Below are positions 1 to 64,000 of a stretch of DNA of 64,000 nt, piece by piece. A program made the position numbers and the translations under genes. Below the pieces are notes generated by a model. The model was given only the letters and a program-made list of their open reading frames with translations, had not been told where the DNA came from and did not search any database. This DNA is from an uncultured Actinomycetota bacterium (GTDB taxonomy: Bacteria; Actinomycetota; Actinomycetes; JAFAQI01): contig CAVYQE010000002.1 in NCBI GenBank assembly GCA_963770565.1, forward strand, positions 480,001 to 544,000, in the 5' to 3' direction. Each line of letters starts with the position of its first letter. Position 1 is the first letter of the stretch.

Positions 1-798
1 GCGATCCTCGTTGCGACGAAGCTCTTCGCGGTAGCGGGCGACGAGGAGCAACGCGTAGTCGGTGCCGGCACCAAAGACGAGCACGGTCAAGATGCCCGCG
101 CTCTGCGCATTGACCGTGAGGCCGGCGTGCGCGGCGAGCAGATAGATCACCGCCTCCGCGACGGCGAGCGCGACGCCCGCGCCGGTCACCGGCAGCAGCC
201 AGAGCAGGGGACTCCGATATGTCAGCAGCAAGATCACGGTGACCACAGCAATCGCCGCCCAGAGCAGCGTGCCATCGATACCGGCGAACGCATTCGAGGA
301 CGCCGCTGCGTAACCCGCGGGCCCGGTCACGTACACCGAAAGGCCAGGGTCGCCTCGCGCGATCGTCAGCACCTGGTTGACGACCTGACTCGATCGCTTC
401 CAGCCATTGGGTCCCAGGTCGTACGGTACGACGACCTCCGCTGCCTGCCGGTCCGCGGAAATGACCGGCCCGGCGACCGGACCGTCAGTCTTGGCTATGC
501 CCGGAAACCGGGCAGCGTTCGCGGTGATGTGCGCCCGGTCGGCCGCAGTGAGTCCGCTCGTGCGGTTGTACACAACAACCGCGTCGATCAGGTTGGGCGA
601 AGTGAACGCGGCCTGGCGGTCGAGCACCTTTGTCGATTCGGCGCTGCCCGGCAACCAACTCATGGCCTCGTTGTGCTCGGCTCCGCCGAGTCGTCCGGCG
701 AGCGGTGCCGCGATGCAGACCAGTGCGACCCAGAACGCAACGACGACAACCTTGCCGCGGCGCCCGACAATCAGCCGAATTATGCGGTCAATCTTCAT
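1..798 (-). CDS. MMPL/RND family transporter (3' end runs off the window)
   Basis: Manual translation MKIDRIIRLIVGRRGKVVVVAFWVALV...VYVTGPAG...LLLTYRSPLLWLLP...LVFGAGTDYALLLVARYREELRR; GxGTDY...RYREE is the MMPL TM4 motif. Not in the ORF track because it is truncated. Confidence 0.9.
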   Translation of the reverse strand, partial: MKIDRIIRLIVGRRGKVVVVAFWVALVCIAAPLAGRLGGAEHNEAMSWLPGSAESTKVLDRQAAFTSPNLIDAVVVYNRTSGLTAADRAHITANAARFPGIAKTDGPVAGPVISADRQAAEVVVPYDLGPNGWKRSSQVVNQVLTIARGDPGLSVYVTGPAGYAAASSNAFAGIDGTLLWAAIAVVTVILLLTYRSPLLWLLPVTGAGVALAVAEAVIYLLAAHAGLTVNAQSAGILTVLVFGAGTDYALLLVARYREELRRNEDR

Positions 799-1012
799 GG
801 CCCAACCCGTAGGGAAAGCGTCGACAACCGGTCACGTCGATCCTGGTCGAATCGCGTGACCCCGCGCCAGGGACGAAGGTCACCCATCATCGACGCAGTC
901 GCATCGCACGGCTGATGGTGCTGAAGATCACAGCTGTCGGCATCAATCTCGGGACCTTCGTCCCTGCCAGCCGCTACGGCAATTCGCCATCATGGAGGGT
1001 GAGGAGGCAGCC

Positions 1013-1312
1013 ATGAGCGTCGAAAGCATGGAGCGGCCTGGACTCGAGACACAGCGGAACCAGGCGGAACGCGCCGCGGCAATCAGACGAATCCAGAACA
1101 AACGCGAGTTGATGACACATGCCGTGTCGTTCGTCGTCATCAACGCGGTGGTCGTGGTCATCTGGCTCACTACCGGTGGCGGCTACTTCTGGCCGGGCTG
1201 GCTGATCGGGCTCTGGGCCGCGGGGTTGATCCTCCACGCGTGGGACGTGCTCAGGCGGCGCCCGATCACCGAAGCTCAGATCGACGCCGAACTTCAACGC
1301 ATGCAGCGTTAA
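1013..1312 (+). CDS. 2TM-domain small membrane protein
   Basis: HAVSFVVINAVVVVIW...GYFWPGWLIGLWAAGLILHAW...ITEAQIDAE pattern; GAGGAGG RBS before ATG 1013. Confidence 0.8.
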   Translation: MSVESMERPGLETQRNQAERAAAIRRIQNKRELMTHAVSFVVINAVVVVIWLTTGGGYFWPGWLIGLWAAGLILHAWDVLRRRPITEAQIDAELQRMQR

Positions 1313-1319
1313 GACCCTT

Positions 1320-1380
1320 GTTGATCATGGCGTTTGACGCGATCTGAAGCCCGATTTGGCCGCTGTTCGCCATGATCAAC
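1320..1380. repeat. Family A palindromic element, copy A1 (61 bp)
   Basis: GTTGATCATGGCG ... CGCCATGATCAAC terminal inverted repeats; the right arm contains the stop codon of the 1376 gene. Confidence 0.9.
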
Positions 1381-1870
1381 TGGGCGGGAGCTGTTGGTAG
1401 ACACCGACCAGCAGGCCGTAGCGCGGCTGGTCGGCACCGGCCTCTTCCGCATCGACGACGAGCTCAGCGAGGCTGGCGGCGATCGCCTCAGCCTGCTTCG
1501 TCGTGAGTCGCAGGTGCCGCAGTGTCAGCAAGGGCTCCGGCGCCGCGTCGGCGATTTCGGCGGCCACCGCTTGAAGGGCGGCAGCGATCGGAGCCGGCTG
1601 GTCGTCGGGGATCCTCATGACCGGTGCGACCCGCTGGTAGTAGCGCTCGGTTCCGCCGCGCACGGTCCGAGTGGACACGAGTGTGACGAGGCCGGCATCG
1701 CAGAGCGACTTCAAGTGGTGCGCGACGTTGCCCTTGTTGGTGCCGACCACACTCGCGAGCTGGCTGATCGTTGCCGGCTCGCTCAGCTCGAACAGCAGCC
1801 GCTGCCGGGTCGGGTGCGAGAGCGCCTTGAAATGCGCGGGCTGAGAAAGCTCCATCGGTCGGTCGGTCAC
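1376..1870 (-). CDS. ArsR-type winged-helix transcriptional regulator
   Basis: KALSHPTRQRLL...ATISQLA...NVAHHLKSLCDAGLV...RTVRGGTERYY; start GTG 1870 or ATG 1855. Confidence 0.85.
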   Translation of the reverse strand: MTDRPMELSQPAHFKALSHPTRQRLLFELSEPATISQLASVVGTNKGNVAHHLKSLCDAGLVTLVSTRTVRGGTERYYQRVAPVMRIPDDQPAPIAAALQAVAAEIADAAPEPLLTLRHLRLTTKQAEAIAASLAELVVDAEEAGADQPRYGLLVGVYQQLPPS

Positions 1871-1874
1871 GAAC

Positions 1875-1920
1875 TCAAGTGTTGATGCTTCTTGACGCTT
1901 TCGCAAGCCGATGGTTTCCT
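1875..1920. promoter_or_regulatory. Candidate operator (TCAAG-N11-CTTGA) overlapping a putative -35 TTGACG of the S41 peptidase gene
   Basis: Inverted repeat 1875-1879/1891-1895 between divergent regulator and peptidase; TTGACG 1892, 17-bp spacer, weak -10 TTTCCT 1915-1920, GTG 7 nt later. Confidence 0.4.
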
Positions 1921-1927
1921 CGACGCC

Positions 1928-2836
1928 GTGAACCGCAACGAGACCTCCGGAGTCATCGACGAGGTGATCCGGCTAATGGAGGCGCACTATCTCGACCCCG
2001 TGGTCGCTGCCGAGATCGTGCGCATCCTCAGAGCCCGACCCGCCGACGAGCCCTATCCCTCAGATCCAGCCGCGCTCGCCGATGCCGTGACCGCAGATCT
2101 CCAGTCGGTCAACGGCGACAAGCACCTCAGGCTGATCCATCACGAGAACGCACTGCCCGAACGTGCGCCCGGCGACGATGCCGAGGAATACGCGGCGATG
2201 GCGCGCTGGGTCGACCAGACCTGCGCCGGGATCTCCAGGGTCGAGGCGCTGCCGGACAACGTGGGGTACGTCGAGATCCATCCGGTCCTGTTTCCGGTCG
2301 CGCTCGCCGGCGACGCGGTCTCCGCGGCGATGAGCCTGGTCGCGTCCACAGACGCGCTGATCATCGACGTACGCCGCTGCCTTGGCGGTGAGCCGGCCAT
2401 GGTCGCGTGGTTGTGCAGCTACCTCTACGACCGCGATCCTGTTCAGCTGACCGGCCTCCAAGAGCGCGCCGTCGTCACCCAGTCCTGGACCCTTCCGTTC
2501 GTCCCGGGCCGACGGTTCGGCGCGTCCAAACCGGTCTATGTGCTGACGAGCGCAACGACGTTCTCCGGAGGGGAGCAGCTGAGCTACGACCTGCAGCAGC
2601 TCGGCCGCGCCACGATCGTCGGCGAGACGACCCGAGGTGGCGCACATGCCCGCGAGGGTTTCCGGGTGCACCCACACCTCGAGGTGACGATCTCGGTCGC
2701 CCGCGGTCACAACCCGATTTCCGGCGGCAACTGGGAAGGCACCGGCGTCACGCCTGACGTCGCAGTACCTGCGGACGAGGCACTGGCCTGCGCACAGTCC
2801 CTCGCGCGCGATCATCTCGGCGCGGACGTCGGATAG
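1928..2836 (+). CDS. S41 family peptidase (IRBP-like)
   Basis: LIIDVRRCLGGEP, VYVLTSATTFSGGE, IVGETTRGGAH, NWEGTGVTPDV motifs; ORF track start 1892, GTG 1928 preferred. Confidence 0.9.
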   Translation: MNRNETSGVIDEVIRLMEAHYLDPVVAAEIVRILRARPADEPYPSDPAALADAVTADLQSVNGDKHLRLIHHENALPERAPGDDAEEYAAMARWVDQTCAGISRVEALPDNVGYVEIHPVLFPVALAGDAVSAAMSLVASTDALIIDVRRCLGGEPAMVAWLCSYLYDRDPVQLTGLQERAVVTQSWTLPFVPGRRFGASKPVYVLTSATTFSGGEQLSYDLQQLGRATIVGETTRGGAHAREGFRVHPHLEVTISVARGHNPISGGNWEGTGVTPDVAVPADEALACAQSLARDHLGADVG

Positions 2837-2869
2837 CCGGCAGCTCGGAGGCTCAGGCGCTCGCCACGG

Positions 2870-4144
2870 TCACGAGTCGTGAAGGGCGTAGATGTCGAGC
2901 GTCGACGATTCGGGCACCCGGTTCGGCGCCCTGACCACAGCGATCCGACCATCTCCGATCGCAAGCCCGCTCGTGGCGAACGGCCACAGCCGGGTGATGA
3001 CCTGCCCGCTCGACGCACTCAGAACCTTTCCGTCAGCCAGGTACAGCACGCGACCAGCCGTCGATGCGAGCGTCGATGAGTCCGCCGTTTGCCACAGCCT
3101 GACACCGGTCATCTCGAGATAACCGCAGACCACCGACGCCCCGCACTTGACGTACACGGCGCGATCGTCGACGGCCAGCACGTTTGTAGCTCCCGAAAGG
3201 TGGAATCGCGTGATCCCGGTCGTGGCGTCAAGATCGCTGATCGAGTCATTCCCGCTGAGACCGTTGATCACGTACACGTGCCCGTCGGCTCCGTCGTCGC
3301 TGCCGCGGATGACCCGCCAGCGCCCGGGACGCGTCCAGATCCGCTCACCGGAGATCAGACTGAGCGCTTCGAGTGACGTCGAGCCGGCGCCGCGGTCGCA
3401 GGCCGTGACAATCACCAGGCTGTGTACCACGGCCAGTGGCTGGTGGCTCGCGCAATCCTGGTGTTGGGTCCAGAGCAGCTGCCCGGAGAAGGCCTTGTAG
3501 ACCGAGATGGTCTGTCCGTCGCCGGCGGCTGGACCAGTTTCGACGAGAAACGGCTTGGACTCCACCATTTCGGCGACCGGGCCCAGCTCCGGGCAGTTGT
3601 TGGGTGGGCAGGACGACTGTCCCGGACCGATCGCCCAGGCGGGTTTGCCGGTCGCTGTGTTGAAGGCGTACATCACGCCGGCGTCAGGCGCGTTCCGACA
3701 CTCACGTCCGGACACGACGACCAGACCCTCGCCAACCGCCAGGGACGAGAGCTCGATCGCGCGCGCAGAGTTTGGTTTTGCTCGCCAGACAAGCGCTCCG
3801 GTCTGCGCGTTGTACATTGTGACCTGGCCGTTTTCGATCGCGAACAGCCGACTGCTGGTGAAGGCGGGCGAGCGCATCAGCGGGCGCCCCGGGCAACGCG
3901 ATGCATCAGTCGGAGCCGCGAGAACCTTCCAGAGCGCCGTGTGCGCCACCGTCTGAGGGGTCAGCGTCGACTCGATTGGGTTGGCCCGACTCAGCGCGGC
4001 GTCACCGTCGGTCTGCGCCCACGGAAGTGCCGTCGGTCCCGACACTGGCCGAAGCTCCCCCGTGACGTCGAGAAGGCCGATCGCGACGACCGCCGAAACC
4101 GCCATGGAGATCCCGACACCGAACACCCGCCACATCACCCTCAT
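2870..4144 (-). CDS. Secreted PQQ-like beta-propeller repeat protein
   Basis: N-terminal hydrophobic segment; repeated AxTGxxxW blades (NAQTGALVW, NTATGKPAW, AFSGQLLW, LISGERIW, EMTGVRLW). Confidence 0.75.
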   Translation of the reverse strand: MRVMWRVFGVGISMAVSAVVAIGLLDVTGELRPVSGPTALPWAQTDGDAALSRANPIESTLTPQTVAHTALWKVLAAPTDASRCPGRPLMRSPAFTSSRLFAIENGQVTMYNAQTGALVWRAKPNSARAIELSSLAVGEGLVVVSGRECRNAPDAGVMYAFNTATGKPAWAIGPGQSSCPPNNCPELGPVAEMVESKPFLVETGPAAGDGQTISVYKAFSGQLLWTQHQDCASHQPLAVVHSLVIVTACDRGAGSTSLEALSLISGERIWTRPGRWRVIRGSDDGADGHVYVINGLSGNDSISDLDATTGITRFHLSGATNVLAVDDRAVYVKCGASVVCGYLEMTGVRLWQTADSSTLASTAGRVLYLADGKVLSASSGQVITRLWPFATSGLAIGDGRIAVVRAPNRVPESSTLDIYALHDS

Positions 4145-4294
4145 CAGCAGGTTCTCTCAATCGACAACCGCACAGGAGCGTGCCCCCACCTTCGGTGCAG
4201 CCGGCGCCGTCACCATGGGCGGCGACGTCTCAACGTATCTGCGGAGGCAAAGGCTCGTTCGGAATTTGCCGAATTGGCTGCCGATCGACGACGT

Positions 4295-5365
4295 TTACCG
4301 CTGATTGGCGGCCGCCGGCAGGGCCGGCGCCGGCTGGTGCATCGCCATCGGCCGGATTACCCGGCTGATCGTCTGGTCACGCCCGGTGGCCTTGGCGGCG
4401 TACAGCGCTTCGTCGGCGGCGCGGTAGGTGTCGGACGGCGCGCGGCCGACTTCGTGGACCGTGACACCGGCGCTCAAGGTGGCGAGCGGCGCACGAGCCC
4501 GCCACCCCGACACCACGCGATCAACAGATGCGTAAACCTGGGTCCGGTCGGGCTGGCGGAGGATCAGCATGAACTCCTCGCCACCCATCCGCGCGACGTC
4601 GTCGCCGACCCGGACCTGGGCGCGCAGGAACTCACCGAGCTCCTGGAGCACCTGGTCGCCGCGCGCATGGCCGAACCGGTCGTTCACCACTTTGAAGTGG
4701 TCGAGATCGAGCAGCGCCAGCGCATCGCCGGGCTGGAGGCGATCGAGCATCTGGTTGCCGAATCGGCGGTTGCCGAGTCCGGTCAGGTCGTCGGTGAGGT
4801 TTGCTTTCGCGAGTGCATCGACCGCGCGTTGCTGCTCGCGCGCCAGCTTGTGGGTTGCGTCGACGTTGGCGGCGATCACCTCGCCGGCCAGCACGGCGAC
4901 CGGGATGATCAGCACGACCGCGCCGATCGAGCCCGACGCCTCCGGCGCGCCGAATGCATACGGCAGGAGGTACGCCGCAACCGCGAACGGCGACATTGCG
5001 AGGCAGGTCCCGCGCCGATGCCAGGAGCCGATCCAGAGGAAGACCAGCACGAACCAGATCCCCAGCGTCGGCACCGGCAACGCGCCGACGACGTTGTTGA
5101 GTGCGATAGCGGCCATGCCCAGCAGCGCGAGCAGCAGGGACCGGTATCCGGTCAGTCGGTTTGCCAAGCGGGAGAACCCGAGCAGGCCGATCAAGAGGTC
5201 GGCCGAGTCCAGCAGTTTGCTGCCATGACCGACCGCGGCCGGCATGAAGTCAGTGATCAAACCGAGGGCGCCGGCCACGACGAACAGCACCGCGGCCTGC
5301 CGGACGGCGCGATGGTCGGACGAGGGGGCGACGTCACCCTGACGGCGCCTCCAGTGAATCGTCAC
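4295..5365 (-). CDS. Membrane-bound diguanylate cyclase (GGEEF)
   Basis: About six TM helices then TDDLTGLGNRR, DLDHFKVVNDRFGH, RVGD I-site, GGEEF, ADEALYAAK. Confidence 0.92.
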   Translation of the reverse strand: MTIHWRRRQGDVAPSSDHRAVRQAAVLFVVAGALGLITDFMPAAVGHGSKLLDSADLLIGLLGFSRLANRLTGYRSLLLALLGMAAIALNNVVGALPVPTLGIWFVLVFLWIGSWHRRGTCLAMSPFAVAAYLLPYAFGAPEASGSIGAVVLIIPVAVLAGEVIAANVDATHKLAREQQRAVDALAKANLTDDLTGLGNRRFGNQMLDRLQPGDALALLDLDHFKVVNDRFGHARGDQVLQELGEFLRAQVRVGDDVARMGGEEFMLILRQPDRTQVYASVDRVVSGWRARAPLATLSAGVTVHEVGRAPSDTYRAADEALYAAKATGRDQTISRVIRPMAMHQPAPALPAAANQR

Positions 5366-5454
5366 CGCAGGATCATCGGCATTCCGCGTCGGTGACCTAA
5401 CGCCGGCGCTGGCGCAAGCGCACGGGCACGGTTAGGCCGAACGACGTAGTGCGC

Positions 5455-5589
5455 TCAGACGCGGTGTCCGGTCAACACGTGTGCGATACCGACAATCAGG
5501 GCCAGGATCAGGCCGAGCCACAGTATGTGCGCGGCAAAGCCGAGCCCGGCAAACAGGACGAGCAGGATGATGGCGACGATCAACAGCAC
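5455..5589 (-). CDS. 44-aa hydrophobic small membrane protein
   Basis: GTG 5589 after AGGAG RBS; MLLIVAIILLVLFAGLGFAAHILWLGLILALIVGIAHVLTGHRV. Confidence 0.7.
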   Translation of the reverse strand: MLLIVAIILLVLFAGLGFAAHILWLGLILALIVGIAHVLTGHRV

Positions 5590-5647
5590 GGCGGTCTCCT
5601 CAGAGTCGGGCCCGAGGGCCAGGGTAGTTTGGCGTGGATGACGCGAT

Positions 5648-5848
5648 TCACTTGCTGGGTGTCGGGAGCTTGCAGTGCACCTTCGGGTTGGCGCCGACGT
5701 AGTTGAGCGGGCCCGCAACGATCGTGACCGCGGTCGTGCTGTCCTTCGCGCAGTTGGTCGCCTTGCCGCTGTAGTAGTGACGCTGACCGGCAGCCAGCGC
5801 ACCGATGACGAGCCAGACGATCACGAGCATTCCGAGCAGCCTGAACAT
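5648..5848 (-). CDS. 66-aa small secreted/membrane protein with two Cys
   Basis: GGAGG RBS; signal-like N-terminus, then NC...TIVAGPLNYVGANPKVHC. Confidence 0.75.
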   Translation of the reverse strand: MFRLLGMLVIVWLVIGALAAGQRHYYSGKATNCAKDSTTAVTIVAGPLNYVGANPKVHCKLPTPSK

Positions 5849-6026
5849 GTCAAACCTCCCAATCGCGGCGTGCAGGCGTCACGGCTGTGCGATCGGCAGC
5901 ACAGACGTGATGTGAGTACCTCGCCGACGTGGCAACGTCGACAAAGGTGTTAGCGCGAAGCGTCCATGCCAACGACGAAGATCGGCACCGCTTGCATAAC
6001 GAGGTCATACCCCGCCGCGGCGATGA

Positions 6027-6509
6027 TCATGCCTCGGCGCGCGCCTCAATCCGTGATCGACGCACAACGCGGTGACGACGTCGCGGCGCCTGGAGGGACA
6101 ACAAGCCCAGCGCGGCGATCGCGAGCAACGCCGGCGTAAGGAGCAATCGCCAGGTCGATTGCGGCTTCGCCGCCGCGACCGCGGTGCTCAATGTCGAGGG
6201 ATGTGCTGGATCGGTCACCCCGGTGATCGTCGCCCCCGGCCGATAGCGGCGACTGGTGCCACCGATCACGTCGTCGTACCTGACTCCGGCGAGGCTGAAG
6301 GTGCCATGGCACCGATACCCGGCCACCGTAATACCGGTGCCGGACGCCAGCCCCAGACAGTGGGTGACCGTCACCGGCACCGCAACCCCGTGTCGCTGCA
6401 AGCGGTCGGCACGAACGATCTGATGGACCGCGCCGATCCCGAGCACCAACGCGAGAAGCGCGAACACAGAGACGCAGCCAACCGCGGCCACGCGGGCGAC
6501 CCGACCCAC
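6027..6509 (-). CDS. Two-TM membrane protein (DUF3592-like topology)
   Basis: TM - beta-rich loop with two Cys and DPAHP - TM - Arg-rich tail. Confidence 0.6.
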   Translation of the reverse strand: MGRVARVAAVGCVSVFALLALVLGIGAVHQIVRADRLQRHGVAVPVTVTHCLGLASGTGITVAGYRCHGTFSLAGVRYDDVIGGTSRRYRPGATITGVTDPAHPSTLSTAVAAAKPQSTWRLLLTPALLAIAALGLLSLQAPRRRHRVVRRSRIEARAEA

Positions 6510-6567
6510 CTCGACGTCCGCGCCGGCACCACCGCGGATGTAGCCGGTGCCACGGACAACCGCCGAG

Positions 6568-7175
<608 letters not shown>

Positions 7176-7257
7176 CTTCGATCCAATCGTGGTCCGCCCC
7201 GTCGGCCGGGGCTGAGAGCGGAAGCGAGGTGTTGCAGTCGGCACCCGAGGGCTCGCG

Positions 7258-8721
7258 CTAGGCATGAGCGACCCCCACCGGCACCATTCCCTCATCGGAG
7301 GGGTAGGCCTCTTCACCGTGCACGGCGAGGTCGCCCACTTCGAGCTCCTCGTCGCTCATTCGTAGCGAGGTGAACAGGCTGATGACCTTCAAGATGATGA
7401 AGGTGACCAGGGCGTCCCACACGATGATCGTGACTGCGGCGAAGAACTGCAGGAAGAACAGGTGTCGATTGCCGTACAACCATCCGACTACGGCGAACGG
7501 TGATCCGCTCGTCGTCTTCGGATAGACCACGACACTCGGATCGGCGAAGATGCCGACCAGCAGCCCGCCACACAGGCCGGCGATCCCGTGGGTGTAGACG
7601 ACTCCCATCGCGTCGTCGACGTGCCGAAGGACGATCGGTTGAAGGTAGGTCCAGGCGAACCACACGATGACGGACGCGATCGCGGCGGTCAGCATCGCGC
7701 CGAGCCCGTTGACATACCCGGCGCCCGGCGTGATGGCCACCAGCCCGACGATCATGCCGTTGATCGCACCGAGAAGTGTCGGCCTCTTGTCCTTGCTCAG
7801 GAACATGTCGCAGAGCACCCAGGTCAGCAGCGCGGACACGGTTGCCAGGTTGGTGTTGACGACCGCAGCCGCTGCATCAGCGCTCGCGAAGTACGGGTCG
7901 CCTCCGTTGAAGCCGTTCCAGCCCAGCCACACGATGCCGGCGCCGATCGTGATGAGCGGCAGGCTGTGTGGGAGGAACCGCTGCCGGTCACGCGCCAACC
8001 GCGGCCCGATCACCCAGGCCGCGACGAACCCGCTCGTCCCAGCCGCAAGGTGGATCACGTAACCACCGGAGTAGTCGACGGCGCCTTCGTGGCTCCAGTA
8101 GCCGCCACCCCACAGCAACATCGCGTTGACGGCGTACACGAATGTCGTCCAGAGCGGGACGAAGATCATCCACACCTTGACCTTGATCCGGCCGAGGACG
8201 CTGCCCAGGAAGAGCAGCGGCGTGATCGCCGCGAACACGAACTGGAAGTAGAACAGCGCGGTCGAAGCTTGGGTCAGTGGCAGGAACGTGCCGATCGGCA
8301 AGCTCGCCTGTTTGACCTCGTCGCTCCCGTTGAGCGACGTCTCGGGGTGACCGACGAAGTTGTAGAAGAAGTTCTTGAAGAAGTTGCTGCCGTATGTGTA
8401 GTGGTACGTGTTCGCGCTACCGCCGCCGAGGGGCGACCCGAAGCCCATCTTGTAGGCCCACAACACCCACACGACGAGTACGGCGGAGAAGCCGGTGAAG
8501 CACATGAACATCGTGTTCACGGCCCACTTCTTCGGGACCAGCCCGCCGTAAAGGCAGGCCAGACCGGGCAGGCTCATCAACCCGACGAAGGTCGCTGCGG
8601 TGAGCTGCCAGGAGTTGCTCCCGGTGTCCAGCCAGGACGGCTGGCAGGCGGCTGGCGCAGCGGTCGCCGTACACGTGTTGGCGGCCGAGTGCAGCGTTGT
8701 AGCAAGTTCGACGATCAACAA
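7258..8721 (-). CDS. amt: Ammonium transporter (Amt/MEP family)
   Basis: FQFVFAAIT, DYSGGYVIHLAAG, WLGWNGFNGG, GLVAITP, DDAMGVVYTHG; twin His retained; start 8721 or 8718. Confidence 0.97.
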   Translation of the reverse strand: MLIVELATTLHSAANTCTATAAPAACQPSWLDTGSNSWQLTAATFVGLMSLPGLACLYGGLVPKKWAVNTMFMCFTGFSAVLVVWVLWAYKMGFGSPLGGGSANTYHYTYGSNFFKNFFYNFVGHPETSLNGSDEVKQASLPIGTFLPLTQASTALFYFQFVFAAITPLLFLGSVLGRIKVKVWMIFVPLWTTFVYAVNAMLLWGGGYWSHEGAVDYSGGYVIHLAAGTSGFVAAWVIGPRLARDRQRFLPHSLPLITIGAGIVWLGWNGFNGGDPYFASADAAAAVVNTNLATVSALLTWVLCDMFLSKDKRPTLLGAINGMIVGLVAITPGAGYVNGLGAMLTAAIASVIVWFAWTYLQPIVLRHVDDAMGVVYTHGIAGLCGGLLVGIFADPSVVVYPKTTSGSPFAVVGWLYGNRHLFFLQFFAAVTIIVWDALVTFIILKVISLFTSLRMSDEELEVGDLAVHGEEAYPSDEGMVPVGVAHA

Positions 8722-8779
8722 GCCCCCTCAACCAGGAGTCACCCGCTCTGGCGCGGCGCCAGGCTTCATCTCGAGGGGC

Positions 8780-8834
8780 AACCTAGGAACGCCATGTTTC
8801 GCGTCGTTCGCCGCTTTGTTGCGCCCCGGTTAAC
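8780..8834 (-). promoter_or_regulatory. Putative GlnR-type boxes and -10 (TAGGTT) upstream of amt
   Basis: Minus strand TTAAC-n6-GCAAC...CGAAC...GAAAC resembles GlnR a/b sites; TAGGTT at 8785-8780. Confidence 0.5.
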
Positions 8835-8855
8835 TCAAGGCCGGCGAGGCCCCGG

Positions 8856-8942
8856 GCCAAGCAATGTCACATTGCCCCGCACTTCGTGGGGGCAATGTGA
8901 CCCCACCCCCAGGTTTCGCTGGGCAATGTGACATTGCTTGGC
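8856..8942. repeat. Family B triple-core palindromic element, copy B1 (inverted relative to B2-B4)
   Basis: Perfect 22-bp terminal IR GCCAAGCAATGTCACATTGCCC; GT(C/G)AC cores at 8866, 8897, 8928. Confidence 0.95.
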
Positions 8943-8946
8943 GGGG

Positions 8947-10035
8947 CTAGCGGGCGAGCGCGGGGGCGCTGATCCGCAGGCGGCGCAGACACCAGGCGGC
9001 CGGCGCCAGCGGCAACCAGACGTTGCAGACCCGGTAGGCGAACACCGCGATGACGGCGGCGGCGAGTGGCACGGTCATCCAGTGCATCGCGAACGGCATC
9101 AACGCCTCGGCCGCACCGGCTCCGGCGAACGGCAGGCTCCGCCTGGTCAACGCGTATCCGGTCGCGTAGCCGACCACCAGGACCTCGACCGGGACGGCAT
9201 GCTGCACGACCGCGAGACAGGCACCCAGCGCCGCGATGTCCGCCGCCCAGTACAGGGCCATCCCGCCCGCCGCCAGCAGCCCGTCCCGAGAGGTGACGAC
9301 GACCCGCACCATGGCGGCCACCGCATCAAGACTTCGACGCACCGCGCCCCACAGCCAACCCGTCACCGGCAACCACCGCCGTACGACGAAAAGAAGGCCA
9401 ACGATGAGCGCTCCGACGGGTACGCCGATCAACCACGACAACACCACGCCACCGCGAGCCGGGAAGTTCTCCACGAACAGCAGGACCGCGCAGATGAACG
9501 CGGCAGGCGCAAGAAGGCCGTACTCGAGCATGCCCAGCGTCAGCACCCGGCCGCGAGCCGCGGGCTCGGACAGGCCATGTTCGCGCCAGAGCCCCTGGTC
9601 AAGGGTGAAGCCGGCGCGCGGGGTCAACATCCCGAAGCCGGCCAGCACCGAAATCCCGAGCCGGCGGATCGACACAGACGGGCCGCCGCTACTGCGCAGC
9701 ACCTCTCGGTAGGCGAGCGTGTAGCCGAGGTGGCTGACCGCCACACAGCCGATCGCGACCGGCAGCCAGACCCAGTCCGCCGCCGAGGCGAGCTGGGACA
9801 TCGCGCCGAAGCCCGCTACCCAGCCAACGCCCGCAAACGCTCCCGCCGCGAGTGCGGTCCCGACCAGTACGGCCGCGAACATTCCGGTCGGCGTGACCCG
9901 CCGATGGTGACCGGCCAGCCAGGCCGCGATGCTCTCCTGGACCCGCCGGCGGCCGGAGACCGGCCGGTGCTCGTCGCCCATCGGTTCAGCAGCCTCACCG
10001 GGGCTCATGCGCACGAGCCTGACACCTCGCTCCAT
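8947..10035 (-). CDS. Lysylphosphatidylglycerol-synthase TM-region (flippase-like, UPF0104) membrane protein
   Basis: Multi-TM; LYWAADIAALGACL, PFAGAGAAEALM, AVFAYRVCNVWLPL motifs; start uncertain. Confidence 0.75.
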   Translation of the reverse strand: MERGVRLVRMSPGEAAEPMGDEHRPVSGRRRVQESIAAWLAGHHRRVTPTGMFAAVLVGTALAAGAFAGVGWVAGFGAMSQLASAADWVWLPVAIGCVAVSHLGYTLAYREVLRSSGGPSVSIRRLGISVLAGFGMLTPRAGFTLDQGLWREHGLSEPAARGRVLTLGMLEYGLLAPAAFICAVLLFVENFPARGGVVLSWLIGVPVGALIVGLLFVVRRWLPVTGWLWGAVRRSLDAVAAMVRVVVTSRDGLLAAGGMALYWAADIAALGACLAVVQHAVPVEVLVVGYATGYALTRRSLPFAGAGAAEALMPFAMHWMTVPLAAAVIAVFAYRVCNVWLPLAPAAWCLRRLRISAPALAR

Positions 10036-10135
10036 CGTCGTCTAGGCCGTCGGGCGTCGCCTTGGCCGCTTAGTTTCCCGCTGATATCGGCCGGCAACCG
10101 GCCAAACCAAAGACCCGGCTGGGCCGATCATCCGC

Positions 10136-12361
10136 TCAGGTCGGCCGCGCGGCCGACGACACAGACGTCCTGGTGTCACCCGCCGAAGCGGGCAGGCCGT
10201 CGCGCAACGCCGTACGAAGGGCGGCGATCGGAAGCGGCTTCGACCAGACGAAGCCCTGACCGACCGAGCAGCCGCTCTCGCGTAGCCACTGCGCCTGGCC
10301 GGCGTCCTCGACGCCTTCGGCGATCGTCTCCAGCTGGAGGCTCTTGCCGATCGCGATGATCGCCTCGGTCACCGCCGCGGCCTGCGGGTCGATCGTGATG
10401 CGGTCGACGAACGACTTGTCGATCTTGAGGATGTCCACATCGAGATGGCTCAGATAGGCCAGCGAACTGTATCCGGTCCCGAAGTCGTCGATCGCGATCC
10501 GCACTCCCATCCCGCGCAGCGCCGCCAGCCGGGGCGCGACCGCCTCGAAGTCGCCGAGCACCGCGCTCTCGGTGATCTCGAGCACTAGTTGCCCCGGCCG
10601 GACCCCGTTGACCCGCAACGCCTCGGCGACGGTCGGCACCAGCTCGGGATGGTCGAGGTAAGCCACCGAGACGTTCACCGACATCGTGATCGCGCGCGGG
10701 TCGTCCTGCAGCTCTGCCGCCGTACGGCACGCGGTCATCAGCACCCAGCGATCCAAGGACGTGATCAGCCGGGTCTCCTCAGCCATCGGGACGAAGCTCA
10801 CCGGCGGCAGCAGACCGCGGGTCGGGTGCTCCCAGCGGATCAGCGCCTCGACACCCGTGATGTCGCCGGTCGCAAGGTCGATCTCCGGCTGGTAGTGCAA
10901 CACCAGCTCGTCGCTGCGCAACGCGTGTTGAAGATCCGCGCGCAGCTGCAACCGCTCGAGCGCCTCGGTGTGAAGTCGCGACTCGTAGACCGCCGTCGTG
11001 GACTTCCCACTTTCCTTGGCCCAATACATCGCTAGGTCGGAGTTGCGCAGCGCGTCCTCTGCGGTGACCTCGCCGGGGATCGCGAGCGTGATGCCGATGC
11101 TCGCACTGATCTGCACCGTGACCGCGTCGAGGACGATCGGTGCCGAGATCGCCTCGATCAACCGCTCGGCCGCCTGCTTGGCCTCCTCGATCGTCGCGCC
11201 TTCGAGCAGTACGGCGAACTCGTCGCCACCGACTCTGGCGACCGTGTCCCCCGCCCTGAGCAAGTCGCCGATCCGGGAGCCGATCTCGGCGAGCACCTTG
11301 TCGCCGATCCCGTGCCCGAGGCTGTCGTTCACCGTCTTGAAGTCGTCGAGGTCGACGAACAACACTGCCTGCGGCTCCATCCGGTCGCCGCGGCGCTCGA
11401 GTGCGTGCGCCAGCCGGTCGGCGAACAGCCGTCGGTTGGCCAGGCCGGTCAGCGAGTCGTGCAAGGCCTGATGCGTCAGCTGCTCCTCCAGCATCCGTCG
11501 CTCGGTGACGTCACGCAGCGTGACCACGATCCCGCCGACCGCCGGGTCGTCGAGCAGGTTGCGGATGACGCCTTCGGCGTGGATCTGGTCTCTGCCCGAG
11601 CGGCGGACCCGGACGTTCAGCGGCTGCTCACTGTCGGGCGACGTCGTGGTCAGGACCTCGACGAAGTGGTTGATGTCGTCCGGATGGAGCAGGTCGGTGA
11701 AGCGACTGGCGAGCAGCGCCTCGGGCGCGGCTCCGAGTACCGAGGCCGACGACGGGCTGACGTAGGCGATGGTCGACTCGAGGTCGATGACGGCAATGAC
11801 GTCCGAGGCGTTGCGGACCAGCGAGGCCAGCTTGGCCTCGCCCGCGGCGTGCGCCGTCTGTTCCGTCAGCGTGCGCTGCAGCTCCCGCTGCTTGCGCACG
11901 ACCCGGCGGAACCAGCCGAACCAACCGATCGAGGCGAGCGCGAGCAGTACGACGTAGATCGTCTCGGCCTCGTCGTCGATGTCGCGCTGGCGGTTTGCGA
12001 GCGTCGTGCCGAGCGCGTTGTCGGCCGAGCGGACCCGGTCGAGCGCGGCCACGCTGGTCGGCTGGGTGGTCAACGTCCTCGCGGCAGCACGCAAGGGAGC
12101 CAACTCGTGGCTCGAGACGCCATCCGCGTTGAGGGCCTGGATCGCCTGGTCGACCTGCGCGATGACCGGCGCGGTCGGCGTATGGACCGCCCAGAGCGTG
12201 CCGGCGAGCTGCGCCTGAGTCACCCGCTGGCGGTGCACATCAGCCGGCCGCCGGTAGACCGCGGTCAGCAGCACGAACTCCCCGAAGACCACGAGCAGGA
12301 CCGCGGTCACGGTCAGGCTGGAGCGCAGCCGTCGCCGGAACTCCGTCGCTGCCATGGTCAC
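10136..12361 (-). CDS. PAS-GGDEF-EAL c-di-GMP enzyme with two TM helices
   Basis: PAS (LLHPDD), HDSLTGLANR, RAGD/GGDEF, EALIRW, DDFGTGYSSL, KIDKSF, EGVE, QGF. Confidence 0.95.
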   Translation of the reverse strand: MTMAATEFRRRLRSSLTVTAVLLVVFGEFVLLTAVYRRPADVHRQRVTQAQLAGTLWAVHTPTAPVIAQVDQAIQALNADGVSSHELAPLRAAARTLTTQPTSVAALDRVRSADNALGTTLANRQRDIDDEAETIYVVLLALASIGWFGWFRRVVRKQRELQRTLTEQTAHAAGEAKLASLVRNASDVIAVIDLESTIAYVSPSSASVLGAAPEALLASRFTDLLHPDDINHFVEVLTTTSPDSEQPLNVRVRRSGRDQIHAEGVIRNLLDDPAVGGIVVTLRDVTERRMLEEQLTHQALHDSLTGLANRRLFADRLAHALERRGDRMEPQAVLFVDLDDFKTVNDSLGHGIGDKVLAEIGSRIGDLLRAGDTVARVGGDEFAVLLEGATIEEAKQAAERLIEAISAPIVLDAVTVQISASIGITLAIPGEVTAEDALRNSDLAMYWAKESGKSTTAVYESRLHTEALERLQLRADLQHALRSDELVLHYQPEIDLATGDITGVEALIRWEHPTRGLLPPVSFVPMAEETRLITSLDRWVLMTACRTAAELQDDPRAITMSVNVSVAYLDHPELVPTVAEALRVNGVRPGQLVLEITESAVLGDFEAVAPRLAALRGMGVRIAIDDFGTGYSSLAYLSHLDVDILKIDKSFVDRITIDPQAAAVTEAIIAIGKSLQLETIAEGVEDAGQAQWLRESGCSVGQGFVWSKPLPIAALRTALRDGLPASAGDTRTSVSSAARPT

Positions 12362-12467
12362 GGGCCTCTCGAGCCGGAAGTGTCGGCCTAGGAGTTGTCG
12401 ACCCGGCGGCGCCGGTAGTTAAGGCATCGCGGTCATAACGGACACTTCAGGGCAAGGGTCGAAGCGG

Positions 12468-12851
12468 TCAGCCGAGCACGGCTTCGGCCTCGATCTCGAC
12501 CCGCCAGCGCGGATCGAGCAGCCCGGACACCACCACCATCGTCGCCGCCGGACGGTGCGCGCCGAAGACCTCGCCGTGTGCCGTGCCGACCGCGTCGGCG
12601 TCTGCCACGGCGGTGATGAACATCCGGGTCCGGATCACGTCGGTCGGCCCCGCGCCCGCCTCCGCCAGCGCGGCGATGATGATCTCGAGGCAGCGGCGGG
12701 CCTGCACCCCGGCGTCGTCCGGGCAGGAGCCGTCGGGCCACACCGGCGCAGTCCCGGAGACCGCGACCCGGTCGCCCACCCGGACCGCTCGGCTGAACCC
12801 GATCACCGGCTCGAACGGCGACCCCGACCTGACCCGCTGCCACTCGGCCAT
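12468..12851 (-). CDS. RidA/Rid family protein
   Basis: SGSPFEPVIGFSRAVRVG...VSGTA...HRPAATMVVVSGLLDPRWRVEIEAEA; AAGGAG RBS. Confidence 0.92.
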   Translation of the reverse strand: MAEWQRVRSGSPFEPVIGFSRAVRVGDRVAVSGTAPVWPDGSCPDDAGVQARRCLEIIIAALAEAGAGPTDVIRTRMFITAVADADAVGTAHGEVFGAHRPAATMVVVSGLLDPRWRVEIEAEAVLG

Positions 12852-12886
12852 CTGCGCTCCTTCGTCGTACCGGACCGCAGCATCTC

Positions 12887-13699
12887 CTACCGAAGCGGAA
12901 CGCTCAGATCGCAGGTCAGCGTGTCGGGCGTCGCGGTGCGCTGATCTGCGATCAGGACTTGGCGCAGTGGCCCGGCCGGTCGCCGCTGGTGAGCGTCGAC
13001 CCATCGCTCGAGCGCATCGCAGGCCGGGAGCATCGCCGGCCAGGCGACGTCTCTTTTCGGCAGCCGGATGTAGGCCTCATCATGCGCTGGTTCGATCCGT
13101 CGCTCGATGCCGCTCGAGGTGTCCGCGGCCGGATCACCGGCCCCGCCGGCAACCGGACGGCACAGCTCGATCGGACCGTCGCTGTCCGCACTCACCTCGC
13201 CATAGAAGACGAGGAACGGCACGCCGGCGATCCCGGCAACGCCCGGCCCGGCCGCCCGCAGTCGCGCAAACGCGTCACCGAAGAACTCGTCGGTGCCCCC
13301 GAGATAGACGTGGCGGTTGATCGCGAGCAGCGTGCGCTCCGGCATGGTTCGGACTTCGATCTGGTAGCGCACAGGGTCTTCTCCGGTCAGTCGGCGCTCG
13401 AGGTAGTCGGCAAGCAGTCGCCGCTCGACGGTGGCGGACTCGACCCCGGACCAGTACGACGCAACCGCCTTGGCGGCATCGGCCGGATCGAGTGCGAGCA
13501 CCGTCGAGATGGTCGCGAGCGGCATGTCGAGGCGGCGGAGCATCCCGACCAGGCGGGCCGGCTCGACCTGGTCGACCGAGTACAACCGGTAGCCGGAGTC
13601 GGGGTCGACCTGCGCCGGCACGACCAGGCGCAGCCGGTCGTACAAGCGCAGTGCCTTGATCGACAGCCGGGTCTGCTCGGCGAACTCACCGATCGTCAT
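12887..13699 (-). CDS. MerR family regulator with GyrI-like effector domain
   Basis: MTIGEFAEQTRLSIKALRLYD...VDPDSGYRLYS...LRRLDMPLATI; start may be up to 45 nt upstream. Confidence 0.9.
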   Translation of the reverse strand: MTIGEFAEQTRLSIKALRLYDRLRLVVPAQVDPDSGYRLYSVDQVEPARLVGMLRRLDMPLATISTVLALDPADAAKAVASYWSGVESATVERRLLADYLERRLTGEDPVRYQIEVRTMPERTLLAINRHVYLGGTDEFFGDAFARLRAAGPGVAGIAGVPFLVFYGEVSADSDGPIELCRPVAGGAGDPAADTSSGIERRIEPAHDEAYIRLPKRDVAWPAMLPACDALERWVDAHQRRPAGPLRQVLIADQRTATPDTLTCDLSVPLR

Positions 13700-13747
13700 C
13701 AACGCCACGCCGACCTCCGCCTCGGGCGCCAACCGCCCGACCACCTG

Positions 13748-13778
13748 ATCGTGCGGCCTACCCCTGGGTCAGGGTCAA
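13748..13778 (-). promoter_or_regulatory. MerR-type promoter with 19-bp spacer and internal dyad
   Basis: TTGACC - CTGACCCAGGGGTAGGCCG (19 nt) - CACGAT; imperfect dyad CCTGACCC/GGGGTAGG. Confidence 0.7.
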
Positions 13779-13804
13779 GCGCCGACCGGCGCGAGCAGTC
13801 GGGC

Positions 13805-14428
13805 TCAGCCTCGGGTTGCCGACGCCATGAACTCGGCCCGAGCCGAAGGATCATCGCGAAGTACGCCGAGCAGCGCGGATGTCGTGGTGTGTGCGCCGCG
13901 CGCTTGGGCACCGCGCATCGTCATGCACGAATGCTCCGCAACGACGACCACGCCGACGCCGAGCGGACCGAGCTCGTCGTCGAGCCAGCGCGCGATCTGC
14001 ATCGTCATCCGTTCCTGCACCTGCAGCCGCCGGGCGAAATAGGCGACTACGTGCGCCAGCTTGGACAGCCCGAGCAGGCGGGTGCCGGGCAGGTAGCCGA
14101 CCGTTGCCTCCCCGGTGAACGGCAGCAGGTGGTGCTCACACAGCGACGTGAACGGGATGTGCGAGACGACGACCAACCCTTCGTACTGCTCGTCGTTGGG
14201 GAACGTGGTCGCCACGAACGGGCGCGGGCTCAGCAGCTCCGCGTAGGCCGCCGCCACCCGGCGCGGAGTGTCGCGCAGCTCATCGCGGTCGGGGTCGGCA
14301 CCGATTGCGCGCAGTAGAGCGCGAGCGGCCACCTGCGCGGCCGCAAGGTCGACCGGCGACTGGTCCTCGGACTGCTCGGCGGAGTCGATCTCGTCCGGCT
14401 CGGCGGTGTGGAGGGCGGCGAGCGTCAC
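13805..14428 (-). CDS. folE: GTP cyclohydrolase I
   Basis: TPRRVA, SLCEHHLLPF, LGLSKL, RRLQVQERMT, AEHSCMTMRG. Confidence 0.96.
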   Translation of the reverse strand: MTLAALHTAEPDEIDSAEQSEDQSPVDLAAAQVAARALLRAIGADPDRDELRDTPRRVAAAYAELLSPRPFVATTFPNDEQYEGLVVVSHIPFTSLCEHHLLPFTGEATVGYLPGTRLLGLSKLAHVVAYFARRLQVQERMTMQIARWLDDELGPLGVGVVVVAEHSCMTMRGAQARGAHTTTSALLGVLRDDPSARAEFMASATRG

Positions 14429-15009
14429 GACGACGCCTCACTGTGATCGCCAGGGAAGGCGTCGACCTCGCTCTTGTGCCACACCGGCGAATCGCCCGCA
14501 GTCTCGACGTTGAACCCGTAGTCATAGACCAGCGTCCCGCCGTACGTCGCACCCACCGAGACGCCGGCCGCCGCGATCACCGAGAGCACCACAACTATTC
14601 CGGGTGCGGCGGGCCGGTCCTGGTAGTGCAGGGTCCGTAGCCCAAGGTCGATCAGGACCAGCACGGTCACCGAGATCATCGTGATGGCATGCGAGTTGAT
14701 CGTCCGGCGAGCCTGGGTGCCCGGCTCGCTCGACCGGCTCCAGTCCGCCCAGCCGGTGAGGGCGGCGAGCAGCGAGACCGCTGCGCCTCCGAGCATCACC
14801 CAGGTGCCGGCGACGAACAGCTGCCGGCCCACGATCGGATGGCTGCCCTTCACCGCGATCGACAGGACGTCGAAGGCCGCAGCGAACAGGTACGCCGTCA
14901 CCGGGACGTCGGTGAGCGGCGGGTGGAACGGCTTGCCGGCGTACCCCCGCAGCCCCTTGAACGCGCGCCCCTTGGTGGTCAGCGTCGGCCGAAACGCGAA
15001 ATGTCGCAT
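14425..15009 (-). CDS. DUF2231 family membrane protein
   Basis: GKPFHPPLTDVP...AALTGWADW...INSHA...GATYGGTLVYDYGFNV; stop overlaps folE start (GTGA). Confidence 0.85.
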   Translation of the reverse strand: MRHFAFRPTLTTKGRAFKGLRGYAGKPFHPPLTDVPVTAYLFAAAFDVLSIAVKGSHPIVGRQLFVAGTWVMLGGAAVSLLAALTGWADWSRSSEPGTQARRTINSHAITMISVTVLVLIDLGLRTLHYQDRPAAPGIVVVLSVIAAAGVSVGATYGGTLVYDYGFNVETAGDSPVWHKSEVDAFPGDHSEASS

Positions 15010-15042
15010 GGGACCCTTCCCTGGACGGCGTGCCCGGTTGGT

Positions 15043-15070
15043 TCTATAGTCAGTCAACATTGTTTTTAGA
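15043..15070. promoter_or_regulatory. AT-rich imperfect palindrome, candidate operator of the adjacent regulator
   Basis: TCTATAGTCAGTCAACATTGTTTTTAGA, 8 of 12 arm positions symmetric, in divergent intergenic region. Confidence 0.55.
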
Positions 15071-15081
15071 GGCTGGAGGCG

Positions 15082-15813
15082 GTGTTGTCAACTTCACGGC
15101 CGGAATCCACCCAAGGCTCAACCGGCTGGGACACCGTCCACCTGCTCTCCGAACCCACCAGACGGCTGGTCTACGAGACCGTGCGCCGGGCCGACGGGCC
15201 GCTGAGCCGCGATGACGTCGCCGCCCGCACCGGGGTGAACCGACGCCTGGTGAGCTTCCACCTCGACCGGCTCGCCGATGCCGGGCTGCTGGACGTCAGT
15301 TTCGCCCGCCCGACCGGCCGGACCGGACCCGGCGCAGGGCGGCCGGCCAAGCAGTTCACCGCTAGGGATGCGGACGTCGACATCACCATCCCGCCGCGAC
15401 GCTACGACCTCGCTGCGCGCGTGCTTGCCGAAGCCGTCGACACGGTCGGCGCCGGTGCGGACGTCCGGGCGCACGCCCTCGGCGTAGCCCGCGCCCATGG
15501 GCATCGGATCGGCGAGCTGCGGGCGCCCGGTGGCCGGATGACCTCGGCTCGATCCGTCGCGCTGGCGATTACCACCCTCACCGACCTCGGCTACGAGCCC
15601 GAGCGCGACGCTTCACAGGTGCGGCTGCGCAACTGCCCGTTCGACGCGGTCGTCGACGTTGCGCCGACCCTCGTCTGCGAGGCAAATCTGCGCCTCGTCG
15701 ACGGCATCCTCGACGGGCTGGGCGCGACCGAGCTCCAAGCCCGGCTGGTCGGACCCTGCGACGGCTGCTGCGTCGCGGTCGAGATTCACGAGGGCGTGAC
15801 CGCCGGCCGCTGA
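15082..15813 (+). CDS. ArsR-like HTH regulator with Cys-rich C-terminal domain
   Basis: EPTRRLVYE...FHLDRLADAGLL...GAGRPAK...RRYDLAA...LRNCPF...LVCEAN...PCDGCCV. Confidence 0.88.
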   Translation: MLSTSRPESTQGSTGWDTVHLLSEPTRRLVYETVRRADGPLSRDDVAARTGVNRRLVSFHLDRLADAGLLDVSFARPTGRTGPGAGRPAKQFTARDADVDITIPPRRYDLAARVLAEAVDTVGAGADVRAHALGVARAHGHRIGELRAPGGRMTSARSVALAITTLTDLGYEPERDASQVRLRNCPFDAVVDVAPTLVCEANLRLVDGILDGLGATELQARLVGPCDGCCVAVEIHEGVTAGR

Positions 15814-15831
15814 CGCGTTTTCCCCACCTCG

Positions 15832-16164
15832 CTACAGCGGGGGGTGCACGTGCTCCTGGTACGACGGGTGGCGCTCGACGAAGTCCCGGATGAACGGGCA
15901 GCTCGGGGTGATCACCTTGCCCTGCGCGATCACATCGTCGAGGGCCGCTCGCGCCAACGCAGTGCCGACCCCGTGCCCCTCGAACCGCGGATAGACCTCG
16001 GCGTGGGTGAACACGACCCGGTCGCCGGCAACGACGTACGTCGTCAGGCCGGCGAGCTCGCCACCGACCCGCACCTCGTAGCGGCGGGCCGCCTGGTTGT
16101 CGGTCACGACGACCTCAGGGGGAGCGTCGTCCGGGGCCGGAGCCATCGCTGAATTCTCGCTCAT
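15832..16164 (-). CDS. Small GNAT (YjdJ-like) N-acetyltransferase
   Basis: RRYE...FTHAEVYPRFEGHGVGTAL...ITPSCPFI; ATGA overlap with upstream MFS. Confidence 0.88.
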   Translation of the reverse strand: MSENSAMAPAPDDAPPEVVVTDNQAARRYEVRVGGELAGLTTYVVAGDRVVFTHAEVYPRFEGHGVGTALARAALDDVIAQGKVITPSCPFIRDFVERHPSYQEHVHPPL

Positions 16165-17639
16165 CGGGGCGCGGTCGTCGGCGGCGCGGTCGTGGACGTC
16201 AGCGGCGGCGCGGTCGCGCCGACGCACGGCTGCGACAACCGGGGGTGGTCGGCGATGTGATCGTGGGTGTTCGAGATCGCCAGCCCGGCGATGACCGCAC
16301 CAAGTGCGCACAGACCGCCGGCGGCCACACTGGCGATCCGATACCCGTGGGCGAAGACGGCGGGGTGGAGGTAGGCATCCCCCGTCAACCCGGACACCGC
16401 CGGCAGGATCGCGACGGCAAACAGGCCGGCCGCGCGCGCGACGTCGTTGTTCACCGCTGAGGCAAGACCGGCATGCTCGCCCGGCGCCGAGCTCATCGCG
16501 GTCGAGGTCAACGGCGCGACCGTGATCACCAGTCCCGCGCCGAGCAGGACGATGCCGGGCAGAACCCCGCTCCAGTACGAATGGTCGGTGGTGAGCCGTG
16601 CGAGCAGCACCAGGCCGACCCCGGCGACCAGCGGGCCGGCCGACATCTGCAGGCGCGGCCCGATCCGGGTCGCGAGCCGTCCCGAAGCGGCCGACAGCGT
16701 CAACATCAGCACGGTCACCGGAATCAAGGTGAGGCCGGCATCGAGCGGGCTGTATCCGGCGACCTGCTGAAGCGCCACCGGCAACAGGAACAACGCGCCA
16801 CCCAAGGCCCCGTAGACGCAGAACGTGACCGCGTTGGTCGCCGCGAACTGCCTGGCTGCGAACATCGACGGTGGCAGCATCGGTGCCGCGGACCTTCGCT
16901 CGGTGATCGCGAACGCGGCCGTCGCGACCACACCGACGATGAGGCAGCCAATGACGGCAGCGCTCCCCCAGCCGTCGGCGGGAGCCTCGATCAATGCGTA
17001 AATCAACGTCGACAACGACAGCACCGCCCACACCGCGCCCGGGACATCGATCCGGCCGGTGGCGGCCGCCGTCGACTCGGGAACGTGACGGCGAGTGATC
17101 TCCAGAACGGCCGCGGCGAGCGGAAGGTTGATCAGGAACACCAGCCGCCACGACCCGACCGAGAGCAGGTATCCACCGAGCAGCGGTCCGGCCGCCGTTG
17201 CGAATGCGCCGAGTCCCGACCAGGCGCCGATCGCCCTCGACCGATCATCGGGGACGAACGAGCTCTGCAGGATTGCCAGGCTCCCCGGCGTGAGCAACGC
17301 CGCACCGACTCCTTGCAGGGCGCGGGCTGCGATCAGGGTCGTGGCGGTCGGGGCGGCCGCGCACGCACCCGACGCAATCGCGAACCACACCACACCGATC
17401 GCGAAGACCTTTCGCCGGCCGTAGCGGTCACCGAGCGTCCCACCGAGCAAGAGGAACGCGGCCAGCGTCAGCGTGTACGCCGTGACCACCCATTGCAGTG
17501 CCGAAACTCCCGAGTGGAAGTCCTTGCCGATCCGTGGCAGTGCGATCCCCACCACGGTCGCGTCCAGCAGCGCCAGCCCCGAACCGAGCACCGTGGCGAC
17601 GACGACCCAGCGGCCGCGAGCGCTCTTGTACGTCAGCAC
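16161..17639 (-). CDS. DHA2-type 14-TM MFS efflux transporter
   Basis: LDATVVGIALP, GGTLGDRYGRRK, ARALQGVGAAL, WRLVFLINLP. Confidence 0.93.
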   Translation of the reverse strand: MLTYKSARGRWVVVATVLGSGLALLDATVVGIALPRIGKDFHSGVSALQWVVTAYTLTLAAFLLLGGTLGDRYGRRKVFAIGVVWFAIASGACAAAPTATTLIAARALQGVGAALLTPGSLAILQSSFVPDDRSRAIGAWSGLGAFATAAGPLLGGYLLSVGSWRLVFLINLPLAAAVLEITRRHVPESTAAATGRIDVPGAVWAVLSLSTLIYALIEAPADGWGSAAVIGCLIVGVVATAAFAITERRSAAPMLPPSMFAARQFAATNAVTFCVYGALGGALFLLPVALQQVAGYSPLDAGLTLIPVTVLMLTLSAASGRLATRIGPRLQMSAGPLVAGVGLVLLARLTTDHSYWSGVLPGIVLLGAGLVITVAPLTSTAMSSAPGEHAGLASAVNNDVARAAGLFAVAILPAVSGLTGDAYLHPAVFAHGYRIASVAAGGLCALGAVIAGLAISNTHDHIADHPRLSQPCVGATAPPLTSTTAPPTTAPR

Positions 17640-17648
17640 GGCGTGCGG

Positions 17649-18068
17649 TCAAGCCTTGGCGTCCACGTCGGCAAGCCCTTTGCGGATCGTGCGCTCGATC
17701 CCCGGCTTGACCAGCCGATCCAAGCCGGGCACCACCGCACCGAACTCGATCACATAGTGCAGATGCGACCCGCTACCGCGCGTGGAGAAGCGCATCGAGC
17801 CGCGGTGATTGCGCAGCGGGCTGCCCTTGGTAATCCGGTAGTCGATCCGCTCGTTCGGCACGGCATCCGTCACGGTTTCCTGGAAGGGCGGCAGAATCGC
17901 GATGCGAAGAGTACGGACCGAACCGGTGCCGTTGCGAGAGGTGTCGCCGTCCCGGACCCGGGTGATCTTGGCACCGAACACGGGCTCGAGGTTCTCGTGC
18001 TCGGCAAGGTAGGCATAGACCCGGTCCACCGGAAGCGCGAAGTCGTAGTCGATCTCGATCCGCTCCAT
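17649..18068 (-). CDS. SRPBCC/polyketide-cyclase fold protein
   Basis: PVDRVYAYLAEHE...GTGSVR...QETVT...PNERIDYRI...LRNHRG. Confidence 0.8.
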   Translation of the reverse strand: MERIEIDYDFALPVDRVYAYLAEHENLEPVFGAKITRVRDGDTSRNGTGSVRTLRIAILPPFQETVTDAVPNERIDYRITKGSPLRNHRGSMRFSTRGSGSHLHYVIEFGAVVPGLDRLVKPGIERTIRKGLADVDAKA

Positions 18069-18081
18069 TCGGCGACGATAG

Positions 18082-19314
18082 ATGAGGAGGCTCGTGAGCG
18101 ACGCCGACGGACATGCGTCGTACCGCCGGGTGTTCGCGGTCGGTGAGTTCCGGGCGCTGTTCACCGCCCAGGTCGTCTCGGTGCTGGGCAACGTCATCGC
18201 GCAGGTCGCGCTGGCCGTCCTCGTCTACGACCGCACCGGATCGGCGCTGCTGTCGGCGTTGACCTTCACGCTGGGGTTCGTCCCCTTCCTGATCGGCGGG
18301 ACGCTCCTCGCGGGTGTGGTGGACCGGCTGCCGCCGCGCCGGACCCTGGTCAGCTGCGATCTGGTCAGTGCGGTCGTCGTGGGGTTGATGGTGCTGCCGG
18401 TTCCGGTGCCGGTTCTGCTGGTCCTGATCTTCGTGGCCGGCCTGGTCGACCCGGTGTTCGCCGGCGTGCGGGCCGCGATCCTGCCGGAGGTGCTCGGCAC
18501 CGGACCCGAGTTCGTCTTAGGACGCGCGCTGTTCGGCATGGTCTGGCAAGGCGCTCAGGTGATGGGGTACGCCGCCGGCGGCCTCCTGCTGGCGGCGGTC
18601 GGAGCTCGCGGTGCGCTGGCGCTCGACGCGGTGTCCTTCCTCGGCTCCGCGATTCTCGTCCGGCTCGGCACCCGGCGCCGGGATCCGACCGCGCCGAGCA
18701 GCGAGAACCTGATGCGCGACTCGCTGCGCAGCGTCGGCGAGATCCTCCGGATCCCACGGCTGCGCCAACTGATGCTGCTGCACTGGCTCGTGCCGACCTG
18801 CGCACTGGCACCCGAAGCCTTGATCGCGCCGTACGTTCATCTGCTGCATCGGCCGACCAGCGACGTCGGTGTTCTCCTGTGTGCGGTCGCGGCCGGGATG
18901 CTGGTGTCGAACCTCGTGATCGGCCGGGCGCTCACAGTTCGGATGCAACGGCGCCTGATGGCGCCGGTCGCGCTGCTGACGGTGGTGCCCCTAATCGCGT
19001 TCGCGGCGCCACTCGGAGTGGCCCTGAGCATCGTCGCGCTCGCGGTCAGTGGGCTCGGCAGCTGCTTCAACCTGGGCCGGGATGCCGCCTTCATCGCGGC
19101 CATTCCGGAGCCGCTCCGCGGGCGCGCGCTGGCGGTCGACGGCTCTGGGCTGATGGTCGTCCAGGGCATCGGTTTCGCGTTCTGGGGGGCCATGGCCGAG
19201 TTCCTTCCGCTGCGATCGACCATCGCGATCGCAGGCATGGCCGGCGTGATAGTCATAGTGGTCCTCACCTGGCCGACCGGGCCGAGGCGCGCATACCGGG
19301 GCAAAAACATTTAG
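18082..19314 (+). CDS. MFS transporter (12 TM)
   Basis: EFRALFTAQVVSVLGN, YDRTGSAL, VDRLPPRRTLVSCDL, PEPLRGRA; start 18082 or 18094. Confidence 0.88.
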   Translation: MRRLVSDADGHASYRRVFAVGEFRALFTAQVVSVLGNVIAQVALAVLVYDRTGSALLSALTFTLGFVPFLIGGTLLAGVVDRLPPRRTLVSCDLVSAVVVGLMVLPVPVPVLLVLIFVAGLVDPVFAGVRAAILPEVLGTGPEFVLGRALFGMVWQGAQVMGYAAGGLLLAAVGARGALALDAVSFLGSAILVRLGTRRRDPTAPSSENLMRDSLRSVGEILRIPRLRQLMLLHWLVPTCALAPEALIAPYVHLLHRPTSDVGVLLCAVAAGMLVSNLVIGRALTVRMQRRLMAPVALLTVVPLIAFAAPLGVALSIVALAVSGLGSCFNLGRDAAFIAAIPEPLRGRALAVDGSGLMVVQGIGFAFWGAMAEFLPLRSTIAIAGMAGVIVIVVLTWPTGPRRAYRGKNI

Positions 19315-19326
19315 TACGCTACAGAT

Positions 19327-19611
19327 GTGGCGAAGGACCTTGAGCGACGCAGGCTGGCGATCGTCGAGGCGCTCCGGGCGGTCATGGCCGAGCCCCTGAC
19401 CACCGACGAAGCAATCGAAGCCACCCACGCCGAGCCGGCGCCCGCCGGCCGGATACCGGGCTGGCTCGCGCCACTGGACGAGTTCGACGAGACCGGCTGG
19501 GACGAGGAATGGCAGGAGCTCGACGACCCGGAGCGGCCGGTCGTCCCGCCGCTGGAAGCCGCTGGCGCGATGTCGAGCCGGGCGTCGCTCGCGCTGTTCG
19601 GCCACGCCTGA
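19327..19611 (+). CDS. Hypothetical acidic protein
   Basis: Fills the gap between MFS and pirin; D/E/W-rich centre; no family recognised. Confidence 0.5.
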   Translation: MAKDLERRRLAIVEALRAVMAEPLTTDEAIEATHAEPAPAGRIPGWLAPLDEFDETGWDEEWQELDDPERPVVPPLEAAGAMSSRASLALFGHA

Positions 19612-19621
19612 GCGTCAGGCG

Positions 19622-20377
19622 CTACGCCAGTCCGGCGTGCATCTCCCAGACCAGGATCTCGGCGTCGGTCACGGCCGTGATCCGCTGACCGCCGGTGGCG
19701 GTGAACCGGACCGCATCTCCCGCGCGGAGCGCGCCGGCCGCCTCGAGCTCGACGGCACCAGTCGCCACGAAGAGATGCAGGTACGGCGCTTCGGGCAACG
19801 TCACCGACTCGCCGGGCGCCAGCCGGGCGGCGTACAGAGCAGCATGTTCGTTGCCGATGTGGATCGCGGTCTCGTCCTCGTGCTTGGCCATCCCTGAGGC
19901 GACCGGCACGAGCGACCCGCGCAGCCGCGCGTCGTCGATCTCCAGCTGCTCGTAGCCGGGGGTGCGGCCGCTCGCGTCGGGCAGGACCCACATCTGGACG
20001 AAGTGGACCGGCTCGGCGTGCTGATCACCGCCCTGCAGCCGCCACGAGTCGTTCTTCTCCGAGTGCAGGATGCCGGCGCCCGCACTCATGCGCTGCGCCA
20101 GCCCGGGATAGATCACCCCGGAGTGCCCGGTCGAGTCCTGGTGCACCAGCGAGCCACGAAGCACCCACGTCACGATTTCCATGTCGCGGTGCGGATGGGT
20201 CTCGAAGCCGGTGCCGGGGTCGACGATGTCGTCGTTGTTGACCAACAGCAATCCGTGGTGCGTGTTGTGCGGGTCGTAGTGCGAGCCGAACGAGAACGAG
20301 TGCTTCGAGTCCAGCCATGAGATCTTCGTCGCGAACCGCTCGTCGGCCCGACGCAGATCAACAACTGCCTGAGTCAT
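19622..20377 (-). CDS. Pirin family protein
   Basis: SKHSFSFG, GFETHPHRDMEIVTWV, HQDSTG, MSAGAGILHSE. Confidence 0.95.
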   Translation of the reverse strand: MTQAVVDLRRADERFATKISWLDSKHSFSFGSHYDPHNTHHGLLLVNNDDIVDPGTGFETHPHRDMEIVTWVLRGSLVHQDSTGHSGVIYPGLAQRMSAGAGILHSEKNDSWRLQGGDQHAEPVHFVQMWVLPDASGRTPGYEQLEIDDARLRGSLVPVASGMAKHEDETAIHIGNEHAALYAARLAPGESVTLPEAPYLHLFVATGAVELEAAGALRAGDAVRFTATGGQRITAVTDAEILVWEMHAGLA

Positions 20378-20424
20378 GCCACCTCAACTCGACCCGGCCG
20401 CCTGCTGTTCCCGCTTCATCCTGC

Positions 20425-21810
20425 TCACCCCGCGTCGAACAAGACGCCGGGGTTCAAGCGACCGGCCGGGTCGAGCGCGACCTTGATCGCGCGCATCGCC
20501 GCGACCTCCTCGGCCGACCGCGACAGCGACAACCACTCGCGCTTTGCCCGCCCGACGCCGTGTTCGGCGCTGATCGACCCGCCGTACGACGCGATCAACG
20601 TCAACACCGCGTCGGTCACCGCCTCTCCCGCATCGAGCGCGTCGAGGACGTTGACGTGCAGGTTGCCTTCGTTGACATGGCCATAGAGGACCGTCCGAGC
20701 CTGCGGCACCACGGCTTCGATCGTGCCCGGCAACGCCGCGCACACCTCGGCAAGGGCCGCCAATGGCACGGCCACGTCGAGCTTCACCGGCACGCCGGCG
20801 GCGCCCACCGCCTCGGTGTGCGACTCGCGGTAGGCCCACAGTCCGTGCCGGCCGCGCGGGTCGCTCGCGACGACCGCATCCAGCACGAGGTCGCCGGCTT
20901 CGTCGAGGGCAGCCAGCAGATCGTCGGTCGGATCGGCGCGACCGGCACACTCGACGAGGACGTAGGCCGGGTAGTCGGTCGGGAACGGCGCGGCCAGGCC
21001 GGCATGGGCGCGCACCAGAGCCAGCCCGTGCGCGAAGAAGAGCTCAGCCGCCTCCAGCGACTCGAGGGCGCGCATCGCCCGCACGAACTCGACCGCTTCG
21101 GCCGTGCCCGCGACCGCGACGAGGGCCACCACCCGGGCCTCGAGCAACGGCACCAGCTTCAGCCGTAGGCGGGTGATCACGGCCAGCGTGCCCTCCGACC
21201 CGGCCAGCAGTGACACCAGGTCGTACCCGGTGTTGTCCTTGGGCAAGCCGGCCAGTCTGGCCACGACCGAACCGTCGGCCAGCACTGCTTCGATGCCGAC
21301 CAGCTGCGCCCGCATCGTCCCGTAGCGCAGGACCCGCTCACCACCGGCGTTGGTCGCGACCATCCCGCCGACCGTGCACGAGTCGCGGGCGGCGAAGTCG
21401 ACGCCGAGATCGAGGCCGTGGGCGCGGACCGCGTCTTGGAGGGCGGCCAACGTGCAGCCGGCGCCGACGGTGACCTGGCCGGAGACCAGATCCACCGGCT
21501 CGATCCGGTCGAGCCGGACCGTACTCATCAGCACGCAGCCATCAACCGGAACCGACGCCCCGACCAGCCCGGTGTTGCCGCCCTGAATGCAGATCGACAC
21601 CCCGGCGTCGGCGCAGGCCTTGACGACCGCTGCGACCTCGGCGGTCGAACCCGGCCGCACCACGCATCGGGCCCGGCCGTGGAAGCGGCCAGTCCAGTCG
21701 GTCTCGTACGACGCGACGACCGAGGGGTCGTCGAGCACATGCGCGTCGCCGACGATCAGCCGCAGCGACGTGGCCAGGCTGTCACTCGTGACGGACGAGC
21801 CGGCGGTCAC
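20425..21810 (-). CDS. FAD-linked oxidoreductase, D-2-hydroxyglutarate/D-lactate dehydrogenase-like (VAO/PCMH family)
   Basis: QGGNTGLVG, GGMVATNAGG, KDNTGYDL, GSEGTLAVIT, GHVNEGNLH, SISAEHGVG, LNPG. Confidence 0.9.
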   Translation of the reverse strand: MTAGSSVTSDSLATSLRLIVGDAHVLDDPSVVASYETDWTGRFHGRARCVVRPGSTAEVAAVVKACADAGVSICIQGGNTGLVGASVPVDGCVLMSTVRLDRIEPVDLVSGQVTVGAGCTLAALQDAVRAHGLDLGVDFAARDSCTVGGMVATNAGGERVLRYGTMRAQLVGIEAVLADGSVVARLAGLPKDNTGYDLVSLLAGSEGTLAVITRLRLKLVPLLEARVVALVAVAGTAEAVEFVRAMRALESLEAAELFFAHGLALVRAHAGLAAPFPTDYPAYVLVECAGRADPTDDLLAALDEAGDLVLDAVVASDPRGRHGLWAYRESHTEAVGAAGVPVKLDVAVPLAALAEVCAALPGTIEAVVPQARTVLYGHVNEGNLHVNVLDALDAGEAVTDAVLTLIASYGGSISAEHGVGRAKREWLSLSRSAEEVAAMRAIKVALDPAGRLNPGVLFDAG

Positions 21811-23030
21811 GACAACACGCGCAGGCGGACCGTCTCGGGCATGGCCGCCAGCTCGGAAGGAACCGCGGGTGGGTAGTCCACCGCCACGTCGGTGATGACA
21901 TAGCCGAGGTCGCCCCGGGTGCCGAGCAACTGCCCCTCGATGTTGACCTTGTGCTCGGCCAGCAGCCCGTTGATCGTGGCCAGTACGCCCGGCACGTTGT
22001 GATGCAAGTGGGCGATCCGGTGCGTGCCGGGGCGCTCGGGCAGTTGCAGGTGCGGGAGGTTCACGCTCATCGTCGACGCGCCGTCGACCAGATAGTCACG
22101 CAGCTTTCCGGCGACGTATCCGCCGATGTCTTGCTGCGCCTCCTCGGTCGACCCACCGATGTGCGGCGTGAGGATGACATTGCGCATCCCCCGCAGCTCC
22201 GAGACGAACTCCTCGCCGCGCGCCTTGGGCTCGTTCGGGAAGACGTCGATCGCCGCGCCGACCAGGTGACCCGACTCGAGATGACGGCGCAGCGAGCCGT
22301 GGTCGACGAGGAAACCGCGCGAGAGGTTCAGGAACAACGCGCCCGATCGCATCCGGGCGAACTGCTCCTCGCCGAACATGTCGGCATTGCCGGGTCGTCC
22401 GTCGACGTGCAGCGTCACGATGTCGACGGACGACAGGAGCTCGTCCAGGCTCTCGCAGGCCCGGGCGTTGCCGAGCGCCAGCTTGTCGGCGGTGTCGTAG
22501 AAGGACACCGACATTCCCAACGACTCGGCGAGCACTGACAGCTGCGCACCGATGTTTCCGTAGCCGACGATGCCGAGCCGGCGGCCGCGGATCTCGTGCG
22601 CGCCCGATGCGGACTTGTCCCAGACGCCGGCGTGCAGGTCGGCGCTCTTGTCGGTCAACCGCCGGGTGAGCGCGATGATCTCTGCGATCGCCAGCTCGAC
22701 GACGCTCCGGGTGTTCGAGAACGGCGCGTTGAAGACCGCGATGCCGCGCTCCGATGCCGCACCGAGATCGATCTGGTTGGTACCGATGCAGAACGCGCCG
22801 ATCGCCAACAGGTCCGGCGCGGCCTCGACCACCGCGGCCGTGACCTCGCTCTTCGAGCGGATCCCGAGCAGGTGCACCCCGGCGAGTCGGTCGGACAGCT
22901 CGCCCGGATCGAGCGCGCCACCGACGTGCTCGACGCTCACGCCGGCTGCTTCGAGCAGCGCGACCGCGTCGTTGTGGACGCCCTCGAGCAGGAGGGCATG
23001 CGCGACACCGGACAGGTTGGGTGAGCTCAC
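21807..23030 (-). CDS. serA: D-3-phosphoglycerate dehydrogenase, E. coli-type with ACT domain
   Basis: LGIRSK, FCIGTNQ, VFNAPFSNTRSVVE, GYGNIG, TPHIGGSTEEAQ, HHNVPGVL; GTG 23030 gives 407 aa. Confidence 0.95.
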   Translation of the reverse strand: MSSPNLSGVAHALLLEGVHNDAVALLEAAGVSVEHVGGALDPGELSDRLAGVHLLGIRSKSEVTAAVVEAAPDLLAIGAFCIGTNQIDLGAASERGIAVFNAPFSNTRSVVELAIAEIIALTRRLTDKSADLHAGVWDKSASGAHEIRGRRLGIVGYGNIGAQLSVLAESLGMSVSFYDTADKLALGNARACESLDELLSSVDIVTLHVDGRPGNADMFGEEQFARMRSGALFLNLSRGFLVDHGSLRRHLESGHLVGAAIDVFPNEPKARGEEFVSELRGMRNVILTPHIGGSTEEAQQDIGGYVAGKLRDYLVDGASTMSVNLPHLQLPERPGTHRIAHLHHNVPGVLATINGLLAEHKVNIEGQLLGTRGDLGYVITDVAVDYPPAVPSELAAMPETVRLRVLS

Positions 23031-23093
23031 CGAGCGCCTCAGATCAGGATGGATGGGCCGGGTTCCGGCACCTTCGAGTCTAAGGAACGGCGA

Positions 23094-23125
23094 TTCGTCC
23101 GATCCGGTTGGGCGGTTCGCCCGAA
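23094..23125. promoter_or_regulatory. Putative SigK-type ECF promoter(s)
   Basis: Plus strand GATCC-n16-CGAA (23101-23125); minus strand AACC-n16-CGAA overlapping it. Confidence 0.45.
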
Positions 23126-23186
23126 TATCCCTGTTGTGAGGAGTCTGCGCGGCGACGCCGCGCGCAAGATGCGCCAGAGTGGACGG

Positions 23187-23768
23187 ATGTCCGCGACGTC
23201 CCTCGAGGACGCCGCCCTGCTGAAGGCCGTCAACAGCGGCGACGAGGGCGCGCTCGAGACGCTCTACCGCCGCTACGGCGGGGCGTGCTTCGCGCTGGCT
23301 CGCCGGATCCTCGATGACAACCAGCTCGCCGAGGACGTGGTGCAGCAGGTCTTCACCGCGCTGTGGAAGGGCAGCGGGTACGACGCGAGCCGGGGGGCGG
23401 TCAGCACCTGGCTGATGTCGGTCACCCACCACAAGTCGATCGACGTACTCCGCCGGGAGGGACCGCGGCGTACCCGGTTGGCGTCCGAGCAGGCGCTGCT
23501 CGAGGTGGCGATGACCGGGCCGGGTCCCGACGAGGAAGCCTGGATGCAGCTGCGGGCCCAACGCACCCGGGAGTCGCTGAAGACCCTGCCGCCCGAGCAG
23601 CGGGAGTTGCTGCTGCTCGCCTACTACGGCGGCTACACCCAGGCCGAGATCGCCGGGCTGACCGGCCTGCCGCTCGGCACGGTCAAGAGCCGCACGCTGA
23701 CTGCGATGCGCAAGCTGCGGACCCTACTCGTCGGATCGGTCGATGTCGACGGGACGGTGCTGCCATGA
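23187..23768 (+). CDS. sigK: ECF sigma factor, SigK-like
   Basis: AEDVVQQVF, YDASRGAVSTWL, LAYYGGYTQAEIA...PLGTVKSR; paired with RskA-like gene. Confidence 0.85.
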   Translation: MSATSLEDAALLKAVNSGDEGALETLYRRYGGACFALARRILDDNQLAEDVVQQVFTALWKGSGYDASRGAVSTWLMSVTHHKSIDVLRREGPRRTRLASEQALLEVAMTGPGPDEEAWMQLRAQRTRESLKTLPPEQRELLLLAYYGGYTQAEIAGLTGLPLGTVKSRTLTAMRKLRTLLVGSVDVDGTVLP

Positions 23769-24469
23769 CCGGCCACGACCAGTGGGACGAGCTCGCGGCT
23801 GGCTACGCCTTGCACGCGCTGAGCCCCGAGGACTCGGAGCGGTTCGTCGCGCATCTCGAAGGCTGCACGGAGTGCGCGGAGAGCCTGGCCCAGCATGAAT
23901 ATGTCGCTGCCCAGCTCGGCTCGATCTCGCACTTCCCGGACACCGACGATGCGCCTTCGTGGGAGTCGATCCGGGCCTCGGTGATCGGCGCCCGCGAGCC
24001 AGGTGCGCCGGTCGTCGATCTTGCCCAGCGGCGCCGGTATGCGGTGTCTCGTCGGGCTCTCGCCGCTGCTGCGGCCGTCGTCATCGTGGCCGGTGGCGGG
24101 ATCGTGACCTGGCGACTCACCACGGGCGGGTCGTCGAGCTGCGTGGCGTCGAGCGGCTGCCACCTGGTCAAGCTCGATGCCGGCAACCGCACGCTCGCCT
24201 CACTGGTGGTGCACGACAACCGGGTCACCGTGACGCCGACCGACATGCCGGCCGCGCCGACCGGCAAGGTCTACGTGCTGTGGCAGCTGCCGCGCAACGG
24301 CCGGGCCAAGGCGATCGGCGAGTTCACCGCCGGCAGCGGAGCGAACGCCGCCACGTCGGCACTGACCGCGCCGTACTCGGACACTGCAGCGTTCGCGGTC
24401 AGTCTCGAGCCCGCCGGCCCGCCACCCGTCATGCCCTCCAACACGCTCGCCTCCGGTACCGCTCCCTGA
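23765..24469 (+). CDS. rskA: Anti-sigma-K factor with ZAS zinc motif
   Basis: ATGA overlap; GYALHAL, HLEGCTEC, TM helix, PTGKVYVLW, FAVSLEPAG. Confidence 0.85.
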   Translation: MTGHDQWDELAAGYALHALSPEDSERFVAHLEGCTECAESLAQHEYVAAQLGSISHFPDTDDAPSWESIRASVIGAREPGAPVVDLAQRRRYAVSRRALAAAAAVVIVAGGGIVTWRLTTGGSSSCVASSGCHLVKLDAGNRTLASLVVHDNRVTVTPTDMPAAPTGKVYVLWQLPRNGRAKAIGEFTAGSGANAATSALTAPYSDTAAFAVSLEPAGPPPVMPSNTLASGTAP

Positions 24470-24472
24470 CAT

Positions 24473-24553
24473 AGCAATGTCACATTGCCCAGGCGTTTCT
24501 TGGGGTGATGTCACATTCCCCCGGCGATCAGCGGGGCTATGTGACATTGCTTG
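24473..24553. repeat. Family B element, copy B2
   Basis: AGCAATGTCACATTGCCC...GATGTCACATT...TATGTGACATTGCTTGG; cores at 24479, 24510, 24541. Confidence 0.93.
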
Positions 24554-24589
24554 GTACGGCGGGCGGCGCCGCGCTGTCAGACTCAGCTC

Positions 24590-25018
24590 GTGGCGAGCAT
24601 CTGGGGGGTGACCCCGCGCCAGAGCGTCGACGCCGCGTGCGCGCGGGTGGGCGTGTCCGGGGTGGTCACGCTCTGTGTGGCGATTCTCGGCGGCGAGGAG
24701 GTCGACCCGGCCTTCCTGCTAGTGATCGGTGGGCCTGGCGCGCGCAACGTTCTCGACGGCCGCGAAGGCGGAGTGACCGGCTGCTGGCCGCGGACCTGGG
24801 CGCTTCGAGCCCTGCTCTACGCGTGGGACGAGCAAGCAAGTGCCATGGTGCTCGCGGCGACGACCGACGAACATTGGCGGGTGCGCGAGATGGCCGCCAA
24901 GGTGATCGCGAAACACCAGCTCGACGAAGGGCTGGAGGCGGTCGGGCACCTGCGCGCGGACCCGGTTCCCCGGGTACGCGCCGCCGCCGCCAGGGCACAA
25001 CGCCGCCTCACCGAATAG
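24590..25018 (+). CDS. HEAT-repeat protein
   Basis: WPRTWALRALLYAWD, DEHWRVREMAAKV, DPVPRVRAAAARA; CAGACT 6 nt before GTG suggests leaderless. Confidence 0.8.
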   Translation: MASIWGVTPRQSVDAACARVGVSGVVTLCVAILGGEEVDPAFLLVIGGPGARNVLDGREGGVTGCWPRTWALRALLYAWDEQASAMVLAATTDEHWRVREMAAKVIAKHQLDEGLEAVGHLRADPVPRVRAAAARAQRRLTE

Positions 25019-25023
25019 CGCTC

Positions 25024-25107
25024 AAAGCAATGTCACATCGCCCAGAGGATCGTGGGGGTGGAGTCACATTGCCCCCACGAAGTGCGGGGCAATGTGACAT
25101 TGCTTGG
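25024..25107. repeat. Family B element, copy B3
   Basis: Cores at 25032, 25063, 25094; nearly the reverse complement of B1 including spacer CCCCCACGAAGTGCGGGG. Confidence 0.95.
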
Positions 25108-25116
25108 TACGGGGGG

Positions 25117-25794
25117 CTAACCGAGGGCGGCGGCAGCGATTCGGAGATCGGCGACGAAGTTGGCGTACGCCACCTCCTGCTCGTCGGCACGGAGGACCGC
25201 CGACGGGTGAAAAGTTGCCATCGCGAACGCACCGCTGGGCGCGCCGTCATCGCCGTCGTGACCGAAGTCCCGGGGGTGCTCGGCACACGCCGGCCACGGC
25301 ATCAACAACCCCCGGGAGCGGGTGACCCGAAAGCTCGGGCCGAACAACGCTTTCGCAGCGGTTGCGCCAAGGGCGACTACCACGTCGGGTGAGAGCAGCG
25401 CGAACTCCGCGAGGAGCCACGGGCGGCAGGCTTCGACATCGGCCGCGTCCGGGGTGGCATGGATCCGCCGTTGGCCGGCGGCGCCCCGCCGGAACTTGAA
25501 GTGCTTGACCGCGTTCGTCGTATAGATGTCGGACCGGTCCAAGCCGGCTTCATCCACGGCTCGGTCGAGCAACTTCCCGGCCGGCCCGACGAACGGTTCG
25601 CCGCGCCGGTCCTCGATGTCGCCCGGCTGCTCGCCGACGAACACCAGCCGAGCCGCGATCGGGCCCTTGCTGAACACGGTCTGCGTCGTCCCGAGATGGA
25701 GCGGGCAGCCGGTGCAGCCGGCCGCCGCGGCGCGCAACCGGTCGATTCCCGCACCCACGGGTACGAAGTCGGTGGCGCTGCTCACGCCGATCAC
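25117..25794 (-). CDS. udgX: UdgX family uracil-DNA binding protein
   Basis: CTGCPL, GEQPG, PFVGPAG, TNAVKHFKF, R-loop QRRIH, ACRPWL, HPSAVLR. Confidence 0.9.
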   Translation of the reverse strand: MIGVSSATDFVPVGAGIDRLRAAAAGCTGCPLHLGTTQTVFSKGPIAARLVFVGEQPGDIEDRRGEPFVGPAGKLLDRAVDEAGLDRSDIYTTNAVKHFKFRRGAAGQRRIHATPDAADVEACRPWLLAEFALLSPDVVVALGATAAKALFGPSFRVTRSRGLLMPWPACAEHPRDFGHDGDDGAPSGAFAMATFHPSAVLRADEQEVAYANFVADLRIAAAALG

Positions 25795-25795
25795 C

Positions 25796-27115
25796 TCACG
25801 GCACCGGATCCAGGGCGTCGTACTTTGCGAACGAACGGAATCTAGCCGCTAGCGCACCGAGACCGACCAGGCAGGCGAGCCCGCCCGAGACCACCGCGAA
25901 CTCGGTACCGGCCAGGCTCGCCACCGTCCCGGCCTCGAGATCGCCGAAGCGCGGGCCGCCGGTCACGACGACGACGAAGACCCCCTGCAGCCGGCCACGG
26001 AGCGAGTCGGGGGTCGCGACCTGCAGGATCGTGTTGCGGAAGATCGCGCTGACCATGTCCGCCGCGCCCGCGATTGCGAGCAACGCGAATCCGAACCACA
26101 GCACCCGGGCGAAGCCGAAGCCAGCGATCGACGCACCCCACACGCCGACCGCGATCAGCACGGCCAGCCCTTGTCGGCGGACCCGACCGGCCCACCCGGA
26201 GAGGCCGGCCCCGACCAAGGCACCGACCGAAGGCGCGGCGTAAAGCAGGCCTGCCGTGCCCGCGCCGCCATGAAAGGTATTGATCGCCAACGCAGGAAAC
26301 AACGCTCGGGGCATCCCGAACACCATCGCGTTGATGTCGACCAGAAAGGTCATCAACAGATTCTTTCGAGGTGCCAGGAACCGGAAGCCCTCGGCCACCG
26401 ACCGTACGCCGGGGCGACCCGCGCCACCGTGTGGCGGAAGCGGCGGCAGCCGATACATCGCGTAAAGGATCGCTGAGAACGACACCACGTCGAGGCCGTA
26501 GGCGTAGGGAAACCCGAGCGACCCGATGATCAAGCCGGCCAACAGCGGGCCGGCGGTCAGCGCGGTGTTCTGGCTGATCTGGCCGAGCGCGTTGGCGGCC
26601 GGGATCAGCTCGCGCCGGACCAGCCGCGGCACCATCGAGGTGCGGGCCGAGAAGTCGATCGAGGTCACCCCGGCCTGGATGCCGAGCAGGACGTAGATGA
26701 CCGACACCCGGTCGAGGTGCACCGCGGCCTGCACGAGCAACAGCGCGGAGAGCACCGTCAGCGCGGTGCTCGTGATCAGCGCGAGGCGGCGCCGGTCCAT
26801 CGCGTCGGCCACCGACCCGCCGAGCAGGCCGCCGGCCACCACCGGGCCGACCGTCACGAGGCCGGTCAGCCCGACGTAGAACGACGAATGGGTGAGATGA
26901 AAGACCTGCAGCTGCGCGGCAACGAGGGTGAGCTGGCTGCCGACGTTGGAGACGACATAGCCGCCCCACCACCGGCGGTAATCGGCGCTTTCCCGAAGCG
27001 GGGTCAGATCTGCGGCGACCCGCTGCCACTGGAGGCGCTGACGGCTCGGGATTCGCGGGCCATCCGGCTCGGGCTCGGCCTCCCGCCCGTCCTCCTCGCC
27101 GACCGCCCCCGTCAC
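25796..27115 (-). CDS. MFS transporter (EntS-like)
   Basis: DLTPLRES, ADAMDRRR, FLVDINAMVFGMPRALFP, LRGRLQGVF; GTGA overlap with pdxH. Confidence 0.9.
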   Translation of the reverse strand: MTGAVGEEDGREAEPEPDGPRIPSRQRLQWQRVAADLTPLRESADYRRWWGGYVVSNVGSQLTLVAAQLQVFHLTHSSFYVGLTGLVTVGPVVAGGLLGGSVADAMDRRRLALITSTALTVLSALLLVQAAVHLDRVSVIYVLLGIQAGVTSIDFSARTSMVPRLVRRELIPAANALGQISQNTALTAGPLLAGLIIGSLGFPYAYGLDVVSFSAILYAMYRLPPLPPHGGAGRPGVRSVAEGFRFLAPRKNLLMTFLVDINAMVFGMPRALFPALAINTFHGGAGTAGLLYAAPSVGALVGAGLSGWAGRVRRQGLAVLIAVGVWGASIAGFGFARVLWFGFALLAIAGAADMVSAIFRNTILQVATPDSLRGRLQGVFVVVVTGGPRFGDLEAGTVASLAGTEFAVVSGGLACLVGLGALAARFRSFAKYDALDPVP

Positions 27116-27759
27116 GGGTTCAGTCTCTCCACCACCCACTCGTCGTCGCTCAGCCGGTAACGCAGCCGGTCGTGCAGGCGGTCGTTGCGACCCTGCCAGA
27201 ACTCGACCGTCCACGGCCGGACCCGGTAGCCACCCCAGTGCGGTGGGCACGGCACGTCCGTCCCGTCGTACCGCGCCGCCAAATCGGCTACCCGCTGTTC
27301 GAGCTCGTCACGGCTGTCGAGGACCTGCGACTGCTCGCTGGCAGCGGCCGACAGTTGCGCGCCTCGCCCCCGGCTTGCGAAGTATGTCTCGGACTCGGAA
27401 CGGCTCGTCGGTACGGCGACACCACTCACGATCACCTGCCGGGCGATCTCGTGCCAGGGGAACAGCAACGAGACCCTCGGTTCGTGGGCAAGTGCCAACC
27501 CCTTGCGGGAGAGGTAGTTGGTGAAGAAGACGAAGCCGTCGTCGTCGGCGCCCTTGCACAGCACGGTCCGGCTGCTGGGAGTGCCGTCGGGATCGACGGT
27601 CGAGACGACCATGGCGTTGGCCTCGGACAGGCCGGCCGAGCGGGCCTCGGAAAGCCACCGCCGCCACAGCTCGATCGGCCGAGCCGGCAGGTCGCGGCGG
27701 GCCAGACCACGGGTGCGATTGTCCTGGCGGATCCGGGCCAGGTCGAGTGGTTCGCTCAC
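27112..27759 (-). CDS. pdxH: Pyridoxamine 5'-phosphate oxidase
   Basis: PSSRTVLCK, FFTNYLSRKG, PPHWGGY, EFWQGRNDRLHDR, RLNP. Confidence 0.97.
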   Translation of the reverse strand: MSEPLDLARIRQDNRTRGLARRDLPARPIELWRRWLSEARSAGLSEANAMVVSTVDPDGTPSSRTVLCKGADDDGFVFFTNYLSRKGLALAHEPRVSLLFPWHEIARQVIVSGVAVPTSRSESETYFASRGRGAQLSAAASEQSQVLDSRDELEQRVADLAARYDGTDVPCPPHWGGYRVRPWTVEFWQGRNDRLHDRLRYRLSDDEWVVERLNP

Positions 27760-27923
27760 CGCTTGACGTTCTCACGGACCCGATCTGAGCGCCCGCCGAG
27801 CGAACAGCTACCGGCGAGTAGCACAATGGACGCACGGCAGCGTCGCCGTCACGCCGATAACGCCACCCCGGTAGGCGCGCCGTCATCTCGCTCACAAGGC
27901 GAGGCACGAAGAGGAGTCCGCTC

Positions 27924-29051
27924 ATGGTCGACGAGCCGGTTTTCAAGCCAGGCCTGGAAGGCGTCATCGCCTTCGAAAGCGAGATCGCCGAACCGGATCG
28001 CGAGGGCTCCGCACTTCGCTATCGCGGCGTCGACATCGAAGAGCTCGTGGGCCGCGTCAGTTACGGCAACGTGTGGGGACTGCTGGTCGACGGCCGCTTC
28101 GCGCCCGGATTGCCGCCGGCCGAGCCATTCCCGGTCCCAGTCCACTCCGGTGACATCCGGGTCGACGTACAAAGCGCACTCGCGACCCTCGCCCCCGCCT
28201 GGGGCCTTCAGCAGCTGCTCGACATCGATGACGAACAGGCCCGCGACGACCTCGCCCGTTGCTCGGTGACCGCGATGTCCTTCGTCGCGCAGGCCGCTCG
28301 CGGTCTCGGCCAGCCGATGGTGCCGCAGAAGCGGATCGACGAGTGCGAGACCGTCGTCGAGCGGTTCATGGTGCGCTGGCGCGGCGAGCCGGACCCGGCG
28401 CACACGAAGGCGGCCGACGCCTACTTCGTCTCAGCGGCCGAGCACGGCATGAACGCCTCAACCTTCACCGCCCGCGTCATCGCCTCCACCGGTGCGGATG
28501 CCGCCGCCTGCCTGTCGGGTGCGGTCGGAGCGCTGTCGGGACCGTTGCACGGCGGCGCCCCCGCCCGAGTGTTGAAGATGCTCGACGAGGTCGCCGAGGA
28601 AGGCGACGCGCGTCGGTACGTCCGACGGCTGCTGGACTCGAAGCAACGGTTGATGGGATTCGGCCACCGGGTCTACCGCGCCGAGGACCCCCGCGCCCGG
28701 GTGCTGCGACGGACCGCGAAGCAGCTGCACGCGCCGCGGGTCGAGGTGGCCGAAGCGCTGGAGACCGCCGCGTTGGAGGAGCTCAAGGAGCGCTACCCGG
28801 ACCGCGTGCTCGCCACCAACGTGGAGTTCTGGTCGGCGGTCGTCCTCGATTTCGCCGAGGTGCCGGCGCACATGTTCACCTCGATGTTCACCTGCGCCCG
28901 GGTCGCCGGATGGAGTGCTCACATCCTCGAGCAGAAGCGCACCGGCCGCCTGATCCGCCCATCGGCAAAGTACGTCGGACCGGCGAACCGCCCGGTCGAA
29001 GCGGTGGAGGGCGCCGACCAGATCACGATCGGGCCCGCCACGGCCGACTGA
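27924..29051 (+). CDS. citA: Citrate synthase 2
   Basis: GLEGV, AEHGMNASTF, GPLHGGA, LMGFGHRVY, DPRA, TNVEFW. Confidence 0.95.
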   Translation: MVDEPVFKPGLEGVIAFESEIAEPDREGSALRYRGVDIEELVGRVSYGNVWGLLVDGRFAPGLPPAEPFPVPVHSGDIRVDVQSALATLAPAWGLQQLLDIDDEQARDDLARCSVTAMSFVAQAARGLGQPMVPQKRIDECETVVERFMVRWRGEPDPAHTKAADAYFVSAAEHGMNASTFTARVIASTGADAAACLSGAVGALSGPLHGGAPARVLKMLDEVAEEGDARRYVRRLLDSKQRLMGFGHRVYRAEDPRARVLRRTAKQLHAPRVEVAEALETAALEELKERYPDRVLATNVEFWSAVVLDFAEVPAHMFTSMFTCARVAGWSAHILEQKRTGRLIRPSAKYVGPANRPVEAVEGADQITIGPATAD

Positions 29052-29070
29052 CCGTCGCCGGCATGCTTAG

Positions 29071-30201
<1,131 letters not shown>

Positions 30202-30211
30202 GGGCGATGTC

Positions 30212-31807
30212 GTGCGCACGTTGACAGCTGCGGCTGCCGCGGGTCTGGTCGCGAGCGGGCTGGTATCCATCGCACCCGCACAAGCAGTTGCGGCGCACCG
30301 GGCCACCACGTTCGCCTCAACGATTCACTGGTCGACCTGCCCGAGTGCGGTCGAGCAACTGCCGAACGAGACGGTCCGCTGTGCAGCGCTCAAGGTGCCG
30401 ATGGACTACAGCGACCCGACCGGCACGCAGATCACCCTCGAGCTCTCGCTGGTGCGCCACACCTCGTCGGCGCAGAACTACCGCGGGGTGATGCTCTCGA
30501 ACCCCGGCGGCCCGGGTGGGATCGGCATCGACGACGGGCCCGAGCTCGCGCCGGACGTTCCGCATCACGTCGGTGCGGACTACGACTGGGTCAGCTGGGA
30601 TCCGCGCGGCGTCGGGACCAGCCGGCCGGCGATCCATTGCCAGAACACCTACTTCACCGCACCTCGCCGCAGCTACGTACCGACCACCAAGAGCTTGCTG
30701 CACTACTGGCTGAAGCGGGCGAAGTCCTACGCCGACGCATGCGAGCGGAAGTACCCCGAGTTGCTCGCCAACATGACCACGATCGACTCCGCGATGGACA
30801 TGAACTCGATCCGGCAGGCGCTCGGCGTCGCGCAGGTCAGCTACTACGGCTTCTCGTACGGGACCTACCTCGGCCAGGTGTTCTCGACGCTGTACCCGAC
30901 GCACCTGAAGTACATGGTCCTCGACAGCAACGTCGACCCGCGCCGGATCTGGTATCGCGCAAACCTCGAACAGGACCGGGCCTTCAACCGCAACATCAAC
31001 ATCTACTTCCGCTGGGTCGCAAAGCACGACCGCGTGTTCCACCTCGGCGCGACCGGGCACGCGGTATCGACGCGCTACTACGCGACCGTGGCGGCATTGA
31101 CCAAGCATCCCGACGGCAATCTCGGCCCCGATGAATGGTCCGACGCCTTCCTCGACACCGGCTACTTCACCTTCAACTGGATCGATGTGGCCAACGCCTG
31201 GCACGCGTTCGCGTTCCACGGCAAGACCGGCCCGATCCTCCAGCAGTATCGCTACGCCGACGGTCCGGGCAACGACAACGAATTCGCCGTCTACAACGCG
31301 GTCCAGTGCACCGACGTCCAATGGCCGACTGCGTGGAGTCGATGGAAGAAGGACAACGACGCGTACGCGAAGAAGTATCCGTTCTTCACCTGGGCGAACG
31401 CCTGGTTCAACGCGCCCTGTCTCTATTGGGGCGCAAAGGCCGGCAAACCGCTGACGATCAACGGCAACGCAACCAAGAGTGTGCTGCTGATCGACGAGAC
31501 CGACGATGCCGCCACGCCGTACCCGGGCAGCCTCGAGGTACGCCGGCTCTATCCGCACTCGAGCCTGATTGCCGAGCCCGGCGGCACCGCCCACGCCGAC
31601 TCGCTCAGCGGCAACGCCTGCGTCGACGACAAGATCGCGACGTACCTCGAGACCGGGCAGCGACCTTCGCGCAAGGACTGGAACGGCCCGGACGCGCTGT
31701 GCAAGCCGTTGCCCGATCCCACCCCAGTCCAGTTGATCATGGCGAAAAGCGCGAAGAAGTCGCCGAAAAGCGCGCGGTTCGCCATGATCAACAGCCGCGA
31801 GCGGTAG
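30212..31807 (+). CDS. Secreted alpha/beta-hydrolase, TAP-like tripeptidyl aminopeptidase
   Basis: Signal peptide; NPGGPG, DPRGVG, GFSYG nucleophile elbow, DAATP, C-terminal His. Confidence 0.9.
   Translation: MRTLTAAAAAGLVASGLVSIAPAQAVAAHRATTFASTIHWSTCPSAVEQLPNETVRCAALKVPMDYSDPTGTQITLELSLVRHTSSAQNYRGVMLSNPGGPGGIGIDDGPELAPDVPHHVGADYDWVSWDPRGVGTSRPAIHCQNTYFTAPRRSYVPTTKSLLHYWLKRAKSYADACERKYPELLANMTTIDSAMDMNSIRQALGVAQVSYYGFSYGTYLGQVFSTLYPTHLKYMVLDSNVDPRRIWYRANLEQDRAFNRNINIYFRWVAKHDRVFHLGATGHAVSTRYYATVAALTKHPDGNLGPDEWSDAFLDTGYFTFNWIDVANAWHAFAFHGKTGPILQQYRYADGPGNDNEFAVYNAVQCTDVQWPTAWSRWKKDNDAYAKKYPFFTWANAWFNAPCLYWGAKAGKPLTINGNATKSVLLIDETDDAATPYPGSLEVRRLYPHSSLIAEPGGTAHADSLSGNACVDDKIATYLETGQRPSRKDWNGPDALCKPLPDPTPVQLIMAKSAKKSPKSARFAMINSRER
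31732..31792. repeat. Family A element, copy A2 (inside the peptidase 3' end)
   Basis: GTTGATCATGGCGAA-N31-TTCGCCATGATCAAC. Confidence 0.93.
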
Positions 31808-31830
31808 GCACGGCACTAGGGTCGGGCGTC

Positions 31831-32607
31831 GTGCTGATCCTGTTGCCGCCGAGTGAAGGCAAGGCGCGCGGCGGTGACGGCCCGCCGGTCGACCTCGACG
31901 GGCTCTCCTGGCCTGAGCTGACCGCGACCCGGCAGCGCGTTGGCCGCACCCTCGTCACGATGTGCCAGGGCAACGTCGTACGGGCGCGTGCCCGGCTCGG
32001 CCTGTCGGAGGCGCTGGACGAGGATCGGGCTGCCAACGCCGAACTGTGGGACTCACCGACCATGGTCGCCGGGCGGCGCTACCGCGGCGTGCTTCACGAC
32101 GCGCTCGGATACTCGACGCTCACAAAGTCGGCGCGGCAGCGCGCCGACCGGTACGTCGTCGTCTTTTCCGGCCTGTGGGGAGCGACCCGGCCGACCGACT
32201 TGCTCCCGGCGTACCGGGTCGGAATCGGCACGCAGCTCCCGCGGCAGCCCACCCTTCCCGCGCTCTGGCGCAAGCCGCTGCACGACGCGCTCGACGACCT
32301 CGTTGCAACCACTGGCGCGATCGACCTCCGGTCATCGGGCTATACGCAGATGTACCGGCCGTCGGGCGGCGCCGCGCCCGAGCTGGTCGAAGTGAAGATC
32401 ACCGGTCCGGACGGCCGGCGGGCAGCCGCGAGTTATCAGAGCAAGGTCGCGAAGGGGCGGTTGGCCCGGGCGATGCTGCGGGCGGGCGAGCCGAGCATCG
32501 AGGCCCTGCTGGCAGCGGCCACCGCGATCGGGGTACTTGCCGACACCGACGGCGACGGCAGGGTAGTCGTGCGCCTGCCCGCCGGTTGGGGCCTGGTCGG
32601 CACCTGA
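31831..32607 (+). CDS. yaaA: Peroxide stress protein YaaA (DUF328)
   Basis: MLILLPPSEGK, RYRGVLHDAL, SGLWG, DLRS, SKVAKGRLAR; TAGGGT 7 nt before GTG. Confidence 0.92.
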   Translation: MLILLPPSEGKARGGDGPPVDLDGLSWPELTATRQRVGRTLVTMCQGNVVRARARLGLSEALDEDRAANAELWDSPTMVAGRRYRGVLHDALGYSTLTKSARQRADRYVVVFSGLWGATRPTDLLPAYRVGIGTQLPRQPTLPALWRKPLHDALDDLVATTGAIDLRSSGYTQMYRPSGGAAPELVEVKITGPDGRRAAASYQSKVAKGRLARAMLRAGEPSIEALLAAATAIGVLADTDGDGRVVVRLPAGWGLVGT

Positions 32608-32614
32608 GCAACGA

Positions 32615-32989
32615 TCAGGCGTCGAGGATGAAGTACACCTTGCGCAACCGCTCGTGAACCGTCCATTTCGTCGGTGACCCTGGCGCAAAGCGAAGCACTG
32701 ATCCGGGTCGCAGCTCGACCTCGCGTCCGTCGGCGAACCCGACCGTCGCATGCCCGGAGAGTACGACGAGCACCTCGTGCATCTCGACGTCATGCGTCAC
32801 GCCAGGGGCAATCTCCCAGACGCCGATCTCGGTGAGCCGCTCAGCGGTTTCGTGCAGCGGGGCGGTGCCAGCGGTCGTCGCAACGTCGTCGGGATGCTCA
32901 ATCGCTAGCGGCTCGTGATCAACGGTCAGCGCGGCGGCGTCAACGACCTCGTTCGCCGGCAACATCGGCACACTCTCAGCTGGCGACAC
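32615..32989 (-). CDS. Cupin (DUF861/EutQ-like)
   Basis: EIGVWEIAPG, HEVLVVLSG, ELRPG, WTVHERLRKVY. Confidence 0.87.
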   Translation of the reverse strand: MSPAESVPMLPANEVVDAAALTVDHEPLAIEHPDDVATTAGTAPLHETAERLTEIGVWEIAPGVTHDVEMHEVLVVLSGHATVGFADGREVELRPGSVLRFAPGSPTKWTVHERLRKVYFILDA

Positions 32990-33069
32990 GCATCCCCCAC
33001 CGTTGTTTCAGTCGAGCAAAGTGCAAGAACCCTAGCCGGTATGGTCGGCGAGGTGAGCCGGAGCCGGTC

Positions 33070-33267
33070 GTGACCCGTGAGCGCGAAGAAGACCTCGCCG
33101 CGATCAGCGGCCTGGTCCTCTGGGCGATCGCCCTGGTGCTGCTTGCGACCGTCTTCCGGCACGACCTGCAGCGCCACCACGCGACCTGGTGGCTGTGGTC
33201 GTGCGGCCTCGCCCTACTTGTCGGTCTCTATGGCCTGAACTTCACCCGGCGCCGGCGTCGCGGCTGA
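33070..33267 (+). CDS. DUF2530 family small membrane protein
   Basis: GLVLWAIALV...WWLWSCGL...GLYGL...RRRR in its usual position near DUF3027. Confidence 0.75.
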   Translation: MTREREEDLAAISGLVLWAIALVLLATVFRHDLQRHHATWWLWSCGLALLVGLYGLNFTRRRRRG

Positions 33268-33579
33268 GTCGGTCTCGCGCTGCCGCGCGACCGCACGGTT
33301 GTAACGCCGGCCGACCAGCCGGAGCTGCACAATCCGCCCGACCCCGACGAGCAGGACCACGAGGGCGCCGGCAACGGCGGCGGCAAGCAGCGCGAGCGCC
33401 TCGGAGATCTGACCGGACGCACCGAGATAGTGCACCTGCACCTTTCGGTCGTTCTGCGCGATGAAGATGATCAGCAGGACCAGGAAGACGATCGCGACCG
33501 CTAGGGCAACCCAGGTCGAGCTCGTCCGGGTGCGCTCGGCTCGCACCGGGCCCTTGTTACGTCGTGCCATTGCCGTCAC
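33214..33579 (-). CDS. LapA-domain (DUF1049) membrane protein
   Basis: RTRTSSTW...LLIIFIAQN...VHYL...LLAAVAGAL...RIVQLR. Confidence 0.85.
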   Translation of the reverse strand: MTAMARRNKGPVRAERTRTSSTWVALAVAIVFLVLLIIFIAQNDRKVQVHYLGASGQISEALALLAAAVAGALVVLLVGVGRIVQLRLVGRRYNRAVARQRETDSAATPAPGEVQAIETDK

Positions 33580-36491
33580 TCCTCGTCATCATCCAGATCA
33601 TCCTCGTCATCAAGCGGAATGCCCATAGCGGGCTCGATCAACTCCTCGGTACGCCGATGCCGCTGGGCCCAGTGCCCGTCGCGCCACGCCCGACCCCGCC
33701 CGAGGCCCAATGCCAACTGCCGGGCATTGACATGCAGCGTGTCACCGGCAAGCCGCCACGCGACCTCCCGCGGCACGCCGTCGACGTCGGCGACCTGTAG
33801 GCCGTCATGGACCACGGCGTCGTCGACCTCGGTCCCAGCCGAAAGCACCGGGAACGCCGAAAGCTCGGTCGCGACCGGCACATGGAGGCGACCAGCGAGC
33901 GCCGACGCACGACCGGCCGCAACCGGCACGATCGACCAATCGCCGAGCAACCCGAGCAGGTCCGGCGCGTCGACGATGACCGCCGTGTGTGCTTCGACGA
34001 CTGCCAACCGCCCGGCCCGGATCGCCCGGACCGCCGCCGGCGGCTCGAAGAGCTGCTCCGAGAGCCACCCATCGATAGCGCGCAGCTGTGCCCGGCTGAC
34101 CCCGCGAGCCGGGTCGGCCAACCGAGCCAGCACGTCGTCGGGATCGACGTCGCGGAGCGACTCGGCCACACCGAGCGCGCGCAGGAACTCCTCGTCGTAG
34201 CCCGCGGGCGCGACGTCGTACAGGCCGTCGAGGACCGGATCGCCGCTCGCCAGCCGCAGCTCGCCCGGTACCTGGCCGGACAGCACCGGCTCGGACGACA
34301 GCCACCAGGCGGTGTAGGAGGCCACCCGTAGCCGATCGCCATCGGCCAGGCTGACCAACGCCGGTGACACGACCGCAGCCCGCATAGGCGGCTCAGCCAG
34401 CAGGGCGAGGAGCTCCGGCAGCGCGTCGGTCCGCACCTGCTCGAGGTCGCGAACCGCGACGAAGTCCTGCACGGCCGCCCCAGCCGGCAGCCCCGCCCAC
34501 CATGACGACTCGCCGTCGAGCTCGTGGGTCGGGCCGGTCGCGTCCTCGTCCCGGACCACGGCCGGCCGGTCGAGCACCCCCACCGCATCGAGGGTGGCCG
34601 CACCCCAGCGATCGACCCACGACGCAGACACGACGCCGAAGGGCGTGTCGTCCGCCACCAGTGCCGCCATCCGGCCGCCGGGCAGCAACAACTCCCCCGC
34701 CGGCCGCCACTCACCCGCGGCATCGGGAATCGCCAGGTCGGCCAGCCATGGCAACTCGTCGACGTTTGTGTCGGCCGCGGCCACCAGCGACAGCACCGCG
34801 ACGGCGACCGGTTCGGGATCGTCATCGTCGTACGACGCCTCGACCGCGGCCTGGACGTGGGGCTGCTCCAGCAGGCCGCGCGGGGTGCCGTCGCCCGCCC
34901 CGAGCGTGCGCAAGAGCTCGTGTGCCGCGGCCGGGTGTACGACCCGGATCCCGATCGCGGACAAGTCCACGGCCGGTGTCGAGTCGCTCGGGATCACCAG
35001 CCCGCGCGGTCCGGTCACCAGCCTGCCGTCGGCGAGTGGCACCGGCAGCGCGCCGAGTGCGTCCCGCTCAAGGCCGGGCGGCACCGCGACGTCGAGTGCG
35101 GCATAGAGCGCGCCCCACCAGGCCGGCTCGGCATCGACCGCGCCGACCGCCTGCACCAGCTCAGCCACAGACGGCCGCCGGACTCCCAACGCGGTCAGCT
35201 CCGGCCCGGCCCAGCCAGCCGGCAGCAACGACGGCACCACCTCGCGCAGCACCTCGACGAGCGGACCGGCGACGACCACCGCATCCCGCGGGCGTTGCCG
35301 GACCTCGGGATCCGCGGCGGCCGGTAGCCACGCGGTTTCGCGCAGCCGATCGAGCAGAGCGACGTGCAGGGCGCCGTCGATCGCGCCATCAGGGAAGCCG
35401 GTCGGCACCAGCCGGAGTTCCGAGGGGTCGGCCGGGCGCTCGGCCAACCCGGTTGCCAGCACCCGCGCCGCCTGAGCGGTGACCGCATCCGCGAGCGCCC
35501 CTGACGTGACCCGCCGACGCGTCGAGTCGAGCGGGTACGACGCGATCAGCACCGCGGGCAGGGTCAACGCGTCGTCGGTCGCGGTCGGCGCGCGAATCGC
35601 TCGCACCACCGAGCCCGGCAGCTCGACGAGCCGGTCCTCGGCGTCGACCGGCAGGGCCCAGGTCAGCTGCCAGCGGTCGAGTCCGCGTTCCTCGTGTGGG
35701 CGCTCGGCGAGCAGCTCCGGATCGAGCTCGCCGCTCTCGGTGATCACTGCCCAGCGGCTCGACTGCTCGCCGTCCTGCACGACCACGTGGTCGGCGTACC
35801 GCTCGGCCCGAAGCGCTCGCTCAATGCCGTCAAGCCGGACGACGACCTCCGAGAGGCCCGGCAAGGTCAGCAGCAGGGTCGCGTCGAGGGCATCGAGCTG
35901 CGCCCGGACGGCTGCCACCGCATCTGCGTCGCGAAGCGGCAGCACCACCGCCGTCACGCCGTCGTTCACGGCCACCTGAGGCGCATCGAACGGCAAGCGC
36001 AGCACCGGCACGCGATCGCCGCGCGCGGTGAGTTCGCCGGCCAACGCGGGAATGCCGGCGACCGCGGCACGCGCCCCGGAGCGCGACCACCGCACCGCGC
36101 CGCCCGTCGACGCGATCGCCGGCTCGTCGGTGACGGCGAGCACCGCGGCGAAGCCGACTCCGAACCGACCGACCGAGTCGGGTTGGTCGACCTTCGCCGA
36201 CGCCCGCGCGACCGAGATCGACTCGACCCCCGCCGGGTCGAGCGGAGCACCGGTGTTGGTCGCCGTCAGCACGTCACCGGCCAGCTCGACGACCAGGCGG
36301 CCAGGGACGCCGGCGCGGGTCGCCGCGTCGGCGGCGTTCTGAGCCAGCTCGACGACGACCCGGTCGCGATATCCGACCAGCGCGAGGTCGTCCTCGACGT
36401 TGGCATCCGCCCGGAGCCGCGCGGGTGACTCCTGCCACGCCGCCAGCACGCGGCGGCGAAGCTCCGCGGTGCCGAACGGGTCGCCCGTCAC
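33576..36491 (-). CDS. Sacsin-N-terminal-like GHKL ATPase, 971 aa
   Basis: GYRDRVVVELAQNAADA (N-box), NTGAPL, RASAK, VGRFGVGFAAV (G-box), LLLTLPGL. Confidence 0.85.
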   Translation of the reverse strand: MTGDPFGTAELRRRVLAAWQESPARLRADANVEDDLALVGYRDRVVVELAQNAADAATRAGVPGRLVVELAGDVLTATNTGAPLDPAGVESISVARASAKVDQPDSVGRFGVGFAAVLAVTDEPAIASTGGAVRWSRSGARAAVAGIPALAGELTARGDRVPVLRLPFDAPQVAVNDGVTAVVLPLRDADAVAAVRAQLDALDATLLLTLPGLSEVVVRLDGIERALRAERYADHVVVQDGEQSSRWAVITESGELDPELLAERPHEERGLDRWQLTWALPVDAEDRLVELPGSVVRAIRAPTATDDALTLPAVLIASYPLDSTRRRVTSGALADAVTAQAARVLATGLAERPADPSELRLVPTGFPDGAIDGALHVALLDRLRETAWLPAAADPEVRQRPRDAVVVAGPLVEVLREVVPSLLPAGWAGPELTALGVRRPSVAELVQAVGAVDAEPAWWGALYAALDVAVPPGLERDALGALPVPLADGRLVTGPRGLVIPSDSTPAVDLSAIGIRVVHPAAAHELLRTLGAGDGTPRGLLEQPHVQAAVEASYDDDDPEPVAVAVLSLVAAADTNVDELPWLADLAIPDAAGEWRPAGELLLPGGRMAALVADDTPFGVVSASWVDRWGAATLDAVGVLDRPAVVRDEDATGPTHELDGESSWWAGLPAGAAVQDFVAVRDLEQVRTDALPELLALLAEPPMRAAVVSPALVSLADGDRLRVASYTAWWLSSEPVLSGQVPGELRLASGDPVLDGLYDVAPAGYDEEFLRALGVAESLRDVDPDDVLARLADPARGVSRAQLRAIDGWLSEQLFEPPAAVRAIRAGRLAVVEAHTAVIVDAPDLLGLLGDWSIVPVAAGRASALAGRLHVPVATELSAFPVLSAGTEVDDAVVHDGLQVADVDGVPREVAWRLAGDTLHVNARQLALGLGRGRAWRDGHWAQRHRRTEELIEPAMGIPLDDEDDLDDDEE

Positions 36492-36505
36492 CTCAGCGGT
36501 CGGGC

Positions 36506-37366
36506 TCAGGAGTGGCCGAGCGGCTCAGCGACCTCGGCGTCGCTGACCGAGCCGGGCTCGTGCCCGACCGGACCGCCGACGATGTCGTAGCCGGGGCCCT
36601 CTTCCGACAACGCAGCCGGCGAAGGGCCGGCCGGAAGCACGACCGCCTGCGAGTGCGCACCGCACCCGTGATCGACCGCGACGACCCGACCGTCGTCCGG
36701 GGCGAACTCGTTGGCACATGCCCCGAACGCCTGCTGGAGCGCGCCGGACAGCGGAACGTAGAAGCCGCAGGTCGCACACGATGCCGGCGCGGCCCGCGCC
36801 ATGCTCGACTGCGGACCGGCCTCGCCGTCGTACCAGCGTTCGACCGCCTCGACCCGCCCCTCGTAGGACAGGACGCGCTCGCGACCGAGGCCGAACTCGT
36901 AGGCGACCTCGCGCTCCTCGTCGTCGTCGGTCATGAAGAACGCCGGGGCCAGCCGCGGGTCGTCGGCCGCGGTCGGGAGCAGGTCGCCGACCCCGAGGTC
37001 GCCGGGGCGCAGGCGCTCGCTCCACGGCACCCACTCGGGCGTGAGCAGGGCATCGGATCCCGGCAACAGGACCACGTCGTCGACCGTCACCGACTTCGAC
37101 CGCGAAGCCCGTACGACCGTGACCGCCCAACACCATCCGCGGTACGCCGGGTCGAGGGTGGCGAACAGGTGTGTGACGACCCGCGCGTCGTCGACGCTGA
37201 TGCCGACGTGGTCGCCGACCAGGCCGGGCGCATCGTGCTCGGCGGCCGCGCGGGCCACGTCGATCGCGGCCGCGGCGATCTCATCGGGCGCCGATCCGGA
37301 TTGACCGGTGGCAACGACCTCGTCGACCACCGGCTCGAGCAGGGATGGCGCGTCGGCAGTCGTCAC
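36506..37366 (-). CDS. DUF3027 family protein
   Basis: YRGWCWAVTV, WVPWSERLRPGDLGVGDLL, GLGRERVLS, CATCGF...GACAN...DGRVVAVDHGCGAHS. Confidence 0.92.
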   Translation of the reverse strand: MTTADAPSLLEPVVDEVVATGQSGSAPDEIAAAAIDVARAAAEHDAPGLVGDHVGISVDDARVVTHLFATLDPAYRGWCWAVTVVRASRSKSVTVDDVVLLPGSDALLTPEWVPWSERLRPGDLGVGDLLPTAADDPRLAPAFFMTDDDEEREVAYEFGLGRERVLSYEGRVEAVERWYDGEAGPQSSMARAAPASCATCGFYVPLSGALQQAFGACANEFAPDDGRVVAVDHGCGAHSQAVVLPAGPSPAALSEEGPGYDIVGGPVGHEPGSVSDAEVAEPLGHS

Positions 37367-37382
37367 ATGATTAGTGTCGCTC

Positions 37383-38789
37383 ATGGACCCCGGTCACGAC
37401 GAACCAGCGCTGCAGAGCGAGCGTGCAGCCGCCGGGTGGCCGCGGCGGCTGCTCGTCAGTGTGGGACACGCGCTGCGCGGCGGGGCCCGCCGAGTGCGCC
37501 AGTGGAATCGCAGTGCCGGCGCGGGCGCGTCCGGGCTGGCCGCCCTCGTCGAGACGCACTCCCTGCAGTCCGCCGGCGACGCCACGGTGGCGGTGGCTCT
37601 GGCCGGGTCGCTGTTCTTCTCGGTGCCGACCCACGAGGCTCGCAGTCGGGTCGCGCTCTACCTGCTCATCACGATGGTGCCGTTCGCCGTCGTCGCGCCC
37701 GTGCTCGGGCCGGCCCTCGACCGGTTCCGCCGCGGCCGCCGGATCGCACTCGCCGTCACCATGGCGGCTCGGGCGGTGCTGGCGCTGGCGATCGGGCACA
37801 GCCTCGCGCATCACCCGAGCGTCGCGCAGACGCTGACGCTCTACCCGGCGGCGCTCGGGGTGCTGGTCGCGAGCAAGGCGTACGGGATTGCGCGCAGCGC
37901 CGCCGTACCCCGATTGGTACCGGCCGGCATGACCCTGGTGCAGGCAAACGCACGGCTGACCCTGGCCGGCGTGATCGCGCCCGCCGTCGCCGGCACACTC
38001 GCGGTCGCCGTGCTGAAGGCGCTCGGCCATCGCACCGAGCTGCTGCTCGGCGCGGCCGTGTACGTGCTGGCGGCGCTGTCGACGATGCGCTTGCCTGCGA
38101 CCGCCGACGGCGATCCGGAGACGGCGGCCGCACCGATGTCGACCGGCGGCCTGGTCCGGCTCGGCAAGCTGGGGAGCGACGTCCAGCACGCGCTGCAGAC
38201 CGCCGCGGCGATGCGCTGGCTGTCCGGATTCATGTTGCTCTTCGGCGCTTTTCTGGTCCGGATCCATCCGGTGGGCGGCTTGTCGGCCAACGTCTGCCTC
38301 GCCGCGCTCGCGGTCGGCATCGGCCTCGGCAACCTGCTCGGGACGATCTTGGGACCGCGTACGGCGACCGTTGCCGCCAACCGGCTCGCGGTCGTCCTGC
38401 TCGCCGCGACGACCGCCGCGTGTGTGGTGACGATCTTCGACTTCGGGCTGTTCACGGTCTTTGCGCTCGCTCTCATCGCGGCTGCGGCTGCGGCGGTGTC
38501 GAAGCTGGCTCTCGACGCAACCATCCAGCGCCGGATCGACGACGAGGTGCGAACGTCGATGTTCGCGCGCTCCGAAACGACGCTCCAGCTGTCCTGGGTG
38601 GTCGGCGGCGCGGTCGGCATCCTGCTGCCGACCAACGCGGTCCTCGGATTCACCGTTGCCGCAGCGGTGCTTGGTGCCGCCCTGGCGGTCGTGCTCGGAT
38701 ACCGGCCGAAGCGCAGACCCCACCCGGGTCCACCGGATCCGCAGAACCCACCGGGCCCGCGGAGCGCGCCGCCGATCGAGGCAGGTTAG
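37383..38789 (+). CDS. MFS-like membrane protein of the DUF3027 locus
   Basis: [48 protein letters not shown]. Confidence 0.88.
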
Positions 38790-39169
38790 CCCTCGAGCTC
38801 GGCGGCGACCGCCCGCATCACCTGGGCGACCCGCTGGCTGCTCTGCTTGTCCGGGTAACGGCCACGGCGAAGGTCCGGCTGCACCTTCGATTCGAGCAAC
38901 TTGATCATGTCGTCGATCACGCCGTGCAGCTCATCAGCCGGCCGGCGGTTCGCGGCTGCAACCGATGGGATCGGGTCGAGCACCCGCACCGACAACGCCT
39001 GCTCGCCGCGCCGGCCCTCGGCCACGCCGAACTCGACCCGCGCGCCGGGCTTGAGCGCCGTACCCTCCGGAAGCGACGAAGCGTGCACGTAGACGTCGCC
39101 GCCGTCATCACGGGCCAAGAAGCCGAAGCCCTTGTCCACGTCGAACCACTTGACCTTGCCGGTGGGCAC
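38786..39169 (-). CDS. cspB: Cold-shock protein, long CspB type
   Basis: [24 protein letters not shown]-terminal extension LRRGRYP. Confidence 0.9.
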
Positions 39170-39280
39170 GATGACCTTCTCTACCTCGAATTCGCAGCGC
39201 AGCAGACCTGCGCCCCGCAAGGCTAGCCGGATATGCGATCTTTCTGCGCCTCGATTTGCTCCAGGCGAAGTCCGCGCGGC

Positions 39281-40705
39281 TCAGCGCCAGCGCTCGGGGT
39301 CGGGCAGCCGCTCGTTCATCGCGCCGCTCCGGAAGCCACGCTGATCGAGCTCGACCCGGTCGAAGCCGGCGACGGCAGCGAGCAGTGACGGTCGCTCGGC
39401 GACCGCGGCGACCAGCTCCGGATCCACCTCGACCATCGCCCGGTCGCCAAGGTCGCGCACCCGCAGATCCCGCACGTCGAGACCGGCATCGGCCAGCGCG
39501 ATCCGCAATGCGGACTCCGCCCGCTCCACCCTCGAGAGCCGGGCCGCGGTGACCTCGACGCCGTACGCGATCCGGCTCGACAGGCACGCGGCCGCCGGCT
39601 TGTCCCAGGTCGGCAGCAACCACTGCCGGCTGGCCGCCCGCACTTGGGCCTTGGTCAGCCCGGCGTCGAGCAGCGGCGTCACGGCGCCGCGTTCGGCCGC
39701 CGCCCGGATGCCGGGACGGAACCCGGTGGCGGCGTCGTCGGCATTCGTGCCGGTCGCGATGTGGGCGATCCCCAGCTCGCCGGCCAGCGGCGTGAGGACG
39801 TCGAGTAGCTCGGCCTTGCAGAAGAAGCAGCGATCGCCGGCGTTCGCGCGGTAGCCCTCGCGGGCCAGCTCGTCGGTCGTCGGGGTGAGGTGGCGTACGC
39901 CGAGCGCCTCGGCGAACCGCCTGGCCTCGTCGAGCTCGCGGGCCGGCAGACTTGGCGAGACGGCTGTGGCCGCGACGACCTGCTCGGGTCCGAGGGCTCG
40001 CGCCGCTGCGGCCAGCAGGAAGGCCGAGTCGGCGCCACCGCTGAACGCGACCAGTACGGTCTCGAGCTCCTGCAAGCGGTCCTGCAGGCTCAGCAGCCGA
40101 GTGTCGAGCAGGTACGACGCCAGCCAGTCCGGGAACTCCTCGAGGCTGCCGAGGACGACGTCGGCACCCGCGGCTTCAAGTGCCGCGGCGTCGTCCGGGC
40201 CGGTGGTCACGGCAACGGCAACCGCACCGCAGGTGTGCGCCGCGAGCATGTCGCCGGTGTGGTCGCCGACGTAGATCGTGGCGGCGCGGGTCGCGAGCGC
40301 GTCACCCTTGGTCGGTCCCCAGAGCTGGCCGAGCGTCTCGTCGGTCTCGAGACCCAGTCGCTGTTGCGTTGCGAGGGCAAGGGGCGCGGACTTCGCCGTG
40401 ACCAGCAGAGTGCGGCCGCCGTTCGCGCGCACCGCGTCGAGCGCTGCTGCCGCACCGGGCATTGCCGACGTGCCCTCGACACCGAGAGTCGCGAAGATCT
40501 CGCGGTATCGCTCGATCGCCGGGGCGATCGCCTCCGCGGGCACCCATTCGGCTACCTCCACCTCGAGCGGCGGGCCCAATCGCGAGGCTGCCAGCTCGGC
40601 GTCGATCGCTACGCCGAGCTCTGCACTCAAGGCGGTGAACGTGGCGATGACCCCAGGCCGTGGATCGGCGAGGGTCATGTCGAGATCAAAGCCGACCACC
40701 AGCAC
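39281..40705 (-). CDS. larE: HAD phosphatase - LarE sulfur transferase fusion
   Basis: N-term FDLDMTL, VTAK, K, YVGDHTGD; C-term AFSGGADS PP-loop, RCFFCK, GTNADD, RPG, WDKPAAACLSSRI, GFRSGAMN; TAGGCT 7 nt before GTG 40705. Confidence 0.9.
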   Translation of the reverse strand: MLVVGFDLDMTLADPRPGVIATFTALSAELGVAIDAELAASRLGPPLEVEVAEWVPAEAIAPAIERYREIFATLGVEGTSAMPGAAAALDAVRANGGRTLLVTAKSAPLALATQQRLGLETDETLGQLWGPTKGDALATRAATIYVGDHTGDMLAAHTCGAVAVAVTTGPDDAAALEAAGADVVLGSLEEFPDWLASYLLDTRLLSLQDRLQELETVLVAFSGGADSAFLLAAAARALGPEQVVAATAVSPSLPARELDEARRFAEALGVRHLTPTTDELAREGYRANAGDRCFFCKAELLDVLTPLAGELGIAHIATGTNADDAATGFRPGIRAAAERGAVTPLLDAGLTKAQVRAASRQWLLPTWDKPAAACLSSRIAYGVEVTAARLSRVERAESALRIALADAGLDVRDLRVRDLGDRAMVEVDPELVAAVAERPSLLAAVAGFDRVELDQRGFRSGAMNERLPDPERWR

Positions 40706-40846
40706 AGTGGGGAGCCTACGGTTCGTGAGCAGAACGCCGTACCCCGCTCGTAGTGGCGCACGAACCGGTCGGCTGTGGACAACGCCGACGCCTCGCCTCC
40801 CGGATCCGTACGGTGACGCGACATCCACGACCGCAGGAGGCCTCAC

Positions 40847-41140
40847 ATGCCAGGAATTCGCGTCACCCCGGAGCAGCTCGCGTCGATGTCGGCGCGGGTC
40901 AGCAACGGCGCCGCCCACATCGAAGGCGAACTCGCCGGTCTCGCCGGATCGCTCGCGCCACTCGGCGGCGACTGGGCGGGCGTTGCCCAGCAGCGGTTCG
41001 AGGCGCTCTGGTCGGAATGGCAGCGCAGCGCCCGAGGCCTACACGACGCGCTGAGCGGGATCAGCGTGCTGCTCGCGCAAGCCGGCTCCCACTACGCCGA
41101 GGCCGAGCAAGCAATCGCCGGCTCCTTCGCCGCGATGTGA
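40847..41140 (+). CDS. WXG100 family protein
   Basis: 97 aa; IRVTPEQL, central W-A-G, C-terminal YAEAE; AGGAGG RBS. Confidence 0.92.
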   Translation: MPGIRVTPEQLASMSARVSNGAAHIEGELAGLAGSLAPLGGDWAGVAQQRFEALWSEWQRSARGLHDALSGISVLLAQAGSHYAEAEQAIAGSFAAM

Positions 41141-41256
41141 CCGGGATGCGGCAATGGCCGCTCGAGGCCCGGTCGCCTACCAACTCGCCGTACTCGACAC
41201 CAGAGTCGTAGACCGAACCGCGCATTACCGGCGTACTTGCTCGGTCGGGCGGTCGA

Positions 41257-41631
41257 CTACCTCGTTCCCCAGATCTTCTCCTGCAACGCGGTGTCAGAGG
41301 CGATTTGGAACTTCACCACCTTGCCGTCACGGAAGGTGAGAGCGTCGACCGAGTCAGATGACTGGCCGTCCGCAGTCGTGCTGGTGAGCACGACGACCCG
41401 GTCCTCGTCGGCGAGGAAGTGCTGTGGTGCGCTGGTGAAGCCCTTTTCCGGCAGCTTCATCCAGAAGCCGATCACCTCAGACTTCCCGCGATAGGTACCG
41501 CTGATCGTGCTGTTGCCGGGGACAATCCACTCGATGTCGTCGGCGAGGTTCTCTGCCGCGCCCGCCACGTCCCCAGAAGCAAACGCGGCGTAAGCCTTCT
41601 TAGTGTTCGCGAGGTTCTCCTCCGCTGACAT
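41257..41631 (-). CDS. NTF2/SnoaL-like protein
   Basis: AYAAFASGDV...LADDIEWIVPG...GTYRGKSEV...FRDGKV; GGAGG RBS. Confidence 0.88.
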   Translation of the reverse strand: MSAEENLANTKKAYAAFASGDVAGAAENLADDIEWIVPGNSTISGTYRGKSEVIGFWMKLPEKGFTSAPQHFLADEDRVVVLTSTTADGQSSDSVDALTFRDGKVVKFQIASDTALQEKIWGTR

Positions 41632-41841
41632 GCTGACCTCCCGTTGGCTCTGTCCGGAGCGATGGGCACAGCGAACCACTGTTGGTCCGATCGTGAAAGG
41701 GCCCACCCGTCTGGACGGCCATGTGATCGTCACACCCAAACGAGGCGACGTGCCGTTCTGGGTCGGTGAAGTCCGGCGGCGCGGTAGTGTCCGGCCACGA
41801 TCTTCGCGAAGACACGCGAAGCGCAGCCCATGGGAGCCGCT

Positions 41842-42105
41842 ATGCCAACCGTGCTTGGCCACCACGATGTGAAGGACACAGACCATTGGCTCGCCTCGCC
41901 GAAGCGCGAAGAGTTCTTCGGACCACTCGGCGTGACGAACATCCGGACCTTCGTCAACCCCGATAACCGATCCCAGGTCGCGGTGCTGATGGACGTCGCT
42001 GACATGGACGCCTTCACGGCTGGCATGCAAAGCCAGGAGGCTGCCGACGCGATGACTCATGACGGAGTTCTGCCCGAGACCCTGGTGATTCTGCTCGAGA
42101 CGTAA
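41842..42105 (+). CDS. Small hypothetical protein, probable dimeric alpha+beta barrel
   Basis: GGAG RBS; HHDVKDTDHW...IRTFVNPDN...AMTHDGV; good codon usage. Confidence 0.7.
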   Translation: MPTVLGHHDVKDTDHWLASPKREEFFGPLGVTNIRTFVNPDNRSQVAVLMDVADMDAFTAGMQSQEAADAMTHDGVLPETLVILLET

Positions 42106-42347
42106 GGACCCGCGCAGGCCGGCAACCGCGCCGCGCATGGGCGGCGCCCGCACTCTGTCCGGCAGTAACCAGAACAAGATCATCGCCACCCAGGGGTGGT
42201 AGCGGACCCCTAATCCGCCATGGCTGTCTGGCCTGGTTCGAACCGGCGAGGCGACCGAGGTCATCAACAACCATGCCGGTGCATCCAGAGTCTCAGGAGT
42301 ATGCGACCTACGCTCTGGACGCTGGCGGCGTGGAGGTGGGGCGACCG

Positions 42348-43679
42348 GTGACGTTGGCTGGCGATTCGCGAAAGCGAGTCGGGGCGGGCGTCGGCCTCAT
42401 GGCCGCGGTGCTGATGGTGTCCGCGTGCTCGGGGAGCTCGGTGGGGAGCGAGCCGCGGCCATCACCCCCGGTCGGGGCGGGATCCGGGCCGTCGTCCCTT
42501 GCTGGCGGGCCTGGCACGTGTCGGTCCGGGTGGCAGGTGTTCCCGGAGCCGTTCGCTCCTGGGGATCGACAGCACCGCCTGTTCGCGATCGGCGCCTCTT
42601 CGGCGGGCAATGCGTGGGCGGTGGGTGAGCGCTGGGTCGATTCGCCCGACTCCTCCGACCAGGTGCCCTATCCCTTGATTGAGCATTGGGATGGTCACCG
42701 GTGGACTGTTACCCCCGTGGGGAACCCGAGCGATTTGCCTGGGTCGTTGTTCGGGATCACGGTGATCAGCTCGACCGATGCCTGGGCGGTCGGCGGCCTC
42801 CGAGCGGCGAGCCGAAGGTCGCGCGACGCGCCGCTGGTCGAGCATTGGAATGGTGTCAGGTGGTCGCTGACGCCCGTGCCTGCACTGGCCAACGCAGGTC
42901 CGCACCAGCAGCAGAGTCTCGTCGCTGTTGCGGGCCGATCTGCGAATGACGTATGGGCGCTGGGCAACTCCTCGGTCGCCGGCACCACCACCAGCTACGT
43001 AAACCGGTGGCTGCACTGGAACGGCCGAGCATGGCTGCGAGTCGCGGCCCCGGAGCCCGCCGCACCGACGGCAGCGAACGGGCTCGGGTCGATCTCACTG
43101 CTGACCGCGCTGGCCCTCGACCCCAGCAGTGGATCTCCGTGGGCGGTGGGCGGCCACCTACGAGGAGCCGGAGAAGAGGGAACCTTCGACGGTGCGTTGA
43201 TCGGGTCCTGGACCCACGGGTCGTGGATCCACCGACCATCCCCGGCCACGTCGCTGCCGTTGACCGCGATCTCGTTCCCGAGCGGGCGAACCATCTGGAC
43301 CATCCGACGTCCGTCTCTGGGCAGTTCGCCGGACGGTACGAGGTGGGGCGGAGCAGGGTCGAGCTCGGTCCTGCGAGACAACGGCACGCACTGGGACACC
43401 GTGTTATCGACCCGAGGCACGTTGACCGGTTTGGCCGCAATTACCAACCGCGATGTCTGGGTGGCGGGAGCCCGACACGGCCCCCTCTTGATGCACTGGA
43501 CCGGAGGATCCTGGGCCACCATCGCCGCCCCGACGCGGGACGCCCTTCCCCACGGACTCCTCGCATTGACGGTCACCCATGACCACACGCTGCTCGCCCT
43601 CGGCGAGTCCGCGGGCACACCCAAGCGGAGCCAGATGGCGCTGTGGACCCACTGCCCCACCAACACGTCCCACGCCTAG
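42348..43679 (+). CDS. Lipoprotein with HWxGxxW beta-propeller repeats
   Basis: Lipobox VSAC; repeated AWAVG/VWA-G and HWDGHRW, HWNGVRW, HWNGRAW, HWTGGSW; start uncertain (ORF opens 42273). Confidence 0.75.
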   Translation: MTLAGDSRKRVGAGVGLMAAVLMVSACSGSSVGSEPRPSPPVGAGSGPSSLAGGPGTCRSGWQVFPEPFAPGDRQHRLFAIGASSAGNAWAVGERWVDSPDSSDQVPYPLIEHWDGHRWTVTPVGNPSDLPGSLFGITVISSTDAWAVGGLRAASRRSRDAPLVEHWNGVRWSLTPVPALANAGPHQQQSLVAVAGRSANDVWALGNSSVAGTTTSYVNRWLHWNGRAWLRVAAPEPAAPTAANGLGSISLLTALALDPSSGSPWAVGGHLRGAGEEGTFDGALIGSWTHGSWIHRPSPATSLPLTAISFPSGRTIWTIRRPSLGSSPDGTRWGGAGSSSVLRDNGTHWDTVLSTRGTLTGLAAITNRDVWVAGARHGPLLMHWTGGSWATIAAPTRDALPHGLLALTVTHDHTLLALGESAGTPKRSQMALWTHCPTNTSHA

Positions 43680-43693
43680 CGCTCGTCAGCGGG

Positions 43694-44497
43694 CTACGGG
43701 TGGATCGGCGCGCGCACTACCTCGACCTGCAGCTCGACGGTGGCGAAGCCGAGCGATTCGTACAACCTCACTGCGTGGTCTTCGGGATCGGCGACGATCA
43801 CGAACTCGCCGGCGTCGAAGCGGTCGGCGGCGAGTGCGGCCGCGTCGTAGACCAGCCGGCGGGCGAGTCCACGCCGGCGGTAGTCCGGATGCGTCTCGAC
43901 CGCCTGGTAGCGCGCCACACCTGATCCGTCGCTGACAATCCCCAGCGCCGCAACCAGCAACCCGTGGTCGAAGGCGCCAAGCCACTCGCCGTGGCCATTC
44001 GCGACCAGCGCCGCGCTTGCGACGACTTGCTGCGCCACGAACTCTGTCGCGGTGCCGGCCTCCGCGGGGTCGGCGTCGGGAGTCGCGTACACGCTGGAAC
44101 GAAGCACCTCGAGTTGCGGCCAGTCAGGATCGTCAAAGGCACGCACCGCGAGGTCCGGATGATCCGGCTCGCGCAGCGCGGCCGCGGACATCACCGCGTT
44201 GGTCCGAGTGCTAGCGCCGAGCGCTGCGATCGCGGCCGGGTCGCCGATCTTGCCGTCGGTGGTGTCGAGACCGAACGCGCGATGCTCCGCAGCGGGGAAC
44301 TCCGCGATGAACCACGACTCCCACTGCGCAGCGTCGCCGACCGACGGCGTAGCCGGCATGAGCAGGAAGTTGCCCCACCAGAATCCCGGGCTGGCCGTGG
44401 TCCGGACGACGACGTAGTCGCCGCGCTCCTCGACGACAGACCCGGACAGCCGTCGAACCATCACGTCGGTCCGGTAGCCGAGGGACTGGATGGGCAC
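43694..44497 (-). CDS. GNAT family acetyltransferase
   Basis: SLGYRTD, FWWGNFL, VETHPDYRRRGLA, LYESLGF. Confidence 0.88.
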   Translation of the reverse strand: MPIQSLGYRTDVMVRRLSGSVVEERGDYVVVRTTASPGFWWGNFLLMPATPSVGDAAQWESWFIAEFPAAEHRAFGLDTTDGKIGDPAAIAALGASTRTNAVMSAAALREPDHPDLAVRAFDDPDWPQLEVLRSSVYATPDADPAEAGTATEFVAQQVVASAALVANGHGEWLGAFDHGLLVAALGIVSDGSGVARYQAVETHPDYRRRGLARRLVYDAAALAADRFDAGEFVIVADPEDHAVRLYESLGFATVELQVEVVRAPIHP

Positions 44498-44620
44498 CAC
44501 GCGATCCTCTCTTGCGCGAAGCCGTCACCCAGTAGCCCCCCGAGCAATGTCACACGGCCGCCGCAACGGTCCGCGTCGACGTCCTTTGCGTACGGCGATA
44601 GCACCCGCTCGGCTCTCCAC

Positions 44621-44687
44621 TGATCTTCGCCTCGGTGACCGGTTTTCGCTCGACTCGCCGTAGAAGTGGTCGCGAGCGCGAAGATCA
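44621..44687. repeat. Family A-like variant palindromic element (D)
   Basis: TGATCTTCGC...GCGAAGATCA(AC) with further imperfect pairing to GACC/GGTC. Confidence 0.6.
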
Positions 44688-44700
44688 ACACGCGGGACAG

Positions 44701-44735
44701 CGAAGGGGCGGTCCCTGATCGGGACCGCCCCTTCG
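44701..44735. terminator. Intrinsic terminator hairpin downstream of groEL
   Basis: Perfect 15-bp stem CGAAGGGGCGGTCCC-TGATC-GGGACCGCCCCTTCG, no U-tract. Confidence 0.85.
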
Positions 44736-44751
44736 TGAGGTTATGCAGGAC

Positions 44752-46545
<1,794 letters not shown>

Positions 46546-46633
46546 TCAAAAAGCCCGGATTCAAGGACACCGGGGTCGCGGCCGACCTATTGTGTGCGGG
46601 CGCCACCCATCCCGGGTGACCGTCGCCTCCGTT

Positions 46634-46785
46634 CGCCAAACCTGTCCGTCGGAGTGCGTGAACCGAACCCATCGGACAGGCTCGGGGACCCATCAGTAAC
46701 CCGAAGCGCACGCGCTTCTTGGGGTGAAGCCGCTCCGGCGGCCGGGCTAGCCACGGCCCGAACCCGACAGCTAACCCGGTCGGCG
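46634..46785 (+). ncRNA. c-di-AMP (ydaO/yuaA) riboswitch
   Basis: CGCC...CGGGGACCCA...TGGGGTGAA...CCCGAACCCGACAGCTAACCCGGTCGGCG conserved blocks; upstream of a cell-wall hydrolase. Confidence 0.9.
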
Positions 46786-46798
46786 TCGGAGAGCATCC

Positions 46799-47407
46799 AT
46801 GTCCCGAACGACCCTGCGTGTCCGCTCGGCCGTCCTCAGCGCATCCGTCATCGCCTGCCTCGGCGTCGCCGCAGCGCCAGCTGCTGCTGCGACCTCAACC
46901 GCCGGGCCGGCCTCGATCTCGTCCTCCCCGGGGGGCTGGCAGTTCGCCGCCAGGGCCCCCGGCACGCCTCGCCTGCGAGGCGCGAAGCTCACCGTCATCC
47001 AGCGCCACAACCTCGAGGTCCAGAAAGTGCTCCGCGAGGCCAGGCGCCAGAAAGGCAAGCCGTACGTGTACGGCGCCGACGGCCCCAACGGCTTCGACTG
47101 CTCGGGCTTCGTCCGCTTCGTGTTCCTGCACGCCGTACACAAGTCGTTGCCGCACAACGCTGCGCAGCAGTACCACGCGCTTCGCCACATCCGGCGTGGC
47201 AGCCTTCAGCTCGGCGATCTGGTCTTCGTCGACAACGGCGGCTACATCTCCCACGTCGGGATCTACGACGGCCACCACCACTGGTGGGTCGCCCCGCACA
47301 CCGGGCTACGGGTGCAGCGTCAGCGGATCTACCACGCGCACTTCGTCTACGCCCGCGTGCTGGTCTACGACAAGGTCCTCACCCACAAGCAGCGCCACAA
47401 GCACTAA
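46799..47407 (+). CDS. Secreted NlpC/P60 (C40) peptidoglycan endopeptidase
   Basis: Signal peptide; GKPYVYGA, FDCSGF, GDLVF, HVGIY. Confidence 0.93.
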   Translation: MSRTTLRVRSAVLSASVIACLGVAAAPAAAATSTAGPASISSSPGGWQFAARAPGTPRLRGAKLTVIQRHNLEVQKVLREARRQKGKPYVYGADGPNGFDCSGFVRFVFLHAVHKSLPHNAAQQYHALRHIRRGSLQLGDLVFVDNGGYISHVGIYDGHHHWWVAPHTGLRVQRQRIYHAHFVYARVLVYDKVLTHKQRHKH

Positions 47408-47417
47408 CCCGCCGGTC

Positions 47418-47502
47418 CAAAGCAATGTCACATTGCCCAGCGCTTTGTGGGGGTGCGGTCACATTGCCCCCGCGATCAGCGGGGCAATGTGACATTGCTT
47501 GG
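47418..47502. repeat. Family B element, copy B4
   Basis: Cores at 47427, 47458, 47489; between convergent genes. Confidence 0.95.
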
Positions 47503-47506
47503 CTCC

Positions 47507-47785
47507 TCAGCCGCCGCCGGCGACCGCGGGGATGATCGAGACGGTCGTACCGTCCGGCGTCGGCGTCTGCAGCCCCGAGGCGAACCGTACGTCGTCATCG
47601 TCGACGTAGACGTTCACGAACCGGCGCAGCTTGCCGTCGTCGTCGAGCACCCGGGTCCGCAGCCCCGGATGGTCGGCTTCCAGCCGGTCGAGCACGTCGG
47701 TGAGCGTCAAGGCGTCGGACACGCTCACCTCGGCGGCACCGCCGGTCAGCGGTCGAAGGATGGTCGGGATCCGGACCGTGATCAT
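47507..47785 (-). CDS. MoaD/ThiS/CysO-type sulfur carrier protein
   Basis: VRIPTILR, LRRFVNVYV, IIPAVAGGG C-terminus; ATGA overlap with upstream gene. Confidence 0.93.
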   Translation of the reverse strand: MITVRIPTILRPLTGGAAEVSVSDALTLTDVLDRLEADHPGLRTRVLDDDGKLRRFVNVYVDDDDVRFASGLQTPTPDGTTVSIIPAVAGGG

Positions 47786-49032
47786 TGGCTCAGTCCAGCC
47801 TCTCGGAAGGCGGTCAGCGTCGGGGGAATGGTGACAGTCGGCCGGGCGACCGGCGCGACCGCCTCCAGCGTCTTCAGCCCGTCGCCGGTGTTGAGCACGA
47901 CGGTCTCGGCGGCCGGATCGAGCTGGCCGGTCGCGATCAGCTTGCGGAGCACCGCCACCGTGACCCCACCCGCGGTCTCGCCGAAGACTCCAGTCGTCCG
48001 CGCGAGCAACCGGATCCCGTCGACGATCTCCTCGTCGCCCACGTCCTCGATCGCCCCGCCGGTCCGGCGCACGACATCGAGCGCATAGGGACCGTCCGCC
48101 GGATTGCCGATCGCGAGCGACTTCGCGATTCCGGTCGGGCGCACGGGCGCGACCACGTCGTGCCCGGCCCGGTACGCCGCCGCAACCGGCGAGCAGCCGG
48201 TCGCCTGCGCCCCGAACACCCGGTACGGCGTGCTCTCGACCAACCCGAGCACACCGAGCTCCCGCCACGCCTTGTCGACCTTCGTCAGCAGCGAGCCAGA
48301 GGCGATCGGGATCACGACCTGCTCGGGCAGCCGCCAGCCGAGCTGTTCGGCGATCTCGAAGCCGACCGTCTTCGAGCCCTCCGCGTAGAACGGCCGGACG
48401 TTGACGTTGACGAAGGCCCACGGCACTTCACCGGCGACCTCCGCGCAGAGCCGGTTGACGTCGTCGTACGCGCCCTCGACCGCAATCAACGTGCCGCCGT
48501 AGACCGCGGTCGTGACGACCTTGCCCGGCTCGAGGTCGTTCGGGATCAGCACGACCGAGCGCAGGCCGGCGTTGGCGGCCGCCGCGGCCACCGCGTTGGC
48601 CAGGTTGCCGGTCGAGGCGCAGGCCAGCACCTGGTAGCCCAGCGCGCGAGCCGCCGACGCGGCGACCGCAACCACCCGGTCCTTGAAGGAGTGGGTCGGG
48701 TTGCCGCTGTCGTCCTTGACCCACAGCGCGCGCATGCCGAGCTCCCGCGCCAGGCGCGGAGCGGGGACGAGGCGGGTCATCCCGACCCCCAGGTCGACCA
48801 GCGGCGCCACCGGGAGCAGACCCTGATAGCGCCACATCGAGTGCGGTCCGGCCTCGATCGTCGCGCGCGTGACGAGCCGCTGGACGTCGCGGTTGTAGGC
48901 GATCTCGAGCGGTCCGAAGCACATCTCGCAGACGTGGGACGGGCCGAGCGGGTAACTGGCGCCGCACTCGCGGCAGACGAGAGCCTCGGCCGACCCGAAC
49001 TGCGCAGCCGGTCGATCGATCAATGACGTCAT
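47782..49032 (-). CDS. Threonine-synthase-like PLP enzyme (probable sulfur-carrier-dependent homocysteine synthase)
   Basis: CRECG...CEMC, NPTHSFKDR, CASTGN, EGSKT, SLAIGNP, TGDGLKT. Confidence 0.9.
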   Translation of the reverse strand: MTSLIDRPAAQFGSAEALVCRECGASYPLGPSHVCEMCFGPLEIAYNRDVQRLVTRATIEAGPHSMWRYQGLLPVAPLVDLGVGMTRLVPAPRLARELGMRALWVKDDSGNPTHSFKDRVVAVAASAARALGYQVLACASTGNLANAVAAAAANAGLRSVVLIPNDLEPGKVVTTAVYGGTLIAVEGAYDDVNRLCAEVAGEVPWAFVNVNVRPFYAEGSKTVGFEIAEQLGWRLPEQVVIPIASGSLLTKVDKAWRELGVLGLVESTPYRVFGAQATGCSPVAAAYRAGHDVVAPVRPTGIAKSLAIGNPADGPYALDVVRRTGGAIEDVGDEEIVDGIRLLARTTGVFGETAGGVTVAVLRKLIATGQLDPAAETVVLNTGDGLKTLEAVAPVARPTVTIPPTLTAFREAGLSQ

Positions 49033-49045
49033 CGGAGCCTTCCGT

Positions 49046-49153
49046 CTCATCTTCCCCGCACGCAACTCGCGCACGAGCCGGAGTTGGCACCTGCCCGCCG
49101 TCGGGTGGTTGCCGGGGCTTCACCGGGCCGGTCCCTCTGCCCCTCTTGATGAG
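49046..49153 (-). ncRNA. SAM-I riboswitch
   Basis: Minus strand CTCATCAAGAG...GAGGGACCGGCCC...TGAAGCC..GGCAACC...GGTGCCAACTCC...AAGATGAG; P1 CTCATC/GATGAG. Confidence 0.95.
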
Positions 49154-49234
49154 TGCGCGACCCGAGGGCCGCGCAGATCAAGTCTGCCACAACGGCGTCG
49201 ATTACTGTCAGCCGCAGTGGGCAACGACAACGGC

Positions 49235-50653
49235 ATGGCCGACATCGTGATCGCGTCCAACCGCGGGCCGATCGCGTTCCACCGCGCTGCCGACGGCACG
49301 GTTGTCGCGGCGCGTGGAAGTGGCGGCCTGGTCACCGGTCTGGCCGGGCTGCCGGCCGAGGGCGCGACGGTGTGGGTCTGCGCAGCGCTCAGCGACACCG
49401 ATCGAGAAGTCGCCGCCTCCGCACCCGGCGGACGGCTCGATCTCGCCGGCCAGACGACCGACCCGGTGCAGATGCTGGCAATCGATGCCGACACCTTCGC
49501 CGGCGCCTACAACACGATCTCGAACCAGACCCTTTGGTACGTCGTGCACGGCCTGAACGCCGGAAAACCATTGCTGTCCAACGACTCCCACGCGTGGCGG
49601 AAAGCCTGGGCGTCGTACGCCGATTACAACGCGGCCTTTGCCGACGCGATCGCCGCCGACGCGTCCGAGCGGGCCCGGGTGCTGGTGCAGGACTACCACC
49701 TGACGGTGCTCCCGGCCATGCTGAGGGCGCGGCGGCCGGACCTGCGGATCGGGCTGTTCACCCACACCCCGTGGGCGACCGTGACCGACTTCGAGCTGCT
49801 CCCCGCCGATGTCGCGGACGAGCTGCTGGTGGGCATGCTCGGCGCCGACAGTCTCGGTTTCCACTCGCCGCGTTGGGCCGATGACTTCATCGACTGCTGC
49901 ATAGCGATACTCGGCGCCGAGCGGGAACCGGGCGGCGTGCGGTACGACGGCCGGTCGACCGCCGTTCGCGTCCACCCGCTCGGTGTCGATCCCGGGCCGC
50001 TGCTCGAGCGCGCCGCGCAGCCCGACGTCGCCGCGCATCGCGCCGCGCTCGAGTCGATGCTCGGCGACCGGCAGGCGATCGTGCGGGTCGACCGGACCGA
50101 GCCTTCCAAGAACATCGCCCGAGGGTTGTCGGCGTACCGCGACCTGCTCGAGCGCTATCCGGAGCACCGCGAGCACGTGGTGCATCTCGCGATCGCCTAC
50201 CCGAGCCGCCAGGACATCGCCGACTACCGGCACCTGACCGAGGAAATCGAAGCCCTCGCCGGGGAGATCAACGACGCGTTCGCGACGGACACCTGGACCC
50301 CGGTGCAGCTCTCGGTGGTCAACGACTACCCCGAGTCGCTGGCCACCCTGGCCGCCGGCGACGTCGCGCTGGTCAACCCGGTCCGCGACGGGATGAACCT
50401 GGTCGCCAAGGAAGCGACCGTGCTCTCGGACGACGGTGTGCTGGTGCTGTCCCGCAACGCCGGCGCAGCCGACGCGATGGGTGAGTTCGCGCTGCTGATC
50501 GACCCGTTCGACGTCGCCGCGACGGCCGACGCTCTGCACGCGGCGCTCGTCATGCCGGCTGCCGAGCGGGCCCGCCGCCATGTCGGCCTGCTCGCGGCCG
50601 CGACCGCGCATCCGCCCCGCGACTGGCTGCGCCAGCAACTCGACGCGCTCTGA
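49235..50653 (+). CDS. otsA: Trehalose-6-phosphate synthase (GT20)
   Basis: ASNRGP, GGLV, VQDYHL, FTHTPW, RVDRTEPSKNI, RDGMNLVAKE. Confidence 0.92.
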   Translation: MADIVIASNRGPIAFHRAADGTVVAARGSGGLVTGLAGLPAEGATVWVCAALSDTDREVAASAPGGRLDLAGQTTDPVQMLAIDADTFAGAYNTISNQTLWYVVHGLNAGKPLLSNDSHAWRKAWASYADYNAAFADAIAADASERARVLVQDYHLTVLPAMLRARRPDLRIGLFTHTPWATVTDFELLPADVADELLVGMLGADSLGFHSPRWADDFIDCCIAILGAEREPGGVRYDGRSTAVRVHPLGVDPGPLLERAAQPDVAAHRAALESMLGDRQAIVRVDRTEPSKNIARGLSAYRDLLERYPEHREHVVHLAIAYPSRQDIADYRHLTEEIEALAGEINDAFATDTWTPVQLSVVNDYPESLATLAAGDVALVNPVRDGMNLVAKEATVLSDDGVLVLSRNAGAADAMGEFALLIDPFDVAATADALHAALVMPAAERARRHVGLLAAATAHPPRDWLRQQLDAL

Positions 50654-50679
50654 GCGCCGAGCCCGGCCGCGTCCGCGGC

Positions 50680-51483
50680 TCAGAGCATGGCGACGATGCC
50701 GGCCAGCCAGCCCACGACCGCCTCCGGCCCGGGCAGTACGACGTCGGCCGCCTCCTGCAGCTCAGGAGGCACCTCCGGCGCCCGGCCGGCCGACGGCTGC
50801 TCGAAGGCGGCGATCGCCAGCCCGTTCACTCCGGACTCGGCCCGAAGCTCGGCCACGACGCGAAAAGCCGGCAGGTCGCCGACGTCGTCGCCGATGTAGA
50901 TCACCGTGGTGGCGCCGGTTGCGGCCACCAGGCTGCGCAGGGCCGAGCCCTTGTCCGTCCCCGCCGGTCGCAGCTCGAGGACGAAGCGGCCCGCCACGGC
51001 TTCGAGCCCCATGTCGGCCGCCAGCCGGCGCAGCGCCGGCGCCAGGTCGTCGAGGGCCTGCTGCGGGTCGGCGGCCGGCCGGGTGTGGACCGCGAACGAC
51101 TGGCCCTTGTCCTCGACGTACACGCCATTCGGAGCGCCCTCGAGCAGCAACGGGAGCCGGAGTCGGGCCCGCTCGACCGCGGGGTCGGGCGGTGGTGAGT
51201 CGAGCTGTCCGCCGTGCCAGCGCTGCAGCCCGTAGTGGCCGAGGACAAGCAGCCCGGACACCCCGCCGAGCTGGCCGAGGGCAACGACCTCGTCGGCGGC
51301 CCGGCCACTGATGACCGCCAGCTGCCCGATCCGCGCGGCGAGCGCCTGCATGACCTCCCGGGCCCCGTCCACGAGCCGGGCCGCCTCGGGACGCTCGACG
51401 ATCGGCGCGAGCGTGCCGTCGAAGTCGAGCGCGACGAGGGCGGATCGGGGGTCGGCCAGCAGCGCCATGACGGCGTCAGCCAC
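50680..51483 (-). CDS. otsB: Trehalose-6-phosphate phosphatase
   Basis: LDFDGTLAPI, ISGR, VLELRP, DKG, IGDDVGD. Confidence 0.93.
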   Translation of the reverse strand: MADAVMALLADPRSALVALDFDGTLAPIVERPEAARLVDGAREVMQALAARIGQLAVISGRAADEVVALGQLGGVSGLLVLGHYGLQRWHGGQLDSPPPDPAVERARLRLPLLLEGAPNGVYVEDKGQSFAVHTRPAADPQQALDDLAPALRRLAADMGLEAVAGRFVLELRPAGTDKGSALRSLVAATGATTVIYIGDDVGDLPAFRVVAELRAESGVNGLAIAAFEQPSAGRAPEVPPELQEAADVVLPGPEAVVGWLAGIVAML

Positions 51484-51489
51484 GACGGC

Positions 51490-52311
51490 TCAGCCGACCC
51501 AGTCCGAGGTCAGGACGAGCGTGATGCCGACCTGGGTGAGTCCGGCCACGGAGTTCGGCTCGATCCGGTGTACGGCGCTGAACTCCCGGGCCAGATGCTT
51601 CGCGGCCGCCTTCTCGCCCGGCGAGAAATAGACCGTCGTCTCCGGGATCGCGCCCTGCAGGTTGCCGATCACGCCGATCTTCCAGCCCTTGGCCGCGACC
51701 TCGCCCGCCACCTGGTGGGCCAGGCCGGTGATCCGCGAGTTGTTCAGCACCTGGACGGTGGCCATCGCATTGCGGTCGGCCGGCTTGGTCGTGGCCGTCT
51801 TCGACGGCTGGGCCGGCGGGGTGCTCGCGGTCGTCGGCGTCGGCGAGGTGGCCGGAGCGGTCGACGCCGGGGGCGAGGTCGGCGGAGCGGTGGGCGGCTT
51901 CGAGTGATGATGCGTCGGGGTGGTGACCACGCCCGGCGTCGTCGCCGCCGAGGACTTGGTGCCGTTCGGCCGCCCATTGATCCAGATCAGCAAGCCGACG
52001 ACGACCAGGACGACGACGACCGCGACCAGCGGTCCGAGCACCCGACCGCTGGCCGCACCCGGCGGCGGAGCGCGGTGACTGCGCGGGCGCACCAGGGGCG
52101 AGGTGTCCGCATCCGGTTCCGACCCCTCGCCAGGGAGGCCGGCCCCGAGTAGACCCCCGGAGGACGCGACCGGGGCCGATTCGGGCGGAGCGACCGGGAC
52201 TGGCTCGGGCGCGGGCTCGGATTCGGGGTCGGGGTCGGGGTCCCAGTTCGGCTCCCATTCCGACTCCGAACCTGGTGCGGGAGGCTCGCTGCCGTTGCCT
52301 TCCTCGCTCAC
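51490..52311 (-). CDS. LytR C-terminal domain membrane protein
   Basis: E/P-rich N-term, TM, P/T linker, VQVLNNSRITGLA...TTVYF. Confidence 0.88.
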   Translation of the reverse strand: MSEEGNGSEPPAPGSESEWEPNWDPDPDPESEPAPEPVPVAPPESAPVASSGGLLGAGLPGEGSEPDADTSPLVRPRSHRAPPPGAASGRVLGPLVAVVVVLVVVGLLIWINGRPNGTKSSAATTPGVVTTPTHHHSKPPTAPPTSPPASTAPATSPTPTTASTPPAQPSKTATTKPADRNAMATVQVLNNSRITGLAHQVAGEVAAKGWKIGVIGNLQGAIPETTVYFSPGEKAAAKHLAREFSAVHRIEPNSVAGLTQVGITLVLTSDWVG

Positions 52312-52400
52312 GACACCACCCTCACAGCCAGAACGTAGTGCTCACGGTGCACGCTCCCCCGGATTCACCGCACGGGCGGATCGCCCGAGCTCAGCGCCGG

Positions 52401-52694
52401 TCAGGCCTCAAAGCCGAGTCGGCGGGCGGACCGGGCCCGCTGCCGGGCGGCTCGCAGCCGGCGCAGCCGCTTGACGAGCATCGGGTCGGCCGCAAGCGCC
52501 TCCGGCCGGTCGAGCAGGGCGTTGAGCACCTGGTAGTAACGGGTCGCGGACATGTCGAACAGGTCGCGGACCGCCTGCTCCTTCGCACCGGCGTATTTCC
52601 ACCAGTGCCGTTCGAAGGCGAGAATCTCCCGATCGCGCTCCGACAGCTCCCCGGTCGCCGAGTCGCGGCCGGACAGTGCTCCTTCAGCGCTCAT
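52401..52694 (-). CDS. DUF3263 family protein
   Basis: ILAFERHWWKYAGAKEQAVRDLFDMSATRYYQVLNALLD...DPMLVKRLRR. Confidence 0.93.
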   Translation of the reverse strand: MSAEGALSGRDSATGELSERDREILAFERHWWKYAGAKEQAVRDLFDMSATRYYQVLNALLDRPEALAADPMLVKRLRRLRAARQRARSARRLGFEA

Positions 52695-52767
52695 GACGGA
52701 CTCCCGCGACTTGAACTGGACCTCGAGAACTACAGCAGTGTCATTCTGGCACGGCGCGCCCGCAACG

Positions 52768-54021
52768 TCACGGATACAGACCGCGAGTGCGGTGCGCCTC
52801 GGCCACCCGGCCGACGCCGATCATCTGAGCCGCGGTCCGCAGCGATGTACCCCGCTCTTGCGCCAGCGCCGAGACCTCGGCGTAGGACGACTCGAGGATC
52901 GCCCGCATCCGGTCCGACACCTCGTGCTCGGTCCACCAGTACGCCTGCAGGTCCTGCACCCACTCGAAGTAGGAGACCGCGACTCCGCCGGAATTGGCCA
53001 GGATGTCCGGTACGACGACTACTCCCTTGCTCTCGAGCACCGCGTCCGCGTCCGGCGTGGTCGGGCCGTTCGCGCCCTCGACCACGAAACGGGCCTTGAC
53101 CCGATCGGCATTGCCGTCGTGGATCACGCTCTCGAGCGCAGCCGGCACGAGGATGTCGACGTCGAGCTCGAGCAGCTCCTCATTGGTGATTGCGTCGGTA
53201 CCCGGGTAGCCGACCACCGACTCCATGCCGGCGCGCATCTCCCGCAGCATCTTCGCCGGGTTCATGCCGAGCGAGTTGTAGGCACCGCCCTTGACGTCGG
53301 AGACCGCGACGATCTTGCAGCCGGCGTCATGCAGGTATTGCGCGGTGAGGCCGCCGACCTTGCCGAAGCCCTGCACTGCGACCGAGACCTCGCTCGGGTC
53401 GACGCCGGCCTCCTGGAGCGCCGCGAATGCCGTGATCATCACCCCCCGGCTGGTCGCGCCGGCCCGCCCCTCGGAGCCACCGATGCTGACCGGCTTGCCG
53501 GTCACGACGCCGGTCACGGTGTAGCCCTGGTTCACCGAGTAGGTGTCCATGAACCACGCCATCGTCTGCTCGTCGGTGCCGACGTCGGGCGCGGGGATGT
53601 CCTTCTCCGGCCCGACGATCGGGCGGATCTCGCTGGCATAGCGCCGGGTCACGCGCTCGAGCTCGGTCTGGCTGTAGAGCCGCGGATCGATCGTCACGCC
53701 GCCCTTGGCGCCGCCGTACGGAATGCCGATCAGCGCGCATTTCCAGGTCATCCACATCGCCAGCGCGCGAACCTCGTCGATGTCGGTCGACGGGTGATAG
53801 CGGATGCCGCCCTTGGCCGGCCCACGGGAGAGGTTGTGCTGCACGCGATAGCCGCGGAGCACCTCGATGTTTCCGTCGTCGCGACGCAACGGGATGCTGA
53901 CGGTCATCTCGCGACGAGGGGTGGCCAGCAACTGGTGCATGCCGTCGTCCAGGCCGAGTTGTCTCACCGCCTCGGCGAGTTGCGTGCGCGCGGACTCCCA
54001 TGCCGACTGGCGTGCAGCCAC
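52768..54021 (-). CDS. gdhA: Glutamate dehydrogenase (Glu/Leu/Phe/Val family)
   Basis: GPAKGGIRYH, PYGGAKGG, DIPAPDV, TGKP, GFGKVG, EGANGP, SYFEWVQ; start 54021-54039. Confidence 0.9.
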   Translation of the reverse strand: MAARQSAWESARTQLAEAVRQLGLDDGMHQLLATPRREMTVSIPLRRDDGNIEVLRGYRVQHNLSRGPAKGGIRYHPSTDIDEVRALAMWMTWKCALIGIPYGGAKGGVTIDPRLYSQTELERVTRRYASEIRPIVGPEKDIPAPDVGTDEQTMAWFMDTYSVNQGYTVTGVVTGKPVSIGGSEGRAGATSRGVMITAFAALQEAGVDPSEVSVAVQGFGKVGGLTAQYLHDAGCKIVAVSDVKGGAYNSLGMNPAKMLREMRAGMESVVGYPGTDAITNEELLELDVDILVPAALESVIHDGNADRVKARFVVEGANGPTTPDADAVLESKGVVVVPDILANSGGVAVSYFEWVQDLQAYWWTEHEVSDRMRAILESSYAEVSALAQERGTSLRTAAQMIGVGRVAEAHRTRGLYP

Positions 54022-54161
54022 TTGCTTTTCCACCTCCACGCCGCGTGATCGCCGTTGACCAACGCGGTGTACGACGGAACATCCTGCCACCACCGCATGG
54101 CTGAAGGACGATTGCGTGCCGAAACTCGGCCGTTCTGAAAGGTTTTCGGCGCTAGTCGCCG

Positions 54162-55943
54162 TCAACCCAAGCGGAGCCGCCGTGCCTTTCGGAGCGCCAG
54201 CCACTGCCTCGGCCAGACGATGAAGGCCTCGGCCTCGAGCGCGGCCAGCGCGATCCGCGGAATGTCACCGGCCCCTGGATAACAGATGAACCGCGGCTCC
54301 CAGATCGGCCGGAACTTCGCGTTGAAGCGGTAGAGCGACTCGATCTGGAACCACCGCGACACCCCGAGCAGGGTCGCCCGCCACACCCGCAGGATCGGAC
54401 CGGCGCCGAGCCGGGCGCCGCGCTCGAGCGCGGACCGGAACGCCGAGAAGTTGAGCGAGAGCCTGGTGATGCCCAGCGCCGGCGCGGCGCGGATCGCCGC
54501 GACGATCATCAGCTCGTTGAGCCCCGGATCGGCGTCGCGATCGCGCCTCATCAGCTCGAGGCTGAGCCCGTCCGGACCCCACGGCACGAAGTGCAGGACC
54601 GCGGCGAGCCGGCCATCGCGGTGCGCGGTCACGGCCACACAGTCAGCGTCGCGGGGGTCCCCGAACCGCCCCAGCGCCATCGAGAACCCGCGCTCGACCT
54701 CCGCACCCCGCCAGGACGCGGCCTGCTGGCGGATCGCGGCGATCTCAGTCGCGCTCAGGTCACCGACCCGGGCGACTTCGGTGACGTAGCCGGCCCGCTC
54801 GACCCGGCTGACCATCTGGCGGACGTTGCGCATCGCCCGGCCGTCCAGGCTGAAGTCGTCGATCTCGAGCACCGCCTCGTCGCCCAGCTCGAGGGCGCGG
54901 AGGCACGCCTCGCGGACCCAGACCTCGCCGCCACGCTCGCTGCACCCCACGACCGCCGGAACCCAGGCGTGGTTGCGGGCCAGCTCGACGAACGCCGCGA
55001 TCGCCCCCGGCCAGGCCTCGGGATCCCCGATCGGGTCACCGGACGCCAGCAGCACCCCCGACACGACGCGGTACGACACCGCCGCCTTGCCCGTGGCCGA
55101 GAAGACGACCGCCTTGTCGCGACGGAGCGCGAAGTAGCCGAGGGAGTCGCGCTCGCCGTGCTTCGCGAGCAGCTCACGCAGTTGCACCTCGTCAGTCGCG
55201 GACAGCGTGGCGATCGGCTCGGCCGGCCGCAGTGCCAGATAGGCCGAGGTCAACACCGTCGCCGCGCCGAGCGCGATCAGCACGAAATAGACCAGGTCGG
55301 AGGTGCCGTCGGACACGAAGCGCAGCGGGCCGGTCACGCCGACCAGGCCCAGCGCGATCTCGCGGAAGCGGGCGCCGACCGAGGGTTCACCGATCACCGA
55401 GTTGGCGCGGAACGCCAGGAGCAGGTAGCCGAGGCCGAACGACGCGCCGAGCATCCCGACGAAGGCCACGGGCGCCCACAGCCGGGTCCGCGGGTCGCCC
55501 TCGGCATAGAACTGGGCGGAGAGCGCGATCAGTAGGACGACCAGCAGCAGGCTCAGCGCGGCCGGACCGAGGTCGAGGCCCTTCACGACGTGCAGACCGG
55601 CGGTCAGCAGGGTGAGCGCGAGCGCGGCTCGCCAAGCCCGGCGCTTCCGGCGTCGCAGGCTCAGGCCGAGCATGATCAGCAGCACGCCGGCGACAACGGT
55701 GGCCGCACTCGCGCCCTGCGCGACGCCGAGCGGCACCACCTTGGTCAGGTCGTGCAGCCGGGCCGACCGCTCCGGCGAAAGTGCGTCGAGCACGTCGATA
55801 ACGCCGAGCGCCACCGTCGCCAGGGCAATCGCGGTCGGCACCCCGCGAAGAAGCCGACGATTGTCGGCCTTTCCCGGTTCGGATCCGGATGTGCGCTCGG
55901 CGTCGGTCGCTAACTCGGCGCGGCTACGCGCATGGACCTGCAC
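54162..55943 (-). CDS. Aminoacyl-phosphatidylglycerol synthase (MprF/LysX-like, DUF2156) without fused tRNA synthetase
   Basis: LRRRKRRAW, HVVKGL, DSLGYFALRRDK, ASGDPIGD, ELGDEA, ERGFSMALGR, SLYRFNAKFRP; start uncertain. Confidence 0.92.
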   Translation of the reverse strand: MQVHARSRAELATDAERTSGSEPGKADNRRLLRGVPTAIALATVALGVIDVLDALSPERSARLHDLTKVVPLGVAQGASAATVVAGVLLIMLGLSLRRRKRRAWRAALALTLLTAGLHVVKGLDLGPAALSLLLVVLLIALSAQFYAEGDPRTRLWAPVAFVGMLGASFGLGYLLLAFRANSVIGEPSVGARFREIALGLVGVTGPLRFVSDGTSDLVYFVLIALGAATVLTSAYLALRPAEPIATLSATDEVQLRELLAKHGERDSLGYFALRRDKAVVFSATGKAAVSYRVVSGVLLASGDPIGDPEAWPGAIAAFVELARNHAWVPAVVGCSERGGEVWVREACLRALELGDEAVLEIDDFSLDGRAMRNVRQMVSRVERAGYVTEVARVGDLSATEIAAIRQQAASWRGAEVERGFSMALGRFGDPRDADCVAVTAHRDGRLAAVLHFVPWGPDGLSLELMRRDRDADPGLNELMIVAAIRAAPALGITRLSLNFSAFRSALERGARLGAGPILRVWRATLLGVSRWFQIESLYRFNAKFRPIWEPRFICYPGAGDIPRIALAALEAEAFIVWPRQWLALRKARRLRLG

Positions 55944-55944
55944 G

Positions 55945-56016
55945 AGCCCCGTGTCCGGATCGAACGGACGACCTGCCGCTTACAAGGCGGCTGCTCTACC
56001 ACTGAGCCAACGGGGC
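55945..56016 (-). tRNA. tRNA-Thr(TGT), CCA not encoded
   Basis: GCCCCGT/ACGGGGC acceptor, GCTCAGTGGTAGAGC D-arm, GCCGC-CTTGTAA-GCGGC anticodon arm, GTTCGATCC T-loop. Confidence 0.97.
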
Positions 56017-56050
56017 GCAACGATGGTTCAGGGTATCCGCGGCCCTTCGA

Positions 56051-56818
56051 CTACGCGGTCGCCGAAGCAGCCGCGGCCGCCTCGTCCGCCTGCGGCTCGT
56101 CGTCGTCGGCACCCGCGAAGAAGTAGCGGTATGCCCCCGCGGCCAGGATGCCGCCGACCAGCGGCGCAAGGATGAAGACCCAGACCTGCTTGATCGCGTC
56201 GTGACCGATGATCAGCGCCGGCCCGAGACTCCGCGCCGGGTTCACCGACGTACCGGTCAGGGGGATGCCGATGAGGTGGACCACGGTCAGGGCGAGGCCG
56301 ATCGCGAGCCCGGCGAAGCCCGGCGATCCGAGCCGGCTGGTCGCGCCGAGCACGACGAAGACGAAGAGGAAGGTCAGGATCGCTTCGGCCAGGAAGGCCC
56401 CGCCGGCGTTGATGCCGATCATCGAGTTCTTGCCGTAGCCGTCCGTGCCAAGGCCGACGCTCGCACGGCTGTAGATCGGCGAGGTCGAGAAGACGCCCCA
56501 CAACACCAGCGCGCCCACGATCCCACCCAGGAACTGCGCGAACCAGTAGCCGACCGCCTCCTCGAGCGACATCCGCCCCGATGCGAAGAAGCCCATCGTC
56601 ACGGCCGGGTTGACATGGCAGCCCGAGATCGGGCCGATCGTGTAGGCGAGCGCCAGCACGGTGAGCCCGAAAGCCATCGCGGTCGCCACCACGCCGGCCG
56701 ACAGGCTGGCACCGGCCAGCTTGAACCCGAAGCTCAACGTCGCGACACCGACCGCGAAGATCACCAGAAGCGCCGTACCAAGGAATTCGGCTGCGAGCTT
56801 GCGCACGTCCATGTCCAC
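56051..56818 (-). CDS. aqpZ: Aquaporin (MIP family)
   Basis: AEFLGT, ISGCHVNPAVT, GTSVNPARS. Confidence 0.93.
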   Translation of the reverse strand: MDMDVRKLAAEFLGTALLVIFAVGVATLSFGFKLAGASLSAGVVATAMAFGLTVLALAYTIGPISGCHVNPAVTMGFFASGRMSLEEAVGYWFAQFLGGIVGALVLWGVFSTSPIYSRASVGLGTDGYGKNSMIGINAGGAFLAEAILTFLFVFVVLGATSRLGSPGFAGLAIGLALTVVHLIGIPLTGTSVNPARSLGPALIIGHDAIKQVWVFILAPLVGGILAAGAYRYFFAGADDDEPQADEAAAAASATA

Positions 56819-56893
56819 TCCCCAGTTCGGACAAACCAGACCTGCCAGGCTTGACGATAGCTAGTCAGGCGCCGAAACCGGGACACTGACGCG

Positions 56894-58507
56894 GTGAGCA
56901 ACACCCGCGGTCTGACCCGCCGGCGCGCCCTCGGCCTGATCGCCGGGGCCAGTGCCTCCACCGCGCTGGCCGGCTGCCACTCCTCGACCAAGACCGGCGC
57001 GAAGCCGCCACCCGGCTCGCCCTCGATCAGCGGCTCGCCCGGGCTCTCGCCGACGCCGAACGCCTCGGCGACCGGCGTCCGGCCGGTCGACTGGCACGCC
57101 CTGCGCCGGTCGCTCAGCGGCGACCTTCGGCGGCCGGGGAGCGCGGGCTACAACGCGGCGCGGATCCTCTTCGACCGTCGGTACGACACGGTGATGCCGG
57201 CCGCCGTGGTCCAGGTGGCGAGCGAGGCCGATGTCGCGGCGAGCATCGCGTTTGCGCACCGCTTCGGCCTCCCGCTCCGGATCCGGTCCGGGGGCCACTC
57301 CTATGTCGGGCAGTCGATCGGCCCGGGACTGGTCATCGACCTGAGGGCGATCAACAGCATCTTGATCGACGAATCGGCGGGGACCGCGACGATCGGCGCG
57401 GGAGCCGCGCTCGTCGACGTCTACTCCGCGCTGGCCGCGCACGGAGTCTCCATCCCGGCCGGCTCCTGCCCGTCGGTCGGGCTGTCCGGATTGACTCTCG
57501 GCGGCGGCATCGGCGTGGTCGCCCGCCGCTACGGCCTGACCTGCGACCGGCTGCTCTCGGCCCGGATCGTCACCGCCGACGGCACCACGCTCACCTGCAG
57601 CCCGACCAGCCACTCGGATCTCTACTGGGCACTGCGTGGCGGCGGTGGCAGCTTCGGTGTGGTCACCTCGCTGACGCTCGGAACCCACCGCGCCGACCCG
57701 CTCGCGCACGCGTTCCTCACCTGGCCGTGGTCGGCAGCTGCCGAGGTCGTGGCCGGCTGGCAGCCGTGGGCGATCGCCGCGCCGCGCTCGCTCTGGTCGA
57801 GCGCGCACATCCTCGCCACCGACGGCGGCGGCGACGCGACGATCTCGGTGGCCGCAGTGATGGTGGCGAGCGAGGCGGCGCTTCAGCAGCAGATCGGCAC
57901 TCTCGTGCACTCGATCCGTACGCCGCCCAAGGTCAACTTCGTCGCGAGCGAGAGCTACGAGGCGACCATGATGCTCGAGAGCGGTTGCGCAGCGTTGTCC
58001 GTGGAGTCGTGCCACGTGGCGGACGAGACACCCGGCGGCACGCTGCCCCGGGACGCGTTCGTGGCCGGCTCGGACTTCTTCACCCACCCGATCCCGGCAG
58101 CCGGGATCACCGCGCTGGTGACCGCGGTCGAGCAGCGGCAGAACGACCCGCGGCTCGGGGCCGGCGGCGCGTCGCTGGACATCCTCGGCGGGGCGGTGGA
58201 CGACCTGGCGCCGAGCGCGACCGCCTGGGTCCACCGCGGCGCGTTGTTCGACGCGCAATACACCGCGTCCTGGGGCACCACGCCCGGCAACGGCCCGCTG
58301 GCCCGCAACCAGCACTCACTGGCCACGATCCACGGCGCGCTACGCCCGTACGCGTCCGGGCAGGCCTACCAGAACTACGCGGACGAGACGCTCGCCAATC
58401 CGCAGCGGGCCTACTACGGGGCCAACCTGCCGCGCCTGATCGACGTACGCCGGACCTACGACCCGCACGGCGTGTTCACGCAGCCGCAAGGCGTCCCGTT
58501 GGCGTGA
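56894..58507 (+). CDS. Tat-exported lipoprotein, BBE-like FAD oxidase
   Basis: TRRRAL Tat motif, LAGC lipobox, RSGGHSY, GSCPSVG, LYWALRGGGG, AYQNY, YYGANL...YDP. Confidence 0.92.
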   Translation: MSNTRGLTRRRALGLIAGASASTALAGCHSSTKTGAKPPPGSPSISGSPGLSPTPNASATGVRPVDWHALRRSLSGDLRRPGSAGYNAARILFDRRYDTVMPAAVVQVASEADVAASIAFAHRFGLPLRIRSGGHSYVGQSIGPGLVIDLRAINSILIDESAGTATIGAGAALVDVYSALAAHGVSIPAGSCPSVGLSGLTLGGGIGVVARRYGLTCDRLLSARIVTADGTTLTCSPTSHSDLYWALRGGGGSFGVVTSLTLGTHRADPLAHAFLTWPWSAAAEVVAGWQPWAIAAPRSLWSSAHILATDGGGDATISVAAVMVASEAALQQQIGTLVHSIRTPPKVNFVASESYEATMMLESGCAALSVESCHVADETPGGTLPRDAFVAGSDFFTHPIPAAGITALVTAVEQRQNDPRLGAGGASLDILGGAVDDLAPSATAWVHRGALFDAQYTASWGTTPGNGPLARNQHSLATIHGALRPYASGQAYQNYADETLANPQRAYYGANLPRLIDVRRTYDPHGVFTQPQGVPLA

Positions 58508-58596
58508 CCCCACGCATGGCCCATTGGTGGGGTCATAGCGCCACCCATGGCCCATCGGTGGGGCGATAGGCCCACCAATGGGCCATGCGTGGGTCA
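58505..58596. repeat. Family C triple-core palindromic element
   Basis: ATGG(C/G)CCAT cores at 58516, 58547, 58578; long terminal IR; ends coincide with both flanking stop codons. Confidence 0.92.
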
Positions 58597-59541
58597 GTGG
58601 GAACGGCGCCGGCGGGCGATCTCGGCGAGCGCGATCCCGGTCGCGACCGAGGCGTTGAGCGACTCGACCGCGGAGTGCAGTGGGATCCGTACGGTCAGGT
58701 CGCAGGTCTCGGCGACCAGCCGTGACAGGCCCTTGCCCTCGGCACCGACCACGAGGACCAGCGGGCTGGTCGCGAGCTCCAGCCCGTCGAGGTCGATCTC
58801 ACCGCGGCCGTCGAGCCCGGCCAGCATCAAACCCGCCTCGGCGTAGGACTTCAGGGTCCGCACCAGGTTGGTCACCCGGGCGACGGGCAGATGCGCCAAG
58901 GTGCCGGCACTCGCCTTCCAGGCGGCCGGGGTCACCCCGACCGCACGCCGCTCGGGAAGGAGCAGGCCGTGCGCGCCGAACGCGCTGGCGGATCTCGCAA
59001 TCGCACCGAGGTTGTGCGGATCTGTGACGCCGTCGAGCGCGACGATCAGGGGCGGGTCCGGCTCTTCGAGTACCCGCCGGAGCAGGTCGGACGCCTCGAT
59101 GTAGTCGAACGGCCGCACGAGGAGGGCGACCCCTTGATGCGGGGCGTCGCCCGCGATCCGGTCGAGGTCGAGCCGCGAGACGTCCTGCACCACGACCTCG
59201 CGGGCACCGGCCAGCTTTCGCGCCTCGACGATTCGCTCGTCGTGCGCCAGCCCGGTCGCGACATAGAGCGTCGTGGCCGGCACCGATGCCCGCAGCGCCT
59301 CGACGACCGCGTTGCGACCGGCGACCAGCTCGTCCATCCCGGGTGGGCGCCGCCGCGACCGCGAGCCGCCCGCCCCACCCGAGCTGCTGCGAGCCGCCTG
59401 TGCACGTTTCGCCGCGCTTCGCGCCGCCCGCGCGGCCGGATGCTTCGGCCGCTCGTGCGCCGGCGGGGTCGGGCCGCGTCCTTCGAGCCGGCGCCGGCCG
59501 TGCCCGCCGGTGCCCTTGATCGGACCCTTCTTTCCGGCCAT
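58594..59541 (-). CDS. rlmB: 23S rRNA G2251 2'-O-methyltransferase
   Basis: GRNAVVEAL, HQGV, LDGVTDPHNLGAIARS, GAEGKG, ESLNASVA. Confidence 0.96.
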   Translation of the reverse strand: MAGKKGPIKGTGGHGRRRLEGRGPTPPAHERPKHPAARAARSAAKRAQAARSSSGGAGGSRSRRRPPGMDELVAGRNAVVEALRASVPATTLYVATGLAHDERIVEARKLAGAREVVVQDVSRLDLDRIAGDAPHQGVALLVRPFDYIEASDLLRRVLEEPDPPLIVALDGVTDPHNLGAIARSASAFGAHGLLLPERRAVGVTPAAWKASAGTLAHLPVARVTNLVRTLKSYAEAGLMLAGLDGRGEIDLDGLELATSPLVLVVGAEGKGLSRLVAETCDLTVRIPLHSAVESLNASVATGIALAEIARRRRSH

Positions 59542-60917
59542 CAGCCGACGTACCAGCGCGGGCCCTGCGGGGTGTCCTCGACCACCACGCCGGCATCGGT
59601 CAGGGCATCGCGGATCCGGTCGCTTTCGGCGAAGTCCTTGCGCTCGCGTGCGGTCTGCCGTGCTTCGAGCAACGCTGGAACGATCGCCTCCACCACCTGC
59701 CGCAGCGCAGAATCGTTGGAATCATTGGCAAAATCGCCTGGCCACAAACCCAGGACGCGAGTCATCGCAGCGACCTCGGCGAGCGACTGCCGGCCGGCCG
59801 CCTCGTCGCCGTCGGCCAACGCACTGTTGCCGACCCGTACCGCCTCGTGCAGGACGCCGAGGGCGGCCGGCACGGCAAGGTCGTCGTCCATCGCATCGAC
59901 GAACGCCTGCGGTGGCGCTGCGTCGTCGGGCGCCGCGCCGTACCGTTCGGACGCCCGCTGGATGAAGCCTTCGATCCGGGAGTACGCCGCATCGGCCTCG
60001 ACGAGTCCGGGCTCGCTCCACTCCGTGTCGGAGCGATAGTGCGGCGCGGCCAGCGCGTAACGCAGCGCCGGGGCCCGAGCAGCGGCAAGCAGGTCGGCCA
60101 CGAACAGCGAGTTGCCGAGCGACTTGCTCATCTTCGTGCCGGAGGTGTTGAGCATGCCGTTGTGCAGCCAGAACCGCGCGAACCCGTCACCGACCGCCTT
60201 CGACTGCGCGAGCTCGTTCTCGTGGTGCGGGAAGACCAGGTCGAGGCCGCCACCGTGAATGTCGAACACCGGCCCCAGGTACTTGGTCGCCATCGCGGAG
60301 CACTCGATGTGCCAGCCCGGGCGACCCGGGCCCCACGGCGTCTCCCAGAACGGCTCGCCCGGCTTCGCTCCTTTCCATAAGGCGAAGTCGCGCGGGTCAC
60401 GCTTGGCGCCGGCGTCCTCAGACGGCTGCATCGCGTCGGGGCGCTGGCCGGACAGCTCGCCGTACGGCGAGTAGGACCGCACGTCGAAGTAGACGTCGCC
60501 ACCGGCAGCGTAGGCGTGGTCCGCGTCGATCAACCGCTGGATCAGCTCGACGATCTCGGGGATGTGCCCGGTCGCGCGTGGCTCGCCGCTCGGCTCCAGG
60601 TTGTTGAGCCCGCGGTATCCAGCCTGGAACTGCCGGGTCATCTCGGTGCCGAGCGCCCACCACGGCACGCCCTGGGCGGCGGCGTTGACGAGCACCTTGT
60701 CGTCGATGTCGGTGACATTGCGCAGGTGCACCACGTCGTACCCGCTGGCGGCTAACCAGCGGCGGACGATGTCCGAGGCGACCGCTGACCGCATGTGCCC
60801 AATGTGCGGCGCGGACTGCACGGTGGGGCCGCAGACATACATCGTCACCGCGCCGGGAAGCACCGGCTCGAAGTCGGCGATCGCCCGGCGTCGGGTGTCA
60901 TACAACCGCAGCGCCAC
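59541..60917 (-). CDS. cysS: Cysteine--tRNA ligase
   Basis: [36 protein letters not shown]; TAGGCT 7 nt before GTG. Confidence 0.98.
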
Positions 60918-60999
60918 GCGGTGCAGCCTAAGGCGGTTCGTGAGTCACCCGCCGCACCACCGCAGCACGAATGCCTCGAGACCCGATCAGAAAGACCGT

Positions 61000-61611
61000 T
61001 CAGCCGTGGTTCGAGCCCATCACGTGGTCGGCGAACATCTCGACCGCGCTGTCGACCAGCCGGAGATAGCGGTCGCCTCCGGGTTGGTTGGCGAGCTGCT
61101 GGCCTGCCACCCCTGCAACGACCGCGGTCCACAGGTCGAAATCAGCGTCGCTTCGAAGCCCGGCCTTGCGCAGCACCGTCCGTCCCCGGGTGAACACCTC
61201 GACCGCGGTCGCGTACGACTCCGCCGTCGGCTCGAAATCGGGGATCGTGCGCATGAACAGCAGCTCGTAGCGGGCCTGGTCCTCGGCGGCGAAGGTCACG
61301 AAGAGGCGGGCGGTCGAGCGAAGGAGTTCACGGGGGTCGTCGCTGAGCTCGAGCAGTTCGAACCTGGCTAGCAACTCACGGTTGGCATCGGCGAACAGCC
61401 GATCGTAAACAGCGTGCTTCGACGCGAAGTACGTGTAGAGCGACGGCGGCTCCATGTTCACCGCTTTCGCCAAAGCCCGAAGTGACAGCGCGTTGAGCCC
61501 CTGGGCCCGGATCATCGCCCAGGCGGCATCGACGATCTCCTGCTTGGTGGTCTCATGTCGCAATCGGCGCCGGTCACGGCGGCCGGATCCGACCGGGACA
61601 GTCGCGGGCAC
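61000..61611 (-). CDS. TetR/AcrR family regulator
   Basis: EIVDAAW...LSLRALAKAVNMEPPSLYTYFASK. Confidence 0.93.
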   Translation of the reverse strand: MPATVPVGSGRRDRRRLRHETTKQEIVDAAWAMIRAQGLNALSLRALAKAVNMEPPSLYTYFASKHAVYDRLFADANRELLARFELLELSDDPRELLRSTARLFVTFAAEDQARYELLFMRTIPDFEPTAESYATAVEVFTRGRTVLRKAGLRSDADFDLWTAVVAGVAGQQLANQPGGDRYLRLVDSAVEMFADHVMGSNHG

Positions 61612-61641
61612 GGATTGACTTTAGCCGATCCCCGTACGATC

Positions 61642-61660
61642 ATCCTAACAGTATTTGGAT
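61642..61660. promoter_or_regulatory. Candidate TetR operator
   Basis: ATCCTAACAGTATTTGGAT imperfect palindrome in the divergent intergenic region. Confidence 0.6.
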
Positions 61661-61693
61661 TTCCGAACGACAATCGACATAGGGGATTGCGCC

Positions 61694-62455
61694 GTGACCA
61701 TCACTCAGACGACAGCCGTCGACGCGATCCGGGTCGGGCCGCTGCACCACACCGAGGCCATGAGGCTGGCGGAGACCGAGTTCGGCCGCATGGTGACCGG
61801 ACTGCGCGGCCTGTCCGTACAGGACTGGAACCGCGACACGGTGTGCTCGGGGTGGGACGTGCGTGCGATGGCGTCGCACGTATTGGGCATGGCCGAAGCA
61901 CAGGCCTCGATTCGGCAGTTCGCGCATGACTATCGGGCGGCTCAGAAGCGCTCCACCGGCAAGATGATCGACGCACTGACCGGGACTCAGGTCCGCGAAC
62001 GATCGGCTATGACCGGAGCCGAGATCGCAGACGCCCTCGCCGTCATCGCCCCGAAGGCGGTGCGGGCGCGGCGGCGAACCCCGGCCCTCGCGCGCTGGGC
62101 AGTCCGGATGAAGCAGGATCCGCCCTTCGACGCGGAGCGCTGGCGATACGGCTATCTCGTCGACACGATCTTCACCCGCGACACGTGGCTGCACCGGCTC
62201 GACATCAGCCGCGCAACCGGTCAGCCCATGGTCCTGTCGGCCGACCACGACGGTCGGCTCATTGCCGACGTAGTCGCGGACTGGGCGCGCCGGCACGGCA
62301 AGCCCTTCAGACTGTCGCTCACCGGAGTCGCCGGCGGAAGCTGGTACGCCGGCAGCGGCGGCGACACGATCGAGATGGACGCCCTCGACTTCTGCTGGAC
62401 GGTCGGGTCGCGCGAACCCGGCGCCGGCCTGCTTGCCACCGAGGTTCCGTTCTGA
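61694..62455 (+). CDS. Mycothiol-dependent maleylpyruvate isomerase (MDMPI/DinB) family protein
   Basis: DWNRDTVCSGWDVRAMASHV, DTWLHRLDI. Confidence 0.88.
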   Translation: MTITQTTAVDAIRVGPLHHTEAMRLAETEFGRMVTGLRGLSVQDWNRDTVCSGWDVRAMASHVLGMAEAQASIRQFAHDYRAAQKRSTGKMIDALTGTQVRERSAMTGAEIADALAVIAPKAVRARRRTPALARWAVRMKQDPPFDAERWRYGYLVDTIFTRDTWLHRLDISRATGQPMVLSADHDGRLIADVVADWARRHGKPFRLSLTGVAGGSWYAGSGGDTIEMDALDFCWTVGSREPGAGLLATEVPF

Positions 62456-62748
62456 TGGTTACCACCACGATCACCCGCTTCCACGCGGCGGCCGGACGTG
62501 AGGACGCCCTGAGAGCACTGGCGACCCTGGGCCGTGACCGAATGCGGACCGCCGACGGGTGCACGTCGTTCGACCTGCTTCAGGACGAGGCCGACCCCCG
62601 TGCCTTGATCTTCATCCAGCATTGGGTGTCGCACGAGGCACACGACACCGCGTTCGCGCAGCGCATCGTCACGACCGGCCACCTCGACAAAGTGCTCGCT
62701 GCGATCGATGAGCCGATCGTTCAGCACTCATACCAGACCACGGCGTAG
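62455..62748 (+). CDS. Antibiotic biosynthesis monooxygenase (ABM) family protein
   Basis: TGATG overlap; GREDAL...DGCTSFDLLQD...FIQHWVSHEAH. Confidence 0.85.
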   Translation: MVTTTITRFHAAAGREDALRALATLGRDRMRTADGCTSFDLLQDEADPRALIFIQHWVSHEAHDTAFAQRIVTTGHLDKVLAAIDEPIVQHSYQTTA

Positions 62749-62779
62749 CACCGAGCGGGCCAGAGTCCGCCACCAAGCC

Positions 62780-62844
62780 GAGTTGATCATGGCGAAGAGC
62801 GCGCTTTTCCCGCGATTCTTCGCGGGTTTCGCCATGATCAACTC
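62780..62844. repeat. Family A element, copy A3
   Basis: GAGTTGATCATGGCGAA-N31-TTCGCCATGATCAACTC; inner segment resembles the reverse complement of that in A2. Confidence 0.93.
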
Positions 62845-62852
62845 AGGACTTG

Positions 62853-64000
62853 CTACGGACGTTCCACGAGCAGAGCGAGGCCCTGGCCGACGCCGACGCA
62901 GAGGGTGGCCAGTCCGCGGCGGGCGTCCTCGCGCTCCATCCGGCCGAGCAACGTGACCGTCACGCGCGCGCCCGAGCACCCGAGCGGGTGGCCCAGCGCG
63001 ATCGCACCGCCGTCGAGGTTGACCCGCTCGAGGTCGAGACCGAGCCGGCGGACGCAGGCCAGCACCTGCACCGCGAACGCCTCATTGATCTCGATCGCAT
63101 CGATGTCGTCGAGCGACCAGCCGGACCGGGCGAGCACCTTCGAGGTTGCGATCACAGGCCCGAGCCCCATGGTCGACGGCGGTACGGCGCCACTCGCACT
63201 CGCGACCACCCGGGCCCGCGGGGTGAGGCCATAGCGCTCGAGTGCCGCCTCGCTTGCCACGATCATGGCCGCCGCGCCGTCGGACAGCGGAGAGGACGAT
63301 CCGGCGGTGACGACGCCGCCCTCGCGGAACGCCGGCCTCAGCCGGGCCAGCTGCTCGAGACTGGTGTCGGCCCGCGGACCCTCGTCGGCCGTCACCGGCC
63401 CGGTCTTGGTCTCGACCGCACACAGCTCGGCGTCGAAGCGACCGTCCTTGGCCGCAGCGACCGCACGCACGTGTGATCGGAGCGCGAAGGCGTCCGAGTC
63501 CTCTCGAGTGACCGCAGCGAGCGCGGCCACCTCCTCCGCGGTCTCGCCCATCGACAGGGTGGCCTTGCCGCCGTCGACCTCGCGCATCCGCGGGTTGACG
63601 AAGCGCCATCCGAGCGAAGTGTCGAAGACCTCGCCCGGTCGCGCCCATGGCGTCCCGGGCTTGGCCATCACCCACGGCGCCCGGGTCATCGACTCGACCC
63701 CGCCAGCGACGATCAGGTCGGCCTCGCCGGCCCGGATCGTCTGAGCCGCGGCGACGACGGCCTGCAGCCCGCTGGCGCACAGCCGGTTCACCGTGTAGCC
63801 GGGGGTCGCGTCGGGCAGTCCGGCAAGAAGCGCGGCCATCCGGGCAACATTCCGGTTGTCCTCGCCGGCCTGGTTCGCCGCGCCGAGGACGACCTCCTCG
63901 ACCGCGTCGTCGGGCACCTGCGACCGCGACAGCGCCTCGCGGACGACGAGCGCGGCAAGGTCGTCCGGACGGACCGACGACAGCACCCCGCCGTACCGGC
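62853..64000 (-). CDS. Acetyl-CoA C-acyltransferase (thiolase, PcaF-like); 5' end outside the window
   Basis: ANQAGEDNRNVARM, NRLCASG, NEAFA, GHPLGCSG, LCVGVGQG. Confidence 0.95.
   Translation of the reverse strand, partial: RYGGVLSSVRPDDLAALVVREALSRSQVPDDAVEEVVLGAANQAGEDNRNVARMAALLAGLPDATPGYTVNRLCASGLQAVVAAAQTIRAGEADLIVAGGVESMTRAPWVMAKPGTPWARPGEVFDTSLGWRFVNPRMREVDGGKATLSMGETAEEVAALAAVTREDSDAFALRSHVRAVAAAKDGRFDAELCAVETKTGPVTADEGPRADTSLEQLARLRPAFREGGVVTAGSSSPLSDGAAAMIVASEAALERYGLTPRARVVASASGAVPPSTMGLGPVIATSKVLARSGWSLDDIDAIEINEAFAVQVLACVRRLGLDLERVNLDGGAIALGHPLGCSGARVTVTLLGRMEREDARRGLATLCVGVGQGLALLVERP

Follow-up and report, generated by a model that had tools for sequence, protein, structure and literature searches.

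Palindromic repeats paired with genes for a Vsr-like nuclease fusion in an uncultured soil actinobacterium

Dispersed palindromic elements in the genome of an uncultured soil actinobacterium (G000; completeness 95%) are paired, type by type, with single-copy genes of one nuclease family. Each of the intact genes of this family in G000 carries its own repeat type on both sides, and the same type is also dispersed elsewhere in the genome (types A, B, C, G and H). The protein combines an AbiEi-like N-terminal region with a Vsr-like fold that retains catalytic-type residues, and the spacing between the palindromic cores changes by about whole helical turns. The palindromes look like REP-style repeats served by an enzyme class other than the known transposase. 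We consider it probable that genes and repeats form a two-part, REPIN-like system, selfish or domesticated, in which an autonomous nuclease cassette is accompanied by non-autonomous dispersed palindromes. Gene positions were taken from a hexamer-based gene caller made for this analysis. Most of the genomes compared belong to one family of uncultured bacteria and are therefore not independent.

Palindromic elements in the window and in the genome

The window analysed is a stretch of 64,000 nucleotides of G000, for which an initial annotation had reported nine elements of four types (A three times, B four times, C and D once each). Exactly these nine were recovered by an iterated nhmmer search (Table 1), and the core spacings given in that annotation all hold on re-measurement: 51 bp for A, 31+31 bp for B and for C, and 61 bp, from GATC to GATC, for D. 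The elements are not products of chance: folding of one element per type gave z-scores against 200 shuffles of -5.6 (A), -7.8 (B), -8.6 (C) and -2.8 (D), and control searches of 41 genomes with the A and D patterns reversed gave no match. No Rfam family was matched by the window elements. Five lie between convergent genes, as had been stated; of the further claim that all sit at or near gene 3' ends, eight of the nine cases hold, being at or over a 3' end, whereas the D element lies between two gene starts, that of a minus-strand GNAT acetyltransferase gene and that of a long gene on the plus strand. The cores are also less unrelated than had been supposed: those of B and C differ at 2 of 9 positions, and a GATC arm motif is common to A and D. 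The partner proteins of B and C are 45% identical.

Table 1. Palindromic elements and cargo gene in the window
Feature	Position	Strand	Context
Type A element; 61 bp, 12-13 bp arms, 51-bp spacing	1320..1380		Convergent genes both sides
Type B element; three 9-bp cores, 31+31	8856..8942		
Type B element; left bracket of HEAT-repeat cargo gene	24473..24551		
HEAT-repeat cargo gene, flanked by two B elements	24551..25018	+	
Type B element; right bracket of HEAT-repeat cargo gene	25025..25105		
Type A element	31732..31792		Read through in last codons of an alpha/beta hydrolase gene (30212-31807)
Type D element; 67 bp	44621..44687		Divergent gap
Type B element	47420..47500		Convergent gap
Type C element; 31-bp unit array, 2.8 copies	58509..58593		Convergent genes either side
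Type A element	62780..62844		Convergent genes both sides

Genome-wide, 196 elements of seven types were found in G000, none of them scored as lying within a gene by the margin of the caller; copy numbers include A 27, B 71, C 49, D 16, G 9 and H 6, and six copies of a type F repeat were counted. Convergent gaps hold 85 of the 196 elements and make up 199 of the 1754 gaps longer than 60 bp, whereas divergent gaps hold 9 elements and number 496, so that promoter gaps are avoided. The median distance to a stop codon is 0-6 bp for A, B, C, G and H. The copies show no bias of orientation (17 versus 13). Terminal inverted repeats, a criterion for MITEs and insertion sequences, are present, and inspection of aligned A, B, C and D copies revealed no GTAG or CGTC tag at the palindrome foot. 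Target-site duplication was sought at B (61), A (23), D (9) and E (16) elements, where direct repeats of at least 5 bases in the flanks were no commoner than in cross pairs, although duplications at old sites may have decayed. Copy-specific compensatory pairing within the elements was looked for and not found.

The spacing, said initially never to change within a type, proves nearly but not wholly invariant across G000. It is kept in 25 of 27 copies of A, in 85 of 93 intervals of C and in 9 of the 14 measurable copies of D; for B, 49 of 71 copies show 31+31, 12 show 62 with a decayed middle core and the other 10 differ. Three independent clades show length jumps that support the proposal of spacings near whole helical turns; the independent jumps behind the phasing are few. 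Spacings fall at 30-32 or 51-53 in the B/C clade, at 57-58 in A and at 68 in D. Type E spans (hand tally, n = 75) cluster at 67-68 (5), 76-79 (56) and 88-90 (12), with two at 80-81 and none at 69-75, 82-87 or 91-96; the steps are 10.2 and 11.5, and the E interior is neither conserved nor self-complementary. Exceptions to the phasing are a 30+30 spacing in G006 and, between the classes, two E elements of G002 and one E cassette flank (L161).

Nuclease cassettes flanked by their own repeat type

Each element type had been expected to have its own enzyme gene outside the window. This is borne out for A, B and C, each of which brackets one single-copy gene in G000, and for D, whose repeats flank such a gene in three relatives (G010, G013 and G014). 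Among the candidates named beforehand, the DUF559/Vsr-like nuclease agrees with the flanked genes, which encode an AbiEi-like domain joined to a Vsr/DUF559-like nuclease fold, while the RAYT/TnpA-Y1 transposase (PF01797) has no match in the 95%-complete G000. Six homologous nuclease genes are present in G000, five of them intact; in the whole collection 154 of 172 are intact. A cassette of about 1.1 kb consists of a palindrome, a DnaA-box-like site, one gene and a second palindrome, and in the B and C cassettes the downstream repeat copy overlaps the stop codon. The DnaA-box-like hexamer lies upstream of 119 of 148 genes; a replication origin was sought in the G000 assembly and not located. 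No AbiEii toxin gene adjoins the single gene between the repeats, the two matches to PF08843 (AbiEii) in G000 both being more than 20 kb from any cassette. An Rfam scan of 20 cassette loci returned no family.

The two flanks match each other in 131 of the 148 homologous genes for which both were available, and 17 of the 148 are without matching flanks; the corresponding match rates are 2.7% for cross pairs and 2 in 114 for control stretches at a distance. A class-wide sample gave matching flanks in 14 of 21 cases against 10 of 420 cross pairs. Genes of Tsukamurella and Arthrobacter have matching flanks too, and a Nonomuraea homologue has none. The co-phylogeny of core and enzyme anticipated in the initial annotation is found: repeat type follows the tree of 141 proteins, flank similarity extending to 100% of pairs at tree distances below 0.3, 68% at 0.3-0.6, 34% at 0.6-1 and 2-4% above 1.5, and dozens of core variants track the nuclease tree. 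Type A repeats occur in 2 of 41 genomes, which are the two holders of the A gene (100% and 91%; next best 60%), and type B, sought in five congeners and kin, is restricted to two of them, G000 and G003. The GAGTGCGAC-type repeat has its cognate gene in six of the eight genomes that hold it; the gene was not seen in G020 and G023, which are 57% and 66% complete. G000 has D and E repeats, and G003 has B repeats, with no cognate gene; profiles built from 144 homologues detected no gene for types D, E and F in G000.

Cassettes stand singly between housekeeping genes at many loci and in both orientations, and no islands are formed; 124 distinct flank labels were recorded for 133 cassettes across relatives. 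The A and G cassettes are syntenic in G003. Cassette neighbours vary, most of them matching other G000 genes. Of 121 genomes sampled across the class, 89 contain homologues, and the family comprises about 17,000 clusters at 50% identity. Members were found in 4 of 72,556 records of a plasmid collection and in 1 of 50,697 of a phage collection. Pieces of the B cassette are present in four DNA sequencing runs; a single read joint across it, with a side of 21 bases, probably stems from another B copy and was not used.

In the predicted protein model (pLDDT 91), residues 3-191 align with AbiEi (Z 12.9, rmsd 5.2, 182 aligned), and residues 194-301 align with 3hrl (Z 12.3, rmsd 2.3, 92 aligned), I-Bth0305I (Z 11.9, rmsd 2.3, 96 aligned) and Vsr (Z 10.4, rmsd 2.4, 100 aligned). 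The N-terminal region is AbiEi-like by PADLOC profile as well. Pfam AbiEi_4 has no match in G000, and since the B, C and G proteins match no Pfam family, the assignment rests on structure and PADLOC. Among 141 proteins, E199, D232 and E243 are each conserved in 96-100% and H250 is conserved in 71%; these residues appear to map onto an EDxHD-type motif. The genes are under purifying selection, with dN/dS of 0.12 and 0.16.

Candidate mechanism, alternatives and known systems

By analogy with characterised proteins, the enzyme may bind duplex DNA as a dimer, one subunit to each arm, with both subunits on one face of the helix. AbiEi monomers are described as binding inverted repeats and bending DNA (PMC7319586); I-Bth0305I is described as dimeric, with a footprint of about 60 bp and a pseudopalindrome as its cleavage site (PMC3239194). 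With both arms held on one face, the spacing would change in steps of about 10.5 bp and the interior would be left free. The nuclease would nick or cut in or near the cores, and host repair could then copy, invert, delete or integrate DNA at the cut cores and plant new elements at gene ends; cassettes would be moved into gaps, often into gaps already holding an element. We infer that the nuclease cuts the elements and that the enzyme itself copies or inserts them. Each protein variant would drift along with its own core, which would account for several non-cross-reacting types per genome, and DnaA may tie cassette expression to replication. A bolder reading, offered tentatively, is that these are widespread chromosomal replicators driven by a homing-endonuclease-like enzyme in place of a transposase. 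The enzyme would recognise its own palindromes by their helical geometry and cut their cores under DnaA-linked control; new repeats would thereby be seeded, cargo genes captured and the enzyme's gene carried into repeats already present. If true, this would account for orphan repeats of actinobacteria, TRIT possibly among them, and give a function to the family of ~17,000 clusters, each with a readable cognate site.

It is rather unlikely that the protein is a repressor or organiser only, with the flanking palindromes as AbiEi-like autoregulatory operators and the dispersed copies spread by another agent (host recombination or an unrelated transposase). The AbiEi-like fold and profile of the N-terminal region fit this reading, as does the reported binding of AbiEi-type proteins to inverted repeats in their own promoters (PMC7319586), and binding alone would suffice for phasing and co-variation; however, an equal repeat copy lies downstream of the gene (in B and C it overlaps the stop codon), the dispersed copies are scarce in promoter gaps, the nuclease residues are conserved, the Y1 transposase is absent from the genome and the cassettes lack a toxin gene, the two AbiEii matches being elsewhere. 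We give little credence to a purely RNA role, in which the elements are terminators or RNase III/decay signals at gene ends and the nuclease gene is flanked merely by landing in 3' gaps. The excess in convergent gaps, the nearness to stop codons, the strong hairpins and the similar placement of TRIT (PMC3152330, PMC13714241) favour it, but this already weakened reading leaves unexplained the matching repeat on both sides of each gene, the agreement of type with the protein tree, helical length steps with an unpaired interior, and the absence of both copy-specific compensatory pairing and a preferred orientation. A function at the RNA level may be a secondary benefit.

Defence systems commonly carry AbiEi-like domains and PD-(D/E)XK nucleases, and several types per genome under purifying selection would also suit a defence or addiction module whose nuclease attacks foreign or unprotected DNA, the palindromes being self marks or decoys. 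Such a module is nevertheless improbable: cassettes are single among housekeeping genes at many loci without islands, genes are lost while repeats stay, and the family is nearly absent from the plasmid and phage collections. That B elements are sites of an ordinary host regulator such as MtrA is very improbable. The B core includes the hexamer GTCACA, as does the MtrA box, which is described as a direct repeat of it (PMC4285127), but B is confined to two of the genomes compared, its elements are located at 3' ends, and its core belongs to a set of dozens of variants following the nuclease tree.

The REPIN-like system that we favour shares with REP/REPIN-RAYT systems, as described in the sources cited (10.1101/2021.07.10.451892, PMC3733652), dispersed extragenic palindromes of ~60-100 bp close to the ends of genes. 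In both, a chromosomal gene present once per genome has the repeat on its two sides, several types can coexist in a genome, turnover is slow and occurrence on plasmids is rare. The present system differs in its AbiEi-like and Vsr-like fusion in place of an HUH/Y1 enzyme, in the lack of a GTAG or CGTC tag and in a spacing fixed and phased as for duplex binding. It may also differ in its range of sites, with cassettes at many loci in both orientations across the family, RAYTs being described as staying in one place within a species. The EDxHD homing endonuclease I-Bth0305I likewise joins an N-terminal DNA-binding region to a Vsr-like catalytic domain and has pseudopalindromic sites with a footprint of about 60 bp (PMC3239194); its DNA-binding region is of another kind, and the present cassettes are intergenic between their own palindromes, with no intron or intein, and are accompanied by dispersed gene-less copies. 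AbiE antitoxins (AbiEi, Rv2827c) share the fold of residues 3-191 and are reported to bind paired inverted repeats beside their gene (PMC7319586), but the AbiE type IV toxin-antitoxin system differs from the present genes, with their fused nuclease, no adjacent toxin and repeats on both sides and genome-wide. TRIT, a Myt-type stem-loop repeat of Mycobacterium (147 copies, mechanism unsettled), compared in placement only, is an actinobacterial dispersed palindrome at stop codons described as a terminator or RNase III substrate, and no partner gene figures in the descriptions cited (PMC3152330, PMC13714241); the Myt families are described in PMC2267715.

How REP-like repeats spread without a RAYT is stated to be an open point for CGTC repeats (PMC3733652), and the present genes offer a concrete candidate for such spread in actinobacteria as well as a candidate function for a very common 'hypothetical/DUF559' protein. 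A literature search, mainly of non-subscription texts, found no paper linking DUF559/Vsr/AbiEi genes to repeats. More than 130 natural enzyme-site pairs, with a spacing rule and a predicted cut region, make the proposal directly testable in vitro and constitute a natural library for how nuclease specificity changes.

Comparison with congeners

The elements were compared with a ~90%-identical (G003) and a ~77%-identical (G004) congener. Fixed orthologous positions, which the initial annotation had held against a mobile family, are found in part: most sites are common to G003, but the three alignable sites in G004 are empty. After three of 37 G003 sites had been dropped for non-syntenic flanks, 24 of 32 were simply common to G000 and G003 and 4 of the 32 orthologous sites were inverted in place, whereas two B sites empty in G000 resemble imprecise losses; L175, L178 and one L188 site were assigned to the same orientation by inspection. 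All ten syntenic A sites are common to both genomes in a second comparison, from which six sites were dropped for the same reason; L259 is a chance core within a gene. No clean new insertion was caught between G000 and G003, and since sites are mostly common to G003, spread is slow.

Within the window, the A element at 1320-1380 has its site occupied in G003, that at 31732-31792 is present in G003 and absent in G004, and the C element is also absent in G004. The gap of the B element at 47420-47500 carries entire type E nuclease cassettes in relatives. Compared with G003, the B element at 8856-8942 (L174) has its interior inverted in place, with an identity of 0.85 in the inverted and 0.53 in the direct alignment. 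At the HEAT-repeat locus G003 has one hybrid B element and G004 neither element nor cargo; the cargo gene was gained at the middle core, with the crossover inside an 8-base stretch of the B middle core. Elsewhere in the close congener one cassette is reduced to one core. Inversion, deletion and change of unit number at palindromes are possible without a dedicated enzyme. The repeats appear to reshape genomes, being subject to inversion, capturing genes and coinciding with synteny breaks.

Palindromic elements in the window and in the genome

All nine palindromic elements described in the window (C2:480001-544000 of genome G000) by the initial annotation are present, with the spacings given there for types A–D, and the one element of each type that was compared with shuffles folds much better than these, with z values of −5.6 (A), −7.8 (B), −8.6 (C) and −2.8 (D). 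Gene positions around the elements come from our own gene caller, by which five elements lie in convergent gaps, as claimed, and eight of the nine at or over a gene 3′ end; the D element departs from the proposed 3′-end placement and lies between two gene starts.

Locations of elements and other features (window positions, or contig positions in the genome under study, G000)
Feature	Location	Strand	Remarks
Type A elements	window 1320, 31732, 62780
Type B elements	window 8856, 24473, 25025, 47420
Type C element	window 58509
Type D element	window 44621
Hairpin	window 44701-44735		35 bp with 15-bp arms; separate, directly past the D element, same divergent gap
c-di-AMP riboswitch	window 46651-46800	+	upstream of NlpC/P60 gene
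SAM riboswitch	window 49044-49155	-
tRNA	window 55945-56016	-
DUF559 match, A-flanked	C6:37407-37592
Homologue, G-flanked	C11:452 kb
Homologue, H-flanked	C1:1048 kb
Broken nuclease-family member	C8:50128-51152		stop and frameshift; decayed flanks
B and C arrays	C1:1521928-1522097, C1:622645-622778, C8:143220-143354		5-6 tandem 31-bp units
Type F repeats	C1:575965, C1:677805-678379, C1:1276736, C8:73228, C10:191557		tandem 98-bp units; no partner gene found in G000
Solo B cores	C2:666287, C6:100919, C2:598868		same form as the G003 core at the B cassette site
Gaps holding nuclease cassettes in relatives (7 and 8 loci)	C11:452106-453340 and C7:84623		different clades or both orientations; possible cassette hot spots
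Interrupted B element	C11:863868-865704		~1.7-kb insert; its 500-aa open frame looks like a transposase
B element adjoined by insert	C11:85087		1.8-kb insert
Divided B element	C6:28741-29860		~1.1 kb with open frame and G-like hairpin; single intact B element in G003

Iterated nhmmer searches of the 4.43 Mb assembly (95% complete) retrieved 27 A, 71 B, 49 C and 16 D copies, together with three extra types, E (18), G (9) and H (6). Convergent gaps, which make up 199 of the 1754 gaps longer than 60 bp, hold 85 of 196 elements, and divergent gaps (496/1754) hold nine. Core spacing, claimed to be invariant, is nearly fixed genome-wide, with exceptions in each of types A–D: the standard value occurs in 25/27 A and 9/14 D copies, type B has 31+31 in 49/71 and 62 in 12/71, and type C has 31 in 85 of 93 intervals. 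The drift of inner sequence was borne out, type A interiors having a median identity of only 60% (22 copies).

The stretch C1:1-~400000 has a GC content of 62–64% (67–70% elsewhere), far commoner AATT, palindrome families of its own and a CRISPR-like array at 235.6–243.1 kb; it contains no A–H elements and looks like a foreign organism's DNA fused to the contig.

Pairing of repeats with nuclease-like genes

An enzyme for each type, encoded outside the window, had been predicted. No Y1 transposase was found in the 95% complete assembly. The sole DUF559 match in G000 is enclosed by a pair of A elements at a distance of 959 bp, and a pair of B elements on C1 (distance 1061 bp) and one of C elements on C11 (distance 1032 bp) flank related genes, the B and C proteins being 45% identical; profile searches added the G- and H-flanked homologues and the broken member. 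No cognate genes for D and E were found in G000; type D flanks homologues in three relatives (G010, G013, G014) and type E flanks one in G003, a close congener (~90% identical), at whose cassette site G000 retains just the right-hand part of such an element. The prediction is supported for A, B and C by genes elsewhere in the genome, and for D by genes in relatives.

Relatives, metagenome contigs and genome records yielded 172 distinct genes (154 intact), 148 of them with both flanks. With a score of at least 30 taken as a match between upstream and downstream flanks, a gene's own two flanks match in 131/148, compared with 2.7% of cross pairs and 2/114 distant stretches, and the own partner flank is the best among all 148 for 97 genes. 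In line with the suggested co-phylogeny of core and enzyme, each clade in a tree of 141 proteins has a separate repeat architecture; since kin share labels, this pairing reflects joint inheritance and is not by itself co-adaptation. Cross-flank similarity involves 100% of pairs at tree distances <0.3, then 68%, 34%, 15% and 2–4% farther out. Type A occurs in 2/41 genomes, exactly the two carrying the A gene. In the wider class, flanks match at 14/21 further loci versus 10/420 cross pairs; among named records, homologous loci are labelled Frankiaceae or Mycobacteriales, genes of Tsukamurella and Arthrobacter have their own palindromes and a Nonomuraea gene has no flanking ones. Homologues occur in 89/121 genomes of the class (four unpublished genomes included), a search at E 0.001 gives 17,154 clusters (50% identity), but the A protein matches only 4/72,556 plasmid and 1/50,697 phage records.

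The hexamer TCCACA, identical to the 3′ six bases of the DnaA box of actinomycetes (PMC4285127), occurs on either strand within 120 bases upstream of 119/148 genes and in all five clades counted, compared with 2/148 downstream regions, 2/141 distant stretches, 163/3770 G000 gene upstreams and 8/196 elements. DnaA may bind this upstream site.

A predicted model of the B protein (pLDDT 91) resembles the AbiEi antitoxin (Z 12.9, rmsd 5.2, 182 aligned) and Rv2827c (Z 9.3) over residues 3–191, and 3hrl (Z 12.3, rmsd 2.3, 92 aligned), I-Bth0305I (Z 11.9, rmsd 2.3, 96 aligned) and Vsr (Z 10.4, rmsd 2.4, 100 aligned) over residues 194–301; PADLOC AbiEi profiles match the A, B and C proteins alike. Among 141 homologues, E199, D232 and E243 are conserved in 96–100% and H250 in 71%, and by comparison with PMC3239194 they may form an EDxHD-type site. 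Between G000 and G003, dN/dS is 0.12 (A gene) and 0.16 (G gene), inside the range of eight neighbour genes (0.02–0.20).

Spacing ladder and changes at orthologous sites

The 36 cassettes (palindrome, gene, palindrome; ~1.1 kb) of the B/C clade have differing cores spaced 30–32 or 51–53 apart, with a single intermediate value of 47. The A-clade arm span is 57–58 in 24/28 measured values, and that of type D on the A-clade anchor is 68. Type E, present in 10/41 genomes, has an interior with neither conservation nor self-complementarity; its 75 distinct copies, tallied by hand, span 67–68 (5), 76–79 (56), 80–81 (2) or 88–90 (12), with none at 69–75, 82–87 or 91–96, the steps being 10.2 and 11.5. 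Dispersed copies in G005, G006 and G019 give 52 (7), 51, 41, 63 and 30+30 (5). The phasing rests on few independent jumps, and many copies are orthologous. For B and C, moreover, the 31+31 spacing partly reflects a tandem unit, entire copies of which are gained or lost when G000 is compared with G003.

Among 32 B sites syntenic with G003, 24 are common in one orientation, four are inverted in place (window 8856 included), two are empty in G000 with ends that are not clean, and two are split in G000 by ~0.5 and ~1.1 kb of additional DNA; all ten syntenic A sites are common. In the proposed comparison of filled and empty sites, most G003 sites are simply shared, whereas the more distant congener G004 (~77%) lacks elements at the three window sites that were alignable. 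The window pair 24473/25025 corresponds to a single element in G003, its left part resembling the first and its right part the second; the switch falls within eight consecutive bases of the middle core, although longer identity is available in the outer cores. G004 has neither elements nor cargo there. The site of the B cassette, elsewhere in the genome, has a single core in G003 and nothing in G001. Core centres are exclusively C or G (198/198), one outer core is flipped in 11/63 elements, and two G003 C elements connect flanks widely separated in G000, possibly by misassembly. No target-site duplication was found beside elements.

Cassettes are spread over many loci, with 124 flank labels for 133 cassettes, and the gap of window 47420 holds an E-type cassette in G004. 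Of 26 distinct gaps in which relatives carry a cassette, however, nine are occupied in G000 too, by an element or a cassette, compared with 190/3765 gaps overall and 81/590 convergent gaps; shared ancestry may account for part of this excess.

Proposed mechanism and alternatives

We consider it rather probable, and the likeliest of the readings, that the phased arms of a repeat are recognised by the protein of the same type, which nicks or cuts at the cores, and that repair mobilises the DNA. Binding to the cognate arms would be followed by a nick or cut at the cores, and repair at the breaks would leave DNA copied, inverted, deleted or integrated, gene ends being slowly seeded with elements and cassettes relocated. 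Two AbiEi monomers occupy inverted repeats and bend the DNA (PMC7319586), and dimeric I-Bth0305I covers ~60 bp of a pseudopalindromic site (PMC3239194).

The inversions and collapses could instead be spontaneous, and binding without mobilisation is an unlikely reading that nevertheless deserves some weight. Steps of about one or two helical turns suit duplex-DNA binding better than a hairpin; a function of the elements at the RNA level is improbable, and a role in defence or addiction, for proteins with an AbiEi-like part, is just as improbable. That the elements are sites of a host regulator is hardly credible. The mobilisation reading resembles REPIN–RAYT systems (10.1101/2021.07.10.451892; PMC3733652) in mode of working, but no HUH enzyme was found in the present system and no REPIN tag in its aligned A–D copies; it also differs from AbiE pairs, from MITEs that make duplications and from homing endonucleases of introns (for further comparison, see PMC3424549, PMC2267715, PMC13714241 and PMC3152330). 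A literature search on a link between nuclease genes and palindromes found no publication describing such pairing. What is new is the presence of five cognate pairs within a single genome, together with the ladder of spacings, the core-centred rearrangements and the DnaA-like site.

Follow-up and report, generated by a model that had tools for sequence, protein, structure and literature searches.

The window, by which we mean the whole 64,000-nucleotide stretch of DNA that was analysed, contains a pair of convergent genes with a repeat array between them. The plus-strand gene (56894..58507) is a 537-aa open reading frame for an FAD-linked oxidase of the BBE type with the domains FAD_binding_4 (PF01565, 2.9e-34) and BBE (PF08031, 6.1e-12). 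Its minus-strand neighbour (58594..59541) encodes an rlmB-like SpoU rRNA methyltransferase with the domains SpoU_methylase (PF00588, 3.5e-37) and SpoU_sub_bind (PF08032, 3.5e-15). The array opens with the three bases of the oxidase stop codon TGA (58505-58507) and closes with those of the TGA stop codon of the rlmB-like gene, which reads TCA on the plus strand (58594-58596). Thus, the 92-bp element (58505..58596) occupies the entire intergenic space, as an earlier note made from the sequence had proposed and as the open reading frames confirm.

By pattern search, TRF and folding the element is a near-palindrome of three 31-bp units, a family C array, to which, as to all repeats described here, no strand is assigned. 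Core 1 (58516..58524, pattern search) and core 2 (58547..58555) both read ATGGCCCAT; core 3 (58578..58586) reads ATGGGCCAT and is core 1 inverted, the latter two cores being placed by pattern search and folding. The cores thus lie where the earlier note had put them, at a spacing of exactly 31 bp. Between them are the two 22-bp self-complementary spacers that it had described (58525..58546, GGTGGGG..CGCCACC; 58556..58577, from sequence and cross-genome covariation), both with imperfect pairing. TRF calls positions 58508-58593 with period 31 and 2.8 copies. The "C,C,G polarity" ascribed to the cores exists as a pattern and is explained by units 1 and 3 being inverted copies.

On folding, the 92 nt form one long hairpin in which the two inverted units surround the middle unit and core 2 sits at the tip. 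The predicted energies are -72.9 kcal/mol for plus-strand RNA (z -6.1), -70.5 kcal/mol for minus-strand RNA (z -6.7) and -43.4 kcal/mol for DNA (z -6.9). A search of the whole window against Rfam at the gathering threshold gave no match at the array. Elsewhere in the window Rfam reports a SAM riboswitch, a c-di-AMP riboswitch and tRNA, and nothing else.

Contigs which we obtained from four public DNA runs have a repeat depth of 20-30-fold and terminate inside the array; none of them spans it and no length variant could be read. Metagenome assemblies may collapse repeats, and the public-run contigs do break at the array.

The 31-bp lattice in the source genome and its relatives

The motif ATGKSMCAT occurs 12 times in the window, against a mean of 0.73 and a maximum of 4 in 100 shuffles. 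The earlier note had staked its reading on such an excess and on a constant spacing in other copies. In the genome containing the window (G000, from a soil actinobacterium, 94.9% complete) we counted 49 family C arrays with 124 units, and 74 of the 75 neighbour pairs are spaced by 31 bp. The lattice therefore stands; the fixed triplet does not, as the arrays run from one to five units. A general search for 9-nt odd palindromes, also suggested by the note, was carried out genome-wide. For distances of 31 bp and 62 bp it returned 84 and 89 pairs, respectively, compared with 10 for 30 bp and 2 for 32 bp, and the spacing peak arises for the cores ATGG.CCAT and ATGT.ACAT only. TRF likewise lists 46 rows of period 31 versus 21 of period 30 and 7 of period 32.

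Each family C unit consists of the conserved 9-nt core ATG-K-S-M-CAT and a GC-rich self-complementary spacer of 22 nt. Units start with TAG or TGA, finish with CTA or TCA and follow each other head to tail; in many arrays all units have the same orientation. We called the gene context by codon-position GC phasing. A gene 3′ end adjoins 43 of the 49 arrays on at least one side. Of the 61 array sides next to a gene 3′ end, 30 have the stop codon right at the edge of the array (-4 to +1 nt). With its 31-bp GC-rich imperfect palindrome in 124 extragenic units, family C is an intergenic repeat of the REP-like kind that forms hairpins.

The window also carries four family B elements. The first (8857..8941) is 85 bp long, has the terminal inverted repeat CCAAGCAATGTSACATTGC and holds its cores 31+31 bp apart; the others are located at 24470..24554, 25023..25107 and 47418..47502. 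An IS4/IS1634-like DDE transposase adjoins B elements in a single case which does not recur.

We then looked for the lattice in 36 genomes of the taxonomic family with a fixed-gap pattern of ATGNSNCAT cores and found it in 16. The relatives share the lattice but have different cores, and the stems covary. In G004 the B core ATGTSACAT sits inside the C-type layout TAGC-stem-core-stem-GCTA, and G002 as well as the genomes of genus g6 carry a half-B, half-C core, ATGTGCCAT/ATGGCACAT. These intermediate forms bear out the proposal that B and C are one element class, as does the finding, described below, that B and C bracket paralogues of a single protein family. The note had further supposed that all three cores changed together. 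As the units within an array are copies of one another, such a joint change needs no special mechanism.

The spacer hairpins are conserved as structures. In a set of 61 segments taken from 12 genomes, 68.8% of cells are paired versus 54.7% after shuffling. The covariation score is 0.427 versus 0.199 for shuffled segments and was reached by 0 of 500 shuffles, with slid controls at 0.13-0.20. Several spacer sequences occur side by side in one genome and all are still self-complementary.

Among species of one genus the arrays are gained, lost and resized by steps of 31 bp. At the rlmB/oxidase site G000 has three units and G003 about two degenerate ones, while the same convergent pair lacks the element in G004 and G001, where the genes are spaced by 26 bp and 14 bp. 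At a second compared site G000 has two units and G003 one, a difference of exactly 31 bp. For one further array (L093) we obtained no clean empty site; the G003 contigs stop within the array, and G001, G002 and G004 no longer show synteny.

A protein family bracketed by the repeats

The earlier note had asked which protein family tracks the core variants. A family of about 315 aa does so. In the source genome the partner gene (G000:C11:330841-331782, protein of 319 aa) has C arrays on either side, and a paralogue with 45% identity (C1:1103707-1104687, protein of 327 aa) has B elements on either side. In G002, G045 and G049 the homologues lie at loci which are not homologous, and each has the repeat variants of its own genome on its flanks. 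Taking one locus from each of 30 genomes, we compared upstream and downstream flanks; in 25 of the 30 loci the two have an exact word of 12 nt or more in common, versus 1 of 28 for distal-flank controls. In weaker form the pairing of gene and repeats recurs in 13 of 20 loci from distant Actinomycetes. The flanks that we inspected contain no second gene between the partner gene and its repeats. Other genes with arrays on both sides (xthA-like, adenosine deaminase-like, ndk and a HEAT-repeat open reading frame) are ordinary and none of them recurs.

The protein tree follows the core type. Six changes of core type are needed on it, versus a mean of 14.4 with shuffled labels, and none of 200 shuffles was as low, a significance which is overstated since labels are common to kin. 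The G004 protein, from genus g1, clusters with the genus g6 proteins of the ATGTSACAT type and away from its own genus. The repeats which flank the gene in G050, G017 and G010, with a period of about 30-31 bp, are dispersed at home only (34, 185 and 49 matches, respectively) and give 0-5 matches in the other genomes tested. This co-variation of protein clade with core type suggests that the protein reads the cores, so that B and C may indeed be specificity variants as the earlier note had it. Only two alignment columns are fixed within and different between the core-type groups, and for this reason specificity residues could not be singled out.

Every one of the 36 genomes of the taxonomic family encodes a member of the protein family. 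As 20 of these have no ATGNSNCAT lattice, the lattice cannot be predicted just from the protein being there. Among 251 sampled genomes of Actinomycetes, 61 encode a homologue. One clade, which includes a third paralogue of the source genome, is flanked by single hairpins without dispersed copies; the flanking motif of this paralogue, GCGCTAGAACGC, occurs once in the genome and we therefore set it aside as a gene without a dispersed repeat family.

Sequence searches do not place the protein. For six members Pfam returned no family up to E = 10, only two weak and unrelated rows, and NCBIfam returned none up to E = 1. The AF2 model has a pLDDT of 94. In its residues 1-188 it matches the AbiEi antitoxin 6y8q (Z 11.9, 181 residues) and Mycobacterium tuberculosis Rv2827c (1zel, Z 9.2); the structure match covers both the winged helix and the C-terminal domain of the AbiEi fold. 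Residues 191-298 match the DUF559-like structure 3hrl (Z 11.1), the catalytic domain of I-Bth0305I (3r3p, Z 9.9, 92 residues) and Escherichia coli Vsr (1vsr, Z 7.5). This is a Vsr-like PD-(D/E)xK fold, although Pfam DUF559 does not match at the sequence level and the profile of the protein reaches only E = 0.19 against 3hrl. D229, H239, E240, N242 and H247 are invariant in 40 homologues. D229...E240-T-N242-G...H247 aligns with the 3hrl motif D..ExDG..H with an N in place of the second D, and the putative activity may therefore differ from that of Vsr and DUF559 proteins. The homodimer prediction scored 0.17 (mark 0.42), which we count neither for nor against a dimer. From the models we predict that the partner protein combines an AbiEi-like winged helix with a Vsr/DUF559-like PD-(D/E)xK nuclease.

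Comparison with known repeat systems

REP-like repeats are common in bacterial genomes. To our knowledge a dedicated enzyme, RAYT, is known only for the GTAG class of REPs. REP/BIME repeats and the RAYT transposase have been described together as a "REPtron" (Di Nocera 2013, PMC3733652; Nunvar 2010, PMC2817692). According to Di Nocera 2013 (PMC3733652), one REP end carries a conserved GTAG or CGTC tetranucleotide, the GTAG termini supply TAG stop codons to flanking open reading frames, and CGTC REPs and untagged palindromes have no known partner.

Family C resembles the REP-RAYT systems in several ways. REPs too are GC-rich imperfect palindromes of 20-40 bp which cluster in extragenic space behind genes, some of them in tandem, and the termini of GTAG REPs serve as stop codons for flanking open reading frames (PMC3733652). 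In both cases a low-copy gene lies inside its own repeats, and several repeat families with one gene copy each share a genome. The REPtron arrangement of a low-copy gene in cognate repeats, one copy per repeat family, is thus found here with a different enzyme. We detected RAYT (PF01797, Y1/HUH) in none of the 36 genomes of the taxonomic family, G000 included, whereas the control search was positive for 6 of 14 reference genomes; the partner found here is by predicted fold a winged-helix protein with a Vsr/DUF559-like PD-(D/E)xK domain and not a Y1/HUH enzyme. Family C also lacks a conserved GTAG or CGTC end tag. Its ends read TAGC...GCTA or TGAC...GTCA and its unit junctions CTATAG, with GTAG/CTAC in a minority of the junctions only. 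A further difference is the strict head-to-tail lattice of 31 bp, in which it is the 9-nt core between hairpins that is conserved.

REPINs are REP doublets that form hairpins. The window copy, a long hairpin with two inverted units around a middle one, is similar to them, and so are the restriction of the repeats to lineages and the survival of copies after decay of the gene. Family C differs by arrays of 1-5 units, many of them in a single orientation, and by another enzyme class. On REPINs see also bioRxiv 10.1101/2021.07.10.451892. In the literature that we searched, from which subscription journals were excluded, we found no report that connects REP-like repeats with Vsr/DUF559 or AbiEi-like proteins, nor one that deals with REPIN/RAYT in Actinobacteria.

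Intrinsic terminators and the mycobacterial TRIT motif offer themselves for comparison as well. They share with family C a GC-rich hairpin directly behind the stop codon which folds on both strands. Family C has no T/U tract, and behind the window hairpin this is because the convergent gene follows immediately on the array. Its conserved core, tandem units and dedicated gene set it further apart. In contrast to a CRISPR array, the units follow directly on each other, no unique spacers intervene, and the period is that of the unit itself, 31 bp.

On the protein side, the nuclease domain has diverged too far to be recognised by Pfam DUF559, and it is joined to a complete AbiEi-like DNA-binding module. 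Compared with AbiEi and Rv2827c, with which residues 1-188 share the fold, the protein has an additional C-terminal Vsr-like domain; in the inspected flanks we saw no toxin gene, and the repeats there adjoin other genes. I-Bth0305I (PMC3239194) has the same catalytic-domain fold. The setting differs, in that the partner gene lies outside any intron or intein and is bracketed by dispersed repeats.

Possible roles of the repeats and their partner

It could be argued that the repeats spread alone, as terminator-like hairpins by slippage and recombination, and that the nuclease gene is a selfish homing-endonuclease cassette which targets them and does not mobilise them. The gene would then be flanked by arrays because the cassette lands inside arrays. 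The likeness to the Vsr-like homing endonuclease I-Bth0305I fits this idea, as do the non-homologous loci that gene and arrays occupy in different genomes and the whole elements or arrays, not half sites, at both flanks. C units also persist in G021, where the gene is in three pieces, and in G003 (92% complete, 550 contigs) and G012 (80% complete), where the gene was not found, be it through gene loss or through assembly gaps at repeats. However, a dispersed repeat type is found only in the genome which encodes the matching protein clade, so that the cassette would have to be retargeted repeatedly. Moreover, most genomes have 1-3 full copies per clade and not many, and one clade occupies a single, vertically conserved locus in G000, G003 and G012. 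We therefore regard a homing cassette as unlikely.

A transposon of the IS type, with a PD-(D/E)xK transposase and with the dispersed B and C repeats as its gene-less, MITE-like cut-and-paste derivatives, appears clearly less probable again. Terminal inverted repeats of 16-27 nt are present in the B elements, in the C array of the window and in the elements of G004 and genus g6, and in some clades IS-like inverted ends surround the gene, e.g., GATCATCGCCG...CGGCGATGATC. From four G004 copies and two compared sites, however, we could derive neither a target-site duplication nor a defined insertion target. C copies are head-to-tail arrays of one to five units that change by 31 bp and not fixed units between two terminal repeats, and the gene is low-copy. 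It is flanked by whole elements and not by half elements.

AbiEi is a DNA-binding autorepressor. The arrays might accordingly be chromosomal binding sites, 31 bp corresponding to about three helical turns, for an AbiEi-like regulator or nucleoid organiser with an inactive nuclease-like domain. The AbiEi fold of the N-terminal part and the strict period would agree with such a role, and a conserved TCCACAG-like motif upstream of the partner gene suggests autoregulation. Yet the arrays are found at gene 3′ ends and not at promoters, and the coexistence of differing spacers which all remain self-complementary points to a structure rather than to one sequence-specific site. As the residues of the nuclease motif are invariant and the presence of arrays differs between close species, we give this role even slimmer prospects than the transposon. 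Chance or an assembly artefact is practically negligible, as shuffled controls and the reversed pattern (0 matches) yield next to nothing and the lattice is seen in 16 independent genome assemblies.

In our view the repeats, that is families B and C and their variants, are probably a REP-like system which is partnered with a non-HUH nuclease of the winged-helix plus Vsr/DUF559 type. We suggest that it could work in the following steps. The protein would recognise the core displayed between or on the hairpins and would nick near or at the unit boundary. Repair or template switching could then copy units elsewhere, or add and remove units of 31 bp. Copies flush on gene 3′ ends would survive because the unit ends restore the stop codon. 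Transcripts of the array from either strand may form very stable hairpins, which would probably end or protect the mRNA.

More broadly, and with somewhat less than even confidence, we propose that Actinomycetes hold an undescribed class of repeat-associated enzymes, an AbiEi winged helix joined to a Vsr/DUF559 nuclease, with a role like that of RAYT. Such enzymes would read 9-nt cores in a clade-specific manner and would seed, copy and resize 31-bp arrays that bring built-in stop codons and bidirectional hairpins to gene ends.

In practical terms, the arrays break metagenome assemblies and may mislead the annotation of gene ends. Putative natural specificity variants are on offer in B versus C and in the cores ATGGSCCAT, ATGTGCCAT and ATGTSACAT, and a testable function is proposed for at least 182 "hypothetical proteins" for which there is no Pfam model. 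If true, the proposal explains why repeats sit flush on the stop codons of tightly packed convergent genes. The untagged REP-like superfamily gains a candidate partner from a different enzyme class, with a pairing that extends across 30 genomes of one taxonomic family.

A three-core array between two stop codons

The gap between two convergent genes in the window holds a family C array (58505-58596), that is, a row of 31-bp hairpin repeats with the core ATGGSCCAT, which reads TGA-CCCCACGC-ATGGCCCAT-...-ATGGCCCAT-...-ATGGGCCAT-GCGTGGG-TCA. Its three cores start at 58516, 58547 and 58578, a step of exactly 31 bp, and TRF returns 2.8 copies of period 31. The first TGA is the stop codon of a 537-aa FAD_binding_4/BBE oxidase reading frame (56894..58507, plus strand) and the last TCA that of a SpoU-type rlmB-like reading frame (58594..59541, minus strand). 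The element therefore occupies the entire gap. The core positions, the TRF result and both stops bear out the three-core 31+31 element described in the earlier note. In four public DNA sequencing runs (X1-X4), contigs cover the repeat (58514-58615) 20-30 times as deeply as its flanks and stop inside it with many different continuations; the repeat is thus abundant in the source soils and disrupts short-read assemblies.

The window has 12 matches to the pattern ATGKSMCAT versus 0.73 expected from shuffles, and the remaining nine matches make up four family B elements (85 bp, core ATGTSACAT). A 157-aa HEAT-repeat reading frame (24545-25018, PF13646/PF02985) lies between two family B elements that are separated by 468 bp (24470-25107). 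At the Rfam gathering threshold the window also contains a SAM riboswitch (49044-49155, minus strand), a c-di-AMP (ydaO) riboswitch (46651-46800, plus strand) and a tRNA (55945-56016, minus strand).

We searched the source assembly (G000; 4.43 Mb, 11 contigs, 68-70% G+C) with all 9-nt odd palindromes. A spacing peak was found only for ATGG.CCAT (128 copies) and ATGT.ACAT (148 copies). Core pairs 31 bp apart number 84 and those 62 bp apart 89, versus 10 and 2 for distances of 30 bp and 32 bp. A fuzzy search with a 21-nt inner unit gave 124 family C units in 49 arrays, although a few singletons with four mismatches are possibly chance matches. The arrays contain one (7 arrays), two (20), three (15), four (3) or five units (4), neighbouring units are spaced by 31 bp in 74 of 75 pairs, and the consensus unit is TAGCCCCACCG-ATGGGCCAT-GCGTGGGGCTA. 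Within arrays, units with a C core precede those with a G core and never the reverse; overall, on the contigs as assembled, G-oriented units are commoner than C-oriented ones (66 vs 23). Family B comprises 66 full elements, each with terminal inverted repeats, and another 52 single matches.

Two regions outside the window deserve mention. At G000:C11:863864-865708 an IS4/IS1634-like DDE transposase (PF01609, E 4.9e-15) has a partial family B element on one side and a full one on the other, and an insertion sequence has possibly inserted beside or into a family B copy. In the stretch G000:C1:50000-400000, and at C1:236640-243085, there are many other tandem hairpin arrays (periods 25-69 bp), whose units include GACGGCTCGGGAGAGCCGTC and GTCATCACGGCGGAGCGTGATGAC, and also CRISPR arrays with a 37-nt repeat.

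Gene ends, turnover and hairpin structure

Gene context was called by codon-position GC phasing for the 49 family C arrays. Eighteen lie between two 3′ gene ends, 25 between a 3′ and a 5′ end and six between two 5′ ends. A stop codon is found at the array edge on 30 of the 61 sides adjoining a 3′ end (left 17/32, right 13/29). The terminal unit is C-oriented on the sense strand of the neighbouring gene on 45 of 61 3′-end sides versus 19 of 37 5′-end sides.

The arrays turn over among relatives. At the rlmB/oxidase site, roughly two degenerate units are present in genome G003, whose rlmB is 96% identical, and G004 and G001, which belong to the genus of G000 and have the same gene pair, have unrelated spacers of 26 bp and 14 bp. 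A second site carries two units in G000 and one in G003, a difference of exactly 31 bp, and in both genomes the unit supplies both stops. We could derive neither a target-site duplication nor a defined insertion target from these comparisons or from the G004 copies.

Seven of 41 related genomes contain the C unit, with 89 matches in G000. Of the 36 genomes of the taxonomic family, 16 carry the general lattice ATGNSNCAT-N22-ATGNSNCAT-N22-ATGNSNCAT, and the reversed control gave 0 matches. The core is ATGGSCCAT in G000, G001, G003, G012 and G021, with the stems CCCCACC/GGTGGGG or CAACACC/GGTGTTG. In G002 and the genomes of genus g6 it is the non-palindromic ATGTGCCAT/ATGGCACAT, half C and half B (stems GATACC/GGTATC in g6), and G004 combines the B core ATGTSACAT with the C-type TAGC...GCTA layout. 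These variants are the intermediates which unite families B and C; they bear out the earlier proposal of a single element class.

The 92-nt array folds into a single long hairpin in which unit 1 pairs with unit 3 and unit 2 is at the tip (RNA, plus strand -72.9 kcal/mol, z -6.1; minus strand -70.5 kcal/mol, z -6.7; DNA -43.4 kcal/mol, z -6.9). This pairing accounts for the C,C,G polarity of the cores that had been noticed before. We compared 61 core-spacer-core segments, taken from 12 genomes; the hairpin of the 22-nt spacer is kept despite sequence change, with 68.8% of spacer cells paired versus 54.7% after shuffling. Its covariation score is 0.427 versus 0.199 (none of 500 shuffles as high; slid controls 0.13-0.20), although the segments are related by descent and their independence is overstated. 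In the core alignments the ATG...CAT frame is invariant or almost so. A 31-bp tandem repeat in another genome (L052, G006:C9:583-653) has the core ATGGGCCAT and no spacer hairpin, because its flanks are direct and not inverted (CGCACCC...GCGCACC); it is a degenerate or a different relative of the lattice.

A winged-helix/Vsr-like gene bracketed by the repeats

A Y1/HUH RAYT gene was found in none of the 36 genomes of the taxonomic family. Among the G000 genes with an element on each side, a 327-aa reading frame sits between two B elements, and its paralogue (45% identical) between two C arrays, the TAG of the array being its stop codon. In G045, G049 and G002 a homologue lies between lattice variants of its own genome, at loci without flank homology. 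A profile of 40 sequences detects this partner protein in all 36 genomes.

For the best match from each of 30 genomes, we compared 230 nt of upstream and downstream flank. The longest exact word common to both has a median of 17-18 nt, and words of at least 12 nt are shared at 25 of 30 loci versus 1 of 28 distal flanks of the same loci. Different lineages have different flank repeats. Core type requires six changes on the maximum-likelihood protein tree, versus a shuffled mean of 14.4 (none of 200 as low). The protein clade tracks core type and not host genus, since the ATGTSACAT clade (support 97/93) unites G004 of genus g1 with five g6 genomes. Three flank motifs outside the lattice are each dispersed in just one of the genomes tested, namely that of the flanked gene: that of G050 (34 matches, 0 elsewhere, period 31/62), that of G017 (185, 5 or fewer elsewhere, period 30) and that of G010 (49, 3 or fewer elsewhere, period about 31-33). 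In one protein clade, which includes a third G000 paralogue, the flank hairpins are non-dispersed.

Some C-type genes have decayed with the arrays still flanking them. The gene in G021 (C5:1592438-1593354) is in three pieces in different frames, and that at the folC-ndk orthologous site of G001 (L062, C95) is truncated to about 196 residues; a second copy in G001 (C50) is intact. No C-type gene was found in G003 and G012, though both carry C units.

At nearly all loci the stretch from the upstream repeat to the start codon contains a conserved TCCACAG-like motif, frequently as a pair spaced by 25-40 nt (60-110 nt before the start, loci L063-L092 and L115-L134; e.g. L054:445-460). It is a candidate promoter or auto-operator.

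The partner protein matched no family in Pfam or NCBIfam and has no sequence relative in the PDB. Each of its 182 homologues at E 1e-5 or better is called hypothetical and lacks a Pfam domain, and many are on 1-2-kb contigs. In the AF2 model (pLDDT 94, pTM 0.89), the fold of residues 1-188 resembles that of the AbiEi antitoxin (6y8q, Z 11.9) and of Rv2827c (Z 9.2). For residues 191-298 the matches are the DUF559-like 3hrl (Z 11.1, rmsd 2.6 over 92 residues), the catalytic domain of I-Bth0305I (Z 9.9), Vsr of E. coli (Z 7.5) and AbaSI (Z 6.7). All 40 sequences share E196, D229, H239, E240, N242 and H247, and D229...E240-T-N-G...H247...G-L-T-V-L-H aligns with VDF...E-A-D-G...H...G-F-T-V-L-R of 3hrl. 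Class-wide, the protein occurs at E 1e-40 or better in 61 of 251 sampled genomes, a tally which takes in the unpublished genome G068. At distant loci (28-44% identity) the two flanks again have words of 12 nt or more in common in 13 of 20 cases, the longest being 47 nt.

A probable REP-like system with a putative nuclease partner

For GTAG REPs, PMC3733652 describes repeat ends that supply stop codons, clusters of REPs in tandem and the presence of several families in one genome; according to the same paper, CGTC and untagged palindromes have no known enzyme. REPs near stop codons are also discussed in PMC12306157. Stop codons supplied by repeat ends are likewise a feature of the family C arrays. 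RAYT, however, is a Y1/HUH protein, whereas the partner here is a winged-helix plus Vsr-type protein, and our literature searches turned up no link between Vsr/DUF559 or AbiEi-like proteins and such repeats.

The main rival explanation is that the nuclease gene is a homing cassette aimed at pre-existing repeats. The data are best explained by a REP-like repeat system with a predicted winged-helix and Vsr-type nuclease as its partner. Its observed side consists of the census, the period, the array positions and their turnover, the bracketing, the protein fold and the agreement of protein clade with core type. The broken C-type gene of G021, the missing ones of G003 and G012 and the clade with non-dispersed flank hairpins qualify this reading. 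In such a REP-like system the partner protein would bind the core and could nick the DNA, and arrays might thereby be seeded, copied or resized. The array hairpins may in turn act on RNA 3′ ends. The main new result of our analysis is that the partner gene is bracketed by its own repeats.
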